This document shows positions 1 to 64,000 of a stretch of 64,000 nt of DNA, piece by piece. The translations under genes were made by a program, and so were the position numbers. The notes beneath the pieces were generated by a model. It did not search any database. It had not been told where the DNA came from and saw nothing but the letters and a program-made list of their open reading frames with translations. Within the stretch, counting starts at the first letter, position 1. The number at the start of each line of letters is the position of its first letter. The stretch is taken from the NCBI GenBank assembly GCA_040758135.1, contig JBFLWA010000001.1, positions 134,713-198,712 of the forward strand, given 5' to 3'. The stretch is from Bacillota bacterium. Its GTDB lineage: Bacteria; Bacillota; Sulfobacillia; JBFLWA01.

Positions 1-600
1 ACTCGAAGACCGGGTGGTCCTGACCGATGAGATGAGGTCGCCCGGCTCAGGCGTCATGAGCCATCTGGATGCCGGGGCCTCGCTGACCGTCAAGGACCTG
101 GCCATGCCAATGACTATCGTCAGTGATAATACGCCACCGACCACCTGGTCGACCTGCTCGGCAGAGCCAAGGTAGTTGAGGAATCCATGCACTCACTGGG
201 CCTTTCAGAGATCCGGGTGGGCGATGACTGCCTGGGCCTGATCCTCTCCCTGGCTGGCCTGGACCCTGACGCTGAGAGCCCGGAGAGCGTGGTCGAGATG
301 TGGAGTCGCCCTGGGCGGGGCGAGGTTCATCCAGGGAGTGGAGTTTACCTGGCCAATCCTCAGCCGCCAAACCCTGAACCAGCGCCTCGCGGCTCTGATC
401 CCGGTTCTGGTCAGGTACGCCCACAAGACAGGCACCATCGGCGGGACCCGCAATGACTGCGGTATCTTCTACTTCGAGAGTGCCCGCTGGACGTTTGCAC
501 CATGGTCAAGGATCTTCCCTCGGAGTCCGGCGCCTACGCGGCCGGTGACCAGGCTATGGCCCGGGCGGTGCTGGCCGGCTACGAAGCTTTCGGCAAGTAA
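1..600 (+). pseudogene. class A beta-lactamase gene remnant (3' two-thirds; 5' end outside window; multiple frameshifts)
   Basis: Class A motifs are scattered over three frames: 'MTIVSDNT' (SDN loop) in frame 2, 'SDNTATDHLVDLLG...' continuing in frame 3, 'RYAHKTGTIGGTRND' (KTG box) in the 338..775 ORF, and the C-terminal '...AAGDQAMARAVLAGYEAFGK*' in a fourth frame. Confidence 0.5.
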
Positions 601-787
601 TCCAGTGGCGAGGAGGGGTCAGAGTGCTGGGCGAGACCATCAAGGAGTTGGGGCGAGAGAGCAGCTGACACTGCAGAATCTTGCATACGGTTCTGCCCTA
701 CCGCTACACCAATATCGGCAAGCAGCGGGCGAGTATGGTCGTGGGCATGTGCCCGCCGACTTACTAGAGAAATGAGGAGGAAGAGAA

Positions 788-2221
788 ATGCCCAAGTATG
801 ACTGGAGTCTCTACGAGGCCTACGGTAACAAGCTGGTAGAGCGGCACGAGGTGCCCGGGGCTGGCGTGGGCGTCGCCGTCGATGGCAAGCCCGTCTATTT
901 TCACGGGTTTGGCTCGCGCGATGTGGAGAAGAAGCTGCCTGTCGACGAAAACACCGTCTTTGGCATCGGGTCAGTCACCAAGTCGTTCACCGCGGTGGCC
1001 ATCATGCAACTACAGGAGCAGGGCAAGCTGTCGGTCGAGGATCCGGTAGTGAAGTATCTGCCTGAGTTCAGGGTGGGCAAGGATGGCGCTGAGAAGGCGA
1101 TGACCATTCACCACTTCCTGACCCACACGGCCGGTCTGCCGCCTCTATCCTCGCTGAACCGGGCGTTGGTGCGAAGCCTCCTCAAAGACGAGAGCGTCAT
1201 GCAGGGCCCGGCCGCCGAGAAGATCAAGGCACTGCCGCCCATCGACACCTACGAGGAGCTAATGGAGGCCATCGCTAGCCAGGACTTCAGGCTCCTGGGC
1301 GCTCCGGGACTGCACTTTAGCTACTCCAATGATGCCTATGCGCTCCTCGGCACCATTGTGGAGCGGGTGAGCGGCGTCAAGTACGAGACCTACGTAGTGG
1401 AGAACATCCTGAAGCCGCTGGGCATGACTCGCAGCACGTGGGAGCCCAAAGACCTCCCGGCCGATGGTAATGTGGCGATGCTCTACACCTCTAAACGGGA
1501 AAAGGGCAAGGACATCGTCTTCGCGTCGCCGAGCTGGTGGGAATGCCCGTCTATGGCTGCCGCCGGTTTTCTCAAATCAACTGTTGCAGACATGCTTAGG
1601 TATGCAGAGATATACCGGACTGGCGGGGTCAGTGGCGGTAACCGCATCCTCTCGGCCAAGAGCATCGAGCAGATGTCGACCCCCTACATTGAGCCCACTC
1701 CGGGTTACTGGTATGGCTATGGCCTGATGGTTCACCCCAACTACCACGGCGTCTCCCTGGTGGAGCACGGCGGCAACATCAAGGGCGCCTCCGCCTACTT
1801 CACTGCCATCCGCGAGAAGAACATCACCGGTGTGGCCCTGACCAACCTGGTGAGCTCGCCAGGGGGCGACCTGGTCCTGGGAGCGGTCAATGTTCCGCTG
1901 GGCGTCAAAGCGAACGCTCGTCGCTTCCACTACCCGAAATACCACTGCCCGACCGAGCGGCTCAGCAAGTACGAAGGCCTCTATGTCTCGGAAGAAGGCG
2001 CCAGCGTGAAGATTACCGCCAAGGAGGGCGGCCTCGACCTGGAGATGGAGGGCGGGGTGCACTTTAAGGCCCGTCCCACCGGCCTAGACCTTTTCGCCAT
2101 GCGCCGCAAGGGCCTGGAAAGCCAGATGCGCTTCCTGGTCAACGCCAGGGGCGAAGTCTGTGGCCTGGCTTTCGGCTTCCGCATCGTGCGCAAGGTAGAC
2201 GCCAAGCCTCAGACGGCGTAA
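788..2221 (+). CDS. serine hydrolase of the beta-lactamase/transpeptidase fold (S12 family; D-stereospecific aminopeptidase / DD-peptidase-like, with C-terminal extra domain)
   Basis: 477-aa ORF; SxxK 'SVTKS'; YxN 'YSNDAY'; RBS GAGGAGG 6 nt before ATG. Confidence 0.8.
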   Translation: MPKYDWSLYEAYGNKLVERHEVPGAGVGVAVDGKPVYFHGFGSRDVEKKLPVDENTVFGIGSVTKSFTAVAIMQLQEQGKLSVEDPVVKYLPEFRVGKDGAEKAMTIHHFLTHTAGLPPLSSLNRALVRSLLKDESVMQGPAAEKIKALPPIDTYEELMEAIASQDFRLLGAPGLHFSYSNDAYALLGTIVERVSGVKYETYVVENILKPLGMTRSTWEPKDLPADGNVAMLYTSKREKGKDIVFASPSWWECPSMAAAGFLKSTVADMLRYAEIYRTGGVSGGNRILSAKSIEQMSTPYIEPTPGYWYGYGLMVHPNYHGVSLVEHGGNIKGASAYFTAIREKNITGVALTNLVSSPGGDLVLGAVNVPLGVKANARRFHYPKYHCPTERLSKYEGLYVSEEGASVKITAKEGGLDLEMEGGVHFKARPTGLDLFAMRRKGLESQMRFLVNARGEVCGLAFGFRIVRKVDAKPQTA

Positions 2222-2440
2222 GACCCCGGGTTCTGGTTCTCCATACTGGCTGCCTCGGCCTATGAACAGCTACGCCATGCTCCACGGCTGCCAGTCATGG
2301 GCCTTCAATGTCGTGGTCGAGGTGGAAGGGGAGGCCCAGTACCGACTTCCTCGGCAAGTGCGGCAATAGCGGCAGTTCCAGTGAGCCTCACCTGCACTAC
2401 AACACGATGGAGAAGCCGATGATGTTCGAAGCGCCAGGGC
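2222..2440 (+). pseudogene. M23 (LytM-type) metallopeptidase C-terminal remnant
   Basis: 'LGKCGNSGSSSEPHLHYNTMEKP' matches the M23 signature 'IGxVGxTGxSTGPHLHFE'. No start codon is present. An upstream 'YAMLHG' piece lies in another frame. Confidence 0.3.
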
Positions 2441-2562
2441 TGCCGGCGCGCTTTTCCGGTTTCCGCTGCGGGATGGGGCTGGGTCCTGACCGCGGTCCGG
2501 CCCTCGATGACCAAACTCTGCGGGCCAGCCAATTCGTTACTGCCGAGGAGGATTCCCGAATA

Positions 2563-3381
2563 ATGAGGCTCTACATTTCCGTTGACATGGAAGGGATCAC
2601 CGGGGTCACCGACCGAGACTACCTACTACCCGACGGCAGACATTACGAGCGGGCTCGCCAGCTGCAGTTGAGCGACCTGAACGCGGTGATCGCCGCGGCC
2701 CGGGCCCACGGGGTTCAGGAGATAACGGTCAACGACTCCCACAACACCATGACCAACATTGTCCTGGAGAAGCTGGACCCGGCCGCCCGGCTCATCTCGG
2801 GCAACAACAAGCAGCTCTCCATGGTCCACGGCATCGAGGGCCATGACGCCGCCATCTTCCTGGGCTACCACGCCCGGATGGGGACTGAGCGGGCAATTCT
2901 CGATCACACCTACTATGCCGGTCTGGTCTACGCGGTGAGGCTGAACGGGGTGGAAGTGGGCGAGACCGGGATCAACGCCGCTGTCGCCGGACATTTCGGG
3001 GTTCCGGTGATCATGGTCAGTGGCGATCAGGCGGTAGCTGTGGAGGCGCTCGATCTGCTTCCGCAGGTCGAGGTGGTCCAGGTGAAAGAGGCCCTGAGCC
3101 GCACCACGGCCAACTGCTTACCACCCAACACCACCGATGGCCTCCTGCGCGAAGGCACCCGGCGTGCGCTGGCTGGCCTTGACCGGCAGGTGCCGCTCAA
3201 AGTGGGGACTCCGGTCCGCCTGGAGATCGATTTCCTGACCTCCCAGATGGCCGACCTGGCCGAGGTCTATCCCGGTGCCGACCGGTCCGGACGTACTATC
3301 GCCGTTCAGGGTGAGAGCATGCTTGATGCTTTCCGGGCCTTTCTGGTTGTACTGAACCTGGCGCGTTCGCCGCTCCTCTGA
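2563..3381 (+). CDS. dppA: D-aminopeptidase DppA (peptidase M55)
   Basis: 'MRLYISVDMEGITGVTD...' is a typical DppA N-terminus; GAGGAGG RBS 11 nt upstream of ATG 2563. The track ORF 2308..3381 has a non-coding 5' extension. Confidence 0.8.
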   Translation: MRLYISVDMEGITGVTDRDYLLPDGRHYERARQLQLSDLNAVIAAARAHGVQEITVNDSHNTMTNIVLEKLDPAARLISGNNKQLSMVHGIEGHDAAIFLGYHARMGTERAILDHTYYAGLVYAVRLNGVEVGETGINAAVAGHFGVPVIMVSGDQAVAVEALDLLPQVEVVQVKEALSRTTANCLPPNTTDGLLREGTRRALAGLDRQVPLKVGTPVRLEIDFLTSQMADLAEVYPGADRSGRTIAVQGESMLDAFRAFLVVLNLARSPLL

Positions 3382-3435
3382 TCAGAGGAGCTACATACCT
3401 GCCTGAGGGCAGGAGATTACCGGAGGCGATGATCT

Positions 3436-4767
3436 ATGGTAAGTTTCATCGAAACCTACAAACAGAGAACGCCGGGCTCAGCCGCCCTCTATGAACGGGC
3501 CGCGCGGGTCATGCCCGGCGGAGTTTGCCACAATCCCCGCTTCTACCCGCCCTACCCGGTCTACCTGAGCCGGGCCGAGGGGAGCCGAATCTGGGATGTC
3601 GACGGCAACGAGTACATTGACCTTTGGATGGGCCACTATTCTCACATCCTCGGCCACAACCCGGAGCTGCTGCGAACGGTGATCGCCGAGACTGCGGCCC
3701 AGGGAACCCACTGGGGGATCGTCCATGAGCACCAGATCGCCTATGCCGAGGATCTCTGCCGGGTGATTCCCAGTGTTGAGCGCGTGCGGTTTGGCGTCTC
3801 CGGCACTGAGGCCACCATGTACGCGGTTCGCCTGGCCCGCGCCTATACCGGGCGCAAAGCCATTCTCAAGGTGCGCGGCGGCTGGCACGGCTCGGGAAGC
3901 GAGTTGGTGAAGGCGGTCCACTCCCCGATGGATATTCCGGAGAGCGCCGGGATTTTGCCTGAGGTGATGGAGTACACCAAGACGATATCGTTCAATGACA
4001 CCGAGGGAACGGTCGCAGCCATCCGCCAGTGCGGGTCAGATCTGGCGGCAGTGATCATTGAGGCAGTCGGCCAGAATTTCGTTCCCCCCCATCCTAACTA
4101 TCTTGAGACGGTCCAGGCGGAGACCCGCAAGGCTGGCGCGGTCTTCATTCTCGATGAAGTAATCACCGGTGGTCGGCTCGGCCCCCAGGGCGGCCAGGGT
4201 CTCTACGGCCTCAGCCCTGACCTGACCACCATGGGCAAGGTCTTGGGTGGCGGAATGGCCCTTGGCATGGTCGGCGGTCGCAAGGAGATCATGGACCTGG
4301 CTGACCCGACCCGGGGTCTGCCCAAGGGGAGAGGTGTCATCATGGGTGGCGGCACCTTCTCAGCCATGCCCCCGGCCATGCGGGCCGGCAAGGCCATCTT
4401 CAACTACCTGGAAGAACATGCGGCCGACCTCTATCCCAGCCTTCAGGCCAAGGGCGAGAGGGTCAGGACCGGGGTCGAGGAAGCGTTCCGCGAGGTCGGC
4501 ATCTCGGTTCGCTGCTTCGGGGTGGGTTCCCTCTACAGTGTCACCTTCCCCAAGAGCGAGGACGCTGACATCTACGACATCGAGACTATTGAGACCCGCT
4601 CCGATGTACGCCGCCGTGACCATGAGTTCCGGTTGCGCATGCTCAACCACGGAGTCTACACCATGTGGGGTGGAGGCGCGATCTCCGATGCCCACAGTGA
4701 AGAAGACCTGGATCGGATCATCGCCGCGGCTCGGGCCGTTGCCCGGGAAATGGCGGCTGAGCAGTAG
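3436..4767 (+). CDS. class-III PLP-dependent aminotransferase (glutamate-1-semialdehyde aminomutase-like)
   Basis: 443 aa; aminotransferase class III fold with 'GHNPELL' and 'WG' segments; an internal lysine-containing motif region is present. Confidence 0.75.
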   Translation: MVSFIETYKQRTPGSAALYERAARVMPGGVCHNPRFYPPYPVYLSRAEGSRIWDVDGNEYIDLWMGHYSHILGHNPELLRTVIAETAAQGTHWGIVHEHQIAYAEDLCRVIPSVERVRFGVSGTEATMYAVRLARAYTGRKAILKVRGGWHGSGSELVKAVHSPMDIPESAGILPEVMEYTKTISFNDTEGTVAAIRQCGSDLAAVIIEAVGQNFVPPHPNYLETVQAETRKAGAVFILDEVITGGRLGPQGGQGLYGLSPDLTTMGKVLGGGMALGMVGGRKEIMDLADPTRGLPKGRGVIMGGGTFSAMPPAMRAGKAIFNYLEEHAADLYPSLQAKGERVRTGVEEAFREVGISVRCFGVGSLYSVTFPKSEDADIYDIETIETRSDVRRRDHEFRLRMLNHGVYTMWGGGAISDAHSEEDLDRIIAAARAVAREMAAEQ

Positions 4768-4870
4768 ATTCACCCTCCTCATGGCCCGTGGGCAATGTTA
4801 CACAGGCCGCCCCTTTTTCGGGCAGCCAAAGGCCCGCGGGGCATCCCGCGGGCCTTGGTCTGAAGGCATT

Positions 4871-6655
4871 CTACTTTGTCAGTTCCAGGAACTCATCGAG
4901 GTCGGCGATGGCTACATCGATGGCCTTCTGCCAGAACTCGGGCTGCTTCAGGTCAACACCCAGGTGCTTGCTGGCCAGATCCTCCACCAGCATGCGCCCG
5001 GTGTCCCTGAGCAGAGCCACATATTTCTCCTCGAAGGCCGCGCCCTCCTCCATGGCCAGGGCGTAGACGCCAGCGCTGAAGAGGTAGCCGAAGGTGTACG
5101 GGAAGTTGTAGAAGGGCACCCCGGTGTTGTAGAAGTGAAGCTTGGATGCCCAGAAGCGCGGATGGTACTCATCGAGGGTATCGCAGAATGCCTCCTTCTG
5201 CGCCTCCAGCATCAGCTGACTGAGCCGGTCAGCGCTGACCATGCCTTTCTTACGCTCTTCGTAGAACCGGGTTTCAAAGAGGAAGCGACAGTGGATGTTC
5301 ATCAGCAGAGCGACACTGCGGGCCAGCTTATCCTCCATGAGGCTGACCTTTTCCTCGGTGGTCTTAGCCGAACGGAGGGCCGCGTCGGCCACCACCATCT
5401 CTGAGAAGGTGGAAGCGGTCTCGGCCACATTCATAGCATACTGCTGGGCCAGAGGCGGCAGGTCATTCATGACGCTCTGGTGATAGGCGTGACCGAGCTC
5501 GTGGGCCAGGGTGGCCACATTGTTCACAGTGCCGGAGAAGGTCATAAACACTCGCGACTGTTTCATCACCGGCGAGCTCGAGCAGAAAGCGCCGGGCCGC
5601 TTGTGGGGGCGATCTTCGGCTTCGACCCAACGCTCTTTGAAGGCCCGGGTGACCAGTTCAGCCATGCGGGGGCTGAAGGGAGCGACCTGCTCAACGATGA
5701 AGTTGGCCGCCTCATCGTAGCTGACCTTGCGTCCGGTGCCGCCGACCGGCGCCGAGACGTCGTGCCAGCTGAGCTTGTGCACACCAAGTAGCTTCTTCTT
5801 GCGCTGGAGGTAGGCCACGACCCGTTCCTTGTTGCGGTCAATGGTATCCCACATGACTTCCAGCGTCTCCCGGCTCATGCGGTTCATCTCCAGCGGCTCC
5901 CGCAGCACATCTTCCCAGCCACGGGCCCGGTAGACGCTAAGACGGTAGCCGGCCAAATGGTTTAAGGCTGTGGCGCAGAAGTCCTCCACTTCGGTCCAGG
6001 CCTTTTCCCACTTCGCGAAGAGGTCAGCGCGGACCGAGCGGTCGGGGTCAGCCATGAGATTGGAGGCCTGTCCGGCCGAGAGAACGACGCTCTTGCCGTC
6101 ACGCTCGAAGGGGATGCGCACCTTGGAGACGGCGGTGTTGTAGACGTTGCCCCAGGCGTGGTAGCCATCGACCGACAGGCTGTTGATGAGCATCTCCTGC
6201 TCGGCGGGGAGTTTGTCCTTGGCCCGCTGCCGGCGCTCGTTGAGGTTGAAGGCGATCGGCGACAGCTCGGGAGCTTCCATTAGCCGGCTCCAGTCGGCAT
6301 CGGGCACCTTGAGAATGAACTCGTCGAGTTTGGTCAGGACGGAGGCCAGAGCCGCGCCGAGCTGACGCGAGCGGCCACCGATGATGATCGCCTTCCTGTC
6401 CTGATCGTTTTGGGCGGCCAGGCAGCCGATGAACGATCCGGCGTGGCGCATCCTCACTGACACATCCTGGATTCGGTCCAGCAGGTTGGTCCAGAAAGAG
6501 ACCTGGGCCGGATCACCCGGCAGCGACTGGACGTGGGCAGACAGGGCCCGAATATCCTTCTCCAGGGTCTCCAGGTAGGCGGCCAGTTCCGGCGAGTCGC
6601 TGCCTCCCGGGAAGTAGGAGTCCAGGTCCCATTTGGGGTTGAGATTCTTGAACAC
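4871..6655 (-). CDS. pepF: oligoendopeptidase F (M3B family)
   Basis: HExxH 'HELGHAYH'; about 594 aa from the GTG at 6655, with AGGAG 10 nt upstream. The track ORF extends further with no RBS. Confidence 0.85.
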   Translation of the reverse strand: MFKNLNPKWDLDSYFPGGSDSPELAAYLETLEKDIRALSAHVQSLPGDPAQVSFWTNLLDRIQDVSVRMRHAGSFIGCLAAQNDQDRKAIIIGGRSRQLGAALASVLTKLDEFILKVPDADWSRLMEAPELSPIAFNLNERRQRAKDKLPAEQEMLINSLSVDGYHAWGNVYNTAVSKVRIPFERDGKSVVLSAGQASNLMADPDRSVRADLFAKWEKAWTEVEDFCATALNHLAGYRLSVYRARGWEDVLREPLEMNRMSRETLEVMWDTIDRNKERVVAYLQRKKKLLGVHKLSWHDVSAPVGGTGRKVSYDEAANFIVEQVAPFSPRMAELVTRAFKERWVEAEDRPHKRPGAFCSSSPVMKQSRVFMTFSGTVNNVATLAHELGHAYHQSVMNDLPPLAQQYAMNVAETASTFSEMVVADAALRSAKTTEEKVSLMEDKLARSVALLMNIHCRFLFETRFYEERKKGMVSADRLSQLMLEAQKEAFCDTLDEYHPRFWASKLHFYNTGVPFYNFPYTFGYLFSAGVYALAMEEGAAFEEKYVALLRDTGRMLVEDLASKHLGVDLKQPEFWQKAIDVAIADLDEFLELTK

Positions 6656-6816
6656 TAAGCCAGCACTCCTTTCTTTGCCTGCAATACCTTTAGCGATTCG
6701 TACTATTCTACAAGCGGATTTGCTCACCTGCTTATGAAGGATACCCAATTGCGGGAGAAGACAGGATTTTTGGGGAAGGTGTTTAAGAGAGAGGCCGTGC
6801 GGGGAGGCATGGTGCA

Positions 6817-7124
6817 GTGAGACTGACGGAGAGTGAGCTCCGCGACCTGGCCAGAAGACTGACCTGCCAGTCGAGGAGGCCATGGGATACCTGCTCGAGT
6901 TCGACGGTATCGGTCCGAAGACGGTGTCCTGCGCGCTGCTCTTCGCCGCTCACCGGCCCGTCTTCCCGGTGGATACCCACATCCACCGCATCGCCAAACG
7001 CCTGAAGTTAGTGCGGGAGAAGGCCGAATTCTCTCCTGGGGGCAAGCAACTCGCTTTTCGCCCACTACTTAGCCACCTGAAATATTCTTCTCCAGAAGGA
7101 ACCGCGGGGGAGCAGCCAGAATAA
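6817..7124 (+). pseudogene. endonuclease III / HhH-GPD DNA glycosylase remnant (internal deletion plus frameshift; no FeS C-terminus)
   Basis: 'LLEFDGIGPKTVSCALLFAAHRPVFPVDTHIHRIAKRL' is the HhH-GPD core (LPGVGRKTANVVL...AVDTHIFRV). An upstream 'ESELRDLARRL' piece lies in another frame. The N-terminus and the Cys cluster are missing. Confidence 0.5.
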
Positions 7125-7162
7125 TCCGGAGTGGACCATTAGCCCAGAAGGAGGTAGGGAAT

Positions 7163-8611
7163 ATGCGCAACTTGACGCAACAGGCGCTGGAGAGCGCCCG
7201 GCGGGCCGGGGCTACCTATGCCGACATCCGTATAATCGAGAACCGGCAGGAGTTCCTGTCGGTCAAAAAGGGCAATGTCGACACCGTCTCATCTGGCCGC
7301 AGCCACGGCTTCGGCCTCCGAGTCATCGCCGATGGCGCCTGGGGCTTCGCCTCCAGCTCCCGGCTGGAGGCGGCGGAGATAGACCGCGTGGCCGACCTGG
7401 CGGTGCGGATCGCCCGGGCCAGCGCCCTGACCAAGAAAACCGAGGTCCGGCTGGCTCCAGTAGAAGCGGTGGACGACCGATGGAACTCCAACCCGAAGAT
7501 CGACCCCTTTGCCGTCAAGACCGAGGAGAAGCTCGGCTTCCTCCTCGATGTGGATAAACGGCTCAAGGGCTCACCCGAGATACGCGTGACCCAGGCACAG
7601 ATCCAAGCGCTGGGCGAGAAGAAGATCTTCGCCAGCACCGAGGGCTCTTACATTGAGCAACAGCTGACCCAAACCGGCGGCGCTATCTACGCCTACGCGG
7701 CCGCCGAGGGCGAGGTGCAGCTCCGCTCGTACCCGGCCCTGTTCGGGGGCGACTTCGCTCTCAAGGGCTACGAGCACATTGAGGAGCTAGACTTCCTGAC
7801 TGAAGCTGAACGGGTTGGCCGGGAAGCCGGCCAACTGGTCAAGGCTGAGCAGTGCCCCAGTGGACGCCGCGACCTGATCATCAGCGGCTCCCACTTGGCC
7901 CTGCAGCTCCACGAGTCCTGTGGCCATCCCATCGAGCTCGACCGGGTGTTGGGGACCGAGGCCGGGCTGGTGGGCAAGAGTTTTCTGACCCTGGATAAGT
8001 TCCGCAGCGGTTACCGCTACGGCTCAGAAGCGGTGAGCATCTTCGCCGACTCGACCATCCCCGGCGCCAATGGCAGTCTGGGCTATGACGACGAGGGGGT
8101 ACCGGCCCAGCGCACCCAGATCGTGGATTGCGGCGAATTCGTTGGCTACCTGACCTCCCGGGAGACCGCCCCGGCAATCGGCCAGACCAGCAACGGGGCG
8201 ATGATGGCCAATGGGTGGGACCAGATTCCGCTGGTGAGGATGACCAACGTCTGCCTGGAGCCGGGCGACTGGACTCTCGACGAGATGATCAAGGATACCA
8301 AGGATGGTCTGCTCCTGGACTTGAGTACCAGTTACAGTATTGATGACCGCCGCTACAATTTCCAGTTCAGCACTGAAGTGGCCTGGGAGATCAAGGATGG
8401 CTCCATCACCCGGATGCTGAAGAATCCCACCTATACCAGTGTCACCCCCGAGTTCTGGGGAAGCTGTGACGCGGTGGCCGGCAAGGACGAGTGGAAGGTC
8501 TGGGGTATCCCCAACTGCGGCAAGGGTGAGCCGATGCAGCCGATTCGCGTCGGCCACGGTACGGCGCCAGCCCGGTTCCGCCAAGTAAAGGTAGGTGTCG
8601 GCAAATGGTAG
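7163..8611 (+). CDS. tldD: metalloprotease TldD (peptidase U62)
   Basis: 482 aa; TldD N-terminus 'RRAGATYADIRI...GFGLRV'; RBS GAAGGAGG. Confidence 0.85.
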   Translation: MRNLTQQALESARRAGATYADIRIIENRQEFLSVKKGNVDTVSSGRSHGFGLRVIADGAWGFASSSRLEAAEIDRVADLAVRIARASALTKKTEVRLAPVEAVDDRWNSNPKIDPFAVKTEEKLGFLLDVDKRLKGSPEIRVTQAQIQALGEKKIFASTEGSYIEQQLTQTGGAIYAYAAAEGEVQLRSYPALFGGDFALKGYEHIEELDFLTEAERVGREAGQLVKAEQCPSGRRDLIISGSHLALQLHESCGHPIELDRVLGTEAGLVGKSFLTLDKFRSGYRYGSEAVSIFADSTIPGANGSLGYDDEGVPAQRTQIVDCGEFVGYLTSRETAPAIGQTSNGAMMANGWDQIPLVRMTNVCLEPGDWTLDEMIKDTKDGLLLDLSTSYSIDDRRYNFQFSTEVAWEIKDGSITRMLKNPTYTSVTPEFWGSCDAVAGKDEWKVWGIPNCGKGEPMQPIRVGHGTAPARFRQVKVGVGKW

Positions 8612-9933
8612 GACGGGAGAGAGCCATTGAGCTACTGGAGCGGGTACTGCGCTTAACCGAGGCTGACCAGGTTGAGGGCACTATGCGCACCCGTGAGAAC
8701 TACCTGACCCGCTACGCCAATAACGCGATTCACCAGAACATTGCCCAGAGTGATGCCACCCTGCAGATCAAGGCGGTACTGGGTAAGAAGGTCGGCATTG
8801 CCACTACTAACAGCCTGGAGGATGAGGATCTGGCCCGGGCCGCCGCCCAGGCGGTGGCCACGGCGAAGCTGCAGAAGGACAATCCGCAGTTCGTCAGCCT
8901 GGCCCAGCCGACTCCCATCGCCGAGGCCAAGACCTATTACGAAGAGACGGCTGGGCTGACCCCGGAAGACCGTGCTCGCCTGGTCCTGGATATCTGTCGC
9001 CAGGCCGACCAGGCCGGACTGGAGGCCGCCGGCGCTGTCTCCTCCTCCATCAATGAGCTGGCTATCGCTAACTCGTTGGGGGTTAGGGCTTACGCCCCCA
9101 TCACCTCATCCGGGGTGACGGCGGTAATCATGTCACCCACCGGTTCCGGCTTCGCCGAGGCCAGCTCCCGCAACGCGGCGGACCTTAATGCTACAGCGGT
9201 GGGCGAAGAGGCCATTGCCCGCTGCCAGGCCAACCAGAGTCCCATTGACTTCGATCCCTCGGAGATGGAAGTTATCCTCAGCCACTACGCAGTGGCTGAA
9301 CTCCTGGGCTACCTGAACTACATGGGCTTCGGCGCCCTGCCCTTCCAGGAGGGACGCTCGTTCATGGCCGGCAAGCTGAGCCAGAAAGTGATGGACGAGA
9401 AGCTGACCATCTGGGATGACGGGCTCGACCCGGCCGGCGCCCCCATGCCCTTCGACTTCGAGGGGGTCGGCAAGCAGAAGGTGGTCATCATCGACAAGGG
9501 CGTAGCCAACGCCGTAGTCTACGACTCCTTCACCGCCCACCGCGAGCCGGGTAAGCGCTCGACCGGGCACAGCAACGGACGCTTTTCGGCCAGCGCGATG
9601 AACCTGTTCATCGCCTCCGGTACCGCCACCGAGCAGGAGATGATTGCCCAGACCAAGCGGGGGATCTATGTCACCCGGTTCCACTATATCCGGCCGATCC
9701 ACCCGGCCCGGACCATCATCACTGGCATGACCCGGGATGGTGCTTTCCTGGTTGAGGATGGCCGGATCACCAGCCCGGTGAAGAACCTGCGCTTCACCCA
9801 GAGCATTGTGGAGGCGTTTTCCCACGTCGACCTGGTGGGGAAGGAGACCCGGCTGCTGGGCGAGTTCGCCCTCTCCCGGGTGCCCATGCTGAAGCTGGCC
9901 CGGTTCAACTTCACCGGGAAGACAGCGCATTAG
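8605..9933 (+). CDS. pmbA: TldE/PmbA (peptidase U62 partner subunit)
   Basis: 442-aa paralogue that overlaps tldD by 7 nt (translational coupling). Confidence 0.8.
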   Translation: MVGRERAIELLERVLRLTEADQVEGTMRTRENYLTRYANNAIHQNIAQSDATLQIKAVLGKKVGIATTNSLEDEDLARAAAQAVATAKLQKDNPQFVSLAQPTPIAEAKTYYEETAGLTPEDRARLVLDICRQADQAGLEAAGAVSSSINELAIANSLGVRAYAPITSSGVTAVIMSPTGSGFAEASSRNAADLNATAVGEEAIARCQANQSPIDFDPSEMEVILSHYAVAELLGYLNYMGFGALPFQEGRSFMAGKLSQKVMDEKLTIWDDGLDPAGAPMPFDFEGVGKQKVVIIDKGVANAVVYDSFTAHREPGKRSTGHSNGRFSASAMNLFIASGTATEQEMIAQTKRGIYVTRFHYIRPIHPARTIITGMTRDGAFLVEDGRITSPVKNLRFTQSIVEAFSHVDLVGKETRLLGEFALSRVPMLKLARFNFTGKTAH

Positions 9934-9943
9934 AGATGATAAA

Positions 9944-9975
9944 GGAGGCCCGTTTCCCCGGGCCTCCTTGACTTG
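9944..9975 (+). terminator. hairpin terminator after pmbA
   Basis: GGAGGCCCG-tttccc-CGGGCCTCC followed by TTGACTTG. Confidence 0.45.
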
Positions 9976-9995
9976 TGACCAAGAGGAGTAGCAAT

Positions 9996-11972
9996 ATGGA
10001 TAACCGCAAAGTAACTTTCGATGACATTGTTAAGTTCAAATTCGTCGGTGACCCCCAGCTCTCGCCCGATGGTGAGCGGGTGGTCTTCACCGTCACCACT
10101 CCCAGTGTTGAGAAGAACGGCTATGAGACCCGTCTCTGGGTATCTGACCTCGGCGGCCGTCAGCGTCAACTGACTTACAGCCCTAAGAGTGATGGCGGCC
10201 TGGTGCGGGACACCACGCCCCGCTGGGCACCCAATGGGAAGGAGCTGCTCTTCCTCTCGAACCGGGGCGGCCAGAACCAGATTTACCTGCTGGGCGAGTT
10301 CGGTGAGGCCCGCCTCCTGGCCGAGCTGGCCGAAGCGCCGGGCGAGCCGGTCTGGTCGCCGGACGGTCGGCACGTTGCCTTTACCATGAAAGATAAGAAG
10401 GAAGAGGAGAAAGACGCCAACCCCGATGTCCGGGTCATCCGCCGTCTGCGCTACAAGTTCAACGGCATTGGCTTCCTGGACGAACGCCGGCGCCACATTT
10501 ATATCATTGACACTGTCACCGGTGAGCTCAAGCAGCTCACCTCGGGAGATTGGGATGATTCATCTCCCGCCTGGTCGCCTGATGGTCGGTGGATCGCTTT
10601 CAGCTCCTACAGGGGTGAGGGTGAGGTCCTGGTGATTCCGGATATCTGGAAGGTGCCGGTGAGCGGCGGCGACCCGGTCAAGCTGACTGAGGGTAAAGGG
10701 CCTTCCGTCTCCCCCAGCTGGTCACCGGATGGCCAGTATCTACTCTACCTGGGCCATGACCAGTATGACAAGGGCTATCCCAACACCGGCCTGTGGATTA
10801 TCCCTGCCGATGGTGGCCAGGCCACCAACCTCACCGCCCAACTGGACCGCGGTGTCGGTTGTTCGGTGGGGTCAGATAGCCGGATGGATGGCGGCAACTC
10901 CCGACCCATCTGGTTGCCCGATGGGCGCAGCATCTACTTCACCATGACCGATGGCGGCGCCTGTAACCTCTACCGCGTCGACACTCGCTCCGGCAAGGTA
11001 AGCCGGATCAGCGAAGGGCTGCATTCCATCACCTCCTTCGATGCCCACTTCGGCCGCAAGGGTGCCCGATTCGCCTATACTGCCGGGGAGGTGCTGAACC
11101 CGGGCGATATCTGGTTGCTGGAGGAGGGTGATCGCATCGCCACCCGCCTGACCAGCGTCAATGCCGAGCTCCTGCGGGAGATGACCCTTACTCCGGCCGA
11201 GCGCATCGAGTTCCGCAGCACTGATGGGCTGAAGATCGAGGGTTGGGTCATGAAACCGGCTGACTTCGAAGCAGGCCGCAAATACCCGCTGGTCCTCCAG
11301 ATTCATGGCGGACCTCATGCCACCTATGGCTACGGATTCTTCCATGAGTTTCAGCTGCTAACTTCGGCCGGCTACGGCGTGCTCTATGTCAACCCCCGGG
11401 GCAGCCTGGGCTATGGTGAGGAGTTCACCCGCGGCGTGGTGGGTGACTGGGGCGGCATGGACTACGCAGACCTGATGGCGGCGACCGACTACGCGGCCAA
11501 GCTCCCGTGGGTTGACGCCGACCGTCTCGGCGTCACCGGCGGCAGCTATGGCGGGTACATGACCAACTGGATCGTCACCCAGACCCGGCGCTTCAGGGCG
11601 GCCGTTACCCTGCGCAGCATCTCCAACATGTATACCAAGTATGGAGTCAGCGATATCGGCTGGTTTGGCAACAAGGCCGGAATGGGGGGGCGCGACCTCT
11701 GGGACAGTGAGGAGTTCATTATGAGCCGTTCTCCGATCCGGTATGCGCCTCAGGTCAAGACGCCGGTCCTGATCATCCACAGTGAGGAAGACTACCGCTG
11801 CCCGATGGAACAGGCTGAGCAGTGGTTTGTAGCCCTGAAGCGACTGGGTGTCGAGTGCGAGTTCGTGCGGTTCAGGGGCGAGAACCACGAACTCTCCAGA
11901 TCAGGTAAGCCCAAGAACCGCATCAGTCGCCTGCAGCAGATCCTTGGCTGGTTCGACCGCTTTCTCCGCTAG
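9996..11972 (+). CDS. S9 family peptidase (acylaminoacyl-peptidase / prolyl oligopeptidase-like: beta-propeller plus alpha/beta hydrolase)
   Basis: 'GGSYGGYM' nucleophile elbow; C-terminal hydrolase domain with 'HSEEDYRCP...HELS'; GAGGAG RBS 6 nt before ATG 9996. Confidence 0.8.
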   Translation: MDNRKVTFDDIVKFKFVGDPQLSPDGERVVFTVTTPSVEKNGYETRLWVSDLGGRQRQLTYSPKSDGGLVRDTTPRWAPNGKELLFLSNRGGQNQIYLLGEFGEARLLAELAEAPGEPVWSPDGRHVAFTMKDKKEEEKDANPDVRVIRRLRYKFNGIGFLDERRRHIYIIDTVTGELKQLTSGDWDDSSPAWSPDGRWIAFSSYRGEGEVLVIPDIWKVPVSGGDPVKLTEGKGPSVSPSWSPDGQYLLYLGHDQYDKGYPNTGLWIIPADGGQATNLTAQLDRGVGCSVGSDSRMDGGNSRPIWLPDGRSIYFTMTDGGACNLYRVDTRSGKVSRISEGLHSITSFDAHFGRKGARFAYTAGEVLNPGDIWLLEEGDRIATRLTSVNAELLREMTLTPAERIEFRSTDGLKIEGWVMKPADFEAGRKYPLVLQIHGGPHATYGYGFFHEFQLLTSAGYGVLYVNPRGSLGYGEEFTRGVVGDWGGMDYADLMAATDYAAKLPWVDADRLGVTGGSYGGYMTNWIVTQTRRFRAAVTLRSISNMYTKYGVSDIGWFGNKAGMGGRDLWDSEEFIMSRSPIRYAPQVKTPVLIIHSEEDYRCPMEQAEQWFVALKRLGVECEFVRFRGENHELSRSGKPKNRISRLQQILGWFDRFLR

Positions 11973-11986
11973 CGTTCCAAAGATGC

Positions 11987-12024
11987 GGGGACCCTCCGGT
12001 GGCCCGGAGGGTCCTTGTCTATGG
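11987..12024 (+). terminator. rho-independent terminator
   Basis: GGGGACCCTCCGG-tggc-CCGGAGGGTCC then TTGTCTATGGTT. Confidence 0.5.
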
Positions 12025-12029
12025 TTCAT

Positions 12030-12584
12030 CTACGGTATCAAGCTCGCTAAATCGTCCGCTGGCCAGTATTTACGAAGGGTCAGCCAGGCCCGGCGGGAGT
12101 GGTGGGCCTGGCTGACCACCCGCACGCGGCGGACCCGCTGGCCGCTGATGACCTCGAGGTCCTGGATCAGCTGCAACGGCGCTACCATCATGGGCATTGA
12201 GCCAGTCAACCATCTCCACGCGGACGGCTCGCTGTTCCGCGAGAATCTCCTTGCCTCCGGGCTGACCGTGGCCGGGCACCACAATTTCGACATCCAGATC
12301 ATTGACCCAGTCCAGCGCGGCCAGCCAGCGCTGGAAGCCAGCGGTGAGGAAGAACGGAGGCCGCCCTCGGAAGACCAGGTCAGCTCGGGATGGCGGGCCT
12401 TATAGACCAGATAGCGAACATCGCTGGCAATACCGGCGAAGCGGTCACGCAGACTTTCACCATCCTGGGGCAGCAGCGAATCGATGACGACCAGCCCCTC
12501 GGCGGTCAGCACGCAGCCCCCGCTCACCGTGCCGCTCAGGTTGGTGAACCAGTAGCAGTGGGGGGGTCAGTTTATCCATGGTAG
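12030..12584 (-). pseudogene. metallo-beta-lactamase-fold hydrolase, frameshifted (G7 homopolymer at 5' end; at least two frame changes)
   Basis: The minus-strand reading 'GGCVLTAEGLVVIDSLLP...' continues in a second frame as 'LDWVNDLDVEIVVPGHGQPGG...' (MBL C-terminal PGHG), then returns to the first frame. The His-motif region 'YLVYKARHPELTW' is degenerate. The ATG is followed by a C7 run (G7 on plus strand, 12561-12567) that puts the ORF out of frame. Confidence 0.4.
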
Positions 12585-12749
12585 CCCTCCTTGCGTGTTA
12601 GCGGCAGAGGACCGCTACTTCTCTTCTGGGGGATGCTTTTTGCCCGCTGCCATTTTCTGGTAGAAGAGCCCTTTGGCCACCAAATTCTTGGAGAAGAGGC
12701 GGGTTTCCTTCAAGCTTCACCGGTTAGGACACGAAGTCGGCTGGGTTTG

Positions 12750-12778
12750 TTGACATATGCCCAGTTAGACCATATGAT
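12750..12778 (+). promoter_or_regulatory. sigma-A type promoter (TTGACA-17-TATGAT)
   Basis: Perfect -35 TTGACA at 12750-12755, 17-nt spacer, TATGAT at 12773-12778, then GGGAGGTGG RBS and TTG start at 12800. Confidence 0.5.
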
Positions 12779-12799
12779 TGATCTAAGAAATACTGGGAG

Positions 12800-13300
12800 G
12801 TGGTAAGGTTGCCTCGCCCGACCAAAGACCGTGCCGTCAGCTTCCTCCCCGAACATACCTACTTCAAGCCAGCCGGGGTGCCGCGTCGCGACCTCGATGA
12901 GGTCATCCTCAGCGTCGAGGAGCTAGAGGCCCTGCGACTTAAGGATATTCAGGGGCTGGAGCAAGCGGAAGCGGCAGAGCTGATGAAGGTGGCTCGCACC
13001 ACCTTTCGACGGGTGCTAATAGACGCTCGAGCCAAGGTCGCTGATGCGCTGGTCAATGGCAAGGCCATCAGGATTGAGGGCGGCAACTACCAGGTGGTGC
13101 ACCGGCAGTTCCGCTGCCGCCGCTGTGGTCACGGCTGGGAGACGCCTTACGGCACTGGCGAAACGGGCAGTGAGACCGATTGTCCCGAGTGTGGGTCGCC
13201 GGAAACCCAGCGGGCTGACCAGGGAGGTCGTGGTTTCGGCCGCCGATGGGGGCGTCAGCGCCAGACCAGCGCCCAAGAGGATGAGGAAGCAGAAAGGTAA
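12800..13300 (+). CDS. DUF134/UPF0251-family putative DNA-binding protein (sigma70-region-4-like HTH plus C-terminal CxxC...CxxC zinc ribbon)
   Basis: 166 aa; 'LSVEELEALRLKDIQGLEQAEAAELMKVARTTFRRVL' HTH; 'CRRCGHGWE...CPECGSPE' zinc ribbon; acidic/basic tail. Confidence 0.65.
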   Translation: MVRLPRPTKDRAVSFLPEHTYFKPAGVPRRDLDEVILSVEELEALRLKDIQGLEQAEAAELMKVARTTFRRVLIDARAKVADALVNGKAIRIEGGNYQVVHRQFRCRRCGHGWETPYGTGETGSETDCPECGSPETQRADQGGRGFGRRWGRQRQTSAQEDEEAER

Positions 13301-13306
13301 TCACAG

Positions 13307-13348
13307 AAGGCCGGCCGTCGGTCAAGACGGGCCGGCCTTCTCTTCTTC
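13307..13348. terminator. bidirectional hairpin
   Basis: GAAGGCCGGCCGTC-ggtcaa-GACGGGCCGGCCTTC, flanked by TCTTCTTC. Confidence 0.5.
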
Positions 13349-13539
13349 GGTCAGACGGGCGACAAGACGAGTATCCCAACTGCCTCGGGCCCTGAGAAAC
13401 TCTGAAGGCAGCTGCAGATAGGTGATGGTGCCGACGGCCAGAGCAGCCCCGGTCATCGAGCCCCAGCTGGAGACAGACGCTCTGACCGCGGCTGAGGATG
13501 TTGGCGTGGGTTTTCATGTACTCTGGGTGTTTGAGGCAC

Positions 13540-13790
13540 TTAGTCGAACTTGCGCCTCCCCTGATCGGTGATGGCGTAGGTCTTACTGCTCCCGGACTTA
13601 GCGTGAATCTCGATATCGCCAGCCTCGAGCACGCTCAGAGCGGGATAGAGTCCGCCGAAGCTAACCGTCCAGAAGCGAGCGTGTGGTGCCAGAAAACCGG
13701 ACATGACGCCCAGGCAGGGAAGAACCTTCGGGCGTCGAAAAATGCCGTAGACATCAGGTGTGAGGAGGCTGGACCATGTTTGATCTGGTC
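13540..13790 (-). pseudogene. PadR-family winged-helix regulator, N-terminally disrupted
   Basis: Minus-strand frame reads '*PDQTWSSLLTPDVYGIFRRPKVLPCLGVMSGFLAPHARFWTVSFGGLYPALSVLEAGDIEIHAKSGSSKTYAITDQGRRKFD*', which matches PadR 'LL..p.yGYei...W.vs.GtLYPAL.rLE...r.kyY.lTd.Gr'. The open frame begins right after a TGA with no start codon until the internal ATG at 13704, which would give only a 54-aa fragment. Confidence 0.4.
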
Positions 13791-15401
13791 ATCAAGAACG
13801 CGGTAATCGTGGACGGGACAGGCCGAGAGCGCTACCAGGGGAGTGTGGGGATAACCGGCGGCATCATCGCCCTGGTAGTCAAAGGCGATGAGGAACTGGT
13901 GGGACATCGGGTCATCGACGCCGCCGGACAGGTGGTCTGCCCCGGGTTCATCGATATCCACTCCCATTCGGATATCTCCATTCTGGCCAATCCCCGGGCC
14001 GAGAGTTCCCTGAGGCAGGGGATTACCACCGAGATCGCCGGCAACTGCGGCTGGAGCATGGCTCCGGTGCATAGGGCCTCCGCCGACAAGCTGGGTACCC
14101 GCTTGGTAGGTGGGTTGGGCGGCGAGGACGCTGGTGAGCATGTGGTCTGGAGATGGAATACCCTGGGCGAGTGGCTCGAGGTCGTGGAGCAGAAAGGGAT
14201 CGGGGTGAACCTCGGTACCTTTGTGGGGCAGAGCATGGTCCGGGCCTATGTTCTGGGCGATGAGGACCGGATCCCCTGCCAGAAAGAGATGGACAAGATG
14301 AAAGACCTGGTGGAACAGGCCATGATTGACGGAGCCTTCGGTCTCTCCACCGGCCGCTCGTATATGCCCGGCAAAATGGCCTCCACCACGGAAGTGGTCG
14401 AGCTCTGCAAGGTAGTGGCTCGCTACGACGGTCTCTACACTACCCACATCTTCAACCAGGATGATCAGGTGCTAGAGGCTACCGAAGAGGTGGTGGAGAT
14501 CGGCCGGCGCTCCGGCTGCCGGGTCCAGGTGGCCCACCAGAAGGTCTGTACCAAGCGCAATTGGGGGAAAGCTGCGGCCTGCCTGGAGATCATGGAGAAG
14601 GGACAGGCCCGGGCGGTGGATATCCTGTCTGATGTCTACCCGTTCCTCTACACCCAGATCAGCAGCCTCGGCAATATGCTCCCCAAGGAGCTCCGAGAGA
14701 AGCCCCTGGAAGAGGTTAAGGCCATCCTGACCTCGCCCGAGGGGCTGGCCGGGATCAGGGCCGAGTTCCACAAGCAGCGGGTCGTCTATGGCATCAGTGA
14801 GGCGGAGTGGGAGAAGCGCATGGGCGATACCGGCATTGTTTTCTGCCGCTACACCAAAGATTACGAGGGTCTCGACCTGATGGAGGCGGCAGCCCGCAAA
14901 GGCAAGCCTTTCTTCGAGGCCGTGATGGAACTGCTGGCGGAGAATGATCTGATGGTGAAGACCGCTGGGATCATGTGCGAGGAGGATCTGATCGGAATCC
15001 TCAAACACCCCTACTCCATGGTCTCCACCGATGCCTATGCCCTCGACCGGGAGCAGTCGGAGAAGGCGGCTATCCATCCCCGCCACTACGGCACCTACCC
15101 CATCATCCTCGAACGGTACGTGCGGGAGCTCAAAGTGCTCACCCTGGAACAGGCGATCCGCAAGATGACCCTGATGCCGGCCGAGCGGGTGGGGTTGATC
15201 GATCGCGGCCAGATCCGGGCGGGCGCTCGGGCCGATTTGGTGATCTTCGACCCGGAGACCATCGCCAACCGGTCGACTGTAGAAAAGCCCGCCGCCTTCC
15301 CGGCGGGAATCAGCTATGTGGTGGTTAACGGCCAGGTAACCGTGGAGGGCGATACTTACCACGACCTCCGGGCTGGCCAGGTCTTGCGCCACAGCTACTA
15401 G
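13776..15401 (+). CDS. N-acyl-D-amino-acid deacylase (D-aminoacylase), amidohydrolase superfamily
   Basis: 541 aa; 'VIKNAVIVDGTG' and 'GFIDIHSHSD' metal-binding HxH; D-aminoacylase family architecture. Confidence 0.8.
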   Translation: MFDLVIKNAVIVDGTGRERYQGSVGITGGIIALVVKGDEELVGHRVIDAAGQVVCPGFIDIHSHSDISILANPRAESSLRQGITTEIAGNCGWSMAPVHRASADKLGTRLVGGLGGEDAGEHVVWRWNTLGEWLEVVEQKGIGVNLGTFVGQSMVRAYVLGDEDRIPCQKEMDKMKDLVEQAMIDGAFGLSTGRSYMPGKMASTTEVVELCKVVARYDGLYTTHIFNQDDQVLEATEEVVEIGRRSGCRVQVAHQKVCTKRNWGKAAACLEIMEKGQARAVDILSDVYPFLYTQISSLGNMLPKELREKPLEEVKAILTSPEGLAGIRAEFHKQRVVYGISEAEWEKRMGDTGIVFCRYTKDYEGLDLMEAAARKGKPFFEAVMELLAENDLMVKTAGIMCEEDLIGILKHPYSMVSTDAYALDREQSEKAAIHPRHYGTYPIILERYVRELKVLTLEQAIRKMTLMPAERVGLIDRGQIRAGARADLVIFDPETIANRSTVEKPAAFPAGISYVVVNGQVTVEGDTYHDLRAGQVLRHSY

Positions 15402-15604
15402 ACCTGGTGGCGCGGCCGACGACGGCCACTGTCCCCCCGTATTAGGGTCAGCCGGGCCGGACCGGCCGCCAGGAGATCGGCGGGCGATTCGTACTCGGGT
15501 TCCATGGCCAGATTGGCACCACACTCCGGACAGGGCCAGGTCGAGTAGTTGGTGGCCGCTGAATAGGAAAGCTGTTGACAGTGGGGGCACTTCTTCCAGG
15601 GCAC
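15398..15604 (-). CDS. small zinc-ribbon protein
   Basis: 68 aa; 'CPHCQQ...CPECG'; GTG start with AGGAGG 7 nt upstream; convergent with the D-aminoacylase and overlaps its stop. Confidence 0.45.
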   Translation of the reverse strand: MPWKKCPHCQQLSYSAATNYSTWPCPECGANLAMEPEYESPADLLAAGPARLTLIRGDSGRRRPRHQV

Positions 15605-15747
15605 CGTGCTCCCTCCTTCTCCGTGGTAGTATATGCCAGAGCAGGGGGGAGCTATTCTGATTGACCGGCGGCAGGATACGACGGCGGCCGGGTCTAATCA
15701 GACAGGAACCGGGAGTGCCCCGGCTATTGGGGGGGGGGGGGACCGCT

Positions 15748-18700
15748 TTGTTTGTTCACTTGCATGTCCACACTGAATATAGCCTGCTGGATGGAGCTGC
15801 CCGCCTGGGAGCCCTGGCCGATCGCGCTGCCCAACTGGGGATGCCTGCCCTGGCCATCACCGATCACGGGGCCATGTACGGTGTGGTCGACTTCTACCGC
15901 GCCTGCCGGAAGGCGGGGATCAAGCCGATAATCGGCTGCGAGGTCTACGTGGCCTCAGGCAGCCGGCACGACCGTCGGCCACACCTGGACGACTCCCCCT
16001 ATCACCTGGTACTCTTGGCCCGGAACCGCACCGGCTACACCAACCTGATGCAGCTGGTCTCCCGGGGTTTCACCGAGGGTTTCTACTACCGACCCCGCAT
16101 CGACCGGGAGCTGCTGGAGGAGTATCACGAGGGGCTGATCGCTCTCTCGGGCTGCGTGGGCGGGGAGCTACCCCAGCTAATCCTGGCCGACCGTCTGGAC
16201 GAAGCCAGGGAGGCGGCTGCCTACTACCGGGACCTGTTCGGGCCCGACAGCTTTTATCTGGAATTGCAGTACCACCGCCAGGCGGAGGAAGTAAGGGTAA
16301 ATGATGCCCTCGCCGCCCTCGGCCGCGAGCTAGGGATCCCGCTGGTGGCCACCAATGACTCCCACTACCTGGACCGGGAGGATGCCGCGGCTCACGATGT
16401 CCTCCTCTGCATCCAGACCGCTAAGAACCTGGACGATCCCGACCGCCTGCGCTTTCCCAATGACGAGTTTTACCTTAAGCCACCGGCTGAGATGGAGGAG
16501 TTGTTCAGCGACTACCCGGGCGCTATTGAGAACACCCGGCGCATCGCCGACCTCTGCCAGCTGGAGTTAGAGTTCGGCCAGTACCATCTGCCCCACTTTG
16601 AGGTCCCGGAAGGGTATACCGGCCAGAGCTACCTGCGGTACCTCTGCGAGGAGGGGGCCCGGTGGCGCTACGGCCAGATCACCGACGAGGTCCGGGAGCG
16701 CCTCGAGATGGAGCTGGGTATCATCTGCGGGATGGGCTATGCCAGCTACTTCCTGATCGTCTGGGATTTCATCGTCTTCGCCCGCCGGAAGGGGATCCCG
16801 GTGGGGCCGGGCCGCGGGTCGGGGGCGGGGAGCATTGTCTCCTACTGCCTGGGGATCACCGGCATCGACCCGCTGGCCTACGGGCTCCTCTTTGATCGCT
16901 TTCTTAACCCTGAACGCATCGACATGCCCGATATCGATATTGACCTCTGCTTCCGCCGCCGGGATGAGGTCATCCAGTATGTGGTGGAGAAGTACGGCTC
17001 CGATCATGTGGCCCAGATTATCACCTTCGGCACTATGGCCGCCCGGGCCGCCATCCGCGATGTGGGTCGGGCTCTCGGGATGACCTACGCCGATGTTGAC
17101 CGCATCGCCAAGCTTGTCCCCTTCGAGTTGGGGGTCACCTTAGAGCGCGCCCTGGAGATCAGCCCGCCTTTGAGGGAGCTCTACGATAGCGATCACGAGG
17201 TTCACAGGCTGATTGACCTGGCCCGCCGGGTTGAGGGGATGCCCCGCCACGCCTCGGTACATGCGGCTGGGGTAGTAATCTCGCCCGAGCCGGTGGCCCA
17301 CCATGTCCCGTTGGCCCGCACCTCCGATGGGGCGGTGGTGACCCAGTTCGCCATGGACACCATCAAAGACCTGGGCCTGCTCAAAATGGACTTCCTGGGG
17401 CTGCGCACCCTAACCGTCATCGCCGACGCCATTGAGCTCATTGAGGCCAACCGGGGGGAGCGGGTCGATATTGAACAGATCCCCCGGGATGACCCGGCCG
17501 TCTTCGAGATGCTGAGCTCCGGCGATGCCCTTGGCGTCTTTCAGTTGGAGTCCTCGGGTATGACCGATCTGCTCAAACGAATTAAGCCCGACCGCTTCAC
17601 CGATATTTCGGCGGTGGTCGCCCTCTTCCGGCCCGGCCCGCTCCAGAGCGGCCAGGCCGAGCAGTATGTGCGCCGCAAGAACGGCCAGGAGAAGGTGGAG
17701 TTCTGGCATCCCCTGCTGGAGCCGTACTTGCGCGACACCTATGGGGTTTTGGTCTACCAGGAACAGGTGATGCAGGTGGGGCGCGCCCTGGCCGGCTTCT
17801 CCCTGGGACAGGCAGACCTGATGCGGCGGGCCATCTCCAAGAAGAAGCCGGAGATCATGGAGGCCCAGCGGGAGAGTTTCCTGGAGGGGGCCCGGCGCAC
17901 CAGCGGGCTGGAGCCGGCCGAGGCCAACCGCATCTTCGACCAGCTCTGCCACTACTCGGGCTACACCTTCAACATATCGCACACCGCACCCTACGCGCTC
18001 CTGGCCTACCAGACGGCCTACCTTAAGGCCCACTACCCGGTGGAGTATATGGCGGCCCTGCTCACCAGCATCATGGGGAGCAGCGACCGGGTGGCCGAGT
18101 ATACCGAAGGTTGCCGGCGCCAGGGGATCGCCATCCTGCCGCCCGATATTAACCACAGCCTGGGTAAGTTTACCGTGGAGGGTAATGCCATCCGCTTCGG
18201 CCTCGGCGCCGTCAAGAATGTAGGGCTGGGGGCGGTGGAGGCCATTATTAGCGAGCGGCAGAAGAACGGCCCCTTCCGGTCGCTGCGCGACTTCTGCACC
18301 AGGGTGGACCTGCGGCACCTCAACCGGCGCGCCCTGGAGGGACTGATCCGCTGCGGCGCCTTTGCCTCACTGGGCGCCCGCCGCTCCCAGCTGGTGGCCA
18401 TCCTCGATCAGACCCTGGATCTGGTGGCCCAGCAGCAGAGGTTGAGGGAGCAGGGGCAGATCTCCCTGTTCGACCTGGCGGTTGATGGCCTGAATAACGA
18501 TGTGGATGACCGCCTGCCCAACCTGGCCGAGTATCCCCCCGACCAGCTGCTGGCCATGGAGAAGGAGACCCTGGGGATCTACCTCTCGGGCCACCCCCTG
18601 GCCCAACACGAGGAGGAGCTGCGGCGCCGCACCAATTGTACCACCACCCGCCTGCCCGAGATGCGGGACGGCGCCGATGTGGTGTTAGGCGGGCTGATTA

Positions 18701-19311
18701 TCGGCCGCAAGCGCATCACCACCCGCAGCAATGAGCCCATGGCTTTCCTGACTTTGGAGGATGTGGTGGGCCAGGTGGAGGTGGTGGTCTTCCCCAAGAC
18801 CTACAGCCGCTGTCTGGATACCATCGAGAGCGACGGGCCGGTGCTGGTGTTCGGCCGGCTCAACCACCAGGATGAGGAGGTCAAGATCCTGGCCGAGCGC
18901 CTAGAGCTGCTGGGCCAGGCGGGTAGAGCCCGCGGTGGCGATGGGCCTGATGATGGTCGGCTGGAGCTGGGCGATGCTGCCGATGACCTGCCGGGTGGCC
19001 CGACGGCTAACGGGGCAGGCTACTCGGCTGGAGGGAATGGCTGGAGCGAGCCCGAGGGGGAGAAGCTTTACCTGAAGGTGGAAGAGGAGAGGCACCTGCA
19101 GAAGGTGCTGGACCTGGTCAGTTTCCACCACGGCAGCACGCCGGTGGTAATCCTTAAAGCCTGGAAGAATAAGGTGCTCAGGACCAACCCCGACTACTGG
19201 GCCGAGCTCAATGCCGAGCTGCTGGAGCGGCTGCGGGACCTGTTGGGCGAGGCCAGTGTGGTGGTAAGTGAGAGAGGAGCGATCAGCACCGGGCAGGTGA
19301 CCCGGCGCTGA
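15748..19311 (+). CDS. dnaE: DNA polymerase III alpha subunit DnaE
   Basis: '(M)FVHLHVHTEYSLLDG' PHP-domain N-terminus starting at TTG 15748, with a G11 run 6 nt upstream. The track ORF starts at 15661 with an atypical 29-aa extension. About 150 aa of Gly/Asp-rich C-terminal extension. Confidence 0.9.
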   Translation: MFVHLHVHTEYSLLDGAARLGALADRAAQLGMPALAITDHGAMYGVVDFYRACRKAGIKPIIGCEVYVASGSRHDRRPHLDDSPYHLVLLARNRTGYTNLMQLVSRGFTEGFYYRPRIDRELLEEYHEGLIALSGCVGGELPQLILADRLDEAREAAAYYRDLFGPDSFYLELQYHRQAEEVRVNDALAALGRELGIPLVATNDSHYLDREDAAAHDVLLCIQTAKNLDDPDRLRFPNDEFYLKPPAEMEELFSDYPGAIENTRRIADLCQLELEFGQYHLPHFEVPEGYTGQSYLRYLCEEGARWRYGQITDEVRERLEMELGIICGMGYASYFLIVWDFIVFARRKGIPVGPGRGSGAGSIVSYCLGITGIDPLAYGLLFDRFLNPERIDMPDIDIDLCFRRRDEVIQYVVEKYGSDHVAQIITFGTMAARAAIRDVGRALGMTYADVDRIAKLVPFELGVTLERALEISPPLRELYDSDHEVHRLIDLARRVEGMPRHASVHAAGVVISPEPVAHHVPLARTSDGAVVTQFAMDTIKDLGLLKMDFLGLRTLTVIADAIELIEANRGERVDIEQIPRDDPAVFEMLSSGDALGVFQLESSGMTDLLKRIKPDRFTDISAVVALFRPGPLQSGQAEQYVRRKNGQEKVEFWHPLLEPYLRDTYGVLVYQEQVMQVGRALAGFSLGQADLMRRAISKKKPEIMEAQRESFLEGARRTSGLEPAEANRIFDQLCHYSGYTFNISHTAPYALLAYQTAYLKAHYPVEYMAALLTSIMGSSDRVAEYTEGCRRQGIAILPPDINHSLGKFTVEGNAIRFGLGAVKNVGLGAVEAIISERQKNGPFRSLRDFCTRVDLRHLNRRALEGLIRCGAFASLGARRSQLVAILDQTLDLVAQQQRLREQGQISLFDLAVDGLNNDVDDRLPNLAEYPPDQLLAMEKETLGIYLSGHPLAQHEEELRRRTNCTTTRLPEMRDGADVVLGGLIIGRKRITTRSNEPMAFLTLEDVVGQVEVVVFPKTYSRCLDTIESDGPVLVFGRLNHQDEEVKILAERLELLGQAGRARGGDGPDDGRLELGDAADDLPGGPTANGAGYSAGGNGWSEPEGEKLYLKVEEERHLQKVLDLVSFHHGSTPVVILKAWKNKVLRTNPDYWAELNAELLERLRDLLGEASVVVSERGAISTGQVTRR

Positions 19312-19318
19312 CCCTCAA

Positions 19319-19975
19319 CTATGGGGTTTTTCCAGTGACCGATGGTTGGTGGATCACGGCCAGCGTCCCCTGGTACCACTTCACAGCCGCTTGGGGAGCG
19401 ACCAGCTCATTACTGACCCCCCGGCTCAGCTCTCGGTGGAGGGTCTCACCGTGCAGGGGATACTTGAGCCCCTGCGTCTCCACTCCCTGCACCGACGAGG
19501 AGAGGGGAATCAGGGAGACGGTCTCGCCCGCCCGGCCCGTCAGCCGGACCAGGTCCCGGTGAAGGTAGATATCCTCATGGGCCTCGCAGAATGTAATCGC
19601 GACTCCGCGCCCGGCATAGCCCGCGGCCACCATCAGGTTGGCCAGCGAATGGTCTAACCGTCCGCCGGTGGCGGCCACCACCAGGATCTCCCGGTAACCA
19701 ACCTGCGCCAGGTGGTCGAGGGCCAGGTGGGTATCGGTCTCGTCCTTTTCGGCCGGGTAGTCCAGACACTCTATCCCGTCACACCGGCCGGGGCGGAGCG
19801 AGTCGAGATCACCGATGAGCAGGTCGGGCCGAAGCCCGGCCGCCTCCAGGTAGCGCAGGCCGTCATCCGCGGCCACCAGGTAATCATCGGCGCGCCGTAA
19901 ACGCCGGTAGCGCTCCAGGGCGAACGGCGCCTCGGGGCTGGCGGTGACGATAACGGCGCGCCGACCGGTAATCAA
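19319..19975 (-). CDS. thiN: thiamine pyrophosphokinase
   Basis: 218 aa; 'LLIGDLDS' motif; TPK fold. Confidence 0.8.
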   Translation of the reverse strand: MITGRRAVIVTASPEAPFALERYRRLRRADDYLVAADDGLRYLEAAGLRPDLLIGDLDSLRPGRCDGIECLDYPAEKDETDTHLALDHLAQVGYREILVVAATGGRLDHSLANLMVAAGYAGRGVAITFCEAHEDIYLHRDLVRLTGRAGETVSLIPLSSSVQGVETQGLKYPLHGETLHRELSRGVSNELVAPQAAVKWYQGTLAVIHQPSVTGKTP

Positions 19976-19976
19976 G

Positions 19977-20486
19977 TCAATGTTGGGCCCGGCTCAGAAC
20001 CCGCTGGACTGGAATGAGCACGACCAGGCTGATGATTAGTTCAGGGCCCAGGTACTGCAGGTTATAGACGGCCGAGTAGACCGATCCGCTCATCCCCTCT
20101 GGGGCGTAGCTGCTGAAGAAGATGACGCCCGAAAGCCAGTGGGCCATGAAGCGACCGGCCACGGCGGTGGTCACCGCCACCAGCGGCTGCCGCCGGGCGA
20201 GACCGGCCAGGCCCAGCAGGCCGAAGGCCAGCGGATAGTCAAGAAAGACCTGGAAGGGGTGGTAGATGTAAGGCTTCATGATCAGCTGGATCACGCCATG
20301 GACGGCGCCGGACAGAAGCCCAACGCCGGTGCCGTGGCGCAGGGCGATGAACATGATGGGAACCATGCTGGCAGCCGTAACCGAGCCGCCATAGGGGGCC
20401 TCCCAAACCTTAATCAGGCTCAGGACCGAGGCCAGCGCGATCATCACCGCCGCCTCGACCAGGACCCGGGTGTTGAGTCTCTTCAC
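19977..20486 (-). CDS. thiT: thiamine ECF transporter S component ThiT
   Basis: About 170-aa polytopic membrane protein from GTG 20486 (GGGAGGA RBS 7 nt upstream), immediately downstream of a TPP riboswitch. The track's extra N-terminal 23 aa would cover the riboswitch. Confidence 0.75.
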   Translation of the reverse strand: MKRLNTRVLVEAAVMIALASVLSLIKVWEAPYGGSVTAASMVPIMFIALRHGTGVGLLSGAVHGVIQLIMKPYIYHPFQVFLDYPLAFGLLGLAGLARRQPLVAVTTAVAGRFMAHWLSGVIFFSSYAPEGMSGSVYSAVYNLQYLGPELIISLVVLIPVQRVLSRAQH

Positions 20487-20554
20487 TGTGCGTTCCTCCC
20501 TGTTAGTGAGCTTAGGGGGAATGAAAAATCGGATACCCCGAAAGGTACCCGAGC

Positions 20555-20660
20555 ACAAACTGACCGTTCCCTACGCGGGCATTACCCCACAGGTTCAGCG
20601 GGTCAGGTGCTTCACAGCCCTTTCTCAGCCGCTATACAGCAGCTCCCCTAGCAGTATTTA
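20555..20660 (-). ncRNA. TPP riboswitch (THI element)
   Basis: Minus-strand 'CUAGGGGAGCUGCU...GCGGCUGAGAAAGGGCUGUGAAGCACCUGACCCGCUGAACCUGUGGGGUAAUGCCCGCGUAGGGAACGG' carries CUGAGA, ACCUGA, UGAACCUG and GUAAUGCC...GCGUAGGGA. Confidence 0.8.
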
Positions 20661-20687
20661 TTATAACGGTCTGCGTCCAATCTTCAA
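20660..20687 (-). promoter_or_regulatory. sigma-A promoter driving riboswitch-thiT-thiN
   Basis: Minus strand: TTGAAG-16nt-TATAAT immediately upstream of the riboswitch. Confidence 0.5.
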
Positions 20688-20706
20688 GGGCAAAAAAACG
20701 GGCCAC

Positions 20707-21594
20707 TCACGATAGGAGGTGACGGTAGGTCCGGAGGAATTCGGCCCCGCTGAGGTAGACCGCCTCCTGCACTGCCTCCAACCCGTGCTCTAGCTCAATG
20801 CGGCGGACTAGCTCGCAGCCGACCCGGTAGGTCAGGCGCTGCGGGCCGAAGATGCGCTCCAGGTACTCGTCGCGATTGAGGGGATCGGAATTTAGGAGCT
20901 GCAGCAGCTGTCGGAAGGCGCTTAGGTGTTCCTCCATCTCGGCCGGATCCGAGAGAACCACGTAATCCGCGAGGATAGGATGCGAGCGGTTACCCAGATG
21001 CCCGCGCTCAGCGCGCAGGCGCAGCGGAGCGTAGACCGCGTACCCCTCGTTCTGGAGCATCAGGGCGAAAAAGGACAGCCAGTGCCGGGAGGTGCTCAGT
21101 CGGTTGACATTGGGCACCACATGGATCCGGGCGTAGACTACATGGAAGACTTCGTGGATCAGAGTATACAGAAACTCGTTGGCATCGGCCAGGTAGGGCG
21201 GGAAGTTCAGGTTCATGCAGACTACCCCATCCAGGCCGATCCCGGCATCGTAGCCGATGGTCGGGTAGATGAGGATATCATCCAGATCCTCCCGGGGGAG
21301 AAGGCGCTTGAGCTCAGTCTCCGCCAGTTGCACCCACTGGTCGCCCTCATCCTGGATGGTCTGCATCAGCCGGCTGATGGCTGGGAGATGGGGCATCAGG
21401 TTGCGCAGACCGTAGTAGGGGGATTCGCCTCCCTCCAAGGCGCGGCGGACATCGGCTTCGCTGAGGCCATCCCCGAATTGGCGGCTATGGGCGAAGATAG
21501 TCCGGTAAGCCTCGTGCTCCAAGACCTCGGCCAGGGGCAGTTTGCCGGAGAGGTGATCCAGGAAGATCTGGACGCCCGTGAGAGAAATGTGCAT
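20707..21594 (-). CDS. putative zinc-dependent protease (HExxH; DUF2268-like)
   Basis: 295 aa; 'LIHEVFHVVY' motif. Confidence 0.55.
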   Translation of the reverse strand: MHISLTGVQIFLDHLSGKLPLAEVLEHEAYRTIFAHSRQFGDGLSEADVRRALEGGESPYYGLRNLMPHLPAISRLMQTIQDEGDQWVQLAETELKRLLPREDLDDILIYPTIGYDAGIGLDGVVCMNLNFPPYLADANEFLYTLIHEVFHVVYARIHVVPNVNRLSTSRHWLSFFALMLQNEGYAVYAPLRLRAERGHLGNRSHPILADYVVLSDPAEMEEHLSAFRQLLQLLNSDPLNRDEYLERIFGPQRLTYRVGCELVRRIELEHGLEAVQEAVYLSGAEFLRTYRHLLS

Positions 21595-21731
21595 GTTCAG
21601 TGGCCTCCTTGCAGAGTGGTTCTACTACTTGGTTTTGACCCGGGTCAGGCATTTTCCTGCCCGGCAGCTGGCAGCACTGACCACAGAGCGGCCCGGGGGA
21701 GGACCCCGGGCCGCAGGTCGTGGGAAGGACG

Positions 21732-24700
21732 TTAGTCCCCTTCCGCCGGTTCGTCCCGGGCTACTACATTGGTGGCTCGGGGGAAGAGGCGGTCGAAGAC
21801 CAGGTAGACGATGGGGATGATGAACAGGGTCAGGAAGGTAGCGGTCGTGAGGCCGCCGATGACCGCCACCGCCATGGGTTGGGCCAGCTCCGAGCCGGCG
21901 CCGGGCCGCAAGGCCATGGGCACTAGAGCCAGGACAGTGGTGAGAGCAGTCATCAGGATCGGCCGTAGCCGCTTCCGCCCGGCCTCGATCACTGCTTCTC
22001 CGGTCCGGGTACCCCGGGCCCGCAGTTGGTTGATGAAGTCCACCAGGACGATGGCGTTATTCACTACAATGCCCGCCAGCATGATGAAGCCGATCACTGA
22101 GGGGACATTGAACTTCTGTCCGGTGAAGAACAACAAAAGCAGACCGCCGATGAGGGCCAGGGGCATAGTGAACATGACGGTGAAGGGGTGGATCAGCGAC
22201 TCGAATTGGGAGGCCATGACCATGTAGACCAGGGCCACCGCCAGTAGCAGGGTCAGACCCAGGCTGCTGAAGGCCTCCCGCATCTCCTTGAGTTCCCCGC
22301 CGAACCTGACCTGGTAGGCTTCGGGCAGGTCGAGACCGTCGATGATCCGGTTCAGGTCAGCCTCGGCCTGGCGCAGATCTTTCCCGGTCAGTTCGGCTGA
22401 GAGAGTGACCAGGCGCTGGTTGTTCAGACGGTTGATGGCCATTGGCCCCTGAGCGGTAATGATCTCAGCGACCTCACCCAGACGGATGACCTTACCTCCC
22501 GGAGCTGCCACCATCAGGTTCTCCAGGTCGGCCAGATTGGCCCGGTCCTCGGGACGGAGGCTGACTATGATCTCCAATTCCCGCCCGTCCTCCATGATCC
22601 GGCCCACTGTCTCACCCCGGAAGGCGGTCCGCACCGCGCTCCCAATGACCGCTGGCACCAGTCCGAGCTGGCCAGCCTTCTCGAGGTCCACTCTGACCTG
22701 GACCTCGGGCAGGCGCTGGCCGATACTATTCTCGATTTCGCTGAAATAGCCCAGGCCAACCATGTCTTCGGCGATGCGGTCGGCCACCAAGCCCAGCTGG
22801 ACGAGGTCGGGCCCGGTGATCTCCAGCTGGACAGAGGGCCCGCCCATCCCTCCGGCGCCGCCTCCGGTCAGGGTCTGGCTCTCGGTGACAGTCACCTCGG
22901 CGGCGGCGTAATCGGCGAAGGCTTCGCGCAACTCTCGCGCTAGTCGGGCCGTACCCAGCTTCCGCTGGTCGGCCGGGACCAGGATGATGTGGAAGCAGGC
23001 CTCGTTGGCACCCCGGGTGCTTAACCCGAAGCGGCCTCCGCCAGTGCCGATGGTGGCAGCCACCACACTGACCTCATCGTAGCTGAGGAGTTTATCCTCG
23101 ATATAACTGGCTACGCCGGCTGTTTCCTCCAGCTTGGCCCCACTGGGAAGCACGGCCGTGATATCCAGCTCACCTGAATCGATGCGGGGGAGGAACTCAC
23201 CGCCGATACGGGGGAGGGTGGTCAAACTGCCGATGAACAGGACCACGGTTAGTCCAACAACCAGGAGCTTATGGCGAACAGCCCAGCCCAGGGCCCGGGC
23301 GTAGAGTTCGGGCAAGATCCCGCCGCTGCGGCGGCCGGTCTCCTTCAGCAGGGTGGCGCCTAGCATGGGCACCACCGTCAGGGCTACCGCCAGCGAGGTG
23401 AATAGCGAGAAGCTGACCGTCAGGGCCAGTTCGCGGAAAAGCGTGCCAGTGAGCCCGCCGACGAAGACTACCGGCAGGAATACGGCTACGGTGGTCAGTG
23501 TAGAAGCGGTGATGGCCATGGCCACCTCGGCGGCGCCCCGCCGGGCGGCTTTCTTGCGGTCTTCTCCCATCTCCAGGTGGCGGAACATGTTCTCCAGGAC
23601 AACGATGGAGTTGTCTACCAGCATCCCGATGCCCAGGGCCAGACCGGATAGAGTCATCAAGTTAATGGTCAGCCTACTGAAGAAAAGCAGGATGAAGGTG
23701 GCGATGACCGACACCGGGACCGAGAGCCCGATGATGATGGTGCTGCGCAAGTCCCGCAGGAAAACCAGGAGGATGGCAACGGCCAGACCGGCACCCATCA
23801 GGGCGCTGGTAGCCACGATATCCAGTGATTTAGTGATTATGCGCGACTGGTCAAGGGTAGGGAGAAGGGATATAGCCGGATACTCGTTGATCAGTTGGTC
23901 CAGTTCTGCCTTGACCAGATTGGCGACAGCCACGGTATTAGCATCGGACTGTTTCTGCAGGGTCAGTGACACATTGGGCTGGCGGTTCAGGCGCGAGAGC
24001 GAAGTTTGCTCCCGGAAGACCAGCGAGATAGCGGCCACATCGGTCAGGTAGACCGGGATGGTGGTAACCCGGGTGGTGGGCAGGCTGGACGTGCCCTCGG
24101 GGAGCCCGCCAGCGCCGGGTGTGAACCCGGGCGGGAGCGCCGGGGCAGGGCTGGCAGCGGGAGCGGGTACGGTCTCCACTTTGGTCTGGACACCGATTAC
24201 CACTGAGCCCAGATCCTCGGCCCGCTCGATTTTGCCCAGAACTCGGACAAGGTACTCGGCGCCGCCATCGACTATATACCCACCGGACAAGTTAAGGCTC
24301 GCCGCCCGGAGCGCGCTGGTCGCCTGACTCAGGGGGATCCCGTATTTCTCCAGTCTGGATTGGTCAACAGCCACCCGGTATTCCTGGACCGAGCCACCCC
24401 GGACGCTAACCGAGGCCACACCGGGGATCCGCTCCAGCCGGGGCACTATCACACTTTCAGCCAAATCGCGCAGGGCTCCCAGCTCCATCTGGTCAGACCC
24501 CATCCCCACCTCCATGATGGGCAGCATCGAGGGGTCGAACTTGATGACACTGGGCGTGCCGATATCTCCGGGAAGGTAGCGCTTGACCATGTCCACCTTT
24601 TCCCGCATGTCCAAAGCGGCGAAATCCATATCGGTGTCCCATCTGAAGTAGAGGATGATCACCGAACGGCCCTCCGAGGAGACACTCTGGACCCGCTCAA

Positions 24701-24929
24701 CATTGGCCAGTGTCCCCAGCGCGCCTTCCAACGGGCGGGTGACCAAGGCCTCCACCTCCTCCGGCGCGGCCCCGGGGAAGTCGGTGACCACCGCGGCCCC
24801 GGGGAAGTTGATCTTGGGGAAGAGATCCACCGGAAGGCGTGAATAGGAGACCGCTCCGATGAGTACTACCATCAAGACCAACATCAAGACGGTAACCCGC
24901 CGGTTCACGGCGAATTTGGCGATATCCAT
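21732..24929 (-). CDS. RND (HAE1/AcrB-type) efflux transporter permease
   Basis: 1065 aa; N-terminus '[29 protein letters not shown]...' is AcrB-like; 12 TM plus two large loops. No adjacent membrane-fusion protein gene. Confidence 0.9.
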   Translation of the reverse strand: MDIAKFAVNRRVTVLMLVLMVVLIGAVSYSRLPVDLFPKINFPGAAVVTDFPGAAPEEVEALVTRPLEGALGTLANVERVQSVSSEGRSVIILYFRWDTDMDFAALDMREKVDMVKRYLPGDIGTPSVIKFDPSMLPIMEVGMGSDQMELGALRDLAESVIVPRLERIPGVASVSVRGGSVQEYRVAVDQSRLEKYGIPLSQATSALRAASLNLSGGYIVDGGAEYLVRVLGKIERAEDLGSVVIGVQTKVETVPAPAASPAPALPPGFTPGAGGLPEGTSSLPTTRVTTIPVYLTDVAAISLVFREQTSLSRLNRQPNVSLTLQKQSDANTVAVANLVKAELDQLINEYPAISLLPTLDQSRIITKSLDIVATSALMGAGLAVAILLVFLRDLRSTIIIGLSVPVSVIATFILLFFSRLTINLMTLSGLALGIGMLVDNSIVVLENMFRHLEMGEDRKKAARRGAAEVAMAITASTLTTVAVFLPVVFVGGLTGTLFRELALTVSFSLFTSLAVALTVVPMLGATLLKETGRRSGGILPELYARALGWAVRHKLLVVGLTVVLFIGSLTTLPRIGGEFLPRIDSGELDITAVLPSGAKLEETAGVASYIEDKLLSYDEVSVVAATIGTGGGRFGLSTRGANEACFHIILVPADQRKLGTARLARELREAFADYAAAEVTVTESQTLTGGGAGGMGGPSVQLEITGPDLVQLGLVADRIAEDMVGLGYFSEIENSIGQRLPEVQVRVDLEKAGQLGLVPAVIGSAVRTAFRGETVGRIMEDGRELEIIVSLRPEDRANLADLENLMVAAPGGKVIRLGEVAEIITAQGPMAINRLNNQRLVTLSAELTGKDLRQAEADLNRIIDGLDLPEAYQVRFGGELKEMREAFSSLGLTLLLAVALVYMVMASQFESLIHPFTVMFTMPLALIGGLLLLFFTGQKFNVPSVIGFIMLAGIVVNNAIVLVDFINQLRARGTRTGEAVIEAGRKRLRPILMTALTTVLALVPMALRPGAGSELAQPMAVAVIGGLTTATFLTLFIIPIVYLVFDRLFPRATNVVARDEPAEGD

Positions 24930-25501
24930 CAGCTGACTCCGCTCCCTTCGATGCCGGCCAGAACCAGCTGGCTGATTTCGGCGAGAACTGCTTCTGACGG
25001 TCGGTTCAGGTGGCCCTTGGCCAGGAGCATCCCGGCCAGTGAGAGCGCTCCCATGATGGCACCCGAGACCACCTCCGGGTCGTGCGGGCGAAACAGGCCG
25101 GCGGCGACTCCGTCGGCCAGGGTCCGGGCATAGAGTTCCTGGTATTTGCGGGCCTGGCTTTGCAGCTCGCCCCGGAATGCTTCCGCCACTGCCAGTTTGA
25201 ACAAGGGTATGGGCTGCTGCATGAAGTGGAGGTGCTGCTCCATGAGTTTTAGCAGTCGCCGCTTCGGGTCAAGGATGGCGGCGGTGGCCCGGGAAGCGTG
25301 TTTCATTATCCGGCCAAAGCCCTCCAGGAGCAGTGCCTGGAGAAGTCTCTCTTTGCTCTTGAAATACAGGTAGACTGTACCCTTGCCAATTCCGGCCGTC
25401 TGGGCGATCTGGTCAATGGTCGCCTGGTGGAAACCTTTCTCGGCGAAGACCTCAGCCGCGGCCTCTAGGATCCGTTCGAATTTCCCCTCTGGCTGGTCCA
25501 A
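24929..25501 (-). CDS. TetR/AcrR-family repressor
   Basis: 190 aa; HTH '[21 protein letters not shown]'; TTG start with GAGGAGGTG RBS; stop overlaps the RND start (coupled operon). Confidence 0.85.
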
Positions 25502-25522
25502 GGTGGCACCTCCTCAGCTTTA

Positions 25523-25540
25523 TGACTGACTGGTCAGTCA
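25523..25540. promoter_or_regulatory. putative TetR operator (inverted repeat TGACTGAC-TG-GTCAGTCA)
   Basis: 18-bp near-palindrome 22 nt upstream of the tetR start. Confidence 0.45.
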
Positions 25541-25584
25541 GCAGATAGCAACAGCATATCCGTCTCCCCGCCAGAAGGCAAGGG

Positions 25585-26211
25585 CTAGGGTGGCTTGCCT
25601 GTGGTAGCCTGATCGTTTCGGGCCAGGGCTTCCAGCAGCTCTTGCCTTAGACGGGACAGGTTTTGATCGATGATCCCATTGAGCTGGGAGAGTCCCCTTT
25701 CGTCCAGATCCCGGGGGGTGACTGGCCGGGCTTCGGCCTTCAGGATGACGCTGTAGTTGCCGGTGGGCTCGATGCGGGCCTCCTGTACATCGGCGATGTG
25801 GTCAACCCCTTTCTCCCGGAGTATGATGGTGAGGTCAGTCATGGTGATGCGCTCCCGGCGCAGGTTTTCCTCGATTACCTGGCCATTCTTGACCAGTAGG
25901 GTGCCGATCCCCTGGGTGATCTTTTCCGCGGTCCGCCACTTTAGGTTAACCCAGGAGACGATGAGTTGGAGAGCGCCCAGGAGCAGTAAGGGGACGATGC
26001 CGTGGATCATGCCGATCCGCTCTTCCTCCATGGGCAGGGCGGCCGCGGAGCCGGCGATGATGATCACGGCCAGATCGAAGGGGGCTAGGTTGGCTACTGA
26101 GCGTTTGCCCATCATCCGGACCACCAGGAGGGTGACGAAGTATAGAACGATGGTACGGTACCCGATCCCCAGGGCCTCGCGGCCCATGGTGGACAGGTCA
26201 TTCCAGTCCAT
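25585..26211 (-). CDS. DUF421 (YetF-like) membrane protein
   Basis: 208 aa; two N-terminal TM helices plus a conserved C-terminal domain. Confidence 0.65.
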   Translation of the reverse strand: MDWNDLSTMGREALGIGYRTIVLYFVTLLVVRMMGKRSVANLAPFDLAVIIIAGSAAALPMEEERIGMIHGIVPLLLLGALQLIVSWVNLKWRTAEKITQGIGTLLVKNGQVIEENLRRERITMTDLTIILREKGVDHIADVQEARIEPTGNYSVILKAEARPVTPRDLDERGLSQLNGIIDQNLSRLRQELLEALARNDQATTGKPP

Positions 26212-26351
26212 GGACGATCTCCTTTCGGGCTTCAGTTCAACCTTATTGTTTGCCCTATCCGGCGCCGGGTTAACCGAGAGGGGTTAAGAAGGGAGGAATA
26301 CTGTCAGAAGTTGTCGAAGATCCTCCCGCAAACGACCCATGAGGTATACAT

Positions 26352-27302
26352 ATGAACCGACGGTACTTGGCCACCATCTATATCACCCTCCTTTTCGTTG
26401 GGGGTCTGGCCATCACCCTCTGGGAGGTTGCCCGTGGTTCCTTCTATGTCAGCTGGGGTGCGGTTTTTCTGGCTGCCCTGACCATTGGCTCGACCTTCCT
26501 CACCCTCCAGACCGAGGGCGGGGACCTGCACGCCTCTGATGGCTTCCTGGCCATCTCCTATCTCAACTACGGCCTGCCTTTTTTACTGCCCGTGGGGATC
26601 CTGATGTGCGTAACGGAGGCTATTGTCCATCCCGGGCGCCGTCCCATACTGGTGAATATCGGCATTTCCGTCTGGAGTATGGCCGCAGCCGGGAGTCTGC
26701 TGGAACTGGTAGCCCCGGGGTTGCCGCCGGGGTTGTCTTTTGAGATGAGGCAGGTTGTCCTGGGGCTAATCTTCATGGCTGCTACCACTTTCATCTCCTC
26801 TGTGCTGGTGGCGGTACTGGTGGTACTCAAAAACCGCCATCACGACATAGGAGCTGTCCTCAAAGAGCTCCTCCTCAGCCCGCCCGGGATGCACATCCTA
26901 CTGTGCGGGGTAGTGGTGGTTCTACTCCTACCCACTTGGCCGCCGCCATCGATGCTCAGCTATTTATACCTTCTGATCTTTTTCTTGGTTTTTGGCTACT
27001 TGTTCTACTACTACGCCAAAGACCGGGAGAGCCGGGCCCTCTCCCAACGGGTCCAGCACCAGAATGAACAGCTTACCTCGGTGATGAACTCGGTGGGAAC
27101 CGTCTCGGCCATGATGTCAGTGGACCGCACCATCGATCTTCTCATCAGCGAGGCCCAGAAGGCCGCGGGCTGCCAGCGGATCCTGGTCCTGCGCTGCGAT
27201 GAGTCCACCGGCCTCTACCGGGTGACCCAGTGGGTGGGAGCCTCTGATGAGCTGGTCACCTGCTTTGAGCAGGGCGTCTGGGTCAACCTTGACCCCGGGT
27301 AG
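26352..27302 (+). CDS. N-terminal polytopic membrane sensor region plus first half of a GAF domain, ending at an in-frame TAG (first part of an interrupted GAF-HD-GYP gene)
   Basis: 316 aa; hydrophobic segments; C-terminal 'RTIDLLISEAQKAAGCQRILVLRCDESTGLYRVTQWVG' is a GAF beginning; same frame as the next ORF. Confidence 0.6.
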   Translation: MNRRYLATIYITLLFVGGLAITLWEVARGSFYVSWGAVFLAALTIGSTFLTLQTEGGDLHASDGFLAISYLNYGLPFLLPVGILMCVTEAIVHPGRRPILVNIGISVWSMAAAGSLLELVAPGLPPGLSFEMRQVVLGLIFMAATTFISSVLVAVLVVLKNRHHDIGAVLKELLLSPPGMHILLCGVVVVLLLPTWPPPSMLSYLYLLIFFLVFGYLFYYYAKDRESRALSQRVQHQNEQLTSVMNSVGTVSAMMSVDRTIDLLISEAQKAAGCQRILVLRCDESTGLYRVTQWVGASDELVTCFEQGVWVNLDPG

Positions 27303-27305
27303 TTC

Positions 27306-28703
27306 GTGGGGTCGGAGGGGGATGCCGGCACTGTGAAGGTTATCTCCACCACCGCGCTTCCCCTGCCGCAGAGAGTGATCGAGCTGCTGGCCGATACCTC
27401 CCGGGCAGCCGTGTTTCCCATGCCGATCGGTGCGAAACTGGCCGGAATTGTCTGCTTCCTGTGGAAGCGGGAGCCGCGCCTGGATGAGTTGGATCTCCGG
27501 GTGCTCAGAACCCTGATCCGGCAGGGTGCATTGACCGTAGAGCGAGCCAGCTACCTGGAGGAGCTCTCGACCACCGTCTCCTATCTAAGGTCACTTCAGT
27601 CGGTTAGCCGGTCGCTCCAGGGGGCGTTGCGCCTGAGTCACACCTTCCATCTGATTGTGTCAGGTGTTCAGATGGTATTTGGCTTCGACCGTATCTCTAT
27701 CTACCTGGTGAACTGGGAAAAGGAGGCTATCGAAGGGGTTCTGGAGTGCGAGGGTTATGTCCCGCCCCGGAGCATCGGCCACCTCCGGCAGCCTCTGGAC
27801 GCTGGCACCAGTGTCTACGCCGATCTGGCCCACGGCCCCACTGCTTACCGGCCCCTCCAGGTTCGGCGGGCCCTCCTGGAGGATGGGACCATCGGTCCCG
27901 AGCATTTGGTGGCCTGCCTGATCCCGCTGGTGGTCAGGGGGAAGGTGGTGGGGATCCTTGAGGTGGGCAACCTGCGCAGCAACCGGCCGATCACTGAGGC
28001 GACCATCGCCCATCTGGCCCCCTTTGCCAGCCAGGCGGCCGCGGCCATCGAGTCGGCCAGCCTGTACCAGAATATCCGCACCCTTTTCCTCGAAACGGTT
28101 AGTGCTCTGGTGGCCGCCATCGATGCCAAAGATCCCTACACCAGCGGCCATTCCCGCTCGGTCACCCATTATGCGGTTATGCTGGCTAAGGCGATGGGGC
28201 TGAGCGGCAAGGAGATAGAGCAGGTTCAGTACGCAGCCCTGCTCCACGATGTGGGTAAGATCGGCATCTCCGGAGACATACTGAACAAGCCAGGGCCGTT
28301 GGATCCCGGGGAGTGGGAAATCATGCGCAAGCACCCGGAGATCAGCGAACGCATCGTCCGCCAGATCGAGCGAATGGAGGAAGTGGCCCAGATGGTGCGC
28401 TCCCACCAGGAGCGCTACGATGGCGGCGGTTATCCCGACGGACTGTCCGGAGAGGAGATCCCTCTGGGAGCTAGAATACTGGCTGTGGCTGATGCCTTCG
28501 ATGCCATGACCAGCAACCGCCCATACCGCCGGGCCCGCACTAATGCCGAGGCCCTGGCTGAGCTCAGGGCGGGGGCGGGGACGCAGTTTGATCCCGGTTT
28601 GGTGGAGGTGTTTGAGACAGTAATGCTCGGCCGTATCGATATTCCCAATGACGAGGAGGATGAAAAGAGGGGGAGTCGGGCGGTCGGCGGCATAGGTATT
28701 TGA
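27306..28703 (+). CDS. GAF-GAF-HD-GYP phosphodiesterase (C-terminal part of interrupted gene)
   Basis: 'HDVGKIGIS...' and 'YDGGGYPDGL' are the HD-GYP signature; GAF domains lie upstream. The ORF continues the frame of 26352..27302 after a single TAG at 27300-27302. Confidence 0.8.
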   Translation: MGSEGDAGTVKVISTTALPLPQRVIELLADTSRAAVFPMPIGAKLAGIVCFLWKREPRLDELDLRVLRTLIRQGALTVERASYLEELSTTVSYLRSLQSVSRSLQGALRLSHTFHLIVSGVQMVFGFDRISIYLVNWEKEAIEGVLECEGYVPPRSIGHLRQPLDAGTSVYADLAHGPTAYRPLQVRRALLEDGTIGPEHLVACLIPLVVRGKVVGILEVGNLRSNRPITEATIAHLAPFASQAAAAIESASLYQNIRTLFLETVSALVAAIDAKDPYTSGHSRSVTHYAVMLAKAMGLSGKEIEQVQYAALLHDVGKIGISGDILNKPGPLDPGEWEIMRKHPEISERIVRQIERMEEVAQMVRSHQERYDGGGYPDGLSGEEIPLGARILAVADAFDAMTSNRPYRRARTNAEALAELRAGAGTQFDPGLVEVFETVMLGRIDIPNDEEDEKRGSRAVGGIGI

Positions 28704-28726
28704 CGAGACTAGGGGGAAGGACCGGT

Positions 28727-29400
28727 TGAACTTGGCCCTGATCGGTCTCGGCGTTATCGTACTGATCCTGGCCGTGGCGGTGGAGGTAGCCGTTATCGCC
28801 CTTAAGCTAACTGGCCTGGAGATCGATAAAGCTCGGTTCCAGGCTCTTTCCGCGTCACGGGTACCGGCTTCACTACCCGCGAGGCTGAGCTGATCACCCG
28901 CGACCGTACCCGCCGCAAGATCATCTCGGCCCTGATGATCCTGGGCAATGTGGGGCTGGCCTTCGCCATTGGCTCCCTTCTGCAGCTGTTTGCATCGCGG
29001 CCGCCCTCCGGGCAAATCCTCGGGTTGGGGCTGGTTCTGGCCGCCATCTATTGGGCCTTCTCCGACCGCTGGCTCTTGCGGCGCCTGGACCGCCAGATTG
29101 AGAGGCGGTTGGAGCGGAGTCTGCGCAAGCAGCCGGTGGAGGAGGTGCTGCGCCTGGGTCCCAACCAGGGGGGTGGCTGAGGTGGTGCTCAGTACTTCGT
29201 GTGTCATGACTGGGAAGACTCTTACCGAAGCGGGTATTCGCGAGCTAGGAATTCTGGTTTTGGACATAGAAAGAGGTGGAGATGTCATCCACGCCCCGGT
29301 TGCCCACGACCGCCTGCAGAGCGACGATATCCTCATTGTGTACGGACACCGCCAGGCCATCAGCGAACTGGCCCGGCCCAAGGGGGGACCACCTGATTAC
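28727..29400 (+). pseudogene. TrkA-C-domain membrane protein, frameshifted (two frame changes, one at a G6 run)
   Basis: Piece 1 from TTG 28727 'MNLALIGLGVIVLILAVAVEVAVIALKLTGLEIDKARFQALSA'. Piece 2 in the next frame 'FRVTGTGFTTREAELITRDRTRRKIISALMILGN...LRLGPNQGGG*'. Piece 3 in a third frame 'AEVVLSTSCVMTGKTLTEAGIRELGILVLDIERGGDVIHAPV...' is the TrkA-C domain. The second shift is at GGGGGG 29166-29171. Confidence 0.45.
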
Positions 29401-29622
29401 ATGCTGAAGGTTATCTACCTGGCACCGAACCTGCCCCTCGCCGAGATGATCAAGGGGATCCTGGAGAATGAGGGGATCCTGACGGTTCTTCGACCCCTGG
29501 GCGTTACCCAGCTGGGCGGAGAGGCCAGTGAAGTGGAGATTCTGGTCTCGGAGAGCGAGGCCGAAGAGGCGGCCGAGCTACTCAATAATCTCCGGGCCGG
29601 AGTACGGGGAGGTGCGCCATGA
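29401..29622 (+). CDS. DUF2007-like small domain protein (possibly C-terminal domain of the preceding TrkA-C gene; no intervening stop)
   Basis: 'MLKVIYLAPNLPLAEMIKGILENEGILTVLRP...EVEILVSESEAEEAAELL'; overlaps the pyk start (ATGA). Confidence 0.4.
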   Translation: MLKVIYLAPNLPLAEMIKGILENEGILTVLRPLGVTQLGGEASEVEILVSESEAEEAAELLNNLRAGVRGGAP

Positions 29623-31370
29623 GGCGAACCAAGATTGTAGCCACTATCGGACCGGCCTGCGATGACCCGGCGGTACTGGAGAGTCTCCTGGCCGCCGGCG
29701 CCAATGTGGTCAGGCTCAATCTGTCGCACGGGTGCATTGAAGAACACCGGGCCCGCATCATCCAGGTGCGCGAGGTGGCCGCCCGTCTCGGGCTCAATGT
29801 CGCTATCTTGGTGGATACCAAGGGACCCGAGATTCGGCTGGGGACCTTCGAAGGTGGCCGGGTGGAACTGGTTGCCGGACAGGAGTTCATCCTGACCAGC
29901 CGGACGGTGCAGGGCGATGCGCGCCGGGTGACTGTGGGCTACGACCGGCTGGAGGACTTCGTGGCGGTTGGCAGCACTATCCTCCTGGATGATGGGAACA
30001 TCATCCTCGAGATTCAGTCGGTCGCCGATGAGGAGATCGTCTGCCGGGTCATTGAGGGGGGGCCGCTGAGCGACCGCAAGAAAGTCAACCTGCCGGGGAT
30101 CGATGTGCCGCTCCCCATCCTATCCGAATATGACCGGGAGGCACTGGCCATGGCGGTGGCCGAGGGCATCGATTTTGTGGCCGTTTCCTTCGCCCGGACG
30201 GCCGCCGACATGGTGGCTGTAAGGCGGACTATCGAGACACTCGACGGCGACCAGCACCTGATTGCCAAGATCGAGAGCACCCAGGGAGTACAGAACCTGG
30301 ACGAGATCCTCCGGGCCAGCGACGGCCTGATGGTCGCCCGCGGCGACCTGGGTGTCGAGCTGCCCGCCGAGGAAGTGCCCATTCTCCAGAAGGCCTTTAT
30401 CGAGAAGTGCTTGAGTGCCGGAAAACCGGTGATCACCGCCACGCAGATGCTGGAATCGATGATCATCAAACCCCGGCCGACGCGGGCCGAGGCCAGTGAT
30501 GTAGCCAATGCCATCTTCGATGGTACTGATGCAGTGATGCTCTCGGCCGAGACCGCCACCGGCCAGCACCCGGTGGAGGCGGTAGCTACCATGGCCCGTA
30601 TCGCGGCCCGCACCGAGCGGGCTCTCAACCACCAGCTGTTTCTGGCCCGACGCCAGCAGGCGGCGGGTAAGTCGGTGACCAATGCCATCGGACATGCTAC
30701 CTGCACCATTGCCGCCGACCTGGGCGCCGCGGCCATCGTAACCGCCACTACTTCCGGGCATACGGCCCGGATGGTCGCCTGTTACCGGCCGCGCTGTCCG
30801 ATCGTGGCGGCGACCACGGACCCGCGCACTCTGCGCAAGCTAGCTCTCACCTGGGGCGTGCGGCCGGTTCTGGTGGAGGCCACCACCAATACCGATGCCA
30901 TCGTCGACCGGGCGGTGGAGGCTTCGGTTGAGGCTGGCCTGGTGAGCAGCGGCGATCTGGTGGTGATTACAGCCGGGGTGCCGGCGGGGATTGCTGGCAC
31001 GACTAACCTGCTCAAGGTCCAGACCGTGGGCGATGTGCTTCTCCGGGGACAGGGCATTGGCCAGCTGGACGGCAGTGGCCGGGCCTGTGTAACCCGGAAC
31101 GCCCGGGAGGCCCGCGAGAAGTTCCGCAGTGGCGATGTCCTGGTGACCACCGCCACCGACCAGGACTACATGGAGCTCCTGCGCAAGGCGGGTGGAATCA
31201 TCGTCGAGGAAGGCGGCCTGACTTCGCACGCGGCTATTGTCGCCCTCAACCTGGGGATTCCCGCTGTGGTCGGGGCCAGTGGCGCGGTGGGGCTCATCGA
31301 GGACGGAGAGGTCGTGACCGTTGACGGCCGCCGGGGCCTGGTCTACCGGGGAATGGCCCGGGTGCTATAG
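29619..31370 (+). CDS. pyk: pyruvate kinase with C-terminal PEP-utilizer mobile domain
   Basis: 583 aa; 'MRRTKIVATIGPA'; 'MVARGDLGVE'; C-terminal swivelling domain as in Bacillus Pyk. Confidence 0.9.
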   Translation: MRRTKIVATIGPACDDPAVLESLLAAGANVVRLNLSHGCIEEHRARIIQVREVAARLGLNVAILVDTKGPEIRLGTFEGGRVELVAGQEFILTSRTVQGDARRVTVGYDRLEDFVAVGSTILLDDGNIILEIQSVADEEIVCRVIEGGPLSDRKKVNLPGIDVPLPILSEYDREALAMAVAEGIDFVAVSFARTAADMVAVRRTIETLDGDQHLIAKIESTQGVQNLDEILRASDGLMVARGDLGVELPAEEVPILQKAFIEKCLSAGKPVITATQMLESMIIKPRPTRAEASDVANAIFDGTDAVMLSAETATGQHPVEAVATMARIAARTERALNHQLFLARRQQAAGKSVTNAIGHATCTIAADLGAAAIVTATTSGHTARMVACYRPRCPIVAATTDPRTLRKLALTWGVRPVLVEATTNTDAIVDRAVEASVEAGLVSSGDLVVITAGVPAGIAGTTNLLKVQTVGDVLLRGQGIGQLDGSGRACVTRNAREAREKFRSGDVLVTTATDQDYMELLRKAGGIIVEEGGLTSHAAIVALNLGIPAVVGASGAVGLIEDGEVVTVDGRRGLVYRGMARVL

Positions 31371-31404
31371 GAGACCCGGGATGAGTTATGGGAGGGGATA
31401 ACCC

Positions 31405-32790
31405 ATGGATTGGAGCAAGCCAGTAAACGCAGAACCGTTCCGCATCAAAATGGTGGAACCGGTCCGGATGACCTCCCGGGCCGAGCGGGAGCGTCTCATC
31501 GCCGCCGCCGGGTACAATCTATTCGCCCTGGACTCCAAGGACATCTTCATTGACCTGCTCACCGATAGCGGCACCGGTGCCATGTCTGACCGCCAATGGG
31601 CCGGCATCATGCAGGGCGATGAAGCCTACGCCGGTAGCCGCAACTTCTTTCACTTCAAGGAGACCATCGAGAAGCTCTTGGGCTTCCCGTATGTGATCCC
31701 GACCCACCAGGGCCGGGCCGCCGAGAATGTGCTTTTCACCACTCTGCTCCGGGAGGGGCAGGTGGTACCCAACAACATGCACTTTGATACCACCAAGGCT
31801 CATGTGGAACATAAGCGGGGCAAAGCCAGGAACTTTGTCTGCCCCGAGGGTCTGGTCGCTGAGGAAGTGGCCGACTTCAAGGGCAATATGGACCTGGAGA
31901 AGCTCGACCGGTTCATGGCCGAGAATGGCAAGGAGACCGCCCCCTTCATCATGCTCACCATTACCTGCAACTCCAACGGGGGACAGCCAGTCTCTATGGA
32001 GAACATCCGCGGCGTCAGGCGCATTGCCGATAAGCATGGAGTCCCACTCTTTTTTGACTGCGCCCGTTTCGCCGAAAACGCCTACTTCATCAAGGAGCGG
32101 GAACCCGGCTATGCCCAGACGCCGGTGCGGGAGATCGTCCGCGAGATGCTCTCTTACGCTGATGGCTGCACCATGAGCGCCAAGAAGGATGCGCTGGTAA
32201 ATATCGGCGGTTTCTTGGCCATGCGCAGCGAGGAGCTGTACCAGCAGGCCATTGTCTGGGCGGTCCTTTTTGAGGGGTTTCCCACTTACGGCGGCCTGGC
32301 CGGGCGGGATTTGGAGGCCATGGCCCGGGGGCTGCAGGAAGTGGTGGAGGAGGACTACCTCCGGTACCGCATCGGCCAAGTGGCCTACCTGGGAGCGCTG
32401 CTGAATGAGGCCGGAGTGCCTATCGTTCTTCCCACCGGTGGCCACGCCGTCTACCTGGATGCTAAGCGCTTCCTGCCCCATCTGCCTCCGGAGCAGTTCC
32501 CGGCCCAGGCCCTTACAGTCGAGCTCTACCGGGAGGGCGGGGTCCGGGGGGTGGAAATTGGGTCTCTGCTGGCTGGACGGGATCCCGAGACCGGAAAGAA
32601 CATCCACCCCGAGCTAGAGATGGTCCGGCTGACCATCCCGCGGCGCACCTACACCGACCGGCACATGGAGTATGTGGCCCAGACGGTGGTTAATGTCTTC
32701 CAGCGCCGGGAGAGCATTGGCGGTCTGGAGCTGGTGCACGAACCGCCGGTGCTCCGCCACTTCACCTGCCGGCTGCAGCCCGTAGTTTAA
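31405..32790 (+). CDS. tpl: beta-eliminating lyase: tyrosine phenol-lyase-like (tryptophanase family)
   Basis: 461 aa. 'AEPFRIK', 'MSDRQWAGIMQGDEAYAGSRNFFHFKE', 'NMHFDTTKAH' and 'ADGCTMSAKKDALVNIGGFL' resemble TPL more than TnaA. The PLP-binding lysine lies in 'SAKKD'. Confidence 0.8.
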   Translation: MDWSKPVNAEPFRIKMVEPVRMTSRAERERLIAAAGYNLFALDSKDIFIDLLTDSGTGAMSDRQWAGIMQGDEAYAGSRNFFHFKETIEKLLGFPYVIPTHQGRAAENVLFTTLLREGQVVPNNMHFDTTKAHVEHKRGKARNFVCPEGLVAEEVADFKGNMDLEKLDRFMAENGKETAPFIMLTITCNSNGGQPVSMENIRGVRRIADKHGVPLFFDCARFAENAYFIKEREPGYAQTPVREIVREMLSYADGCTMSAKKDALVNIGGFLAMRSEELYQQAIVWAVLFEGFPTYGGLAGRDLEAMARGLQEVVEEDYLRYRIGQVAYLGALLNEAGVPIVLPTGGHAVYLDAKRFLPHLPPEQFPAQALTVELYREGGVRGVEIGSLLAGRDPETGKNIHPELEMVRLTIPRRTYTDRHMEYVAQTVVNVFQRRESIGGLELVHEPPVLRHFTCRLQPVV

Positions 32791-32822
32791 CACCACCTTA
32801 CGGCAATGGCGAGTCCGGGAAG

Positions 32823-32860
32823 CGGAAGGCCGAGGCCCCCTATGGGGGACCTCGGCCCTG
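32823..32860 (+). terminator. hairpin after tpl
   Basis: GGCCGAGGCCCCC-tat-GGGGGACCTCGGCC. Confidence 0.45.
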
Positions 32861-32970
32861 TGCTACCCATGAATAGGTCGGCTATATGTCAACTGTTACC
32901 GTAATTTACATAAAGGAAAGGATCTCTCTAGCGCGGAATTGGAGCAAAAACACTTCTAGCTGGGAGAGAT

Positions 32971-33963
32971 ATGATGCTCCGACTCCGACTGCTCGCACTA
33001 TCACTGGCCATCGCCCTGGTTACCCTGGCCACCGCCGGAGCGCAAGCCGCCTCGTATACAGTGGCCTCCGGCGATACCCTCTGGAGGATTGCCATTGCCC
33101 ATCAGACCACTGTTGATGAACTCCGGTCCAGAAACGGGCTGAGCACTACCACTATCTACCCGGGCCAGCGGCTGGAGGTGCCCCCTTACGAACGGCGCCA
33201 CACCGTACAGGCTGGCGAGACACTGTGGAAGATAGCACAGACCTACTCGACTACCGTCGAGGCGCTGCAGGCGGCCAACCGGCTGAACGGGACCCTCATC
33301 TACCCGGGGCAGATCCTGTTGATCCCGGCGACGGCCCGGCCAGCGCCGCCGGGCACTATGCCCCAGCTGCCCGGGGTGACTCTCTATTGGGTGAGGAGCG
33401 GCGATACCCTGTGGGGTCTGGCTCGAGCCTACCGGACCAGCCAGGAAGCGATCAGTCGGACTAACGCTCTGCGGTCCGAGATCCTCATGCCGGGGCAGCC
33501 CCTGTACCTGCCGGTGGGGAGCACCCAGCCGGTAGAGGCCATGGGCCCGCGCGGTCCGCAGTCAGTCGGCTTTGGCGAGCTTCTGGACTGGTCGGCGGCC
33601 CGCTGGATCTACAATGTAGGGTCGATGGGCACCGCCATCGATCTGGCCACCAGGCAAAGCTTCAACATCAGGCACTTGGGCGGCAGCAACCACGCTGACT
33701 CGGAGCCTCTGAGTCCCCGTGATACCGCCATCATGAAGGAGATCTTCGGCGGCTGGACCTGGTCAGCCCGGCCCATTCTGCTGAAGACCAATGGTCGCCT
33801 GCTGGCTGCCTCTATGTCGGCTATGCCCCATGGGGTGCAGACCATTTATGACAATGGGTTTGATGGCCACTTCGACTTATATTTCTATAACAGCCGAAGC
33901 CATGTCAGCGGTTCCCTCTCACCGCAGCATCAGGCCAATGTGCTGCGAGCTGCGGGCCGATAG
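32971..33963 (+). CDS. secreted protein with 3 LysM repeats and a C-terminal LAS/M15-like putative peptidase domain
   Basis: Signal peptide 'MMLRLRLLALSLAIALVTLATAGAQA'; three 'SGDTLW/AGETLW...YPGQ' LysM units; C-terminal 'RHLGGSNHAD' and 'DGHFDLYF' resemble H..D/..H zinc motifs of M15/LAS enzymes. Confidence 0.7.
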   Translation: MMLRLRLLALSLAIALVTLATAGAQAASYTVASGDTLWRIAIAHQTTVDELRSRNGLSTTTIYPGQRLEVPPYERRHTVQAGETLWKIAQTYSTTVEALQAANRLNGTLIYPGQILLIPATARPAPPGTMPQLPGVTLYWVRSGDTLWGLARAYRTSQEAISRTNALRSEILMPGQPLYLPVGSTQPVEAMGPRGPQSVGFGELLDWSAARWIYNVGSMGTAIDLATRQSFNIRHLGGSNHADSEPLSPRDTAIMKEIFGGWTWSARPILLKTNGRLLAASMSAMPHGVQTIYDNGFDGHFDLYFYNSRSHVSGSLSPQHQANVLRAAGR

Positions 33964-33975
33964 GCCAGCTCAGGA

Positions 33976-34003
33976 CAGGAAAAAGCCCCCGCACCGCGGG
34001 GGC
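33976..34003 (-). terminator. rho-independent terminator for the C_GCAxxG gene (bidirectional hairpin)
   Basis: GCCCCCGC-acc-GCGGGGGC with a T-tract on the minus strand (plus-strand AAAAA 33980-33984). Confidence 0.55.
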
Positions 34004-34017
34004 AGTTCTGCCTACGG

Positions 34018-34440
34018 TCAGCCGCACTCTCCCTGTTCCTCAGCCAGCGACTGGTCTAGCAGGAACTCAGTGAGTTCGACCACGAAATCGATGACGGGGG
34101 TGCAGTTACCAGCCCGGACGGTCTCATGCTTCTTTATCTCTACACAGTTGGCACTGCCGTACCGGCCGCGCACTCCGTCCATCAGCTGCTCCACCAGAAG
34201 CCTAAGCTTCTCGTGCTTGGGCTGGCCCATCATCCGGCCGTAGTACTGCCCCAGTACCATCACCGCTCCGGAAATGGCTCCGCAAAGCTCTCCCCTGGCA
34301 CAGCCACCCCCGAACCCGCCGGCCAGCTGGACACCGTGATTCCGCTCATCGCTGGGCAGTACATCGGTGAGCGCCAACCAGCATGATTCGGCGCAGTTAT
34401 AGCCTTTGGCGTAGAACAGGCTCCCAGTCTTTTTGACCAT
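34018..34440 (-). CDS. C_GCAxxG_C_C family redox protein
   Basis: 140 aa; 'YNCAESCWLAL', 'GGCARGELCGAISGA' and 'CVE...GNCTP' cysteine pattern. Confidence 0.7.
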   Translation of the reverse strand: MVKKTGSLFYAKGYNCAESCWLALTDVLPSDERNHGVQLAGGFGGGCARGELCGAISGAVMVLGQYYGRMMGQPKHEKLRLLVEQLMDGVRGRYGSANCVEIKKHETVRAGNCTPVIDFVVELTEFLLDQSLAEEQGECG

Positions 34441-34585
34441 ACCTGTACCTCCCAGGATCCTTTGCGTATCTTCCAGTACTCATTATAACACATATCAGCG
34501 GTAGTAAATCGGCCACCGCGTCCGTTTGACGGTCATCCAAAAGGAAGGAAGGGCTGCGGTGAAAAGACCGCAACCCTTCTTCGCC

Positions 34586-34672
34586 TGTGCCGAAGGCCGG
34601 ACTCGAACCGGCACTGGGGGCTACCCAACTCGATTTTGAGTCGAGCGCGTCTGCCAATTCCGCCACTTCGGC
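34586..34672 (-). tRNA. tRNA-Leu (anticodon CAA)
   Basis: Minus strand GCCGAAGTGGCGGAATTGGCAGACGCGCTCGACTCAAAATCGAG...GGTTCGAGTCCGGCCTTCGGCA: cloverleaf with long variable arm and anticodon loop CUCAAAA. Confidence 0.85.
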
Positions 34673-34791
34673 GACTACGATTATCTTAACACAGCCTAAC
34701 ATGAGATGCAATGTGATTGCTTCTGAACGATAAAGGCTCTGATTAACGGGAAGAATATGGTGAGAATCCCAGTAAAGGAGCTTTAATCGTT

Positions 34792-35535
34792 ATGAGCCAT
34801 CTACATCTGCCTGATGGTGTGTTGCCGATTTCCTGGGTGGCTGTCACTAACCTGGCTGTCCTCATTCTTTTGTTCGCGGTCGCCGGTTACCTCAAGGGCG
34901 AGCGGTCTCGTCGCCGTATCCCAATGGTCGCCGTCCTGAGTGCGGCCATGCTCCTAGCCATGTCGATCCCTCTTGGCCCCTACCATCTGAACCTGTCGGT
35001 CCTGGCCGGCATCCTGGCCGGGCCAGCGCTCAGCCTGGTCGTATCGTTCATCGTCAATCTCTTCCTGGCGTTCATCGGTCACGGGGGGCTGACCGTAGTG
35101 GGTCTCAATACCTTGATCATCGCTTCAGAAATGCTTATCGGTTACGGGCTCTACCGGGCCATCACTCGCTGGGTGCCAGAGGTGCCGGCTGTCGCCGCCG
35201 TGACGGTAATTGCCATCTTGCTCTCCACAACGGTAACTATCGGTGTGGCAGCTGCTGCCCGCCTGCCTGATGCCCTGGTCGTCCACAGCCACCATGATGA
35301 AGGCCATGTCCATGAGGAGGACAGGTCGGCGAGCGGTCCGGTGGATGGTCAGGTTCCGGAGGTCGGTACCGTGGCCGAGTCATTGGGGATGACCTTCGCC
35401 CACCTGGCGGCCATTATCTTCCCGGTAATCGCGGCCGGTGCTACCGTGGAAGGTGTGATGAGCGGTCTGATCCTGGCCTTTCTCCTCCGGACCAGGCCCG
35501 AGCTGGTGCCAGCCCGGAACCGGACGAAACGCTAG
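34792..35535 (+). CDS. cbiM: ECF cobalt/nickel transporter substrate-capture component CbiM/NikM (with His-rich C-terminal extension, possible CbiMN fusion)
   Basis: N-terminus 'MSHLHLPDGVLP' versus canonical 'MHIPDGFL'; 5-6 TM helices; 'HSHHDEGHVHEED' then a further hydrophobic segment. Confidence 0.7.
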   Translation: MSHLHLPDGVLPISWVAVTNLAVLILLFAVAGYLKGERSRRRIPMVAVLSAAMLLAMSIPLGPYHLNLSVLAGILAGPALSLVVSFIVNLFLAFIGHGGLTVVGLNTLIIASEMLIGYGLYRAITRWVPEVPAVAAVTVIAILLSTTVTIGVAAAARLPDALVVHSHHDEGHVHEEDRSASGPVDGQVPEVGTVAESLGMTFAHLAAIIFPVIAAGATVEGVMSGLILAFLLRTRPELVPARNRTKR

Positions 35536-36249
35536 ATGGATATCGCCTTGATTGACGCTATCTCCCAGGGCCAGGTTGGCCAGCCAGGGGTCTGGCACGG
35601 CCAGGGAGCCACGGCCAAGGCCCTTTTCTTGTTGGGCGTGGTGGTGGGGGCCCTGGCGGCCCGGAACCTTTACGCGCAGGCCATCGTGGCCTACCTGGTT
35701 GCTGCCAGCTGGTACCTGGCCCGGCCACCGTGGCGCCAGGTGCTGCCGCTCCTGGTCTACCCGTTGCTGCTGTCAGTGGCCTTTGTCAGTCTGCGATTCG
35801 GGTTGAGCAGCCCGGCCGCCTGGGCCCTGATACTCCGCGGGATTAGTCTGGCTGCGGGCATCATCCTGGTGCTCCTGACCACCCCCTATCCCCAGGTCTT
35901 CGGGCTGCTGCAACTCTTCCTGCCGGCAGTGGTGGTCGACTGTCTGGTTCTGTGCTATCGCTACTTCTTCTATCTTTCAGCCTCGCTGGCCGGGCTCTTT
36001 GCTGCCCTGCGGCTGAGGGCCGGTTGGCGACGCGGGCGCCCCGGCCACAATGTGGCGGGCCTGGCCAGGGTTCTGGGCAGTTTCTTCCTGGCCACCTATG
36101 ACTCCGCCGAGCGCCTGCACCAGGCCATGGAGCTACGCGGGTACCGGCCGGGGCGGCTGGCTCCCGGCGTCTGGGTGGGGATTAGCCGGCGTGACTGGCC
36201 GGCTCTGGTTTTAGGACTCGGGGCCGGCTTGGCCGGAATCATTCTCTAG
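35536..36249 (+). CDS. cbiQ: ECF transporter T component CbiQ
   Basis: 237-aa membrane protein between cbiM and cbiO; starts at the cbiM stop. Confidence 0.7.
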   Translation: MDIALIDAISQGQVGQPGVWHGQGATAKALFLLGVVVGALAARNLYAQAIVAYLVAASWYLARPPWRQVLPLLVYPLLLSVAFVSLRFGLSSPAAWALILRGISLAAGIILVLLTTPYPQVFGLLQLFLPAVVVDCLVLCYRYFFYLSASLAGLFAALRLRAGWRRGRPGHNVAGLARVLGSFFLATYDSAERLHQAMELRGYRPGRLAPGVWVGISRRDWPALVLGLGAGLAGIIL

Positions 36250-36261
36250 GGAGGGGCTGGC

Positions 36262-37080
36262 GTGGAAATCGCCCGGGTTCACTGTCTGCGCCATGTCTAC
36301 GCTGATCGGACTGAAGTGCGCGCCTGCGGGCTTGACCTGGTGGTCAACGGCGGTCAGCGGGTGGCGATTCTCGGACCCAACGGGTCGGGGAAGACCACCC
36401 TCCTGGCGCACTTGACGGGCCTGCTCCGTCCGCTGGAGGGAGAGGTGCGGGTGCTCGGTCGCGATCCTCACCGTGATTTCGACTCTCTCCGCTCCGAGGT
36501 TGGTGTCGTACTGCAGCGGGCCGATGACCAGATACTGGGGGCAACAGTCTGGGACGATGTGGCCTTTACCCCGCGCCATCTGGGACTCCGGGGAGCCGAA
36601 CTGGCCCACCGGGTCGAATCAACCCTGGAGCTCTTCGGCCTGATCGGGCTGAGCCACAAGGTGCCACACTATCTGAGCGGGGGCGAGAAGCGCAAGGTAG
36701 CACTGGCCGGGGCCGTGGCCATGGAGCCGCGTCTCCTCATCCTCGACGAACCGTTCCAGGGTCTTGACCCGTCGTCCCAGAGCGAACTGATCACCATCCT
36801 AAACCGGCTCAATGCGGAGCGAGGTACAGCCATTATCTTCACCACACATCTGCTCTCACTGGTCAGTGCGGCAGCTGATACCGTCTATCTGCTCAACGGT
36901 GGCCGGTTACTGGCCTGTGGACGACCCGACGAGCTGCTGGGCGATGCCGAAGCACTGAGGGCAGCCGGATTGCAGCCGCCGCCCCTACTCCAGTTGGTGG
37001 AGCATTTGCGCCGGGGCGGATTGCCGCTGCCGTTCCTCAGCGAACCGGAGGCTTTGGCCGCCGCTATACTGAAGCTGTAA
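36262..37080 (+). CDS. cbiO: ECF transporter ATPase CbiO
   Basis: Walker A 'GPNGSGKTT'; ABC signature 'LSGGEKRKVALA'; Walker B 'LILDEP'. Confidence 0.85.
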   Translation: MEIARVHCLRHVYADRTEVRACGLDLVVNGGQRVAILGPNGSGKTTLLAHLTGLLRPLEGEVRVLGRDPHRDFDSLRSEVGVVLQRADDQILGATVWDDVAFTPRHLGLRGAELAHRVESTLELFGLIGLSHKVPHYLSGGEKRKVALAGAVAMEPRLLILDEPFQGLDPSSQSELITILNRLNAERGTAIIFTTHLLSLVSAAADTVYLLNGGRLLACGRPDELLGDAEALRAAGLQPPPLLQLVEHLRRGGLPLPFLSEPEALAAAILKL

Positions 37081-37146
37081 ACGGTTAGCCCACTGTGGTG
37101 ACCAGCAGGAATGGGCGGCCGGGCAGCCAATGCATACTCTACGGAA

Positions 37147-37182
37147 CCCGCGTTGGGGGAGCCAGCGCGGGAACTTTTTTCC
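37147..37182 (+). terminator. rho-independent terminator after cbiO
   Basis: CCCGCG-ttgggggagccag-CGCGGG then AACTTTTTTCC. Confidence 0.55.
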
Positions 37183-37194
37183 TCTATTGGCGTC
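37170..37194 (+). promoter_or_regulatory. ECF-sigma-type promoter (GGAAC-N16-CGTC), candidate autoregulatory promoter
   Basis: GGAAC at 37170-37174, 16-nt spacer, CGTC at 37191-37194, about 33 nt before the sigma TTG start. Confidence 0.4.
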
Positions 37195-37226
37195 CAAATG
37201 ATGGTGCAGTATGTGAGGTGAGTGGC

Positions 37227-37853
37227 TTGAACGTAGGAGAAGAGCAGCTGGTCGCCCGGGCTCAGCGGGGCGATGTTGCCGCGTTCGAAGAGTTGATCAC
37301 CGCCTACCAGAAGAAGGTGTTCAACCTGGCCTACCGGATGGTGGGCAACCAGGAGGACGCCAGTGACTTGGCGCAGGAGGCCTTTCTCAAGGCCTTCCGG
37401 GCCATGCCGGATTTCAAGGGTCAAGCCTCTTTCTCGACCTGGCTCTACCGTATAGTCTCCAATGTGTGCCTGGATGAACTCAGGCAGCGTCGACGCCGCC
37501 AGACAATCTCGCTGGATGAGCCCCTGCAGCTGGAGGACGAACCGCTGCCGCGTCAGGTGGCTGATTCGGGTGACGGTCCAGAGGAGATCCTGGAGCGCCG
37601 CGAGGTTCAGGAAATCGTCCAGCAGGGCATCGGTGAACTGGGCGACGATCATCGGCTGGCGCTGATCCTTCGTGAGCTGCAGGGTAAGAGTTACCAGGAG
37701 ATTGCCGAGATCACCGGCTGCAACATCGGTACCGTCAAATCCCGCATTAACCGGGCCCGCCTCTCGCTGAAACAGCTCTTGGTTGAGCGGGAACTTCTGA
37801 ACAATTGTTACGTCGAAATTAACAAACCTGCGGCGGAAGGGGGGACGCGGTAA
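37227..37853 (+). CDS. ECF (sigma-70 group IV) RNA polymerase sigma factor
   Basis: Region 2 'FEELITAYQKKVFNLAYRMVG...DLAQEAFLKAF'; region 4 'SYQEIAEITGCNIGTVKSRINRAR'; TTG start with GAGGTGAG RBS. The track ORF from 37095 has a spurious extension. Confidence 0.85.
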   Translation: MNVGEEQLVARAQRGDVAAFEELITAYQKKVFNLAYRMVGNQEDASDLAQEAFLKAFRAMPDFKGQASFSTWLYRIVSNVCLDELRQRRRRQTISLDEPLQLEDEPLPRQVADSGDGPEEILERREVQEIVQQGIGELGDDHRLALILRELQGKSYQEIAEITGCNIGTVKSRINRARLSLKQLLVERELLNNCYVEINKPAAEGGTR

Positions 37854-39073
37854 TGCGCTGTGACGATATTCGGCAACTGCTCTCGGCCTACCTCGATGAC
37901 CAGTTGACCGACGCGGAGCGCCAGTCGCTGGAGGCCCACCTGACCAAGTGCCCCGATTGCCAGGCAGAACTCGAGCTCCTTCGGCAGGCTATGGCGCTGG
38001 TTGGTGATCTGGACGAAGTCGAGCTTCCCGAAGGGTTCTCGCGGCAGCTCCACGCTCGTCTGGTCGCAGCGCAGCCACAGAAGGTATCATCTCTGGCGGG
38101 CTGGGGCCAGCGCATTAGGCGGAACCTGGGCCGACCCAACTGGCGGACTCTGGTAGCGGCCGCGGCCTGCTTCATCCTGCTCTTCTCGACCAACCTGGTG
38201 CTGAACCCATCTCGAGCCGCCTATATCTGGTGGGGCGACCAGCCGGTAGGGATCAAGACTGAGGGAGACCCGGGCAGAGTCATGGGCCTGAGCGGTACTC
38301 CGGACAGTGGTGAGCTTGCGACCAAATCGTCGCAGACAGGCTTGGCTCCGGGCGCCGAAGGCCAAGGCGGCGGGGCGGCTGAATCTGAACAGGCCGAGTC
38401 CGAGAAGATCATCAAGACCGCCACCATGCAGGTAAGGGTGGCTTCCATGGCCGAGGCGGTCCAGGGGGTCCGGCGCATTGTGGCCGAAGCGGGCGGGCGT
38501 ATTGAGCGGGAGAGCATTGGTAGCCAGGCCGACAGGCGTTCGGGGGCCAGCTATGTGCTGAGAATTCCGGCTGAGAAGCTGGATCCTACCCTTGATAACC
38601 TGGCCAGGCTCGGTGAAGCGGTGAGCCGCTCGGTGGTAGCCCATGATGTGACCCAGCAGTACATCGACATCAGGGCTCGCCTGGAGACCCTGTGCATCCA
38701 GGAGCAGCGCCTCCTGGAGATCATGCGGAAGGCCGATAAGGTGGAGGATCTCCTGAGGATCGAGTCGGAGCTGTGGCGAATCAGGTTCGAGATCGAGTCA
38801 GCTACCCGCCAGCTGCTTTACTGGAACGACCGGGTGGAGATGTCCACTGTTCACCTGGAGCTGGAGGAAGTGGATGACGCTCTCAAGATAAAGGGCGGCG
38901 GCTTCTTGGGCGAGCTGGGCCGAATTCTGATGCTCAATGTCAAGCGGCTGGGACGCCTGTTACTGGAGATGGTCAAGTTTTCGGTGGCCGCGCTGCCCTA
39001 CCTGCTGATTGTGCTGGTTCTCTGGCTGGTGGGATGGCATTTCTGGCGACGCCGCCGCTCCCCCGCGGGTTAG
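37853..39073 (+). CDS. anti-sigma factor: N-terminal zinc-finger (ZAS-like HxxxCxxC) plus TM plus extracytoplasmic DUF4349-like domain
   Basis: 'HLTKCPDCQAE' near the N-terminus; one TM 'LVAAAACFILLFSTNLV'; C-terminal coiled 'RLETLCIQEQRLLEIMRKADKVEDLLRIESELWRIRFEIE'; C-terminal TM. Start overlaps the sigma stop (TAATG). Confidence 0.7.
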   Translation: MRCDDIRQLLSAYLDDQLTDAERQSLEAHLTKCPDCQAELELLRQAMALVGDLDEVELPEGFSRQLHARLVAAQPQKVSSLAGWGQRIRRNLGRPNWRTLVAAAACFILLFSTNLVLNPSRAAYIWWGDQPVGIKTEGDPGRVMGLSGTPDSGELATKSSQTGLAPGAEGQGGGAAESEQAESEKIIKTATMQVRVASMAEAVQGVRRIVAEAGGRIERESIGSQADRRSGASYVLRIPAEKLDPTLDNLARLGEAVSRSVVAHDVTQQYIDIRARLETLCIQEQRLLEIMRKADKVEDLLRIESELWRIRFEIESATRQLLYWNDRVEMSTVHLELEEVDDALKIKGGGFLGELGRILMLNVKRLGRLLLEMVKFSVAALPYLLIVLVLWLVGWHFWRRRRSPAG

Positions 39074-39100
39074 TAACATTAGTATTGGAGGTGTGAGAGA

Positions 39101-39832
39101 ATGGAGGCAAAACCGGTAACCCTGGTGGTCATCGCAGTTTGCGCCGCAGCTCTCCTTTGTACCCTGATTTTTGTTGGACGGAACAACGCTGAGGCTACTG
39201 AGGCTGCGCTGGCCATTATCTCGGTCAATGGTGAGGCAGTGGTGAACATCGTCCCCGACCAGGCGGTAGTCCAGGTGGGAGTAACGGTAGAAGCCAGCAC
39301 CTCAGAGCAGGCGGTGAGCCAGCATACCCAGAGGATGCAGGCTCTCTTCGATGCCTTGAAGCAGCAGGGAGTGGCTGAGACCAACATACAGACCACCCGT
39401 TTCACCGTGGACCCCATCTACCGGTATGAACGGGAGACCGGGCGCTCCAGCATTGATGGTTTCCGGGTCAGCAACATGGTAAAGGTAACCGTAACCGACC
39501 TAAACAAACTCGGCCAGCTTCTGGGAGTGGCCACTGCCAACGGGGCCAATGTGGTCCACGGGGTAGAGTTTGGGCTGAAAGATCCCCGGAGTATCCAGGA
39601 CCAGGCCCTCAAGGAAGCGGTAGCCGACGCCCGTCGCAAGGCCGAGGCCATGGCTCAGGCAGCCGGAGTGAGCATCGTCCGGGTCAAGCGGATCACTCTA
39701 AGTGGCGGCTACAACCCGCCCATAGTCTTCCGGGCCATGGAGGGCGTAAAGGCATCAGCCGCGGAGGTCCCGGTTGAGCCAGGCCAGATCGATGTACGGG
39801 CCAGTGTCAGCATGGAGCTGGAGATTAGATAA
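39101..39832 (+). CDS. SIMPL-domain (DUF541) protein, secreted/membrane-anchored
   Basis: 243 aa; N-terminal TM; 'NIQTTRFTVDPIYRYE' and 'SGGY' SIMPL-like segments. Confidence 0.7.
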   Translation: MEAKPVTLVVIAVCAAALLCTLIFVGRNNAEATEAALAIISVNGEAVVNIVPDQAVVQVGVTVEASTSEQAVSQHTQRMQALFDALKQQGVAETNIQTTRFTVDPIYRYERETGRSSIDGFRVSNMVKVTVTDLNKLGQLLGVATANGANVVHGVEFGLKDPRSIQDQALKEAVADARRKAEAMAQAAGVSIVRVKRITLSGGYNPPIVFRAMEGVKASAAEVPVEPGQIDVRASVSMELEIR

Positions 39833-39847
39833 GCAAATGACTGCAGG

Positions 39848-39890
39848 ACAGACGGGGCAGACAGCTGCCGCGTCTGTCATTTCTATGCCG
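39848..39890 (+). terminator. hairpin terminator
   Basis: GACAGACG-gggcagacagctgccg-CGTCTGTC then ATTTCT. Confidence 0.4.
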
Positions 39891-39945
39891 TGCCCGATGC
39901 GGCAGGTATTGGTGAACCGAAACGGGAAGATACTCTGGAGAGCAA

Positions 39946-42621
39946 ATGCCGGGGGGATCATCCGTGAGTACCAAGAAGGCGATTTTCATCGATGGCAACA
40001 GCTTGATCAACCGGGCCTTCTTTGCCATCCGCCACCTGACCACCAGCAGTGGACAGCCGACGAACGCTCTCTACGGTTTCCTGCAGATGCTGGATAAACT
40101 GATCCGGGACGAGCAGCCCAACTATCTGGCAGTGGCCTTCGACAAAAGCAAGGCCACCTTCCGCCACGAGCAGTTCAAGGATTACAAGGCCCACCGGGCC
40201 GGCATGCCCGATCAGCTGGCAGCCCAGTTGCCGGTGGCCAAGGAGCTGCTTCGGGCCTACCGGATCCCTATCTACGAGATCGAGGGCTATGAGGCCGACG
40301 ATGTGCTGGGGACCATGGCCTCCCGGGCTGCCGCCTCCGGACTGGAGGTGCGTATCGTCACCGGGGATCGCGATGCCTTCCAACTAATCGATGACCGTGT
40401 GAAAATACTCATCACGGTTAAGGGGATCAGTGAAATTGAGCTCTTCGATGCCGAGGCGCTGAAGGCCAAGTATGGCCTGACGCCGGCCCAGATGGTTGAC
40501 CTCAAAGGATTGATGGGAGACACCTCCGACAATATTCCAGGCGTACCCGGGGTTGGCGAGAAGACTGCCCTAAAGCTGCTCCACCAGTTCGGATCACTGG
40601 AGGAGGTGCTGGCCCACGCCAATGAGGCCGGCGGCCCTAAGCTCTGCGAGAACCTGGCCACCTACGCCGACCAGGCCCGCCTCTCCCGGCAATTGGCCAC
40701 CATCGACCGGGCGGTCCCCATCGACATCGACCTGGAAGAGTGCCGGATGGAGGAGCCTGACCACCCGCGCCTCCTGGAGCTCTTGCGGGAGCTGGAGTTT
40801 CGCGGACTAATCAAGCGTTTTGGCCTGGAGGAGAAGGTCTGGGACGAGAAGACAGTGGCTCGGGCGGCAGAGGCGCTCACGTTCCGGTTGACGGTGGTTG
40901 ACGCGCCGCGGGCCCTGCGTGAGCTGGAGGCGACCTGCCGTCAGGCAGGTGGCTTCGCCTACCAGCTGGTGGAAGCCGACAGTGGAGACCTGTTCCAGGC
41001 AACCGATCCCCGTTACCAGCTCTACATCGGGCTGGAGGACGGACAGGCCTTCCGGATCCCGGATGCTGCCTGGCAGGGGGAGGAGCGCACCATCCTGGCC
41101 GGGCTGCTGGAGGAGCCGGCCGTCGACAAGGCGAGTCTGTCAAGTAAGCCCGACCGGTTGAGCCTCCGTCGGCAGGGCCTGGGCCTGGAGGGAGTGACCT
41201 TTGACGCCACTCTCGCCGCCTACCTGCTGGACCCGACCCGCAGCTCCTACCGGGTGGAGGATCTGGCCAGGGAGCACCTGGGCCTGGAGCTGCCCCCGCT
41301 GGCCGGCGATGATCCAGAGCGGCTGGCCACCGGGGTGGTAACCCTGGCCCGACTGCGCCGCCCGATGCTGGCCGCCCTGCAGAACCAAGGGCTGGAGCGG
41401 CTCTACCGGGAGATCGAGCTGCCTCTAGCCGCCGTCCTGGCCGATATGGAGTGGCACGGAATCCACGTGAATGTGCAGCGCCTGGAGGAGATGGGAGAGC
41501 GGCTTGGTGAGCGAATTGAGGAACTGACCGCCGAAATCTACCACCTGGCCGGCCAGGAGTTTAACATCAACTCCACCAAACAGCTGGGCGAGATACTCTT
41601 TGAGAAGCTGGGCCTGCCAGTGCAGAAGAGGACTAAGAGCGGCTACTCCACTGATGCCGAGGTACTGGAAGCGCTGGCTCCGGGCTACGAGATCGCCGCC
41701 CGGCTCCTGGAGTACCGGCAGGTGACTAAACTCAAGAGCACTTACATTGACGGCCTGCGGCCGCTGGTCAACCCCGATACCGGCCGGGTGCATACTACCT
41801 TCCAGCAGACGGTGACCGCGACCGGCCGGCTCTCCAGCACCGAACCCAACTTGCAGAACATCCCCATCCGGGAGGAGCTGGGGCGGCGGCTGCGCTATGT
41901 CTTCGGCCCGGGCCGGGGCTATGATTGCATCGTCGGCGCCGACTACTCCCAGATCGAGTTGCGCATCCTGGCCCACCTGTCGGGCGACCGGTATATGGTT
42001 GATTCCTTCCAGAAGGGGCAGGATATCCACCAGCGCACCGCCTCTGAGGTCTTCGGCGTACCCATGGATCAGGTTACTTCGGACCAGCGGGCTAAGGCCA
42101 AAGCCGTCAACTTCGGGATTGTCTACGGGATCAGCGATTATGGGCTCGCTCGCCAGTTGGGGATAACCCGGAGCGAGGCCGCGCTCTACATCGCCAACTA
42201 CTTCACCCGCTACCAGGGGGTTAAGGCCTATATGGATGGGATAATAGCTCAGGCCCGGCGGGACGGTTACGTAACCACCATGTTCAGCCGGCGGCGCCAG
42301 CTCCCCGATATTAACAGCCGAAACTTTAACCTGCGCTCCTTCGCTGAACGCACCGCGATCAACACGCCGATCCAGGGTTCGGCAGCCGATATCATCAAGC
42401 TGGCCATGGTCGGCCTGCACCGGCGCCTGACCGAAGAGGGTTTCCGCAGTCGGATGCTGCTCCAGGTCCACGATGAGCTGATCTTCGAGGCGGTCCAGGA
42501 GGAGCTCGCCGACCTCAAGCGAGTGGTGCGGGAGGAGATGGAAGGTGCGGCAACCCTGCAGGTCCCGCTGGTGGTCGACATTAAGGTCGGACCCAACTGG
42601 TATGAAGTGATCAAGGAGTGA
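39946..42621 (+). CDS. polA: DNA polymerase I
   Basis: 891 aa; 5'-3' exonuclease 'IFIDGNSLINRAFFA'; polymerase motifs 'DYSQIELR' and 'QVHDEL'. Confidence 0.9.
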   Translation: MPGGSSVSTKKAIFIDGNSLINRAFFAIRHLTTSSGQPTNALYGFLQMLDKLIRDEQPNYLAVAFDKSKATFRHEQFKDYKAHRAGMPDQLAAQLPVAKELLRAYRIPIYEIEGYEADDVLGTMASRAAASGLEVRIVTGDRDAFQLIDDRVKILITVKGISEIELFDAEALKAKYGLTPAQMVDLKGLMGDTSDNIPGVPGVGEKTALKLLHQFGSLEEVLAHANEAGGPKLCENLATYADQARLSRQLATIDRAVPIDIDLEECRMEEPDHPRLLELLRELEFRGLIKRFGLEEKVWDEKTVARAAEALTFRLTVVDAPRALRELEATCRQAGGFAYQLVEADSGDLFQATDPRYQLYIGLEDGQAFRIPDAAWQGEERTILAGLLEEPAVDKASLSSKPDRLSLRRQGLGLEGVTFDATLAAYLLDPTRSSYRVEDLAREHLGLELPPLAGDDPERLATGVVTLARLRRPMLAALQNQGLERLYREIELPLAAVLADMEWHGIHVNVQRLEEMGERLGERIEELTAEIYHLAGQEFNINSTKQLGEILFEKLGLPVQKRTKSGYSTDAEVLEALAPGYEIAARLLEYRQVTKLKSTYIDGLRPLVNPDTGRVHTTFQQTVTATGRLSSTEPNLQNIPIREELGRRLRYVFGPGRGYDCIVGADYSQIELRILAHLSGDRYMVDSFQKGQDIHQRTASEVFGVPMDQVTSDQRAKAKAVNFGIVYGISDYGLARQLGITRSEAALYIANYFTRYQGVKAYMDGIIAQARRDGYVTTMFSRRRQLPDINSRNFNLRSFAERTAINTPIQGSAADIIKLAMVGLHRRLTEEGFRSRMLLQVHDELIFEAVQEELADLKRVVREEMEGAATLQVPLVVDIKVGPNWYEVIKE

Positions 42622-42629
42622 AGTAAGCC

Positions 42630-43454
42630 GTGCCCGAACTGCCGGAAGTAGAGACAGTCAGACGCTCGCTCCTGGATGAACTGGTGGGCCGAACCATTAC
42701 CCGGGTTGAATTGGCTAACCCCAAGTTCGCCCGCTACCCCGACCCAGCTGAGCTGGAGGCCGCCCTCCCGGGCCAGACCATTACTGGACTGAGCCGCCGG
42801 GGCAAGTACCTCATCATCCAGCTGGGCGACGAGCTCGATCTGGTCATCCACCTGAAGATGGCTGGCCGGCTGCTGATTAGCGATCCCGCGGCTGAGCGGG
42901 TCAGGCATACCCACATCATCCTGGGGTTGGATAACGGCCACGAGCTGCGCTATGTGGATCTCCGCCACTTCGGCGGCTTCTACCTGGTGGCCCGGGGCGA
43001 CTACCGGGTACTCAAAGGGCTTTACGGGCTGGGGCCAGAGCCCCTGCGTCCCGGGTTCACCGCCAGCTATCTCAAACAGTGCTTCGCCTCGCGCAAGAGC
43101 AAGATCAAGAACCTCCTCTTGGACCAGTCGGTCATCGCCGGCCTGGGCAATATCTATGCTGACGAGGCCCTCTACCGGTCGGGGATCTCGCCCCTGCGGG
43201 AGGCCGGATCGCTCGGCGACCGCGAGATTGAGCGGCTGCACCGGGTAATCGAGGAGGTCATTGCCGAGGCTATTGAGCATCGGGGCACCACCTTCGCTAC
43301 CTACGTAGATGGCCAGGGGAGGCGGGGACGTTTCGCTGAGCGGCTGCAGGCTTACGGGCGGCAGGGTGAGCCCTGTCTCGCCTGCGGGCGTCCACTGGTG
43401 AGGGTGAAAATTGGTGGGCGCAGTGCCCATTATTGTCCGGATTGTCAGCGGTGA
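42630..43454 (+). CDS. mutM: formamidopyrimidine-DNA glycosylase
   Basis: 'MPELPEVETVRR'; C-terminal zinc finger 'CLACGRPLVRVKIGGRSAHYCPDCQ'. Confidence 0.9.
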   Translation: MPELPEVETVRRSLLDELVGRTITRVELANPKFARYPDPAELEAALPGQTITGLSRRGKYLIIQLGDELDLVIHLKMAGRLLISDPAAERVRHTHIILGLDNGHELRYVDLRHFGGFYLVARGDYRVLKGLYGLGPEPLRPGFTASYLKQCFASRKSKIKNLLLDQSVIAGLGNIYADEALYRSGISPLREAGSLGDREIERLHRVIEEVIAEAIEHRGTTFATYVDGQGRRGRFAERLQAYGRQGEPCLACGRPLVRVKIGGRSAHYCPDCQR

Positions 43455-43474
43455 GAGTCTGCCGGGAACAATTG

Positions 43475-43504
43475 TTCGACTTTCTCATTATCTTGTGGTA
43501 TAAT
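43475..43504 (+). promoter_or_regulatory. extended -10 promoter (TGgTATAAT)
   Basis: TTCGAC-18nt-TGGTATAAT; 27 nt downstream is the GGGAGG RBS of a small ORF. Confidence 0.4.
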
Positions 43505-43544
43505 ACGGATGTAACTACCACATATGGTTAGGGAGGCGTCTCCG

Positions 43545-43745
43545 TTGTACTCATTGACTGTTGAGTTCAGCAGCCAGACCGAGATCAAGGGCGGCCTCGA
43601 GGGGATCTGGAAGCGACTGGGGATCACTGGCGAGATCGAGCTGCGTCCGGCCGATAACGGCAGATGGATTCTGGAGATTCACTCTGAGCGCAAAATCAGG
43701 GAGAGCGCTCTGAAGGGCCTCAACGGCCGGATTATCGAGGGTTAG
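43545..43745 (+). CDS. hypothetical 66-aa protein between mutM and coaE
   Basis: TTG start 8 nt after GGGAGG; 'MYSLTVEFSSQTEIKGGLEGIWKRLGITGEIELRPADNGRWILEIHSERKIRE...'; no recognisable family. Confidence 0.4.
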   Translation: MYSLTVEFSSQTEIKGGLEGIWKRLGITGEIELRPADNGRWILEIHSERKIRESALKGLNGRIIEG

Positions 43746-43852
43746 CAGTAGCGAGCCACGCCTTGGGGCGTGGCATTTTCATTGCCGGTGGGAGGAAAGC
43801 CCCCTGTTTGGAGAGAATGAAAGAAGCTCAACAGGGACGGGGGTGTCCGGGA

Positions 43853-44461
43853 ATGTTGGTAGTCGGTCTGACCGGAGGAATCGCCAGCGGCAAATCGACA
43901 GTCTCGCGCATTCTCCGCCAGCTGGGGGCGGAGATTATTGACGCTGATCGGGTGGTCAAGGAGATCGAGCGCCCCGGCACCGAGGTCTGGCGAGAGCTGG
44001 TAGCTGAGTTTGGTGAGGGGATTCTGCGGAAGGATGGGAGCATCAACCGAAAGCGCCTGGCCCGGCTGGCTTTTCCCGATCCGGCCAGACTGAAGCGCCT
44101 CAATGAGATCGTCCATCCTCGCGCCATCCAGCTGTGCCAGGAACGGCTCGAAGAGGCACGGCGCCGCCACCGTCGCCCTCCCCTGCTAGTGCTGGATGCC
44201 CCGCTGCTCATCGAGGCTAATATGACCCACATGGTGGATGAGGTTTGGGTAGTGGCAGTCGGACGTGAGACCCAGATCCAGCGGTTGATCGACCGGGACC
44301 ACCTGAGCCGCGAGGAGGCGCTGCACCGGCTCCAGGCGCAGATGCCGCTGGAGGAGAAGTTGAAGTATGCCGACCGGGTCATTGACACCAGCGGAAGCCT
44401 GGAGGAGACCGAAAAACAGGTTAGGGGAGTCTGGGGCGAGGTAGTAGGCAGAGACGCTTGA
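43853..44461 (+). CDS. coaE: dephospho-CoA kinase
   Basis: 'MLVVGLTGGIASGKST' P-loop. The track ORF from 43763 has a 30-aa extension with no homology. Confidence 0.85.
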   Translation: MLVVGLTGGIASGKSTVSRILRQLGAEIIDADRVVKEIERPGTEVWRELVAEFGEGILRKDGSINRKRLARLAFPDPARLKRLNEIVHPRAIQLCQERLEEARRRHRRPPLLVLDAPLLIEANMTHMVDEVWVVAVGRETQIQRLIDRDHLSREEALHRLQAQMPLEEKLKYADRVIDTSGSLEETEKQVRGVWGEVVGRDA

Positions 44462-44536
44462 CCGGCGGGAACTACCGGAGCCGGACGGGCGTCTCTGATA
44501 TTGTGTTATTACTTTACGGGAGGGAGATAGAGTAAA

Positions 44537-44779
44537 TTGACCGTTAAGAGAACTCCCTGGCTATTGATGATATTAACTCTGATAGTTGCCCTGCCGCTGG
44601 CTACCGGCTGCCGTAAGGAATTGACCAGCCTATCGGAGGCCCAGCTTAGGGCGTTGGTTATTGCCGAAGCCGCCGTACCGAATATTGACGCAGTGAAATC
44701 AGCAGTCGAAGAACTGAAGGTAACCGGCGGCTCCCGGGTGATAGCTGCCTTGAGCATGAAGCCCGAAGCTGACACATAG
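44537..44779 (+). CDS. small lipoprotein
   Basis: TTG start; signal peptide with lipobox 'LPLATGC'. Confidence 0.4.
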   Translation: MTVKRTPWLLMILTLIVALPLATGCRKELTSLSEAQLRALVIAEAAVPNIDAVKSAVEELKVTGGSRVIAALSMKPEADT

Positions 44780-44819
44780 ACTATGAGCATCCAGCGGGAG
44801 TGCATAGTGAGGGTCGGCA

Positions 44820-45389
44820 ATGGGGCGAGGTGGGGTCAGGGGCCTGTGGTGGGTCGTTTTTTTGTCTCTACTGGCGATGGTAGTCTGGGTCAGCCGCTGG
44901 CCGCAGCGGCTCTTCTACCCGGTATACTACCGCACTGAGATAAAGCGGGCGGCAGCGGCCTATGGGGTTGATCCTTATCTGATTATGGCGATTATTAAGG
45001 TAGAGAGCAATTTCCGGTGCTGGGTGGTCTCACGCAAGGGCGCTCGCGGTCTCATGCAGGTAATGCCGGCCACCGCCGATTGGATAGCCGGTGAAGGCGG
45101 TCCCCTTGGGGGGAGTGGCGCACTGGATGACCCTGCCTCGAACATCGCCATCGGCACCTGGTACCTGGCTTACCTGCTCGAGCGCTACAAAGGGAAGAAC
45201 GCTCCGGCCATTGCTGCCTACAACGCCGGTGAAGCCCGGGTCGACCAGTGGCTGGCCGACCGGCTTTGGGACGGCAGGGTGGAGACAGCCCATCAGATCC
45301 CCTACGGCGAGACCCGCGGTTACATCCGGCGGGTAACCGTAGCTCACGCCCGGTATCGCCAACTCTATCCCCCGGAGGGAAGCCCATGA
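44820..45389 (+). CDS. lytic transglycosylase (SLT domain)
   Basis: 'IIKVESNFRCWVVSRKGARGLMQV' with catalytic Glu in the 'ESN' motif. Confidence 0.8.
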   Translation: MGRGGVRGLWWVVFLSLLAMVVWVSRWPQRLFYPVYYRTEIKRAAAAYGVDPYLIMAIIKVESNFRCWVVSRKGARGLMQVMPATADWIAGEGGPLGGSGALDDPASNIAIGTWYLAYLLERYKGKNAPAIAAYNAGEARVDQWLADRLWDGRVETAHQIPYGETRGYIRRVTVAHARYRQLYPPEGSP

Positions 45390-47014
45390 GGCGACCACGT
45401 TACCAACGCTTGAGGCAACACCGCCGCAGGAGCGGTTCGGTCTGGTTGGGCATCATCGCGGTACTGATTCTAGCCATCGCCGGCTGGTTCTATCTGACCA
45501 GACCGGTTTCCGGCTATTTCGTCCTGGTGCAGTCGGCTGAACCCGAGACACTACTACCCCATACCCTGGAGACCGAAGCCAGCTGGCGGCTGGCGCCCCT
45601 CATCTACAGCAGCCTGGTCCGGCTGCAGGGAGACGGGACTCTTGCTTCTGATCTGGCCGAGTCGTGGTGGACCGAGGACTCCGGGCTAAGCTGGGTCTTT
45701 CGGCTAAGGGAGGGAGCTGCCTGGCACGACGGACGGCCGGTGACCGTTGACGATGTGCTATTCACCTATAAGACCCTGGCCCGCCCCGATTGTCCCGGGC
45801 CACTCGGCCGGAAGTGGCGGGATATCCCGGTGGAGTCGCCTGGAGCCCAGCTGGTGGTCTTCCGGTTGCCCGAGGCCGACCCGTTCTTCCCCCGACGGGT
45901 CGCGGCAGTGCCGGTGGTTCCCGCCCAGCATCTCCAGGGAATCCACCCGGCTGACTGGCGGGCCTCTTCCTTCGGCCAGAAGCCAGTGGGTTCTGGCCCC
46001 TTCCGCCTGGTGGCCTGGGAGAAAGGGAAGAGCCTGCAGCTGGTGCCTCACGACCAGTATCACTTGGGACGGGCCGCGCTGGCCGGATTTGAGGTGCGCT
46101 TCCTGGCTGAGGTACCGGACCCGGGCAGCCTGAGGCGATGGGGACTGGATGCAGTCCTGGTGTCCGGCGATGTGAATCAGCCGGCTGGCCTCTTCTGTTC
46201 GCGCCAAGCCTCCCGGGCTATCGCGGTCGGTTCGACCTGGTACTACCTGTTAGCCATCAACCAGCGGGAGTGGCCCGGTAACCAGCTGGCCGTGAGAAGG
46301 GCGATCCAGGCGGCCATTGACCGGACTCTGCTGGTCAGAGCGGTGGGAGAGACCAAGTTCAGTGCGGTGGGCAACCCTCTGGAGCCCTACCGCTGGCTTG
46401 GCCTCACCCGGCCGACGCGCGCCTCTGTACCCCAGACCATCCTGGCCGATGCCGGCTTTGCTGATGCCAACGGTGATGGGGTCTGGGAGCGGGGAGGGGC
46501 AGAGCTGGCGGCCAAGCTCGTTGTCTGGCAGGCCGATGCTGACCGGGTACAGCTGGCGCGGGCGATTGCCCGCCAGCTGGGTTCAGCCGGCTTTAGGGTT
46601 GAGGTAGTGGAGGTGGACTATGCTGAATTCCTGGCTGCTACCCTGATCCGCCAGGACTATCAGTTGGCCATTGGACTTCTGGACTTCGGCGGTTTTGCCC
46701 CCCTGGACGAGCTGCTCGGGTCCGGCGCCGGACCAACCGCTGATGACACGGGCTATATCAGGGGCGGTGCTAACTACTTTGGCCATAAAGACCCAGCGCT
46801 CGACCAGAAACTGGCCGAGTTCAAAAAGGCGGATAATGAAGATAGCCTTAAAACCGCACTTTGGGAGATTAACCAGCTATTAATCGATAATCCACCATTT
46901 ATCCCGTTGCTCGCCCCCCGGACTAGCCTCATTATAGGGAACGGTGTTCGTCAGGTGAATGCCGGACCTTATTCGCTGTTCAGTGAAGTCCATCTGTGGC
47001 GAAAAGTACGTTAA
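45386..47014 (+). CDS. ABC transporter substrate-binding protein, family 5 (peptide/nickel type), orphan
   Basis: ATG 45386 with GGAGGG RBS; overlaps the slt stop. N-terminal TM anchor. SBP_bac_5 signature region 'WTEDSGLSWVFRLREGAAWHDGRPVTVDDVLFT'. Confidence 0.75.
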   Translation: MRRPRYQRLRQHRRRSGSVWLGIIAVLILAIAGWFYLTRPVSGYFVLVQSAEPETLLPHTLETEASWRLAPLIYSSLVRLQGDGTLASDLAESWWTEDSGLSWVFRLREGAAWHDGRPVTVDDVLFTYKTLARPDCPGPLGRKWRDIPVESPGAQLVVFRLPEADPFFPRRVAAVPVVPAQHLQGIHPADWRASSFGQKPVGSGPFRLVAWEKGKSLQLVPHDQYHLGRAALAGFEVRFLAEVPDPGSLRRWGLDAVLVSGDVNQPAGLFCSRQASRAIAVGSTWYYLLAINQREWPGNQLAVRRAIQAAIDRTLLVRAVGETKFSAVGNPLEPYRWLGLTRPTRASVPQTILADAGFADANGDGVWERGGAELAAKLVVWQADADRVQLARAIARQLGSAGFRVEVVEVDYAEFLAATLIRQDYQLAIGLLDFGGFAPLDELLGSGAGPTADDTGYIRGGANYFGHKDPALDQKLAEFKKADNEDSLKTALWEINQLLIDNPPFIPLLAPRTSLIIGNGVRQVNAGPYSLFSEVHLWRKVR

Positions 47015-47070
47015 AGGCCGGTAAATGAGCTTGCATGGTTAATGGGACTATGCTATGATATGTTGTGCAA

Positions 47071-47154
47071 GCCGAAGTGGCGGAATTGGCAGACGCGCGG
47101 TGTTCAGGGCGCCGTAGGCAGCAGCCTGTGTGGGTTCAAATCCCACCTTCGGCA
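47071..47154 (+). tRNA. tRNA-Leu (anticodon CAG)
   Basis: GCCGAAGTGGCGGAATTGGCAGACGCGCGGTGTTCAGGGCGCCG...GGGTTCAAATCCCACCTTCGGCA: anticodon loop UUCAGGG; long variable arm. Confidence 0.8.
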
Positions 47155-47157
47155 CCG

Positions 47158-47195
47158 GAGACCAGGTGACTTCATTTATCTGGTCTTTTTTGTTT
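47158..47195 (+). terminator. rho-independent terminator after the tRNA
   Basis: GACCAG-gtgacttcatttat-CTGGTC then TTTTTTGTTTGT. Confidence 0.6.
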
Positions 47196-47346
47196 GTACT
47201 ACCTGCTCCCGGGACCCAGGTCGAGATCGTTCAGATAGTCTCCAAGCTCTTCTACCGGAATGCCACCGAGTACGAGGTGCACCTCCTTCTGCTTCTCCGC
47301 CTCAGCTCCGGCGCGGTTCCCCGAAAACTGCGGATCATCCATGTCC

Positions 47347-47590
47347 ACTACACCGGGACGGACTGCCCTTCGCCGAGGCTTGCGCCAGGGTGATCGGCCC
47401 CGAGGCCGCCCCCGGAAACTACCTTTCTCCTCCAGCCTTCCCCAGGTGCAAAGCTCGGAATGACCGGCTGACCGGAAAAACGGGCCGAATCGCCCCAGAT
47501 CCTAGCCCGGCTCATCCTCCTGGCCAGGTCTTTGTGGACCGCCCGGGCGAAGTCCTCGACCGTGCTACCCCGGGATAGGATGAACGGTTT
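47347..47590 (-). pseudogene. remnant of a TGS-domain GTPase (YchF/DRG-like C-terminus)
   Basis: The minus-strand frame opens right after a TGA and reads 'YVKPFILSRGSTVEDFARAVHKDLARRMSRARIWGDSARFSGQPVIPS...*'. This resembles TGS 'G.T..DFA..IH.dl...f..A.vwG.S.k...Q.VG'. No G-domain lies upstream. Confidence 0.3.
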
Positions 47591-47772
47591 TACATATCAT
47601 CGCTTCCGGTGTAAACCCGAATCAGACCACTGATCTATTACGGACTTTAAACTACAGTGGCCCGTCATCCGTGACTTCAGTTTCCAGTAACTGCTGCCGG
47701 AAGGTGTCGGATGGTGTCACAATGAACTTAAGAGGTAATAGTTATAAACATAGTGGGGGGGGAGGGGGCGGA

Positions 47773-49122
47773 GTGAGGGCAGCGCGCAATACCAGGCTAG
47801 TGGCAGCGACTATGGCCGCTGCGCTGCTGGCGGTCACTGTCTACCCCTACCTGGCCCCCGCCCCGGCAGGCGATTATCGTCCCTTCCCGGAGCTGGACCC
47901 AGACGACCGGGTGCTCATCCTGGCTCCACACCCCGATGACGAGATTCTGGGGACAGCCGGCCTGATGATGGCAGCTCAGGCCGTCGGTGCCGAGGTCCGC
48001 ATAGTCCTGGTCACCAGTGGAGACGGTTACTCCTGGGCAGCCCGGGCCTGGCTGAAGAAGACAAATGTCTCCCGCGATGATCTCATCGCCTTCGGCCAAG
48101 TGCGGGAAGCTGAGTCACGGACGGCCTTGGCCCGGTTGGGGGTGGAGGAATTCGCCCTGCAATACCTGGGCTATCCGGACCGGGGTCTAGCTGCTCTGTG
48201 GGAGGCCCACTGGGAAGTTCCGGCCACCAGCCGGTTCACCGGTCGCAGCAGTGACCCCGAAGGGAACAGTACTTACACCGGAAGCGAGCTGCTGCGCCGT
48301 CTGGAGCAGATCCTCAGCGGCTACCAGCCCACCGTCCTGCTGCTTCCCCATCCATTGGATGCCCATAGCGACCATTGGGCGCTGGCTGGCTTTACTCTCC
48401 AGGCCTTAGCCCGGCAATCCACAGGATGGGGTTCGAAGCCCCGCGTCGTGGCCGGCTATCTGGTGCACCGTGGCGCCTGGCCGTTACCCCGGGCCTATCG
48501 TCCCGGAGCGGGCCTCTATCCGCCCGGCACCCTGCGCGACCTGGATCTGGAGTGGATGGTCCTGCCTCTATCGTCAGAAGCGGTGGCCAAGAAGCGCGAG
48601 GCGATTGCCGCTTTTGCCACCCAGCGCCGCATGATGCCCGCCTACCTTGATAGTTTCGCCCGGGCTAATGAGCTGTTCGGCGAGGTGAAGGGCGTCATCC
48701 TCGCAGAGGATTCTGGCGCGGTCGACGGGGTGCGGATCTGGCGCGATCCCCGGAGTGACACCATTATCAGACGGTTGGCACCGTCGGTTGACATTGCTGA
48801 GGTCTGGGCGAGATGGGCTGGAGACCAGATTACCGTAACCGCGTACAGCCGCGGTCGGCTGGCGACTCTGGCCCGCGGCCGATTGCTGGTGACCGCCCTG
48901 CGACAGTTGACCGCGCCCACTACCATCACTGTTATGCCGGCTTCCGCCGGGGGGCTGCGGCTGGTCTACCGTGGCCAGGTTCGGCTGGATCCGGGCACCT
49001 GCGAGCTGTTGGTCGTCTTCCAGACCAGGCTTGGCTGGTGGGGGTTGGATCAGACCCCGGCCATCCTGCTCATCCTGGACAGAGGAGGTGGGCTCAGTGA
49101 TCCGGCTGGCTGGCCCCGGTGA
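47773..49122 (+). CDS. LmbE/PIG-L family N-acetylglucosaminyl deacetylase with about 200-aa C-terminal extension
   Basis: GTG 47773 preceded by GGGGGGGGAGGGGG; N-terminal TM/signal 'LVAATMAAALLAVTV'; 'LILAPHPDDEILGTAGLM' and 'HPLDAHSDH' PIG-L motifs. Confidence 0.75.
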   Translation: MRAARNTRLVAATMAAALLAVTVYPYLAPAPAGDYRPFPELDPDDRVLILAPHPDDEILGTAGLMMAAQAVGAEVRIVLVTSGDGYSWAARAWLKKTNVSRDDLIAFGQVREAESRTALARLGVEEFALQYLGYPDRGLAALWEAHWEVPATSRFTGRSSDPEGNSTYTGSELLRRLEQILSGYQPTVLLLPHPLDAHSDHWALAGFTLQALARQSTGWGSKPRVVAGYLVHRGAWPLPRAYRPGAGLYPPGTLRDLDLEWMVLPLSSEAVAKKREAIAAFATQRRMMPAYLDSFARANELFGEVKGVILAEDSGAVDGVRIWRDPRSDTIIRRLAPSVDIAEVWARWAGDQITVTAYSRGRLATLARGRLLVTALRQLTAPTTITVMPASAGGLRLVYRGQVRLDPGTCELLVVFQTRLGWWGLDQTPAILLILDRGGGLSDPAGWPR

Positions 49123-49705
49123 CGAATTCCGAATTGCCGAGATCTTTGCGGCTGCCTTTGCGGACAGCATCTCCTTCTACGCGCCCGGTGGCGTTTCGTT
49201 GGGGCTGCTCGCGCTCTGGCCCGAACTGGCCCGCCGGGCTGAACCCGAGGCCCTGCTGGTGAAAGCAGATGCCGAAGGAACCATCCAGGGCTACATATTC
49301 AGCCCGTCACAGACCGGGCGGCTCTGGCGGATAGCTCTGACCCCTGGCTATCTGACCCGGGTCATCCGCCGTTTGTTAGAAGAAGGCTTGCCCTGGCGCC
49401 GGTTGCCCCTGGGCAAGCTTCTGGGGAATAAGCTATGGTTTTGGCGTACCGACCGCGGTCACGGGACCCCTGCCCGCATCCTCTCGCTGGCGGTTGACCC
49501 TGGGGCGCACGGTCGGGGGTACGGGCGCGAGCTCCTGGCGGCGGGCTTATCCTATCTGCGAGCCAAGGGGTGCCCGGTGGTCACTCTGGAGGTGCGTCCG
49601 GACAACGCTCCCGCGCGGCAGCTCTACCAGATGGCGGGGTTTGCGGTAGTGGGGGAGACCAGGGACGCGCAGGGACCATGGATTATCATGCAAAGAGATC
49701 TCTAG
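49097..49705 (+). CDS. GNAT-family N-acetyltransferase
   Basis: GTG 49097 with GGAGGTG RBS, overlapping the LmbE 3' end by 26 nt; acetyl-CoA motif 'LAVDPGAHGRGYGRELL'. Confidence 0.75.
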   Translation: MIRLAGPGDEFRIAEIFAAAFADSISFYAPGGVSLGLLALWPELARRAEPEALLVKADAEGTIQGYIFSPSQTGRLWRIALTPGYLTRVIRRLLEEGLPWRRLPLGKLLGNKLWFWRTDRGHGTPARILSLAVDPGAHGRGYGRELLAAGLSYLRAKGCPVVTLEVRPDNAPARQLYQMAGFAVVGETRDAQGPWIIMQRDL

Positions 49706-50535
49706 TCCAACAGGAGGATATCGAATACCTCGGGGCTGGGCAGGTCAATCCAGCTATAGCCAGCAGTCTTCTTGTTGAATATATGGATGCCACCCCGATT
49801 GGAGACAAAGCGCCGTCCACCCCACTGCATGGTCTGGTGCAGGTTGGTGCCGCGCATCTGGCTTTCCCCCAGGTAAATGCATTCATCGTCCACGGCCAGA
49901 CCCCGGGCGTAGCCGTTAATGTTGGCCACCGGCTGCCCCTGGCAGCAGGCATGGCCCTTCACGCTCTCACAGTGGTAGATCTCATTATTGAACAGGTAGA
50001 CATCGTGGATGACTTCCGCCCCTGAGATCAGGACCTTCCCCCAGCTCAGGCCCTTCTTGTTGAGTTCGACCACACCGCCATCGTAGTGGTAGTTCTTGCC
50101 CTTGATCCGATTGGTCAGTGACCACATGGAGACTAGAATACGGTCGGGGAGGACGAGGATATCGTTGATCCAGTGTCCGTTGCTTTCCTCGGTGAAGGTT
50201 TGCCGGGCGACCACCTTCCAGCCGCGGTGGACATCGAAGGCGACCACTGTATTGCTGGCCGAACAGGTGGCATAGAGCCAACCGTTCTTCGGATCGAAAC
50301 TGATCCCGTGCAGGTCTCGGCCGGGAAAGTCGAAACTGCTGACGGTGCTGAAGTCCCGCAGATCCAGGGCCTGAAAACCTAGTTGGCAATTGGCCACGAA
50401 GACCAGGCCATCACCGATGTCGACACCCCGCAGTTCGTCGGAGAGATGCCGGGTGACGGTGCCGTCCCGGGCAATGGTATAGAGGCTGCCACCCGCGTGA
50501 CAGCAGCTTACCAATAAGCGTCGCGTAAGTATCAC
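49702..50535 (-). CDS. small beta-propeller protein of unknown function (uncharacterised conserved family)
   Basis: 277 aa; repeated blade-like segments 'WLYATCSASNTVVAFD', 'HWINDILVLPDRILV', 'YHYDGGVVE'; 3' end overlaps the convergent GNAT by 4 nt; start overlaps the sat stop. Confidence 0.55.
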   Translation of the reverse strand: MILTRRLLVSCCHAGGSLYTIARDGTVTRHLSDELRGVDIGDGLVFVANCQLGFQALDLRDFSTVSSFDFPGRDLHGISFDPKNGWLYATCSASNTVVAFDVHRGWKVVARQTFTEESNGHWINDILVLPDRILVSMWSLTNRIKGKNYHYDGGVVELNKKGLSWGKVLISGAEVIHDVYLFNNEIYHCESVKGHACCQGQPVANINGYARGLAVDDECIYLGESQMRGTNLHQTMQWGGRRFVSNRGGIHIFNKKTAGYSWIDLPSPEVFDILLLD

Positions 50536-51725
50536 CTCCCTTCCTCTGACTGGACAAATGGGTCGCCCATCGTCCGGAGCCAGGCGGCGATCTCCGGCCT
50601 TAGGAACCGCTCGAGCTCGACCGAGTTGGTCTCCAGGGCCTGCCGCAGGCGGGTGCCGCTGAAGCTGAAGCGCTCGCTCTCTGGGTGGGGGCAGATATGG
50701 CTATTGGCCACCGCCTGGCAGCGGGCGCAGTAGAAGGCCTCCTCGAACGGGAGGGGGGTAATCCCGAGATCCGGGAATTCTCGGAAGTACTCCTGGGCCT
50801 CATACGGCCCGTAGTAGCAGCCGACCCCGGCGTGGTCGCGCCCCACGATGAAGTGTGTACAGCCGAAGTTCTTGCGCATAAGGGCGTGGTGAATGGCTTC
50901 CTTGGGGCCAGCATAGCGCATCTCGTAGCTGAGGGGGGCCAACAGGGCCCTGGCGGCCGGGTAATACCCTTCAAGCAACCGCTGATAGGCACCGATAATG
51001 ATCTCATCCCGAAAGTCGCCGGGTTTCTTGCGCCCGATAACCGGCTGGATCAGCAGCCCATCAGCAAGGGTCAGAGCCGTCTTCTGGATATACTCATGGC
51101 CGAGGTGCGGCACATTTCTGGTCTGGAAGGCGACGATCCGCTTCCAGCCCCGGGCGGCCAGGAGTGCACGAACCTGACGGGGAGGTGGGCAGACCACCGG
51201 CGATCCTATTCGGGTGGTCGAGGCCAGTTTCACCACATCGCCGGCCAGAAACCACCGCCCCAGCCGGAGCGCCCGGGTCACCCCCGGGTGGCCCGGGTCT
51301 TCGGTCCCGAACAGCGAGCTGATGAAGGTGGCCCGGTCGGGCTCATAGATCTCCCGTACGGCCATCCCGGCCACCGGTTGGCCCCGGAAGGCCAGGATTA
51401 GGCGCCCCCGCTCGCTGCCCCAGACCCGGAGCAGCTGCTGACGGATCCGGTCGTCGGCGTCCAGCACTATGGGCATGGTCCAGGGGAGGCCGTTGGCCAG
51501 CCGGGCCCGGACCAGCACCGACTCGAGGGTAAGGCGGTCCATATAGCCGGTCAAGGGACTGTAGACGCCCGAAGCCAGGTTCTCTAAGTCAGTTAACTGA
51601 TGGCCGTCAATCTCGAGAATGGAATGCCCCCGCTGGGAGTGGGCGGCCAGCCAGTCTTGCCTGGTCGGCTGGTCGGCCACCAACTCCACCAGATATCCGC
51701 CATGAGGATCATTCATTGTCATCAC
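50532..51725 (-). CDS. sat: sulfate adenylyltransferase (ATP sulfurylase)
   Basis: 'QTRNVPHLGHE' and 'GRDHAGVG' motifs; 397 aa. Confidence 0.9.
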   Translation of the reverse strand: MMTMNDPHGGYLVELVADQPTRQDWLAAHSQRGHSILEIDGHQLTDLENLASGVYSPLTGYMDRLTLESVLVRARLANGLPWTMPIVLDADDRIRQQLLRVWGSERGRLILAFRGQPVAGMAVREIYEPDRATFISSLFGTEDPGHPGVTRALRLGRWFLAGDVVKLASTTRIGSPVVCPPPRQVRALLAARGWKRIVAFQTRNVPHLGHEYIQKTALTLADGLLIQPVIGRKKPGDFRDEIIIGAYQRLLEGYYPAARALLAPLSYEMRYAGPKEAIHHALMRKNFGCTHFIVGRDHAGVGCYYGPYEAQEYFREFPDLGITPLPFEEAFYCARCQAVANSHICPHPESERFSFSGTRLRQALETNSVELERFLRPEIAAWLRTMGDPFVQSEEGR

Positions 51726-52257
51726 CCTCCCTGGTCAGCCACTGGTGGTCCTCCAGCCAGCGCAGGATCCGGGCAGCACTGGCCGGGGGTGGCTCTATAT
51801 CAGTATCGACGGTGATCTCGGGATCGGCCGGAGGCTCGTAGGGGGCGGAGATGCCGGTGAAGTCGGTGATCTCTCCGGCCAGGGCCCGACGGTAGAGTCC
51901 CTTGACATCCCGGGCGATGCAGACCGACAGAGGGCATCTCACATAGACTTCGATGAAGCTCCCAATCAGGTCCCGGCAGCGGGAACGGGCCACCCGGTAG
52001 GGGGAGATGAAAGAGGCAATGACCACCACCCTGTGCTGGTTGAGCAGGCGGGCAACAAAGGCGGCCCGTTCCACATTGCGGTGGCGGTCCTTCTCACTGA
52101 AGCCCAGATCGGACGAGAGTCCAGCTCGCATGATGTCACCGTCCAGAATCTGAACCGGCAGACCGCGCTCCTTCAGCCGCTCCTCGAGGACAGAAGCAAT
52201 GGTGGATTTGCCGGCTCCCGAGAGACCGGTAAGCCAAAGGGTAAAGGCTCGTTGCAC
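51709..52257 (-). CDS. cysC: adenylyl-sulfate (APS) kinase
   Basis: 'LWLTGLSGAGKSTIA' P-loop; 182 aa; overlaps the sat start. Confidence 0.9.
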   Translation of the reverse strand: MQRAFTLWLTGLSGAGKSTIASVLEERLKERGLPVQILDGDIMRAGLSSDLGFSEKDRHRNVERAAFVARLLNQHRVVVIASFISPYRVARSRCRDLIGSFIEVYVRCPLSVCIARDVKGLYRRALAGEITDFTGISAPYEPPADPEITVDTDIEPPPASAARILRWLEDHQWLTREGDDNE

Positions 52258-52293
52258 GATGCTCCCTCCCGGCCTGGCTTCCGGGCCAGTTGC

Positions 52294-52694
52294 TCAGGCT
52301 GCAATAAGGCGGTAGAGTGAGAAGAGCCCCAGGAGGCTAGCTGGCTCCAGCTGATGAGCCGCCCCCAGGAGAAGGGGCGGGGTCGGTGGGAAGTGGCCAG
52401 CAACACCAGGCCCAGGCCGGTCACCAGGATCCTGATATATAGCCTTACATAATAGGCCGACAGGTTCACCGCCAGCAGGACGGCGATGGTGGTGGTTAGG
52501 CTGCTTAGGGCAAAGAGCAGAACTATGCGAAGCGGTTCTGACAGGTGAAGGTGGAGCACCGCCCGCCAACCTTGGCGGCAGACCATGAGTAACAGGATGG
52601 GGGTGAGCAGTGTGCCGTACCCCATACCCAGGGTGGAATCGATGAACTCGGCGGCGAACGCCAAGATTACCAGGAGGCCGAGGCTGTATAGCAA
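52294..52694 (-). pseudogene. TauE/SafE (DUF81) anion-exporter family membrane protein, truncated/frameshifted
   Basis: The first ~105 aa show three TM helices ('FIDSTLGMGYGTLLTPILLL'), followed by low-complexity nonsense that overlaps cysC. A hydrophobic continuation 'PPTPPLLLGAAHQLEPASLLGLFSLYRLIAA*' lies in another frame and ends at 52294. Only about half of a normal DUF81 protein is present. Confidence 0.4.
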
Positions 52695-52926
52695 AGGCGA
52701 GGGCCTCCTCCGCTAAGTTTTCATTGGAGGCACGGTGGCCTCCCATTCATACTACGCGGGCCCAGAGGCGGCGCGGAGGAACCATTGTCCCTGTCCCGAC
52801 GGGGTTAGTAGGGCGAAGCAAGCATTTGTCGTACCGGGCAGGGAAGCACTGGCAGCGGGGAGAATAAATGTTGTATAGAAAGCAGAAAATCGCCGCCCGC
52901 ATTGGACGGCCGGCGCAGGGAGGAAG

Positions 52927-54252
52927 ATGAAGATGCGAACCTACAATGTGACCATCCTCGGAGGCGGTAGCGCCTATACCCCCGGGCTCATCGAGGGCCT
53001 GCTGCGCTTCAGGGATGAGTTTGCCATCAGGCGTCTGGTGCTAATGGATATTGATGAACATAAGCTATCGGTGGTCGGTACGCTGGTTACCCAGATGCTC
53101 AAGACCCAGGTCCCCGAGATAGAGGTGGTCACCACCGGTGACCGTCGGGCCGCGTTGGAGGGGGCCGATTTCGTTCTCTGCCAGATCCGGGTGGGCGGGC
53201 TCCAGGCCCGTCATCTTGACGAGAGCATCCCCCTGGCGCATCAGGTCCTGGGCCAGGAGACCACCGGCCCCGGCGGCTTCTCTATGGCGCTCCGCACCAT
53301 CCCGGTAATGGTGGAGGTCGCGCGAGACATTATGGAGATCGCCCCTGAGGCGTGGCTCATCAACTATACCAACCCCACCGGCATCGTGGCTGAGGCGGTG
53401 CATCGGGTCAGCCCGGTCAAGATGCTCAGCATCTGCGATGTTCCCATGGGGATGCAGTTCTTCATCGCCAAGATCATGGGGGTCCCCACCCGGGAGATCC
53501 GCCTGGACTATGTCGGCCTCAACCACCTGGGCTGGATCCGCCGGGTCTGGCTGAAAGGGCAGGACATATTGCCCCAATTGAGGCAGATGATCGATTCGGT
53601 GGACCTGGATAACCTGCCACCCGGGCTCGCAGTGGATGATCCCCACGCGATGGAAGAGGCCGGCTCGGTACTACGCCTGTTCAAAGAGCTGGACGTTATC
53701 CCTTCCTACTACCTCCAGTACTATTACTATAATGATGAGATGGTCGGGAAGTTGGTCAGGAAGGGCAAGACCCGGGCCCAGGAGGTCATGGAGATCGAGC
53801 AGGACCTCCTGCCATACTACCAGGAGGTGGCCGCCCAGAACCAGCCCTCCCTCTGGAAGAAGCGGGGTGGAGACTGGCACGCTGAGATGATGGTCGGGCT
53901 GGTGTCTTCCATTGCCAACGACAAGCAGGACCTGTCCATTGTCAATGTCCCCAACCGGGGGACGGTGACCGGGATTCCCGATGACAAGGTGGTCGAAGTA
54001 ACGGCCCTAATCGACCGGAGCGGAGCGCATCCGCTTACCGTCGGGCGCATTCCCCTGGATATGCTCGGCCTGATGCAGGTCGTTGGGGCCTACGAGACCC
54101 TCACCGTCGAGGCGGCCCTGGAGGGCTCCTACGCCAAGGCATTGCGGGCCCTGGCCCTGCATCCACTGGTACCGTCACTGACGGTAGCCCGGAAGATCCT
54201 CGACGAGTACTTCAAGGCCCACGCCGATCTCCTGCCCCAATTCAGGAAATAG
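52927..54252 (+). CDS. family 4 glycoside hydrolase (6-phospho-alpha-glucosidase-like, NAD/Mn dependent)
   Basis: 'ILGGGSAYTPG' Rossmann; 'ICDVPMG' and 'GLNHLGW' GH4 motifs. The alternative ATG at 52933 is better spaced from GGGAGGA. Confidence 0.85.
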   Translation: MKMRTYNVTILGGGSAYTPGLIEGLLRFRDEFAIRRLVLMDIDEHKLSVVGTLVTQMLKTQVPEIEVVTTGDRRAALEGADFVLCQIRVGGLQARHLDESIPLAHQVLGQETTGPGGFSMALRTIPVMVEVARDIMEIAPEAWLINYTNPTGIVAEAVHRVSPVKMLSICDVPMGMQFFIAKIMGVPTREIRLDYVGLNHLGWIRRVWLKGQDILPQLRQMIDSVDLDNLPPGLAVDDPHAMEEAGSVLRLFKELDVIPSYYLQYYYYNDEMVGKLVRKGKTRAQEVMEIEQDLLPYYQEVAAQNQPSLWKKRGGDWHAEMMVGLVSSIANDKQDLSIVNVPNRGTVTGIPDDKVVEVTALIDRSGAHPLTVGRIPLDMLGLMQVVGAYETLTVEAALEGSYAKALRALALHPLVPSLTVARKILDEYFKAHADLLPQFRK

Positions 54253-54264
54253 GGGGAGTGGATA

Positions 54265-55659
54265 ATGAAGGTTAGAGCATTTTTCCAGAAGTTCGGCGGG
54301 GCGGCGATGACGCCCATCGCCGTGCTGCCGGCGGCCGCCCTTATTATCGCTCTGGGCACGGTGTTACCGCACCAGTGGGTGGTAGCCCGGGGTTTCGCTG
54401 CTGCCGGGCAAGTTCTCCTCGAGTACCTGGGGCTCATCTTTGCCATCGGCTTGGCAGTGGGGTTCTGCAACCGCGAGGGTGTAGCCGGCCTGGCGGCTGC
54501 CATGGGCTACCTGATCATCAACGGCATCGCCCGGACCATGAATCCCGAGGTCAATATCGGCGTCTTGGCCGGTATTGTCGCCGGCGTCATCGCTGCCCTT
54601 CTCTTCCAGCGCTTTCACCGGGTTCGGTTTCCTGATTATTTCAGTTTCTTTGGCGGGCAGCGTTTTGTCCCCATTATCACCTCCTTTGCGGCTGTCTTGG
54701 TTGGCCTGGCCATGGGGCTGATTGGCCCCTATCTGGCTACCGGGCTCCAGACCATCGGCGACTGGATGGCCGGCGCCGGCGCGCTGGGGGTGGGTGTGTA
54801 TGGTGCCCTCGAGCGCTTGTTGATCCCCACCGGTCTGCACCATTTCCTCAATGGCCTCATCCTATTACTCCTGGGCGAATACGGGGGAGCCACCGGCGAT
54901 CTGGGGCGCTTTTTCGCGGGCGACCCGACCGCCGGCTACTTCATGGGCGGCGCTTTCGCCATCAAGGTCTTCGCCCTGCCCGCGGCCTGTCTCGCCCTCT
55001 ACCACGAGGCCCGGGCCGGCGGCCGGAAGGCAGTTAAGGGGCTGATGATCACGGCCGCTGCTACCAGCTTCCTGACGGGAATCACCGAGCCAGTGGAGTT
55101 CGCTTTCCTGTTTACTGCCCCCATCCTCTTCCTGTTCCACGCGGTACTCACTGGCAGTAGCTTCGTCCTCAACTATCTGCTGGAAATCAGACACGGCTTC
55201 GCCTCATCAGCCGGGGCCTTCGAGTTCCTGGTCAACTTGGGTCAAGCAGAACGGGGGCTGTGGATCATCCCCATCGGCCTCGGTTATGCTGCCATCTACT
55301 ACTTCGGCTTCCGGTTGCTCATTCGTCGGCTAGACTTGGCTACCCCGGGAAGGCACGCCGAGGAAGCTGGTCTCGATGCTGCGGAAGAACGGATGCGCGA
55401 CCTTCCCCTGGCCGAGCGGGCCCGGGAGATCGTGGCCGCTCTGGGCGGTACCGGCAATCTAGGTTCGGTGGATTCCTGCCTCACCAGGTTGCGCATGGTG
55501 CTGGAGGACGAGAGCCGGGTGAATGAAGCGCGCCTCCGGGAGCTGGGGGCGGCCGGTATTGTCAAGCTGGGCCCCGGCGTCTGGCAAGTGGTTTTCGGCA
55601 CCGTCTCCGATGCCCTGCGCCACGAGATTAAGGGGCTGCTGAAAACGGACGAGGACTGA
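54265..55659 (+). CDS. PTS glucose/maltose-family EIICB component
   Basis: 464 aa; EIIC membrane domain plus C-terminal EIIB 'GNLGSVDSCLTRLR' with the phosphorylatable Cys. Confidence 0.85.
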   Translation: MKVRAFFQKFGGAAMTPIAVLPAAALIIALGTVLPHQWVVARGFAAAGQVLLEYLGLIFAIGLAVGFCNREGVAGLAAAMGYLIINGIARTMNPEVNIGVLAGIVAGVIAALLFQRFHRVRFPDYFSFFGGQRFVPIITSFAAVLVGLAMGLIGPYLATGLQTIGDWMAGAGALGVGVYGALERLLIPTGLHHFLNGLILLLLGEYGGATGDLGRFFAGDPTAGYFMGGAFAIKVFALPAACLALYHEARAGGRKAVKGLMITAAATSFLTGITEPVEFAFLFTAPILFLFHAVLTGSSFVLNYLLEIRHGFASSAGAFEFLVNLGQAERGLWIIPIGLGYAAIYYFGFRLLIRRLDLATPGRHAEEAGLDAAEERMRDLPLAERAREIVAALGGTGNLGSVDSCLTRLRMVLEDESRVNEARLRELGAAGIVKLGPGVWQVVFGTVSDALRHEIKGLLKTDED

Positions 55660-55719
55660 TATATGCCTCCATTTCTGGCATAGGTATAGAGGTGAGGGTT
55701 ATCCAGGAAGGGGAGAGCT

Positions 55720-56781
55720 ATGCCGATACGGGCATCCCGGTTGCGCCGGGCGTCATCAGGCTACTGCCCCCAGACCACCAACACCACCCGCCTGTGCGCC
55801 GGCGACATCCGCCGGATGGCCGCCCTTACCTCCCAGCTGGTCTATGTCAGCCCTCTGGTGCGGCCGGCCGCGGTCGTATTGGTGCCGGATTTCGCCGGGG
55901 AGATAGCCTTCGCTGCCGCTAGCCTGGTCCAGGGGCCCAGCGCTGGGCCCCTGCTCTTCTACTCCCGGGATGGGCTGCCACCGGAGACGGCCCGGGAGAT
56001 CCGTCGGTTGCGCCCCTCGGGAGAAGGGGTTCCGGCACCGGTTCTGGTGGCCGGAGGCGGCAGCCGCTCCTTGTTTCGTTCCCTCGAATACCTGGGCTAC
56101 GGCTACCTGTCCATCGGTGGCCGAGATCCAACCGAGACCGCTGCTGAGCTGGCCTTTAGCCGGGCGGCGTTAATCCCGCCCGACGGGCGACGCTTCCGGG
56201 ATGCTCTGGTTCTGTCACTGGGCAACTGGTCTGACGCAGCCGGGGCTCCCGCTCTGGCCGCGGCTACCGGGTCGCCCATTCTCTTCTGCGGTCAGAATTC
56301 GGTGCCACCGGCCACCCGGGTGGCGGTAGAGGGGCTCGGCTACCCCAACATCCATGTAGTCAGCGATGGTCTGGGACCGGAGATGCGCCGGGAATTGGAG
56401 GACCTAACCAAAAAGAACCTCTCCTTTATTATCCGTCGTCCCGGGGAGTCGACCACTCTGGCTATGGTGCGGTACCAGTGCCCCAAAACCCTTTTTGGCT
56501 GGGGTACGGCCATAGTCCAGCCCCGGGCGGTCTGCCTCATCCCCGCCGGCCGGTGGGAGTATGCGGTGGCTGCTGCCATTGTGGCCTGCCGCGGCAAACA
56601 TGCCCCGGTCATCGAGATCGACGATGAGAGACTATCCCCGGAGCTGGCGGCCTGGTTGGAGGAAAACCGGAACCTGGACCATGCCTACCTGCTGGGAGGA
56701 ACAGACGAACTCGACCTGGTGCTCCAGCATCAAGTCGACATCGTGCTGGAGCGGGACGGGCAACGGTACCAAAGCCGGTAG
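55720..56781 (+). CDS. cell-wall-binding repeat (CWB2-like) protein
   Basis: Three repeats about 95 aa each ('...SPLVRPAAVVLVPDFAGEIAFAAASL', '...GRRFRDALVLSLGNWSDAAGAPALAAATGSPILF', '...CLIPAGRWEYAVAAAIVACRGKHAPVI') resemble the putative cell wall binding repeat 2. N-terminus/start uncertain. Confidence 0.5.
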   Translation: MPIRASRLRRASSGYCPQTTNTTRLCAGDIRRMAALTSQLVYVSPLVRPAAVVLVPDFAGEIAFAAASLVQGPSAGPLLFYSRDGLPPETAREIRRLRPSGEGVPAPVLVAGGGSRSLFRSLEYLGYGYLSIGGRDPTETAAELAFSRAALIPPDGRRFRDALVLSLGNWSDAAGAPALAAATGSPILFCGQNSVPPATRVAVEGLGYPNIHVVSDGLGPEMRRELEDLTKKNLSFIIRRPGESTTLAMVRYQCPKTLFGWGTAIVQPRAVCLIPAGRWEYAVAAAIVACRGKHAPVIEIDDERLSPELAAWLEENRNLDHAYLLGGTDELDLVLQHQVDIVLERDGQRYQSR

Positions 56782-56814
56782 TCGGCTGCCACACCGCCGC
56801 CCGTCGCCGTCCGG

Positions 56815-57258
56815 CTAGCTCTGTTCGTTGGCTCCCACCAGCCCCTGTAACTTCTCCCACAGCTCAGGATGGGAGCGCCTCAGGGCGACCGGCTTGCCCC
56901 GGCTGTCTATGAAGGTATGGGCCGTCTCGCCGGTGGCCAGCAGCGCCCCATCGGCCGAGCGAACCACCTCGTAGCGGAAACGGTAGCGGACTACCCCCGC
57001 CTCTACCAGGGCCGTCCTGACCACCAGTTGGTCGTCGTAGCGGGCTGAGTGATGGTACCACACATGGGCCTCGATGGCCGGAGCCAGCAGCCCCAGCTCC
57101 TCCAGGCGGCGGTAGGTAAGGCCCAGGGCGCGGAACAACTCGGTGCGTCCCACCTCGAACCAGACCAGGTAGTTGGCGTAGTAGACCACGCCCATCTGGT
57201 CGGTCTCAGCATACCGCACCGCTACTCGCGCCTCATGCCAGCGCTCAGCAGTGGACAC
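56815..57258 (-). CDS. acyl-CoA thioesterase (hotdog fold, YbgC/4HBT-like)
   Basis: GTG start 57258 with AAAGGAG RBS; 'VAVRYAETDQMGVVYYANYLVWFEVGRTE'. Confidence 0.75.
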   Translation of the reverse strand: MSTAERWHEARVAVRYAETDQMGVVYYANYLVWFEVGRTELFRALGLTYRRLEELGLLAPAIEAHVWYHHSARYDDQLVVRTALVEAGVVRYRFRYEVVRSADGALLATGETAHTFIDSRGKPVALRRSHPELWEKLQGLVGANEQS

Positions 57259-57378
57259 GGGCAATAGCTCCTTTCTTGAGGGTCTGCTCAAAGCTTCTTC
57301 CCCCGAAGACCAACCCCTTCCGCAACAGGAGGGAAGAGGAGAGCGGGTGCCGAATGGACTATTCTGGAGGTGTCCAAT

Positions 57379-58569
57379 ATGGTGACAAACGAGCATCCCA
57401 TTATGCGTCACATCTATCGGCTGGCGGTGGAGATCGGGCCACGTGGCTCGGCCACCCGGGCCGAGCGCAAGGCGGCTGAATACGTGGCGGAGGAGCTCAG
57501 GGGAATGGGACTGGAGGGGAATCTGCAGCCTATTCGGGCCATCCCCACCTTCTCCTGGCCCTACATGATTCTTTATCTATGGCCATGGCTGGCGCTGGCC
57601 GTCACTCTGGTCCAGCCTCTGGCCGGAGGAATCCTGGCCCTGGTCGGCGCAATTCTCTTCTTCGCCGAGCTCAACACCTATGAGCTGGTGGCTGCCGTTC
57701 TCCCCAAGTCCGAAGGCTACAATGTAGTGGGCCGGCGGGCGCGGCCGGAGGCGGGGCAGCGGGTGGTGATCATGAGCCACTTAGATTCCTCCAAAGCAGC
57801 TCTCAATTTTAGCCCCAAGATGGTACCCGGGTTCCGGTCATCTTTCATCATGATGGTCATCGCCGTGGTTCTCTCCGGTCTGCTGATCTTCGCCTATGGT
57901 CTTAGTGACTGGGCACCACTGCGCTGGGCGAGCCTGGTTCCCGCGGGCTACCTGCTGATTACCGTCGGCTTCCTGGTCCACCGGGAGTTCTGGAGCCGGT
58001 ACACCCATGGTGCCAACGACAACGCTTCCGGCGTCGGGGTGATGCTGGCTCTGGCCGAACGGGCCGCCCGCGGCGATGAGGAGCTGGAGGGGCTCGATCT
58101 CTGGTTCCTGGCGGTCAGTTCGGAGGAGACCAGCTCGGCTGGGGTGGAGGGGTTTCTCAGGCAATATGGCGGGGAGATGAAGGATGCCCTGTTCATCAAT
58201 CTTGACAATATCGGGGCCGGCCGGGTTCACTTCATGGCCGGTGAGGGGATGTTTCCTACCTACAAGGCGGATAGGCGGCTGCTGGCGCTCTGCCAGAAGG
58301 TCCAGAAGCAGCGGCCCGACCTGGATGTACGCCAGGGGGTCTATACCCTGATGACCACCGATTGTACCCGTATCCTGATCAAGGGCTACCGGGGCATCGG
58401 TTTTCTGGCTGTTGACGAGCGGGGACTGCTGCCCAACTGGCATTGGGTCACCGACACTTACGAGAATGTGGATCCGAAGACAGTGGAGACTGCCCTGGAA
58501 TTCGTCTGGGCGATGCTGGAGGAACTGAACCAGGCCGATCCGGGCGTCACTGACCGAGCAGTGCCTTGA
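57379..58569 (+). CDS. M28-family zinc peptidase with membrane-spanning insert
   Basis: ATG 57379 (GGAGGTG RBS); 'HLDS' and 'NDNASGVGVMLALAE' M28 metal-ligand motifs; about 4 TM between the halves. Confidence 0.7.
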   Translation: MVTNEHPIMRHIYRLAVEIGPRGSATRAERKAAEYVAEELRGMGLEGNLQPIRAIPTFSWPYMILYLWPWLALAVTLVQPLAGGILALVGAILFFAELNTYELVAAVLPKSEGYNVVGRRARPEAGQRVVIMSHLDSSKAALNFSPKMVPGFRSSFIMMVIAVVLSGLLIFAYGLSDWAPLRWASLVPAGYLLITVGFLVHREFWSRYTHGANDNASGVGVMLALAERAARGDEELEGLDLWFLAVSSEETSSAGVEGFLRQYGGEMKDALFINLDNIGAGRVHFMAGEGMFPTYKADRRLLALCQKVQKQRPDLDVRQGVYTLMTTDCTRILIKGYRGIGFLAVDERGLLPNWHWVTDTYENVDPKTVETALEFVWAMLEELNQADPGVTDRAVP

Positions 58570-58756
58570 ACACAGCGGTAATCGCGCTGGAGACCTTCGG
58601 CAGCTCGACTCCCAGAGCCAACAGGATCCCCAGGGCCAGGGAGAGGGCGGTCAGAGCCAGGAAGACAACCAGTTCCCGCCAGTAGCCCTGCCGGATGAGC
58701 CCAGGTCCCTCCAGCAGAGCGACGGTCAACCCGGCCAGCAAGACGAGGGCTATCAT
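58547..58756 (-). CDS. small 2-TM membrane protein, distal gene of the ger operon (possible 'D'-type subunit)
   Basis: 69 aa; two hydrophobic helices; start overlaps the stop of the B subunit gene. Confidence 0.4.
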   Translation of the reverse strand: MIALVLLAGLTVALLEGPGLIRQGYWRELVVFLALTALSLALGILLALGVELPKVSSAITAVFKALLGQ

Positions 58757-58757
58757 A

Positions 58758-59849
58758 TCAGGCTTCCTTCCGGGGGAGCCCTCGCACCATGGCCACCACC
58801 AGGGTCAGCAGGGGGATCCCCAACTGGAAAGGCAGGGCGTAGAGTGGCCAGACCAGGTCGGCGAAGGCGATGTTTTCGGCGACATTGTCGAAGTTCAGAA
58901 TGGCCAGGATAGCCATGAGTGTCCCGATGGGAGTGGCCAGTGGCCGGTATGATCGGAGCCCCAGTAACTGGGCGGTGCCCAGGGTGGTCCCGTATAGCAG
59001 TACGGCGACCTTGATGAACCCCATGGTCAATAGACTGGTGTCCACTAGGATCTCCAGCCGGGTGATGACATCCAAGACATCGATCTGTTGGACCGCAGTA
59101 TACGAGGGGTAAGTGGAGATAGCGCCAGTGGCCCCGAGGACGGCAGTATTGCGCGCGGCCGCCAGGGCCAGGGTAAGGCCGGCGATTATTAGTGCCCGGA
59201 CTACTGCCCCCTTGGCCCGCCGGGCGTTATTGAGGAAGGGGATGACCATCAGGAAGGCGACCGTCTCAGCGAAAGGAAAGGTGGCTGAGCGGTGGGCCGC
59301 CCAGAGCAGCTGCCCCGGGGGTGTCGCCAGGACCGGTTGCAGGTTTCGGAGATCCATCTCCGGAATCATCAGGGCGACGGTGAGAGCCACAGTGGCCAGG
59401 AGCAGAGGGACCAGCACCTCACTGCAGCGGGCCAGTACCTCAATGCCGTTGCGCGTGACCCAGATGCAGACCCAGACAATGAGAGCCAAGAAGGCCATGG
59501 GCGGGGTCTTAGGCATGCTCGTGATGGTGAAATAATCACTGAAGTTCCGGAGAACCAATGAACCCAGGTGGAAGAGAAACCAGAGGAAAGCCGCGGAGAT
59601 GGCGGTTCCTAGGAAGGGTCCATATACAGCCTGGCTGATCTCCACCAGAGTGCGGCCGGGGAAACGCTGGGCCAGGGCGAGATAGATCAGGGCAAAGGCC
59701 AGCCCCTCAGCCAGGCCGATAAGAATGGCAATCCAGGCATCTTGTTTGGCGGCCTGGCCGGGCATGAGCACCAAGGCTGAGCCAATGGTGAAGCCGATGA
59801 CCAGGTTAGCTAGCTGTGAGCCGGACATTCGGCCCTGTTCCAACCCCAT
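58758..59849 (-). CDS. spore germination protein B subunit (GerAB/GerKB family; APC-type permease)
   Basis: 363 aa; 10 TM; 'GSQLANLVIGFTIGSALVLMPG' N-terminus typical of GerxB. Confidence 0.8.
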   Translation of the reverse strand: MGLEQGRMSGSQLANLVIGFTIGSALVLMPGQAAKQDAWIAILIGLAEGLAFALIYLALAQRFPGRTLVEISQAVYGPFLGTAISAAFLWFLFHLGSLVLRNFSDYFTITSMPKTPPMAFLALIVWVCIWVTRNGIEVLARCSEVLVPLLLATVALTVALMIPEMDLRNLQPVLATPPGQLLWAAHRSATFPFAETVAFLMVIPFLNNARRAKGAVVRALIIAGLTLALAAARNTAVLGATGAISTYPSYTAVQQIDVLDVITRLEILVDTSLLTMGFIKVAVLLYGTTLGTAQLLGLRSYRPLATPIGTLMAILAILNFDNVAENIAFADLVWPLYALPFQLGIPLLTLVVAMVRGLPRKEA

Positions 59850-59873
59850 CCTTTACCCTACCTTTCTGGTGGC

Positions 59874-61043
59874 CTATTGGGGTATAATCGGCTTGGTAAT
59901 CAGCCCTACCTGACGGAGCCTGGTTTTGACGGTTATCTCCACCGGGAGCGAGGGAAAGAGCTCGGGCCACCGCTTCTCCCAGTTCTTCCAGGCCTCCGGA
60001 TAACGGCGACCAACTGCTGTCCCGAAGTCGAAGATATCGGTTCCCAGCTGCCGGGCCCGCACCAGGGCGGCCTCGATCTCACGGCGGATCGCCTCGGCCA
60101 TTCCCTTTTCCAGCAAAGCCAGTTGCTCCGGTTTGCTCAGGTCTTTCGGAACCATCTGATCGCCCAGATCTCCTTCGGCCGCCACGTCCAATCTCATGGT
60201 TAGCCTACCCCCGTCCAGGTGTGGGATTACCCTGCTTTTGGCACCGATTATCTCCAATGCTACCTTCCCGCCGCCCGGGCCAGAAATGACAATGATCCCA
60301 CTCCTGACCTCGCCAAGCACCCAGAGGAGTCCCCGGCTGGCCGTCTCGTCCAGCCTGCCCACCAGACGATCATCCCGGAAGACTGAGGTGCCGGAAAGGC
60401 ACACCCTCTTCTGAGCCCCCTCGGTGAAGACTGTAACCAGCGAGGCCACCGGCGCGGCCGTCGGACTCACCAGCCGCGCCACCAAATCCTGCATGGTGAC
60501 CTGTGCTACTGTAGATCGGGTCGCCTGTAGCTTCACCAGCTGCATGATGGCAATGGCCGGGATGGGGTTGAGCTCCGACTCGGCTTCCAGGACATCGCAG
60601 GCCTGCCCTTCGGCAACCAGCACCCAGACCGAGCGACGGGTCTCGTAGTTGCGGAGGAAGAAATCCAGCAGGGGCCTGATCCCCTGCTCGGCCGCGACCC
60701 GGCCAATGACGATGATCTGGTTGTGGGAGAACAAGAGCTCCCGGTCGGACACCGAGGCCAGGCTGCGCACCGCCTGAAAGACGGTTTCCCCGGCGCTACT
60801 GACAACCCAGACCGCTGGCCCCTGGGCGCCGCCGGCACCCTCTCCGGGCGCGTAGACTTCGGCTGGTTTGACTATCTGCGCGGTGACCAGCACCTGGCCC
60901 GGTTCATCGGCCAGATCTAGGCCGATCCCTACCACCACGGCCAGGTCAATCAGCTCGCGGCGGTTCCAGCACCCACCCAGCAATGGGAGGAGTAAGAGAA
61001 CCAGGAGGAGACAGGCGAGGTAGCGCGACTTGGGGGCCAGCAA
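59874..61043 (-). CDS. spore germination protein C subunit (Ger(x)C lipoprotein)
   Basis: Lipobox 'LLGGC'; 389 aa; GerAC-family. Confidence 0.8.
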   Translation of the reverse strand: MLAPKSRYLACLLLVLLLLPLLGGCWNRRELIDLAVVVGIGLDLADEPGQVLVTAQIVKPAEVYAPGEGAGGAQGPAVWVVSSAGETVFQAVRSLASVSDRELLFSHNQIIVIGRVAAEQGIRPLLDFFLRNYETRRSVWVLVAEGQACDVLEAESELNPIPAIAIMQLVKLQATRSTVAQVTMQDLVARLVSPTAAPVASLVTVFTEGAQKRVCLSGTSVFRDDRLVGRLDETASRGLLWVLGEVRSGIIVISGPGGGKVALEIIGAKSRVIPHLDGGRLTMRLDVAAEGDLGDQMVPKDLSKPEQLALLEKGMAEAIRREIEAALVRARQLGTDIFDFGTAVGRRYPEAWKNWEKRWPELFPSLPVEITVKTRLRQVGLITKPIIPQ

Positions 61044-61044
61044 C

Positions 61045-62667
61045 TTAGTCGCCCGACCCTTCGTCGGTCTTCTCGGCCCGATCCGGGGGAGCGGGACGCT
61101 GGAGAGCCTGTTGGCGCCAGGGGTTATGCCAACCGATAGCCCGGGGACGGGTCAGCATGGTCCACCAGGGCGCCCGGACCAGGACATCCTTGAGATCCTC
61201 CGTGCTGAGCGGGGCCAGGGGCGACAGGTACGGGGTGCCGAACGAACGCAGCGAGGCCAGATGGATGAGAGTGCCCATCAAGCCAATGCCAATTCCGAAG
61301 GCGCCCATGGCCCCGGCCAGGACGGTGAAGCTGAGCCGCAGCAGGGCGGCGGCATCGGCCTGAGCCGGGACAGTGAAGGAGGCTATGGCAGTGGCTGCCG
61401 TTACAATGACCATGGGTGCTGCGATAAGACCAGCCCGCACCGCCGATTCGCCGATGACCAGGGCTCCGACGATGCTCACCGCTTGGCCGACTGGGCGGGG
61501 GAGCCTGATGCCAGCCTCGCGCAGCACCTCAAACATCAGCCCCATTATCAGGGCCTCCAGGACAACTGGGAACGGGGTTCCCTCTCTGGCCACGGCCATG
61601 CTAATAAGCAAGGGGGTGGGGATGAGCTCCTGGTGGAAGGTGGTTAGAGCCACATAGGCCGGGGGCCCCAGCACGCTCATGGCGAAGCCAGCATACCTTA
61701 CCCAGCGCACCACCGTAGCGTAATAGGGGCGGGAGTAGTAGTCATCCGGACTCTGGAAGCTCTCAACCATCAGCATGGGTACAGTGAGAACAAAGGGGGT
61801 GCCATTGACGGCGATGGCCACGCGGCCCTCCAGGAGCTTGGCTACCACTACATCCGGCCGCTCGGTGTTGGCGACAGTGGCAAAGGGAGAAAAGGAATTG
61901 TCCTCGATATACTCCTCAATGTAGCCAGAAGCCAGGGCTGCATCAATATCAAGCTGCTGCAACCGCTGTCTTACCTCCTCCACCACCTTGGGGTTGGCTA
62001 CCTTCCGGAGGTAGATGATGGCCACATCGGTCCGGGTCTGGCGGCCTAGGGTTACAACCTCGATGGTGAGATCCGGGTTTCGTAGCTTCCTTCGCAGCTG
62101 AGCCAGGTTAATGTGGAGATCCTCGGTGAACCCTTCCCGCGGGCCATGCACCACCACCTCTGCCTCGGGCTCCTCCACATTCCGGCTCCTCCACCCCCGG
62201 GTGTCCACTACCAGGGCTTTCCCGGAGCCATTGATGAGTAGGAGAGTTTCACCGGAGACAATGGAGTGGGCGGCTGCGCCCACCGTATCTATTTGTTTGG
62301 TCGCACAGGCGGTGATAAGTCCGGCAGCCATCTGCTCCGGGGCTTGGGCAGGCGAGAGCCGACCTTCCTTTTCGGCCAACACCGACTCGACCATCAGGGG
62401 CCGCAGGATCTGGTTATCGATAGTCCCTTTGTCGACCAGGCCGCTGAGGAAGACCAGGGCCGCTCTGAGGTCCGGGCGCGAGCCGACAATGAACTCGCGG
62501 ATGGTGAGATCAATGCTCCCGCCGAACAGCTCCCTGAGGGTCTTCAGGTTCTCGTCCAGGCGAGCGGAAAGGGGCTGGCGCTCCTCCGGCGCGCCCGATC
62601 TATGCTTGGGGATCTGATGGCGGGAGGCGGACAGGAAGCCGAGTTTGCGGGCGAGTCGGCGGAACAT
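61045..62667 (-). CDS. spore germination protein A subunit (GerAA/GerKA family)
   Basis: GerA-family core with 5 C-terminal TM. ATG 62667 ('MFRRLARKL') with AAAGGGA RBS. A-C-B order as in gerK. The track start 62718 lies inside the putative promoter. Confidence 0.85.
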   Translation of the reverse strand: MFRRLARKLGFLSASRHQIPKHRSGAPEERQPLSARLDENLKTLRELFGGSIDLTIREFIVGSRPDLRAALVFLSGLVDKGTIDNQILRPLMVESVLAEKEGRLSPAQAPEQMAAGLITACATKQIDTVGAAAHSIVSGETLLLINGSGKALVVDTRGWRSRNVEEPEAEVVVHGPREGFTEDLHINLAQLRRKLRNPDLTIEVVTLGRQTRTDVAIIYLRKVANPKVVEEVRQRLQQLDIDAALASGYIEEYIEDNSFSPFATVANTERPDVVVAKLLEGRVAIAVNGTPFVLTVPMLMVESFQSPDDYYSRPYYATVVRWVRYAGFAMSVLGPPAYVALTTFHQELIPTPLLISMAVAREGTPFPVVLEALIMGLMFEVLREAGIRLPRPVGQAVSIVGALVIGESAVRAGLIAAPMVIVTAATAIASFTVPAQADAAALLRLSFTVLAGAMGAFGIGIGLMGTLIHLASLRSFGTPYLSPLAPLSTEDLKDVLVRAPWWTMLTRPRAIGWHNPWRQQALQRPAPPDRAEKTDEGSGD

Positions 62668-62700
62668 GGACCATCCCTTTCCGGCATGAGTTCTCACGCC

Positions 62701-62735
62701 TAGTATGGCCCGGTTCACTCCGGTACTCTCGCGGG
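62701..62735 (-). promoter_or_regulatory. forespore sigma-F/G-like promoter upstream of the ger operon
   Basis: Minus strand GAGTA-16/17nt-GGGCCATACTA (-10 resembling GG..A.A.TA / CATnnTA), about 34 nt before the ATG. Confidence 0.3.
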
Positions 62736-62958
62736 CAAGGTGTTCTGATGGCTACCAGCTGTCCTGGCCGGTCAGCCTCTCTACACCATGACCTGCTGGC
62801 CTTGGACGGTATCGAGAGTTAGCCGGGTCACGAAGTCCAGCCGATCAGGGTCGATATTCCGGTACCAGCGCTCCAGAGTGACCGCGGCGCGCCTGGTTCC
62901 TCCCGCCCCAAAACCCGCTGGAAGTTGACAGGCTATGCCCCTAGTATCTCCCGCCAGG

Positions 62959-64000
62959 CTAGACAGTGATCCCGATGAACCAGCGGGCGAGGTAGAAGTA
63001 GACTACCAGTGCTACCGCATCGACGATGGTGGTGATCAGGGGACCGGCCATGATTGCCGGATCCAGCCGCAGCCGCTGGGCGACCATAGGCAGAACGCCG
63101 CCGAGAATCTTGGCCAGCATCACCGTTGTTACCAGAGTGGCTGATACGGTCAGAGCAATGGGTGTGGAATAACCCTCGAAGAAGCGGATGCGGACGAAAT
63201 TGAGGGCGGCCAGCCCGACCCCCACCAACAGGCTGACCTGCATCTCCTTCCAGATCACCTTCAGCATATCCCGGAGTTCGATCTCCCGCAGGATGAGGCT
63301 GCGGATAACCAGGGTCGAGGCCTGTGAACCTGCGTTACCCCCGGTGTCCATCAGCATTGGGATGAAGGTGGCCAGGGCGACCACCGAGGCCAGAGTTGTC
63401 TCGAAACTGCGGATAATATAGCCGGTAAAGGTGGCTGACACCATCAGGACCAGCAGCCAGACAATGCGCTTACGGGCCAGGGCCATAATGCTGGTGTTCA
63501 GGTATTCTTCGTCAGACGGGACCAGGGCCGCCATGCGGTGAAAGTCCTCGGTAGTTTCCTGGTCGATGACATCTACGATATCGTCAATGGTGATGATTCC
63601 CACCAGGCGGTCTTCTCCGTCCACTACCGGGATGGCCAGAAGGTCGTACTTCTTGAAGATCCCGGCGATGTGCTCCTGGTCGTCATGGGTAGTGACCCGG
63701 ATCGGGTCGAGCCGCATGACTTGGCCCACAGTGGTTTCCGGGTCGGCGATAACCAGGTCACGCAGAGAGACGGTACCCGTCAGGCGGCGCTCGGAATCCG
63801 TCACATAGCAGGTGTAGATTGTCTCCTTGCGCGGGGCGATCTGCCTGATGCGTGCCAGCGCCTCGCCGGCGCTCTGATCGGGCCGGAGGGCGACATACTC
63901 GATGGTCATCAGGCTCCCGGCCGAGTTCTCAGGGTAGTTGAGGAACTGGTTAATCAGGCGGCGCTCGCTTTCGGGCGAGTTGCGCAGGATTTGGTTGACT
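62959..64000 (-). CDS. mgtE: magnesium transporter MgtE (5' end beyond window)
   Basis: CBS pair 'GTVSLRDLVIADPETTVGQVM' and MgtE TM domain 'PMLMDTGGNAGSQ'. The frame stays open to the window edge ('...SAGSLMTIEYVAL'). Confidence 0.8.
   Translation of the reverse strand, partial: VNQILRNSPESERRLINQFLNYPENSAGSLMTIEYVALRPDQSAGEALARIRQIAPRKETIYTCYVTDSERRLTGTVSLRDLVIADPETTVGQVMRLDPIRVTTHDDQEHIAGIFKKYDLLAIPVVDGEDRLVGIITIDDIVDVIDQETTEDFHRMAALVPSDEEYLNTSIMALARKRIVWLLVLMVSATFTGYIIRSFETTLASVVALATFIPMLMDTGGNAGSQASTLVIRSLILREIELRDMLKVIWKEMQVSLLVGVGLAALNFVRIRFFEGYSTPIALTVSATLVTTVMLAKILGGVLPMVAQRLRLDPAIMAGPLITTIVDAVALVVYFYLARWFIGITV

Follow-up and report, generated by a model that had tools for sequence, protein, structure and literature searches.

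The 64,000-nucleotide stretch of DNA analyzed here in its entirety (the window) raises the question of whether the broken genes of a MAG record true gene decay or errors of the consensus and, if they are real, whether they reflect relaxed selection on the genome as a whole. The host is an uncultivated, spore-forming, Bacillota-like bacterium with a GC content of 62%. In total, nine accessory loci were found to be disrupted or shrunken (Table 1). The preliminary description had listed these nine positions, and all nine were borne out, each being truncated or interrupted and resembling the named family at a statistically supported level. All of the 50 remaining genes in the window appear to be full length, as Pfam shows for the large ones. 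The 50 include dnaE, polA, the RND pump, pyk and gerABC, in agreement with the earlier statement that the large housekeeping genes are uninterrupted. The disrupted loci thus represent ∼15% of the gene loci in the window (9 disrupted versus 50 intact). Five of the nine are strong cases (the bla-like, TrkA-C, GAF-GAF-HD-GYP, M23 and EndoIII-like loci); the MBL-fold and TGS loci are supported by profile HMMs, and the evidence for PadR and the TauE half is weaker.

Table 1. Positions of the disrupted loci, of two other genes mentioned in the text and of the parts of the window compared with run SRR10029121.
Feature	Position	Strand	State or basis
Class A beta-lactamase-family (Beta-lactamase2) serine-hydrolase pseudogene (bla-like)	1..600	+	three 1-nt frameshifts
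Peptidase M23 remnant	2277..2538	+	match to a relative's 356-aa M23 protein
HhH-GPD/endonuclease III-like glycosylase remnant (EndoIII-like)	6817..7124 (core 6870-7025)	+	both ends deleted
MBL-fold remnant	12232..12542 (supported part, C-terminal piece, 12232-12384)	-	NCBIfam and PDB
PadR-type winged-HTH remnant	13543..13752 (core 13543-13674)	-	Pfam PadR
Membrane-sensor (TM)-GAF-GAF-HD-GYP gene, c-di-GMP phosphodiesterase-type	26352..28703	+	in-frame TAG
Membrane protein (~225 aa) with C-terminal TrkA-C domain, pseudogene	28696..29400	+	two frameshifts
pyk	29619-31370		full length
SBP_bac_5 gene	45248-47014		full length
TGS-domain remnant, DRG/YchF-related GTPase C-terminus	47462..47596	-	Pfam TGS
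TauE/SafE (TSUP), first half only	52314..52694	-	Pfam TauE and alignment with L118
Part compared with SRR10029121	1-13381		1 SNP, no gaps
Part compared with SRR10029121	19619-31797		5 SNPs, no gaps
Part compared with SRR10029121	44709-59257		23 SNPs, no gaps

The GAF-GAF-HD-GYP gene is interrupted by a single codon, a TAG at positions 27300-27302 that falls within the first GAF domain. The TAG allele is carried by the window and by run SRR32167787, while SRR10029121 has CAG at the same codon and consequently an intact gene of 783 aa. The split reported earlier at this position is therefore confirmed, and the TAG is a C-to-T SNP segregating between the sampled populations. Pyrrolysine insertion or read-through at the TAG was rejected on account of the CAG found at that codon in the other population. 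An adaptive loss of function, which would alter c-di-GMP signalling and be selected in one population, would fit the difference in allele between populations and the presence of a nonsense change among only 29 SNPs in 40 kb. It would also fit the GTG two codons past the TAG, which could permit restart of a predicted soluble GAF-HD-GYP protein. Drift, however, predicts a single SNP equally well, and selection for the nonsense allele is considered improbable.

Two further genes retain their full length but are broken by single-nucleotide shifts. In the bla-like gene, whose initial 188 nt fall upstream of the window (seen in L081), the shifts are located near 133 (-1), near 305-320 (+1) and near 485 (-1). 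A single frame matches Pfam Beta-lactamase2 with an E-value of 3e-19 (69.6 bits); repair of the three frames raises the domain score to 169 bits (1.2e-49) and restores a full-length match (profile positions 1-210 of 214). The SxxK, SDN and KTG motifs are still readable. Despite these motifs, a true class A beta-lactamase was rejected for this locus, since the score after repair, 122.8 bits, falls short of the NCBIfam bla_class_A cut-off of 200; judged by its sequence, the putative product is a class A-related serine hydrolase and not a curated beta-lactamase. In the TrkA-C gene, homologues of 210-248 aa are collinear across frames +1, +3 and +1 (E 3e-37); the first shift, of -1, is at 28854/5 (TT to T), and the second, of +1, falls in the G6 run that occupies 29168-29173. 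Phase variation through this run was considered and rejected, as the partner frameshift lies outside any repeat and all samples checked there are alike.

The remaining six loci are short remnants that cover at most 20-60% of the length of their families. The M23 remnant matches residues 291-353 of its homologue with 68% identity (E 3e-25), and an N-terminal segment resembles residues ∼29-52 (E 2.3, non-significant alone). An N-terminal piece thus appears from the alignment to be joined to a C-terminal piece, with ∼240 codons deleted between them. In a relative (GCA_030024035.1, L084) an intact 356-aa M23 gene is located immediately upstream of the M55 gene, the same neighbor as in the window. 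The EndoIII-like remnant occupies the spacer between the divergent pepF and tldD genes, and its core corresponds to residues 112-163 of a 256-aa ORF in L001 (61.5% identity, E 6e-15), where the intact HhH-GPD ORF is found at the syntenic place, upstream of tldD. The comparison with orthologous loci in close relatives that had been proposed earlier could be made only for these two loci, both of which are intact in the relatives, because no close relative was available: a scan of GTDB representatives with TldD gave none above 72% amino-acid identity (L001), the next being at ∼60%, and a metagenome scan with Sat gave nothing above about 50%. Together with the intact HD-GYP allele, a syntenic or conspecific counterpart that is intact is known for three of the loci.

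The other four remnants were recognized by their family profiles. The C-terminal piece of the MBL-fold remnant bears a VVPGHG motif and matches NCBIfam TIGR04558 (2.8e-8) and subclass B1 (1e-3), and all 22 of its 22 PDB matches are metallo-beta-lactamases; neither single frames nor the joined construct gave a Pfam match. A segment in another frame (12375-12542) abuts this piece and resembles, by visual comparison of motifs, the N-terminal part of the fold; if that assignment is correct, the middle of the fold would have been deleted. The PadR remnant covers positions 25-73 of the 75-position Pfam profile (E 2.8e-5; 24.4 bits, below the gathering threshold of 27) and matches NCBIfam with an E-value of 0.028; it is missing the C-terminal helix as well as ∼24 positions at the start of the profile. 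The TGS remnant scores 32.9 bits against a gathering threshold of 22.2 (E 6.8e-8, profile positions 13-41 of 60). Its best PDB match is the C-terminus of DRG/Rbg2, and the GTPase domain is gone. The TauE half covers profile positions 1-108 of 237 (E 9e-4; 19.4 bits versus a gathering threshold of 32.6) and can be aligned with a TauE gene of 272 aa (residues 5-170) that adjoins cysC in L118. The second half of the domain is absent, and the 173-aa ORF runs into cysC out of frame. No RNA element was detected by Rfam in any of the remnant spacers, at the gathering threshold or at E <= 0.05, so that the spacers are left unexplained by any Rfam RNA family.

Several of these short loci might instead be normal, functional short genes, i.e., a half-size TSUP/TauE protein, a mini-PadR and hypothetical proteins of 160-173 aa. 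The NCBI annotation of MAGs designates the TauE-like ORF (173 aa) and the MBL-region ORF (160/165 aa) as hypothetical proteins, and their predicted products could be expressed. TSUP proteins are thought to derive from a duplicated unit of four transmembrane segments, which would be compatible with a half-size form. Moreover, the reading frame of the M23 remnant continues into dppA (M55), whose true start is 2563, and the final TrkA-C fragment is likewise in frame with the DUF2007 gene starting at 29401. In the TauE-like and MBL-region ORFs, however, family homology fills only part of the frame, the rest being out of the family frame or overlapping cysC, and word-indexed searches with both fragments matched only the organism's own copies. 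In the PadR piece the initial third of the domain is missing, and no convincing start codon was seen for it. Short functional genes are thus an improbable explanation for these loci.

Whether the frameshifts and the stop could stem from errors of sequencing or assembly (miscalled homopolymers or a chimeric MAG consensus, for instance) was addressed at the assembly level: the window was compared with Logan assemblies, built from de Bruijn graphs, of other SRA runs. SRR10029121 differs from the window by 29 SNPs and no indels over 40.1 kb, and SRR32167787 and SRR29635773 are 100% identical to it over the parts compared, again with no indels. The bla-like gene is present in SRR10029121 in the identical frameshifted state. 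The fragmentation of the TrkA-C gene is unchanged in SRR10029121 and SRR32167787, and the same two runs show no sequence difference at the TGS site or in the TauE half. The disruptions are therefore regarded as real, since identical indels and remnants recur in independent assemblies, as the preliminary description had argued in favor of pseudogenization. Its reservation that homopolymer errors could account for part of the pattern can largely be set aside: only one of the five verified frameshifts, that in the G6 run of the TrkA-C gene, lies in a homopolymer of at least 6 nt, and most of the other 29 of the 30 such runs in the window (including G7, C7 and G8) are located inside undisrupted genes. 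The five verified 1-nt indels all fall in two genes of ∼0.7 kb, whereas the remaining ∼56 kb of coding sequence has none, a clustering with a probability of ∼8e-6 under uniform error; neither concentration of indels in homopolymers nor scatter proportional to ORF length, the signature of error, was found. The source being a MAG, and one shift lying in a G6 run, the split ORFs with 1-nt indels do resemble long-read homopolymer artefacts. Unlike such artefacts, the indels recur across independent runs and with an independent assembler, in runs that differ mutually by SNPs. They lie mostly outside homopolymers and are accompanied by a base substitution and by large deletions, the latter accounting for six of the loci. 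Error is accordingly a highly improbable source of the pattern.

It is very probable that the window contains true bacterial pseudogenes of dispensable genes, caught at successive stages of decay and either fixed or segregating in a natural population. The earliest stage would be represented by the single, still polymorphic nonsense SNP of the GAF-GAF-HD-GYP gene, and the next by full-length genes with two or three 1-nt indels, in which catalytic motifs can still be read (the bla-like and TrkA-C genes). The last stage would comprise the remnants of 30-130 codons left by large deletions (M23, EndoIII-like, MBL-fold, PadR, TGS and the TauE half), which occupy what would otherwise be intergenic spacers. 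In the proposed course of events, selection would be lost gene by gene, an inactivating mutation would follow, and further indels would accumulate before erosion by deletional bias, while purifying selection would hold the essential genes intact. That function was lost, that the decay is neutral and that the loci follow this order in age are all predicted features of this scheme.

The preliminary description had termed the decay selective and had linked it to relaxed selection or lifestyle restriction. The housekeeping genes are indeed spared, but this is no special pattern, because purifying selection yields such sparing trivially in any genome. Relaxed selection or lifestyle restriction was not established. 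The intact coding density of the window is 87.7%, as opposed to the values well below ∼80% that would indicate a low density. No transposase or insertion-sequence gene was detected in Pfam scans of the window ORFs, and pN/pS between populations is 0.43 (25 coding SNPs, pS 0.0013; below neutrality at P = 0.03), a value that is ordinary for near-identical strains.

A genome-wide reductive evolution under relaxed selection, caused by a low effective population size or by confinement to a particular niche (e.g., deep-subsurface or syntrophic), would nevertheless give some meaning to the local density of broken genes. In free-living bacteria, pseudogenes account for ∼1-5% of genes, a level exceeded by the proportion in the window. 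A further, tenth remnant is located ∼2 kb upstream of the window and corresponds to the C-terminal half of an OppF-like ABC ATPase in which Walker B and the H-loop are substituted, and highly degraded remnants, which are rare in Salmonella (PMC2916853), persist here. In addition, a relative co-occurs in SRR29635773, and the accession series neighboring that of the relative (JASEJE, 'Yes' MAGs) holds MAGs from Yessentuki mineral-water groundwater; the habitat information found in the literature concerns this series and not the organism of the window. Against these points, the coding density is typical of free-living bacteria, insertion-sequence genes were lacking in the Pfam scans of the window, and the pN/pS ratio is unexceptional. 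Moreover, polA and fpg are intact, as are the sporulation-germination, transport and regulator genes. Genome-wide reduction is thus doubtful, and so is its premise that the window typifies a genome-wide pseudogene load of at least 10%, since a single 64-kb window cannot represent the genome. That the window fairly samples a load of at least 10% in a deeply branching, endospore-forming and possibly subsurface member of the Bacillota, whose closest GTDB-representative genome shares only ∼72% amino-acid identity, is considered unlikely. If true, it would imply that a free-living spore-former is in the early phase of genome reduction and retains degraded remnants for unusually long.

Gene decay of this kind is already known, and the window presents ordinary bacterial gene loss at a moderately high local density. 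The main value of the observations lies in quality control and annotation: the broken genes of this MAG are biological and should therefore be annotated as pseudogenes, while at present some of the loci are labelled hypothetical proteins or lost within intergenic spacers. The 64-kb stretch also compactly illustrates each stage in the decay of bacterial genes, with one event still segregating. Should the density hold genome-wide, the lineage could be a candidate for the study of gene loss in an uncultivated spore-former.

Among known systems, the host-restricted genomes of Mycobacterium leprae and Sodalis glossinidius (PMC7067036, PMC3091646) are similar in their many disrupted accessory genes, in the mixture of frameshifted genes with short remnants and in the intact core replication genes. 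In contrast, their coding density is ∼50% versus 87.7% in the window, in which the Pfam scans detected no IS-type gene and whose host has no known host association. The pattern is also comparable to the erosion of pseudogenes in enteric and free-living bacteria (Kuo & Ochman 2010, PMC2916853; PMC2817411), where a nonsense mutation or small indel is followed by deletion, in keeping with the deletional bias of bacterial genomes (PMC2817411). As in the dynamics described there (PMC2916853), accessory genes of low connectivity are hit, and the youngest event, here the TAG SNP, is specific to a strain or population. Salmonella pseudogenes, however, are mostly young and strain-specific (PMC2916853), whereas in the window six of the nine loci are highly degraded and common to all of the sampled populations.

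The window carries nine disrupted or remnant genes among about 50 apparently intact ones (Pfam scans of ORFs), and these disruptions are most simply explained by the ordinary formation and erosion of pseudogenes. The GC content is 62% throughout and there are 0 N bases. Among the intact genes are dnaE, pyk, polA-fpg-coaE, sat-cysC, mgtE, gerA/gerC/gerB, a PTS/GH4 pair, numerous peptidases and an RND pump together with its TetR regulator. To judge from the germination genes, the organism would be an endospore-former of the Bacillota type. The only RNA-family matches in the window (Rfam) were two tRNA-Leu genes and one TPP riboswitch, complete and upstream of thiT, which a default scan misses, as it scores 53.9 bits against a gathering score of 54.3. 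A G13 homopolymer (15729-15741) precedes the likely TTG start of dnaE (15748, MFVHLHVHTEYSLL) by 7-19 nt, at the place expected for a Shine-Dalgarno sequence, and the listed 1216-aa ORF begins too early. The full 447-aa mgtE gene, with its MgtE_N domain, is intact in locus L167; thus, the 316-aa ORF in the window is not a truncation.

Coordinates of the disrupted loci and of selected intact features in the window
Feature	Position	Strand	Description
Locus 1	1-600	+	Class A-related serine hydrolase; Pfam Beta-lactamase2 3e-19 in a single frame
Locus 2	2277-2538	+	M23 remnant; residues 291-353 of the M23 protein of GCA_030024035.1 kept, 68% identity, E 3e-25
Locus 3	6870-7025 (core)	+	EndoIII-like remnant; only residues 112-163 kept relative to the L001 ORF, 61.5% identity, E 6e-15
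Locus 4	12232-12542	-	MBL-fold remnant; NCBIfam models match the C-terminal "VVPGHG" piece
Locus 5	13543-13752	-	PadR remnant; Pfam profile 25-73/75, E 2.8e-5, under gathering score
TPP riboswitch	20552-20659	-
Locus 6	26352-28703	+	Membrane-sensor-GAF-GAF-HD-GYP gene; TAG at 27300-27302 within first GAF domain
Locus 7	28696-29400	+	Membrane protein pseudogene; C-terminal piece is a TrkA-C domain (Pfam)
pyk	29619-31370		Pyruvate kinase with PEP-utilizer domain
SBP_bac_5	45248-47014		Peptide-binding protein gene
Locus 9	47462-47596	-	TGS remnant; Pfam 32.9 bits, above gathering score, profile 13-41/60 only
Locus 8	52314-52694	-	TauE remnant; Pfam profile 1-108/237, E 9e-4
mgtE	62959-64000	-	Crosses window end

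Each of the nine regions was translated in all frames, and the pieces were compared with Pfam, NCBIfam, PDB sequences and homologues. Family similarity and a disruption were found at every locus named in the preliminary description, the PadR and TauE calls being the weakest of the nine; the minus strand of the MBL, PadR and TGS loci had gone unstated there.

Two genes are of full length and frameshifted. The reading path of the class A-related gene runs f1 to f0 to f1 to f0, with changes near 133, 305-320 and 485. After three repairs, and with the N-terminus supplied by L081 (which extends the window upstream), the product matches the Beta-lactamase2 profile over positions 1-210/214 (E 1.2e-49) and retains the SVFK, SDN and KTG motifs; its score lies below the NCBI class A cut-off, and it is therefore not a curated beta-lactamase. 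For the TrkA-C gene, the middle frame retrieved 378 homologues, mostly of 200-250 aa (full-library phmmer), whose collinear alignment runs over three segments of the window, in frames +1, +3 and +1, and thereby places the shifts: -1 at 28854/5 (TT to T) and +1 in the G6 run at 29168-29173. The indel signs alternate in both genes (-1, +1, -1 in the first and -1, +1 in the second), such that their distal parts regain the original frame; this alternation could be chance. In the TrkA-C gene, the middle segment, which is out of frame, contains stop codons. In the GAF-GAF-HD-GYP gene, the 316-aa and 465-aa ORFs share one frame. At position 27300, the window and SRA run SRR32167787 have T (TAG), whereas run SRR10029121 has C, so that the codon reads CAG (Gln) and the gene is called intact, at 783 aa; the stop is thus a recent, segregating nonsense mutation.

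The other six loci are deletion remnants, and for two of them an intact counterpart is at hand, in line with the orthologue comparison that had been proposed. In GCA_030024035.1, M55 lies 14 nt downstream of an intact M23 gene of 356 aa (among carriers of M55 this genome is the closest relative, at 64% identity), and L001 carries a 256-aa HhH-GPD/EndoIII-like ORF directly upstream of tldD. An upstream piece of the M23 remnant in another frame matches residues ~29-52 weakly (E 2.3), which would fit the internal loss of ~240 codons. The MBL remnant had no Pfam match; it scored 2.8e-8 with TIGR04558 and 1e-4 to 1e-3 with several subclass B1 models of NCBIfam, and all 22 PDB matches at E <= 10 were metallo-beta-lactamases, placed at the correct C-terminal position. 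An abutting piece in another frame bears a visual resemblance to the N-terminal part of the fold. The TauE remnant aligns to residues 5-170 of a 272-aa TauE gene adjoining cysC in metagenome locus L118; the second half is absent and the ORF continues out of frame into cysC. The best PDB matches of the TGS remnant are to DRG1 and Rbg2, in their C-terminal TGS domains, and NCBIfam indicates a YchF-related GTPase. Lost stop codons lead gene callers to chimeric products: the M23 remnant (2350-2562) runs in frame into dppA, giving a 320-aa call in the Logan k-mer assemblies, and the TrkA-C fragment (29170-29622) into DUF2007, giving a 146-aa call.

Across its first 14 kb, the window resembles a peptide-uptake and peptidase neighbourhood in decay. 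The gene order in GCA_030024035.1 is oppBC-SBP-M23-M55; only an OppF-like half is left here, just upstream of the window. This OppF/DppF-like ABC ATPase fragment (127 aa; L081 5408-5791, about 1.8-2.2 kb upstream of position 1) matches the ABC_tran profile at 82-136/137 only, with substituted Walker B ("GDKPVSALD") and H-loop ("FIARDLS"), and is probably a tenth remnant of the same neighbourhood. Run SRR29635773 contains both the window organism and that of GCA_030024035.1, whose neighbouring accessions include "Yes71" MAGs with groundwater in the Yessentuki mineral-water deposit as their source; from this co-occurring relative we infer no more than a hint of such a habitat. A TldD scan of GTDB species representatives recovered no close relative, the best match (72%) being L001, a syntenic contig labelled Chloroflexota MAG110, followed by Bacillota MAGs at ~60%.

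Sequencing error, which the preliminary description had admitted in homopolymers as a partial cause, is essentially excluded as the source of the frameshifts and the stop. The nine loci are reported within spans covered by the assemblies of three separate runs, with 0 indel differences throughout: SRR10029121 differs by 1, 5 and 23 SNPs and 0 gaps (1-13381, 19619-31797 and 44709-59257, respectively), while SRR32167787 (19619-47153 and 47127-57178) and SRR29635773 (53172-64000) are 100% identical to the window. As SRR10029121 is SNP-distinct, the indel disruptions and remnants recur in a demonstrably different population, which bears out the earlier reading of real pseudogenisation. Of the five verified 1-nt indels, a single one lies in a homopolymer of at least 6; the window has 29 further runs of that length, and most of these, G7, C7 and G8 among them, fall within undisrupted genes. 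Five random indels would all fall in two ~0.7-kb genes of ~57 kb coding sequence with P of about 8e-6, and miscalls cannot produce the large deletions at six loci. The 15-53 kb contigs obtained by the k-mer assembler would suggest accurate reads. SNPs between the two populations are unevenly spread (23 in 14.5 kb versus 1 in 13.4 kb), which may reflect recombination or locally different histories. The SRR32167787 contigs end at ~31.78, ~47.15 and ~53.17-53.20 kb, and the break at 53.17 kb is shared by SRR29635773; one of the breaks falls inside a tRNA-Leu. SRR10029121 is contiguous through 47-53 kb, and its 53-kb contig ends too at ~31.8 kb. These breaks are probably due to strain micro-diversity or short repeats.

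Pseudogenes account for 1-5% in free-living bacteria, and the local density here (9 of ~59 loci, plus one just outside) is high, above that range. Such a density, together with degraded remnants common to all sampled populations, unlike in Salmonella, might be taken as a sign of a genome in advanced reductive evolution, but other features of the window argue against this or leave it unsupported: intact genes occupy 87.7%, neither transposases nor IS-type genes appeared in the Pfam scans of the ORFs, the composition is uniform, and pN/pS between two populations is 0.43 (14 nonsynonymous, 11 synonymous, pS 0.0013), a level normal for near-identical strains. The large housekeeping genes are indeed intact, as had been stated; the sparing of dnaE, polA and others is nevertheless uninformative, since selection removes essential-gene disruptions in any genome, and calling the decay "selective" adds nothing beyond purifying selection.

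Ordinary pseudogene formation would here be seen as a decay series, from a single polymorphic nonsense SNP (GAF-GAF-HD-GYP), through two genes that are still of full length, have two or three small indels each and keep readable catalytic motifs, to six remnants that large deletions have cut to roughly 30-130 codons. The affected genes (cell-wall/peptide hydrolases, a glycosylase beside intact fpg, regulators, a K+-related membrane protein, a DRG-like GTPase and a sulfite-exporter-like permease) are plausibly all dispensable. The phenomenon itself is already well known; these observations are of use mainly for annotating the genes correctly and as a starting point for counting pseudogenes genome-wide in an uncultivated spore-former. 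The series agrees with the pseudogene dynamics and deletional bias described for bacteria (PMC2916853, PMC2817411). It differs from the picture in Salmonella (PMC2916853) in that the degraded remnants persist here.

What the first reader, a model, noticed from the sequence alone, without database searches (positions are those of the whole stretch)
47773..52694. Candidate novel sulfur/amino-sugar module: extended LmbE deacetylase plus overlapping GNAT, convergent with a propeller-sat-cysC-(TauE) operon
A PIG-L/LmbE deacetylase with an unusual ~200-aa C-terminal extension is translationally coupled to a GNAT (26-nt overlap). The GNAT stop overlaps, convergently, the stop of a small beta-propeller gene. 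The propeller gene is itself the last gene of an operon encoding APS kinase and ATP sulfurylase, the PAPS/APS-forming pair, plus a degraded TauE-type anion exporter. A deacetylase/acyltransferase pair is the logic of mycothiol (MshB/MshD) or bacillithiol-type thiol biosynthesis. The sat-cysC-propeller side could supply activated sulfate or sulfur. There is no cysH/cysI here, so assimilation is not obviously the purpose.
Basis: inference. Interest (0 to 1): 0.65.

Follow-up and report, generated by a model that had tools for sequence, protein, structure and literature searches.

The report
Sulfate-activation operon with unknown propeller enzyme
A tightly coupled operon for making the activated sulfate donor PAPS ends in an uncharacterised six-bladed propeller protein (DUF4915) that also sits next to PAPS-synthesis genes in many unrelated bacteria. 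This makes it a candidate new type of sulfate-transferring enzyme, while the neighbouring deacetylase/acetyltransferase pair appears to be a separate unit.

Summary

**Not supported:**
- The PIG-L protein belongs to a widespread clade of about 450-480 aa that mostly carries signal peptides or lipoboxes, so it is exported. It scores far below the BshB/MshB cut-offs.
- No homologue of it or of the GNAT lies near any other member of the propeller family. Three other long PIG-L loci have no adjacent GNAT and no sulfur genes.
- The mycothiol/bacillithiol analogy is therefore not supported.

**Supported and extended:**
- cysC, sat and the propeller gene overlap by 8 and 4 nt.
- The propeller is a divergent DUF4915/TIGR03032 protein, modelled as a six-bladed propeller (pLDDT 90). 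Conserved His/Asn/Arg residues fall on every fourth strand.
- An APS kinase gene lies beside the DUF4915 gene in 15 of 48 genome loci (13 intact). It is also next to it in 3 of 69 metagenome loci and in a Clostridia MAG.
- These cases span at least seven gene arrangements, including TauE-cysC-sat, CysQ-cysC and a CysN/C fusion.
- No canonical sulfotransferase was found among the neighbours I annotated.

**Best reading:** a dedicated sulfation cassette in which DUF4915 is the candidate PAPS-using enzyme. This is unproven, and no literature was found.

The parts
52258..52694 (-). TauE/TSUP-like remnant. It is the first ORF of the operon and is about half length. The ORF runs on to 52173 in a non-homologous tail that overlaps cysC by 85 nt.
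   Evidence: PF01925 scores 19.4 bits, below the cut-off of 32.6, and covers profile positions 1-108 of 237. The N-terminal motif matches the intact TauE genes that precede cysC in L011 and L047. It was not called as a gene on the twin contigs.
51709..52257 (-). cysC, adenylyl-sulfate (APS) kinase, 182 aa
   Evidence: PF01583 E-value 2e-59. TIGR00455 scores 211 bits against a cut-off of 138.7. The P-loop GLSGAGKST is visible in the translation.
50532..51716 (-). sat, ATP sulfurylase, 394 aa. Its start overlaps the cysC stop by 8 nt.
   Evidence: PUA_2 and ATP-sulfurylase domains are present. NF003166 scores 421 bits against a cut-off of 387. The QTRNVPHLGH and GRDHAG motifs are in the translation. 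Gene limits come from the twin contigs.
49702..50535 (-). DUF4915/TIGR03032-type six-bladed beta-propeller, 277 aa, with no signal peptide. It is the last gene of the operon and its start overlaps the sat stop by 4 nt. It is the candidate PAPS-using enzyme.
   Evidence: - PF16261 scores 29.6 bits, below the gathering score of 35.
- Of 1.84 billion representative proteins, 270 match at E<=1e-3. All ten checked against Pfam, and all 35 members of alignment A1, carry DUF4915.
- The family-invariant residues H76, N124, H177, S191, R211, G212, G223 and S225 are present.
- The AlphaFold2 model has pLDDT 90.
- Linkage to cysC in other genomes is shown.
49097..49705 (+). GNAT N-acetyltransferase, 202 aa, convergent with the propeller gene. 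It is adjacent but is not shown to belong to the cassette.
   Evidence: PF00583 scores 58 bits. The best NCBIfam hits are RimI (49.9 against 86.4) and MshD (38.3 against 163), both below their cut-offs. No homologue lies near other DUF4915 genes.
47773..49122 (+). Exported long-form PIG-L/LmbE-family deacetylase, 449 aa. It has an N-terminal signal-anchor, a PIG-L domain and a C-terminal domain of about 200 aa of unknown type. It is adjacent but is not shown to belong to the cassette.
   Evidence: - PF02585 scores 85.8 bits.
- The metal and catalytic residues H53, D55, D56, D200 and H201 are invariant in its clade.
- A hydrophobic segment spans residues 9-28, preceded by three Arg. Most clade members have signal peptides or lipoboxes.
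- The clade is widespread.
- The C-terminal part has no Pfam or PDB match.

Best explanation
The minus-strand operon (TauE remnant)-cysC-sat-DUF4915 is a dedicated sulfation cassette, not part of sulfur assimilation.

1. Sat converts sulfate and ATP to APS. This follows from family membership.
2. CysC phosphorylates APS to PAPS. This also follows from family membership.
3. The translationally coupled, cytoplasmic six-bladed propeller (DUF4915) is proposed to be the enzyme that uses PAPS. Most likely it is a sulfotransferase of a non-canonical fold that sulfates a sugar, a glycan intermediate or a small metabolite and releases PAP. This step is inferred.
4. The proposed PAPS/acceptor site is a ring of conserved Arg/His/Asn residues, one on the inferred innermost strand of each of five successive blades (R36, H76, H122/N124, H177, R211). 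This step is inferred.

The acceptor in this organism is unknown. In relatives the gene sits in rhamnose/glycosyltransferase clusters, nonulosonic-acid clusters and an adenylating-enzyme cluster.

The convergent PIG-L/GNAT pair is a separate unit: an exported amino-sugar deacetylase co-translated with a generic cytoplasmic acetyltransferase.
For: **Operon structure**
- cysC/sat overlap by 8 nt and sat/DUF4915 by 4 nt.

**Linkage to PAPS genes in other genomes**
- A degenerate-pattern scan of 185,579 species genomes gave 49 loci, of which 48 are true family members.
- In 15 of those 48 loci an APS kinase gene lies in the same 8-kb block. Thirteen copies are intact and two are remnants. Most lie within 81-650 bp of the DUF4915 gene.
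- The chance expectation is about 0.2-1% per block. The probability of 13 or more in 48 is below 1e-15.

**Different gene arrangements**
- Niallia and Ectobacillus: DUF4915-(GT2)-TauE-cysC-sat.
- Paenibacillus solani and P. cellulosilyticus: CysQ-cysC-DinB_2-DUF4915. The P. solani CysQ meets its equivalog cut-off, TIGR01331 293 bits against 228.8.
- Several Paenibacillus species and a Verrucomicrobiaceae MAG: divergent cysC and DUF4915.
- A Clostridia MAG: a two-gene cysC-DUF4915 unit beside a glycan cluster.
- A human-gut contig: a CysN/C fusion followed by DUF4915.
- Two nonulosonic-acid clusters: cysC next to DUF4915.
- One large nonulosonic-acid cluster: an APS kinase-domain gene about 8 kb from the DUF4915 gene.
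- Six of the ten genome-locus proteins most similar to the window protein are linked to cysC.

**No canonical sulfotransferase nearby**
- No canonical sulfotransferase family was found among the representatives of recurrent neighbour families and selected other neighbours that I annotated. None appears in the Pfam-annotated flanks either.
- Across both scans, cysC ties with NeuB as the neighbour family found in the most loci, 17 each.

**Enzyme-like conservation**
- H76, N124, H177, S191, R211 and S225 are invariant and H122 is nearly invariant.
- R36, H76, H122, H177 and R211 fall on strands 4, 8, 12, 16 and 20 of the 24 strands in the confident model.

**No sign of assimilatory regulation**
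- No cysH lies nearby and no riboswitch or T-box is detected.
Against: - No biochemical data exist. No paper mentioning DUF4915 or TIGR03032 was found.
- The linkage is much weaker in aquatic metagenome loci. Only 3 of 69 have cysC next to the gene, although those contigs are short.
- Most family members sit in nonulosonic-acid or other glycan clusters without a nearby PAPS gene, so the family's common function may be broader than sulfation.
- From my own knowledge, not tested here: SAR11 genomes are reported to lack the cysDNC genes, yet Pelagibacteraceae carry DUF4915.
- Structural matches are only generic propellers. There is no sequence match to any sulfotransferase, including the propeller-fold arylsulfate sulfotransferase.
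- Only representative neighbours were annotated, and several have no Pfam match, so a hidden transferase is not excluded.
- The window protein itself falls below Pfam's gathering score for DUF4915.
- The acceptor is unknown.
Confidence: 0.5

Rival explanations
1. The cassette does serve sulfation, but DUF4915 is not the transferase. It would act on the substrate or product instead, for example by binding, epimerising, cleaving or otherwise processing an anionic or sulfated sugar, or by hydrolysing PAP or PAPS. The true sulfotransferase would then be encoded elsewhere or be an unrecognised neighbour.
For: - Most family members lie in nonulosonic-acid or other glycan clusters without an adjacent PAPS gene.
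- Long forms carry an extra N-terminal Rossmann-like domain, C2185-like_N with a weak match to Methyltransf_14, which hints at nucleotide-sugar binding.
- Six-bladed propellers include many hydrolases and lyases. The fold search gives no transferase-specific match.
- Several neighbours have no Pfam match.
Against: - In the minimal units the propeller is the only non-PAPS gene. These are cysC-DUF4915 in L059, CysN/C-DUF4915 in L098 and cysC-sat-DUF4915 here.
- No canonical sulfotransferase appears among the annotated neighbours.
- Three loci already encode a CysQ-type gene beside cysC and DUF4915, bona fide in P. solani, which argues against a PAP-phosphatase role.
Confidence: 0.27
2. sat and cysC are ordinary sulfate-assimilation genes, as in the Bacillus subtilis cysH operon, where cysC also accompanies sat. 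On this view the propeller gene is an unrelated passenger.
For: - sat-cysC pairs occur in assimilatory operons of Bacillota (established knowledge of the B. subtilis cysH-cysP-sat-cysC operon).
- A TauE/TSUP-type transporter remnant could once have imported sulfate.
- The rest of the genome could not be searched for cysH or cysJI.
Against: - There is no cysH, sulfite reductase or sulfate permease within about 10 kb either side, and no cysH motif in the 64 kb.
- No S-box or T-box leader is detected.
- The propeller gene overlaps sat by 4 nt.
- The DUF4915-cysC pairing recurs in at least seven arrangements across phyla. A passenger gene does not explain that.
Confidence: 0.12
3. All five genes form one amino-sugar tailoring module, analogous to heparan-sulfate N-deacetylase/N-sulfotransferase. 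PIG-L would remove an N-acetyl group, and the free amine would then be N-sulfated by DUF4915 or re-acylated by the GNAT.
For: - The genes are tightly packed, with convergent overlapping stops.
- Small PIG-L proteins co-occur with DUF4915 in 5 of 69 metagenome loci. One locus reads CysQ-like-DUF4915-PIG-L.
- GNATs appear near DUF4915 in two other locus types.
Against: - The window PIG-L is an exported long-form enzyme, on the opposite side of the membrane from PAPS, acetyl-CoA and DUF4915.
- Those other PIG-L and GNAT proteins are not its orthologues (PIG-L E about 1e-4; no GNAT hit).
- The two gene sets are convergent, so they are separate transcripts.
- GNATs are too common for their proximity to mean much.
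Confidence: 0.06
4. One reading: the LmbE/GNAT pair makes a mycothiol- or bacillithiol-like low-molecular-weight thiol, with sat-cysC-propeller supplying sulfur.
For: MshB/BshB belong to the PIG-L family and MshD to the GNAT family, so the family-level resemblance is real (one search lists weak hits to these models).
Against: - Scores are 5-7 times below the equivalog cut-offs.
- The PIG-L protein is exported.
- The GNAT has a single domain of 202 aa, whereas the MshD profile is 294 positions long and only its last part matches.
- No glycosyltransferase (MshA/BshA) or cysteine ligase (MshC/BshC) appears in the annotated flanks.
- PAPS is not a sulfur donor for cysteine-derived thiols (pathway knowledge).
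Confidence: 0.02

Closest known systems
Dedicated PAPS-plus-sulfotransferase cassettes: NodP/Q-NodH in Sinorhizobium, RaxP/Q-RaxST in Xanthomonas, and the Bacteroides thetaiotaomicron BT0412-BT0416 cholesterol sulfation locus (recalled from the literature, not tested here)
   Same: Sulfate-activation genes (ATP sulfurylase and APS kinase, sometimes with CysQ and a transporter) are clustered and co-expressed with the enzyme that consumes PAPS. They lie outside the assimilatory cys regulon.
   Different: Those cassettes contain a canonical alpha/beta sulfotransferase (the Sulfotransfer_1/2/3 families). Here, and in the related loci examined, none was found, and a DUF4915 beta-propeller occupies that place.
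Arylsulfate sulfotransferase (ASST, PF05935/PF14269)
   Same: It is a six-bladed beta-propeller that transfers sulfuryl groups, with His and Arg residues in the central pocket (recalled from the E. coli CFT073 structure). This shows that a propeller can perform this chemistry.
   Different: ASST is periplasmic, independent of PAPS (it uses phenolic sulfate donors) and about twice as long. No sequence similarity to DUF4915 was detected by Pfam or by a PDB profile search. DUF4915 has no signal peptide and is genetically tied to PAPS synthesis.
DUF4915 (PF16261) / TIGR03032 family
   Same: The window protein is a divergent short-form member. It shares the invariant His/Asn/Arg/Ser/Gly positions and the same fold.
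   Different: It scores below Pfam's gathering score (29.6 against 35) and far below the TIGR03032 cut-off (24 against 251). It lacks the N-terminal Rossmann-like and C-terminal extensions seen in long forms. The family has no assigned function.
Bacillus subtilis-type assimilatory cysH-cysP-sat-cysC operon
   Same: Adjacent sat and cysC of the same families in a member of the Bacillota.
   Different: No cysH, cysP or sulfite reductase genes lie nearby, no S-box leader is detected, and the operon ends in DUF4915.
MshB/BshB deacetylases with MshD acetyltransferase (mycothiol/bacillithiol synthesis)
   Same: PIG-L fold with conserved metal ligands, and a GNAT next door.
   Different: The PIG-L protein is exported and 449 aa long, with an extra C-terminal domain. 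Scores are 30-38 bits against cut-offs of 163-224. No MshA/C or BshA/C partner appears in the flanks.

Membership tests
DUF4915 (PF16261) / TIGR03032 | Score at or above the curated cut-off of the family model | tested here: not met
   PF16261 scores 29.6 bits against 35. TIGR03032 scores 24.4 bits against 251.5.
DUF4915 (PF16261) / TIGR03032 | Full-length homology to recognised members, with the family's invariant residues present | tested here: met
   An exhaustive phmmer search gave 270 hits at E<=1e-3, with the best non-self hit at 1.7e-23, aligned over residues 5-276. All 35 aligned members hit PF16261. H76, N124, H177, S191, R211, G212, G223 and S225 are invariant and present in the window protein.
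DUF4915 (PF16261) / TIGR03032 | Six-bladed beta-propeller fold | tested here: met
   The AlphaFold2 model has pLDDT 90.1 and pTM 0.89, with 24 strands. Foldseek gives TM about 0.70 to six-bladed YWTD propellers.
Canonical PAPS-dependent sulfotransferases (Sulfotransfer_1/2/3 and related Pfam families) | Sequence match of the candidate enzyme to a sulfotransferase family | tested here: not met
   The window protein and all 35 members of alignment A1 match no family beyond DUF4915, NHL, Methyltransf_14, CoA_binding, DUF5074 and BcsB.
Arylsulfate sulfotransferase (ASST) | Sequence match to PF05935/PF14269 or to solved ASST chains; periplasmic location | tested here: not met
   No such Pfam hit. 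ASST is not among the PDB profile hits at E<=10. The protein has no signal peptide, and its N-terminus forms strand 1 of the model. Only the fold class is shared.
Sulfotransferase activity (functional class) | PAPS binding and PAP release with an acceptor | not testable with these tools
   This needs biochemistry. The only evidence here is genomic linkage to cysC, sat, CysN/C and CysQ.
ATP sulfurylase (Sat) | Curated model cut-off and catalytic motifs | tested here: met
   NF003166 scores 421.4 bits against 387. TIGR00339 scores 319.6 against 322.95, just below. PUA_2 and ATP-sulfurylase domains are present. The QTRNVPHLGH and GRDHAG motifs are present.
APS kinase (CysC) | Curated model cut-off and P-loop | tested here: met
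   TIGR00455 scores 211.2 bits against 138.7. The P-loop GLSGAGKST is present.
TauE/SafE (TSUP) transporter | Full-length match of about 240-300 aa (two homologous halves) above the Pfam gathering score | tested here: not met
   The score is 19.4 bits against 32.6, and only profile positions 1-108 of 237 match. About 145 codons are available before cysC. tblastn finds only the N-terminal motif. I treat it as a remnant.
PIG-L/LmbE deacetylase superfamily | Pfam gathering score and conserved His-Asp-His metal site | tested here: met
   PF02585 scores 85.8 bits against 28.2. H53, D55, D56, D200 and H201 are invariant in the clade alignment.
BshB1/BshB2/MshB/Mca (thiol-pathway deacetylases) | Equivalog cut-off; cytoplasmic protein of about 220-300 aa | tested here: not met
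   Scores are 32.0, 30.2, 32.7 and 21.9 bits against cut-offs of 182.5, 195.25, 224.35 and 277.15. The protein is 449 aa with a signal-anchor, and the clade is largely signal-peptide or lipobox bearing.
MshD mycothiol synthase | Equivalog cut-off; match across the full-length profile | tested here: not met
   The score is 38.3 bits against 163.1. The protein has a single GNAT domain of 202 aa and matches only profile positions 231-288 of 294.

The most novel reading that the evidence does not exclude
DUF4915/TIGR03032 proteins are a previously unrecognised, propeller-fold family of cytoplasmic PAPS-dependent sulfotransferases. They would sulfate bacterial surface sugars (rhamnose-containing glycans, nonulosonic acids) and some small metabolites. 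On this reading the cysC-sat-DUF4915 operon in the window is a minimal self-contained sulfation cassette.
Probability: 0.4. Interest if true: 0.8.

Novelty: new variant of a known kind. Interest (0 to 1): 0.6.

Why it matters
Apart from the PAPS-independent arylsulfate sulfotransferases, the bacterial sulfotransferases I am aware of belong to one alpha/beta fold, and genome mining for sulfated bacterial glycans and natural products relies on finding them. If DUF4915 is a second, propeller-fold class of PAPS-dependent sulfotransferase, several things follow:

- Sulfated surface polysaccharides and metabolites would be predicted in many Bacillota (Paenibacillus, Niallia, Clostridia MAGs), in Verrucomicrobia and in a human-gut contig, where none is currently suspected.
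- A domain of unknown function would gain a role.
- Glycan engineering would gain a new enzyme scaffold.

The hypothesis is directly testable with one recombinant protein and PAPS. If DUF4915 is not the transferase, the repeated cysC linkage still marks these loci as sulfation-related.

Tried and rejected
- Single-sequence AlphaFold2 of the propeller gave pLDDT 40 and was unusable. A 21-sequence alignment fixed this.
- The word-indexed homologue search found only 2 relatives of the propeller. The exhaustive search was needed.
I replaced it with a hand-built degenerate DNA pattern.
- The first pattern wrongly assumed a Pro that the window protein lacks, and both early versions had miscounted N runs. 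The corrected pattern hits the window gene once.
- PDB profile searches gave no informative relative for the propeller, for a long-form DUF4915 member, or for the PIG-L C-terminal domain.
- Literature searches for DUF4915/TIGR03032, for propeller sulfotransferases and for cysC-linked clusters found nothing relevant.
- I looked for island boundaries, that is direct repeats of the tRNA-Leu 3' end. None were found, and GC content is uniform.
- No riboswitch or leader RNA is detected for the operon.
- The Inositol_P neighbours in L105 and L118 turned out not to be CysQ (they are inositol monophosphatase/HisN-like). I dropped them from the PAPS count. L101 is ambiguous.
- One window protein look-up found nothing.

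Full report
**Observation**

On the plus strand:
- A 449-aa PIG-L protein lies at 47773-49122. PF02585 scores 85.8 bits.
- A 202-aa GNAT lies at 49097-49705 and overlaps the PIG-L gene by 26 nt.

On the minus strand:
- A 277-aa ORF lies at 49702-50535. Its stop overlaps the GNAT stop by 4 nt.
- sat lies at 50532-51716, and cysC at 51709-52257.
- A TauE-like ORF runs up to 52694.

sat meets the NF003166 cut-off (421 bits against 387), and cysC meets TIGR00455 (211 against 138.7). cysC/sat overlap by 8 nt and sat/ORF277 by 4 nt, so the three are translationally coupled.

The TauE-like ORF is weak (19.4 bits against 32.6) and matches only the first half of the profile. It keeps the TauE N-terminal motif. 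I treat it as a remnant.

The window comes from an NCBI MAG labelled 'Bacillota bacterium'. A near-identical 37.7-kb contig shows spore-germination genes nearby. It shows no cysH or sulfite reductase within 10 kb. No cysH ECG[ILV]H motif occurs in the 64 kb, and no riboswitch or leader RNA is detected.

**The propeller**

ORF277 hits DUF4915 and TIGR03032 only weakly, below both cut-offs. An exhaustive search of 1.84 billion representative proteins found 270 relatives at 25-31% identity. Every hit I checked against Pfam carries DUF4915.

Alignments show the following:
- Invariant: H76, N124, H177, S191, R211, G212, G223 and S225.
- Nearly invariant: H122, G37 and R228.

A single-sequence model failed. 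A 21-sequence alignment gave a confident model, with pLDDT 90.1, pTM 0.89 and 24 strands. Its PDB matches are generic six-bladed YWTD/NHL/YncE propellers at TM about 0.7 and 12-16% identity. There is no solved sequence relative.

R36, H76, H122, H177 and R211 fall on strands 4, 8, 12, 16 and 20. That is the equivalent strand of five successive blades, which I infer to be the innermost one. I therefore infer that they ring the central pocket, the usual active site of propeller enzymes. The protein has no signal peptide.

**Linkage to PAPS synthesis**

I built a degenerate DNA pattern from conserved residues and checked that a version without the Pro codon hits the window gene. I then scanned 185,579 species genomes with the Pro-containing version, which the window gene itself does not match. 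This gave 49 loci, 48 of them true family members. They are mostly Bacillota, with some Pelagibacteraceae, Planctomycetota and Verrucomicrobia.

Searching the 8-kb blocks with the window proteins found APS kinase in 15 of the 48 loci. Thirteen copies are intact and two are remnants. They are usually 81-650 bp from the DUF4915 gene. Chance expectation is below 1% per block, giving P below 1e-15.

The arrangements differ:

| Source | Arrangement |
|---|---|
| Niallia, Ectobacillus | DUF4915-(GT2)-TauE-cysC-sat, the window's gene set in another order |
| Paenibacillus solani, P. cellulosilyticus | CysQ-cysC-DinB_2-DUF4915; the P. solani CysQ meets its cut-off (TIGR01331 293 against 228.8) |
| Several Paenibacillus, a Verrucomicrobiaceae MAG | divergent cysC and DUF4915 |
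| A Clostridia MAG | two-gene cysC-DUF4915 unit beside a glycan cluster |
| A large nonulosonic-acid cluster | APS kinase-domain gene about 8 kb away |
| Two nonulosonic-acid clusters (metagenome) | cysC next to DUF4915 |
| A human-gut contig (metagenome) | CysN/C fusion followed by DUF4915 |

The metagenome scan gave 69 true loci, of which only 3 have cysC next to the gene. Those contigs are short, but the linkage is clearly weaker there.

Other neighbours are glycan or natural-product genes:
- dTDP-rhamnose genes, GT2, GT4, GT61 and UDP-galactopyranose mutase.
- NeuB, CMP-sugar synthetase, DUF4910, ATP-grasp and AsnB-like proteins.
- AMP-binding enzymes with a DAHP-synthase-like protein.

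No canonical sulfotransferase appeared among the neighbours I annotated. Across both scans, cysC ties with NeuB as the neighbour family seen in the most loci, 17 each.

**The PIG-L/GNAT pair**

The 'unusual' long PIG-L architecture is common. More than 100 proteins, most of them 440-550 aa, came from Omnitrophota, Verrucomicrobia, Fraserbacteria, Coriobacteriia and others.

- Most have N-terminal signal peptides or lipoboxes. The window protein has three Arg followed by a 20-residue hydrophobic segment. The catalytic domain should therefore be outside the cytoplasm.
- The metal ligands are conserved, so it is probably an active deacetylase.
- It is equally distant from TT1542, diacetylchitobiose deacetylase, MshB and BshB in the PDB. 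It scores 5-7 times below the BshB, MshB and Mca cut-offs.
- Its C-terminal domain has no Pfam or PDB match.
- Three other long PIG-L loci have no adjacent GNAT or sulfur gene.
- No homologue of this PIG-L or GNAT lies near the 48 genome DUF4915 loci.

Small, unrelated PIG-L proteins do co-occur with DUF4915 in 5 metagenome nonulosonic-acid clusters. An amino-sugar theme is therefore not excluded for the family. It does not rescue the thiol hypothesis, and it does not get round the topological separation in this window.

**Mechanism**

Shown:
- Family membership of Sat and CysC.
- Operon coupling.
- The propeller fold and conserved polar residues.
- The recurrent DUF4915-PAPS gene linkage.

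Inferred:
- The cassette makes PAPS for a dedicated sulfation.
- DUF4915 is the PAPS-using transferase.
- The His/Arg ring is its active site.
- The acceptor is a sugar, glycan or metabolite.
- PAP is removed by a housekeeping enzyme, or by CysQ where one is encoded alongside.

I put about 0.75 on 'dedicated PAPS-linked module' and about 0.5 on the full statement that includes DUF4915 as the transferase.

Main caveats:
- There is no biochemistry and no literature on the family.
- The linkage is weaker in aquatic lineages.
- SAR11 reportedly lacks cysDNC (my own knowledge, untested).
- Only representative neighbours were annotated.

**Comparison and novelty**

The module works like the NodPQ-NodH, RaxPQ-RaxST or BT0412-0416 cassettes, with PAPS synthesis clustered beside its consumer. 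The difference is that a propeller of unknown function stands in place of a canonical sulfotransferase.

The only propeller sulfotransferase I know of, ASST, is periplasmic, independent of PAPS and unrelated in sequence.

I rate this a new variant of a known kind. The thiol-pathway reading should be dropped.

Noticed in passing
window 47071-47188 (+) and ORF 47042-47578: tRNA-Leu(CAG) lies at 47071-47156 and is followed directly by a terminator-like hairpin. The 178-aa 'gene' called across it on a twin contig is almost certainly spurious. No att-like direct repeats link this tRNA to the far side of the cassette.
   Followed up: partly
window 47195-47569 (-): The minus-strand translation starts with about 35 residues (GSTVEDFARAVHKDLARRMSRARIWGDSARFSGQPV) that, from memory, resemble the C-terminal TGS domain of a DRG/Obg-like GTPase. 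It then runs into stop codons, so it may be a gene remnant between the tRNA and the PIG-L gene. I did not check this against any database.
   Followed up: no
P0004-P0100 (homologues of window 47773-49122): A widespread clade of exported, long-form PIG-L deacetylases, mostly 440-550 aa, occurs in Omnitrophota, Verrucomicrobia, Fraserbacteria, Coriobacteriia and a Promethearchaeota MAG. They carry a conserved C-terminal domain of about 200 aa with no Pfam or PDB match, and their genomic context varies.
   Followed up: partly
L018, L030, L035, L039, L040, L044, L048, L057, L080, L120: A conserved Paenibacillus/Gracilibacillus cluster contains a DAHP-synthase/chorismate-mutase-like gene, two or three AMP-binding enzymes, DUF4915, two weakly TPR-like proteins and a small protein of about 80 aa. 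Several Paenibacillus versions also carry cysC; the Gracilibacillus versions do not. It looks like an undescribed natural-product or glycan-tailoring pathway.
   Followed up: partly
L042 4107-4331 and L048 2582-2872: Truncated cysC fragments of 74 and 96 aa lie directly beside DUF4915 in Brevibacillus fortis and in a Bacillota MAG. This suggests the linkage is ancestral there and is decaying.
   Followed up: no
L064-L135 (metagenome loci), L003, and the JGI contig of P0288: In aquatic bacteria, DUF4915 is a frequent member of nonulosonic-acid clusters. Its neighbours there include NeuB (17 loci), DUF4910/DUF2172 (11), CMP-sugar synthetase (7), ATP-grasp and AsnB-like proteins, and small PIG-L deacetylases (5).
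   Followed up: partly
P0122-P0154, L038 3635-6328, L133: DUF4915 comes in several forms:
- a short form of about 270-310 aa, as in the window;
- a form of about 390 aa with an N-terminal Rossmann-like domain (C2185-like_N, with a weak match to the C-methyltransferase C-terminal domain);
- a form of about 420 aa with a conserved C-terminal extension;
- proteins of 700-900 aa whose extra regions have no Pfam match.

   Followed up: partly
L017, L034, L054: In Paenibacillus solani and P. cellulosilyticus, a DinB_2/MST-superfamily protein sits between cysC and DUF4915. YqcI/YcgG and PhyH-like genes lie beside the DUF4915 gene in L034 and L054, where that flank is covered. The DinB_2/MST superfamily includes thiol S-transferases. 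Its role here is unknown.
   Followed up: no
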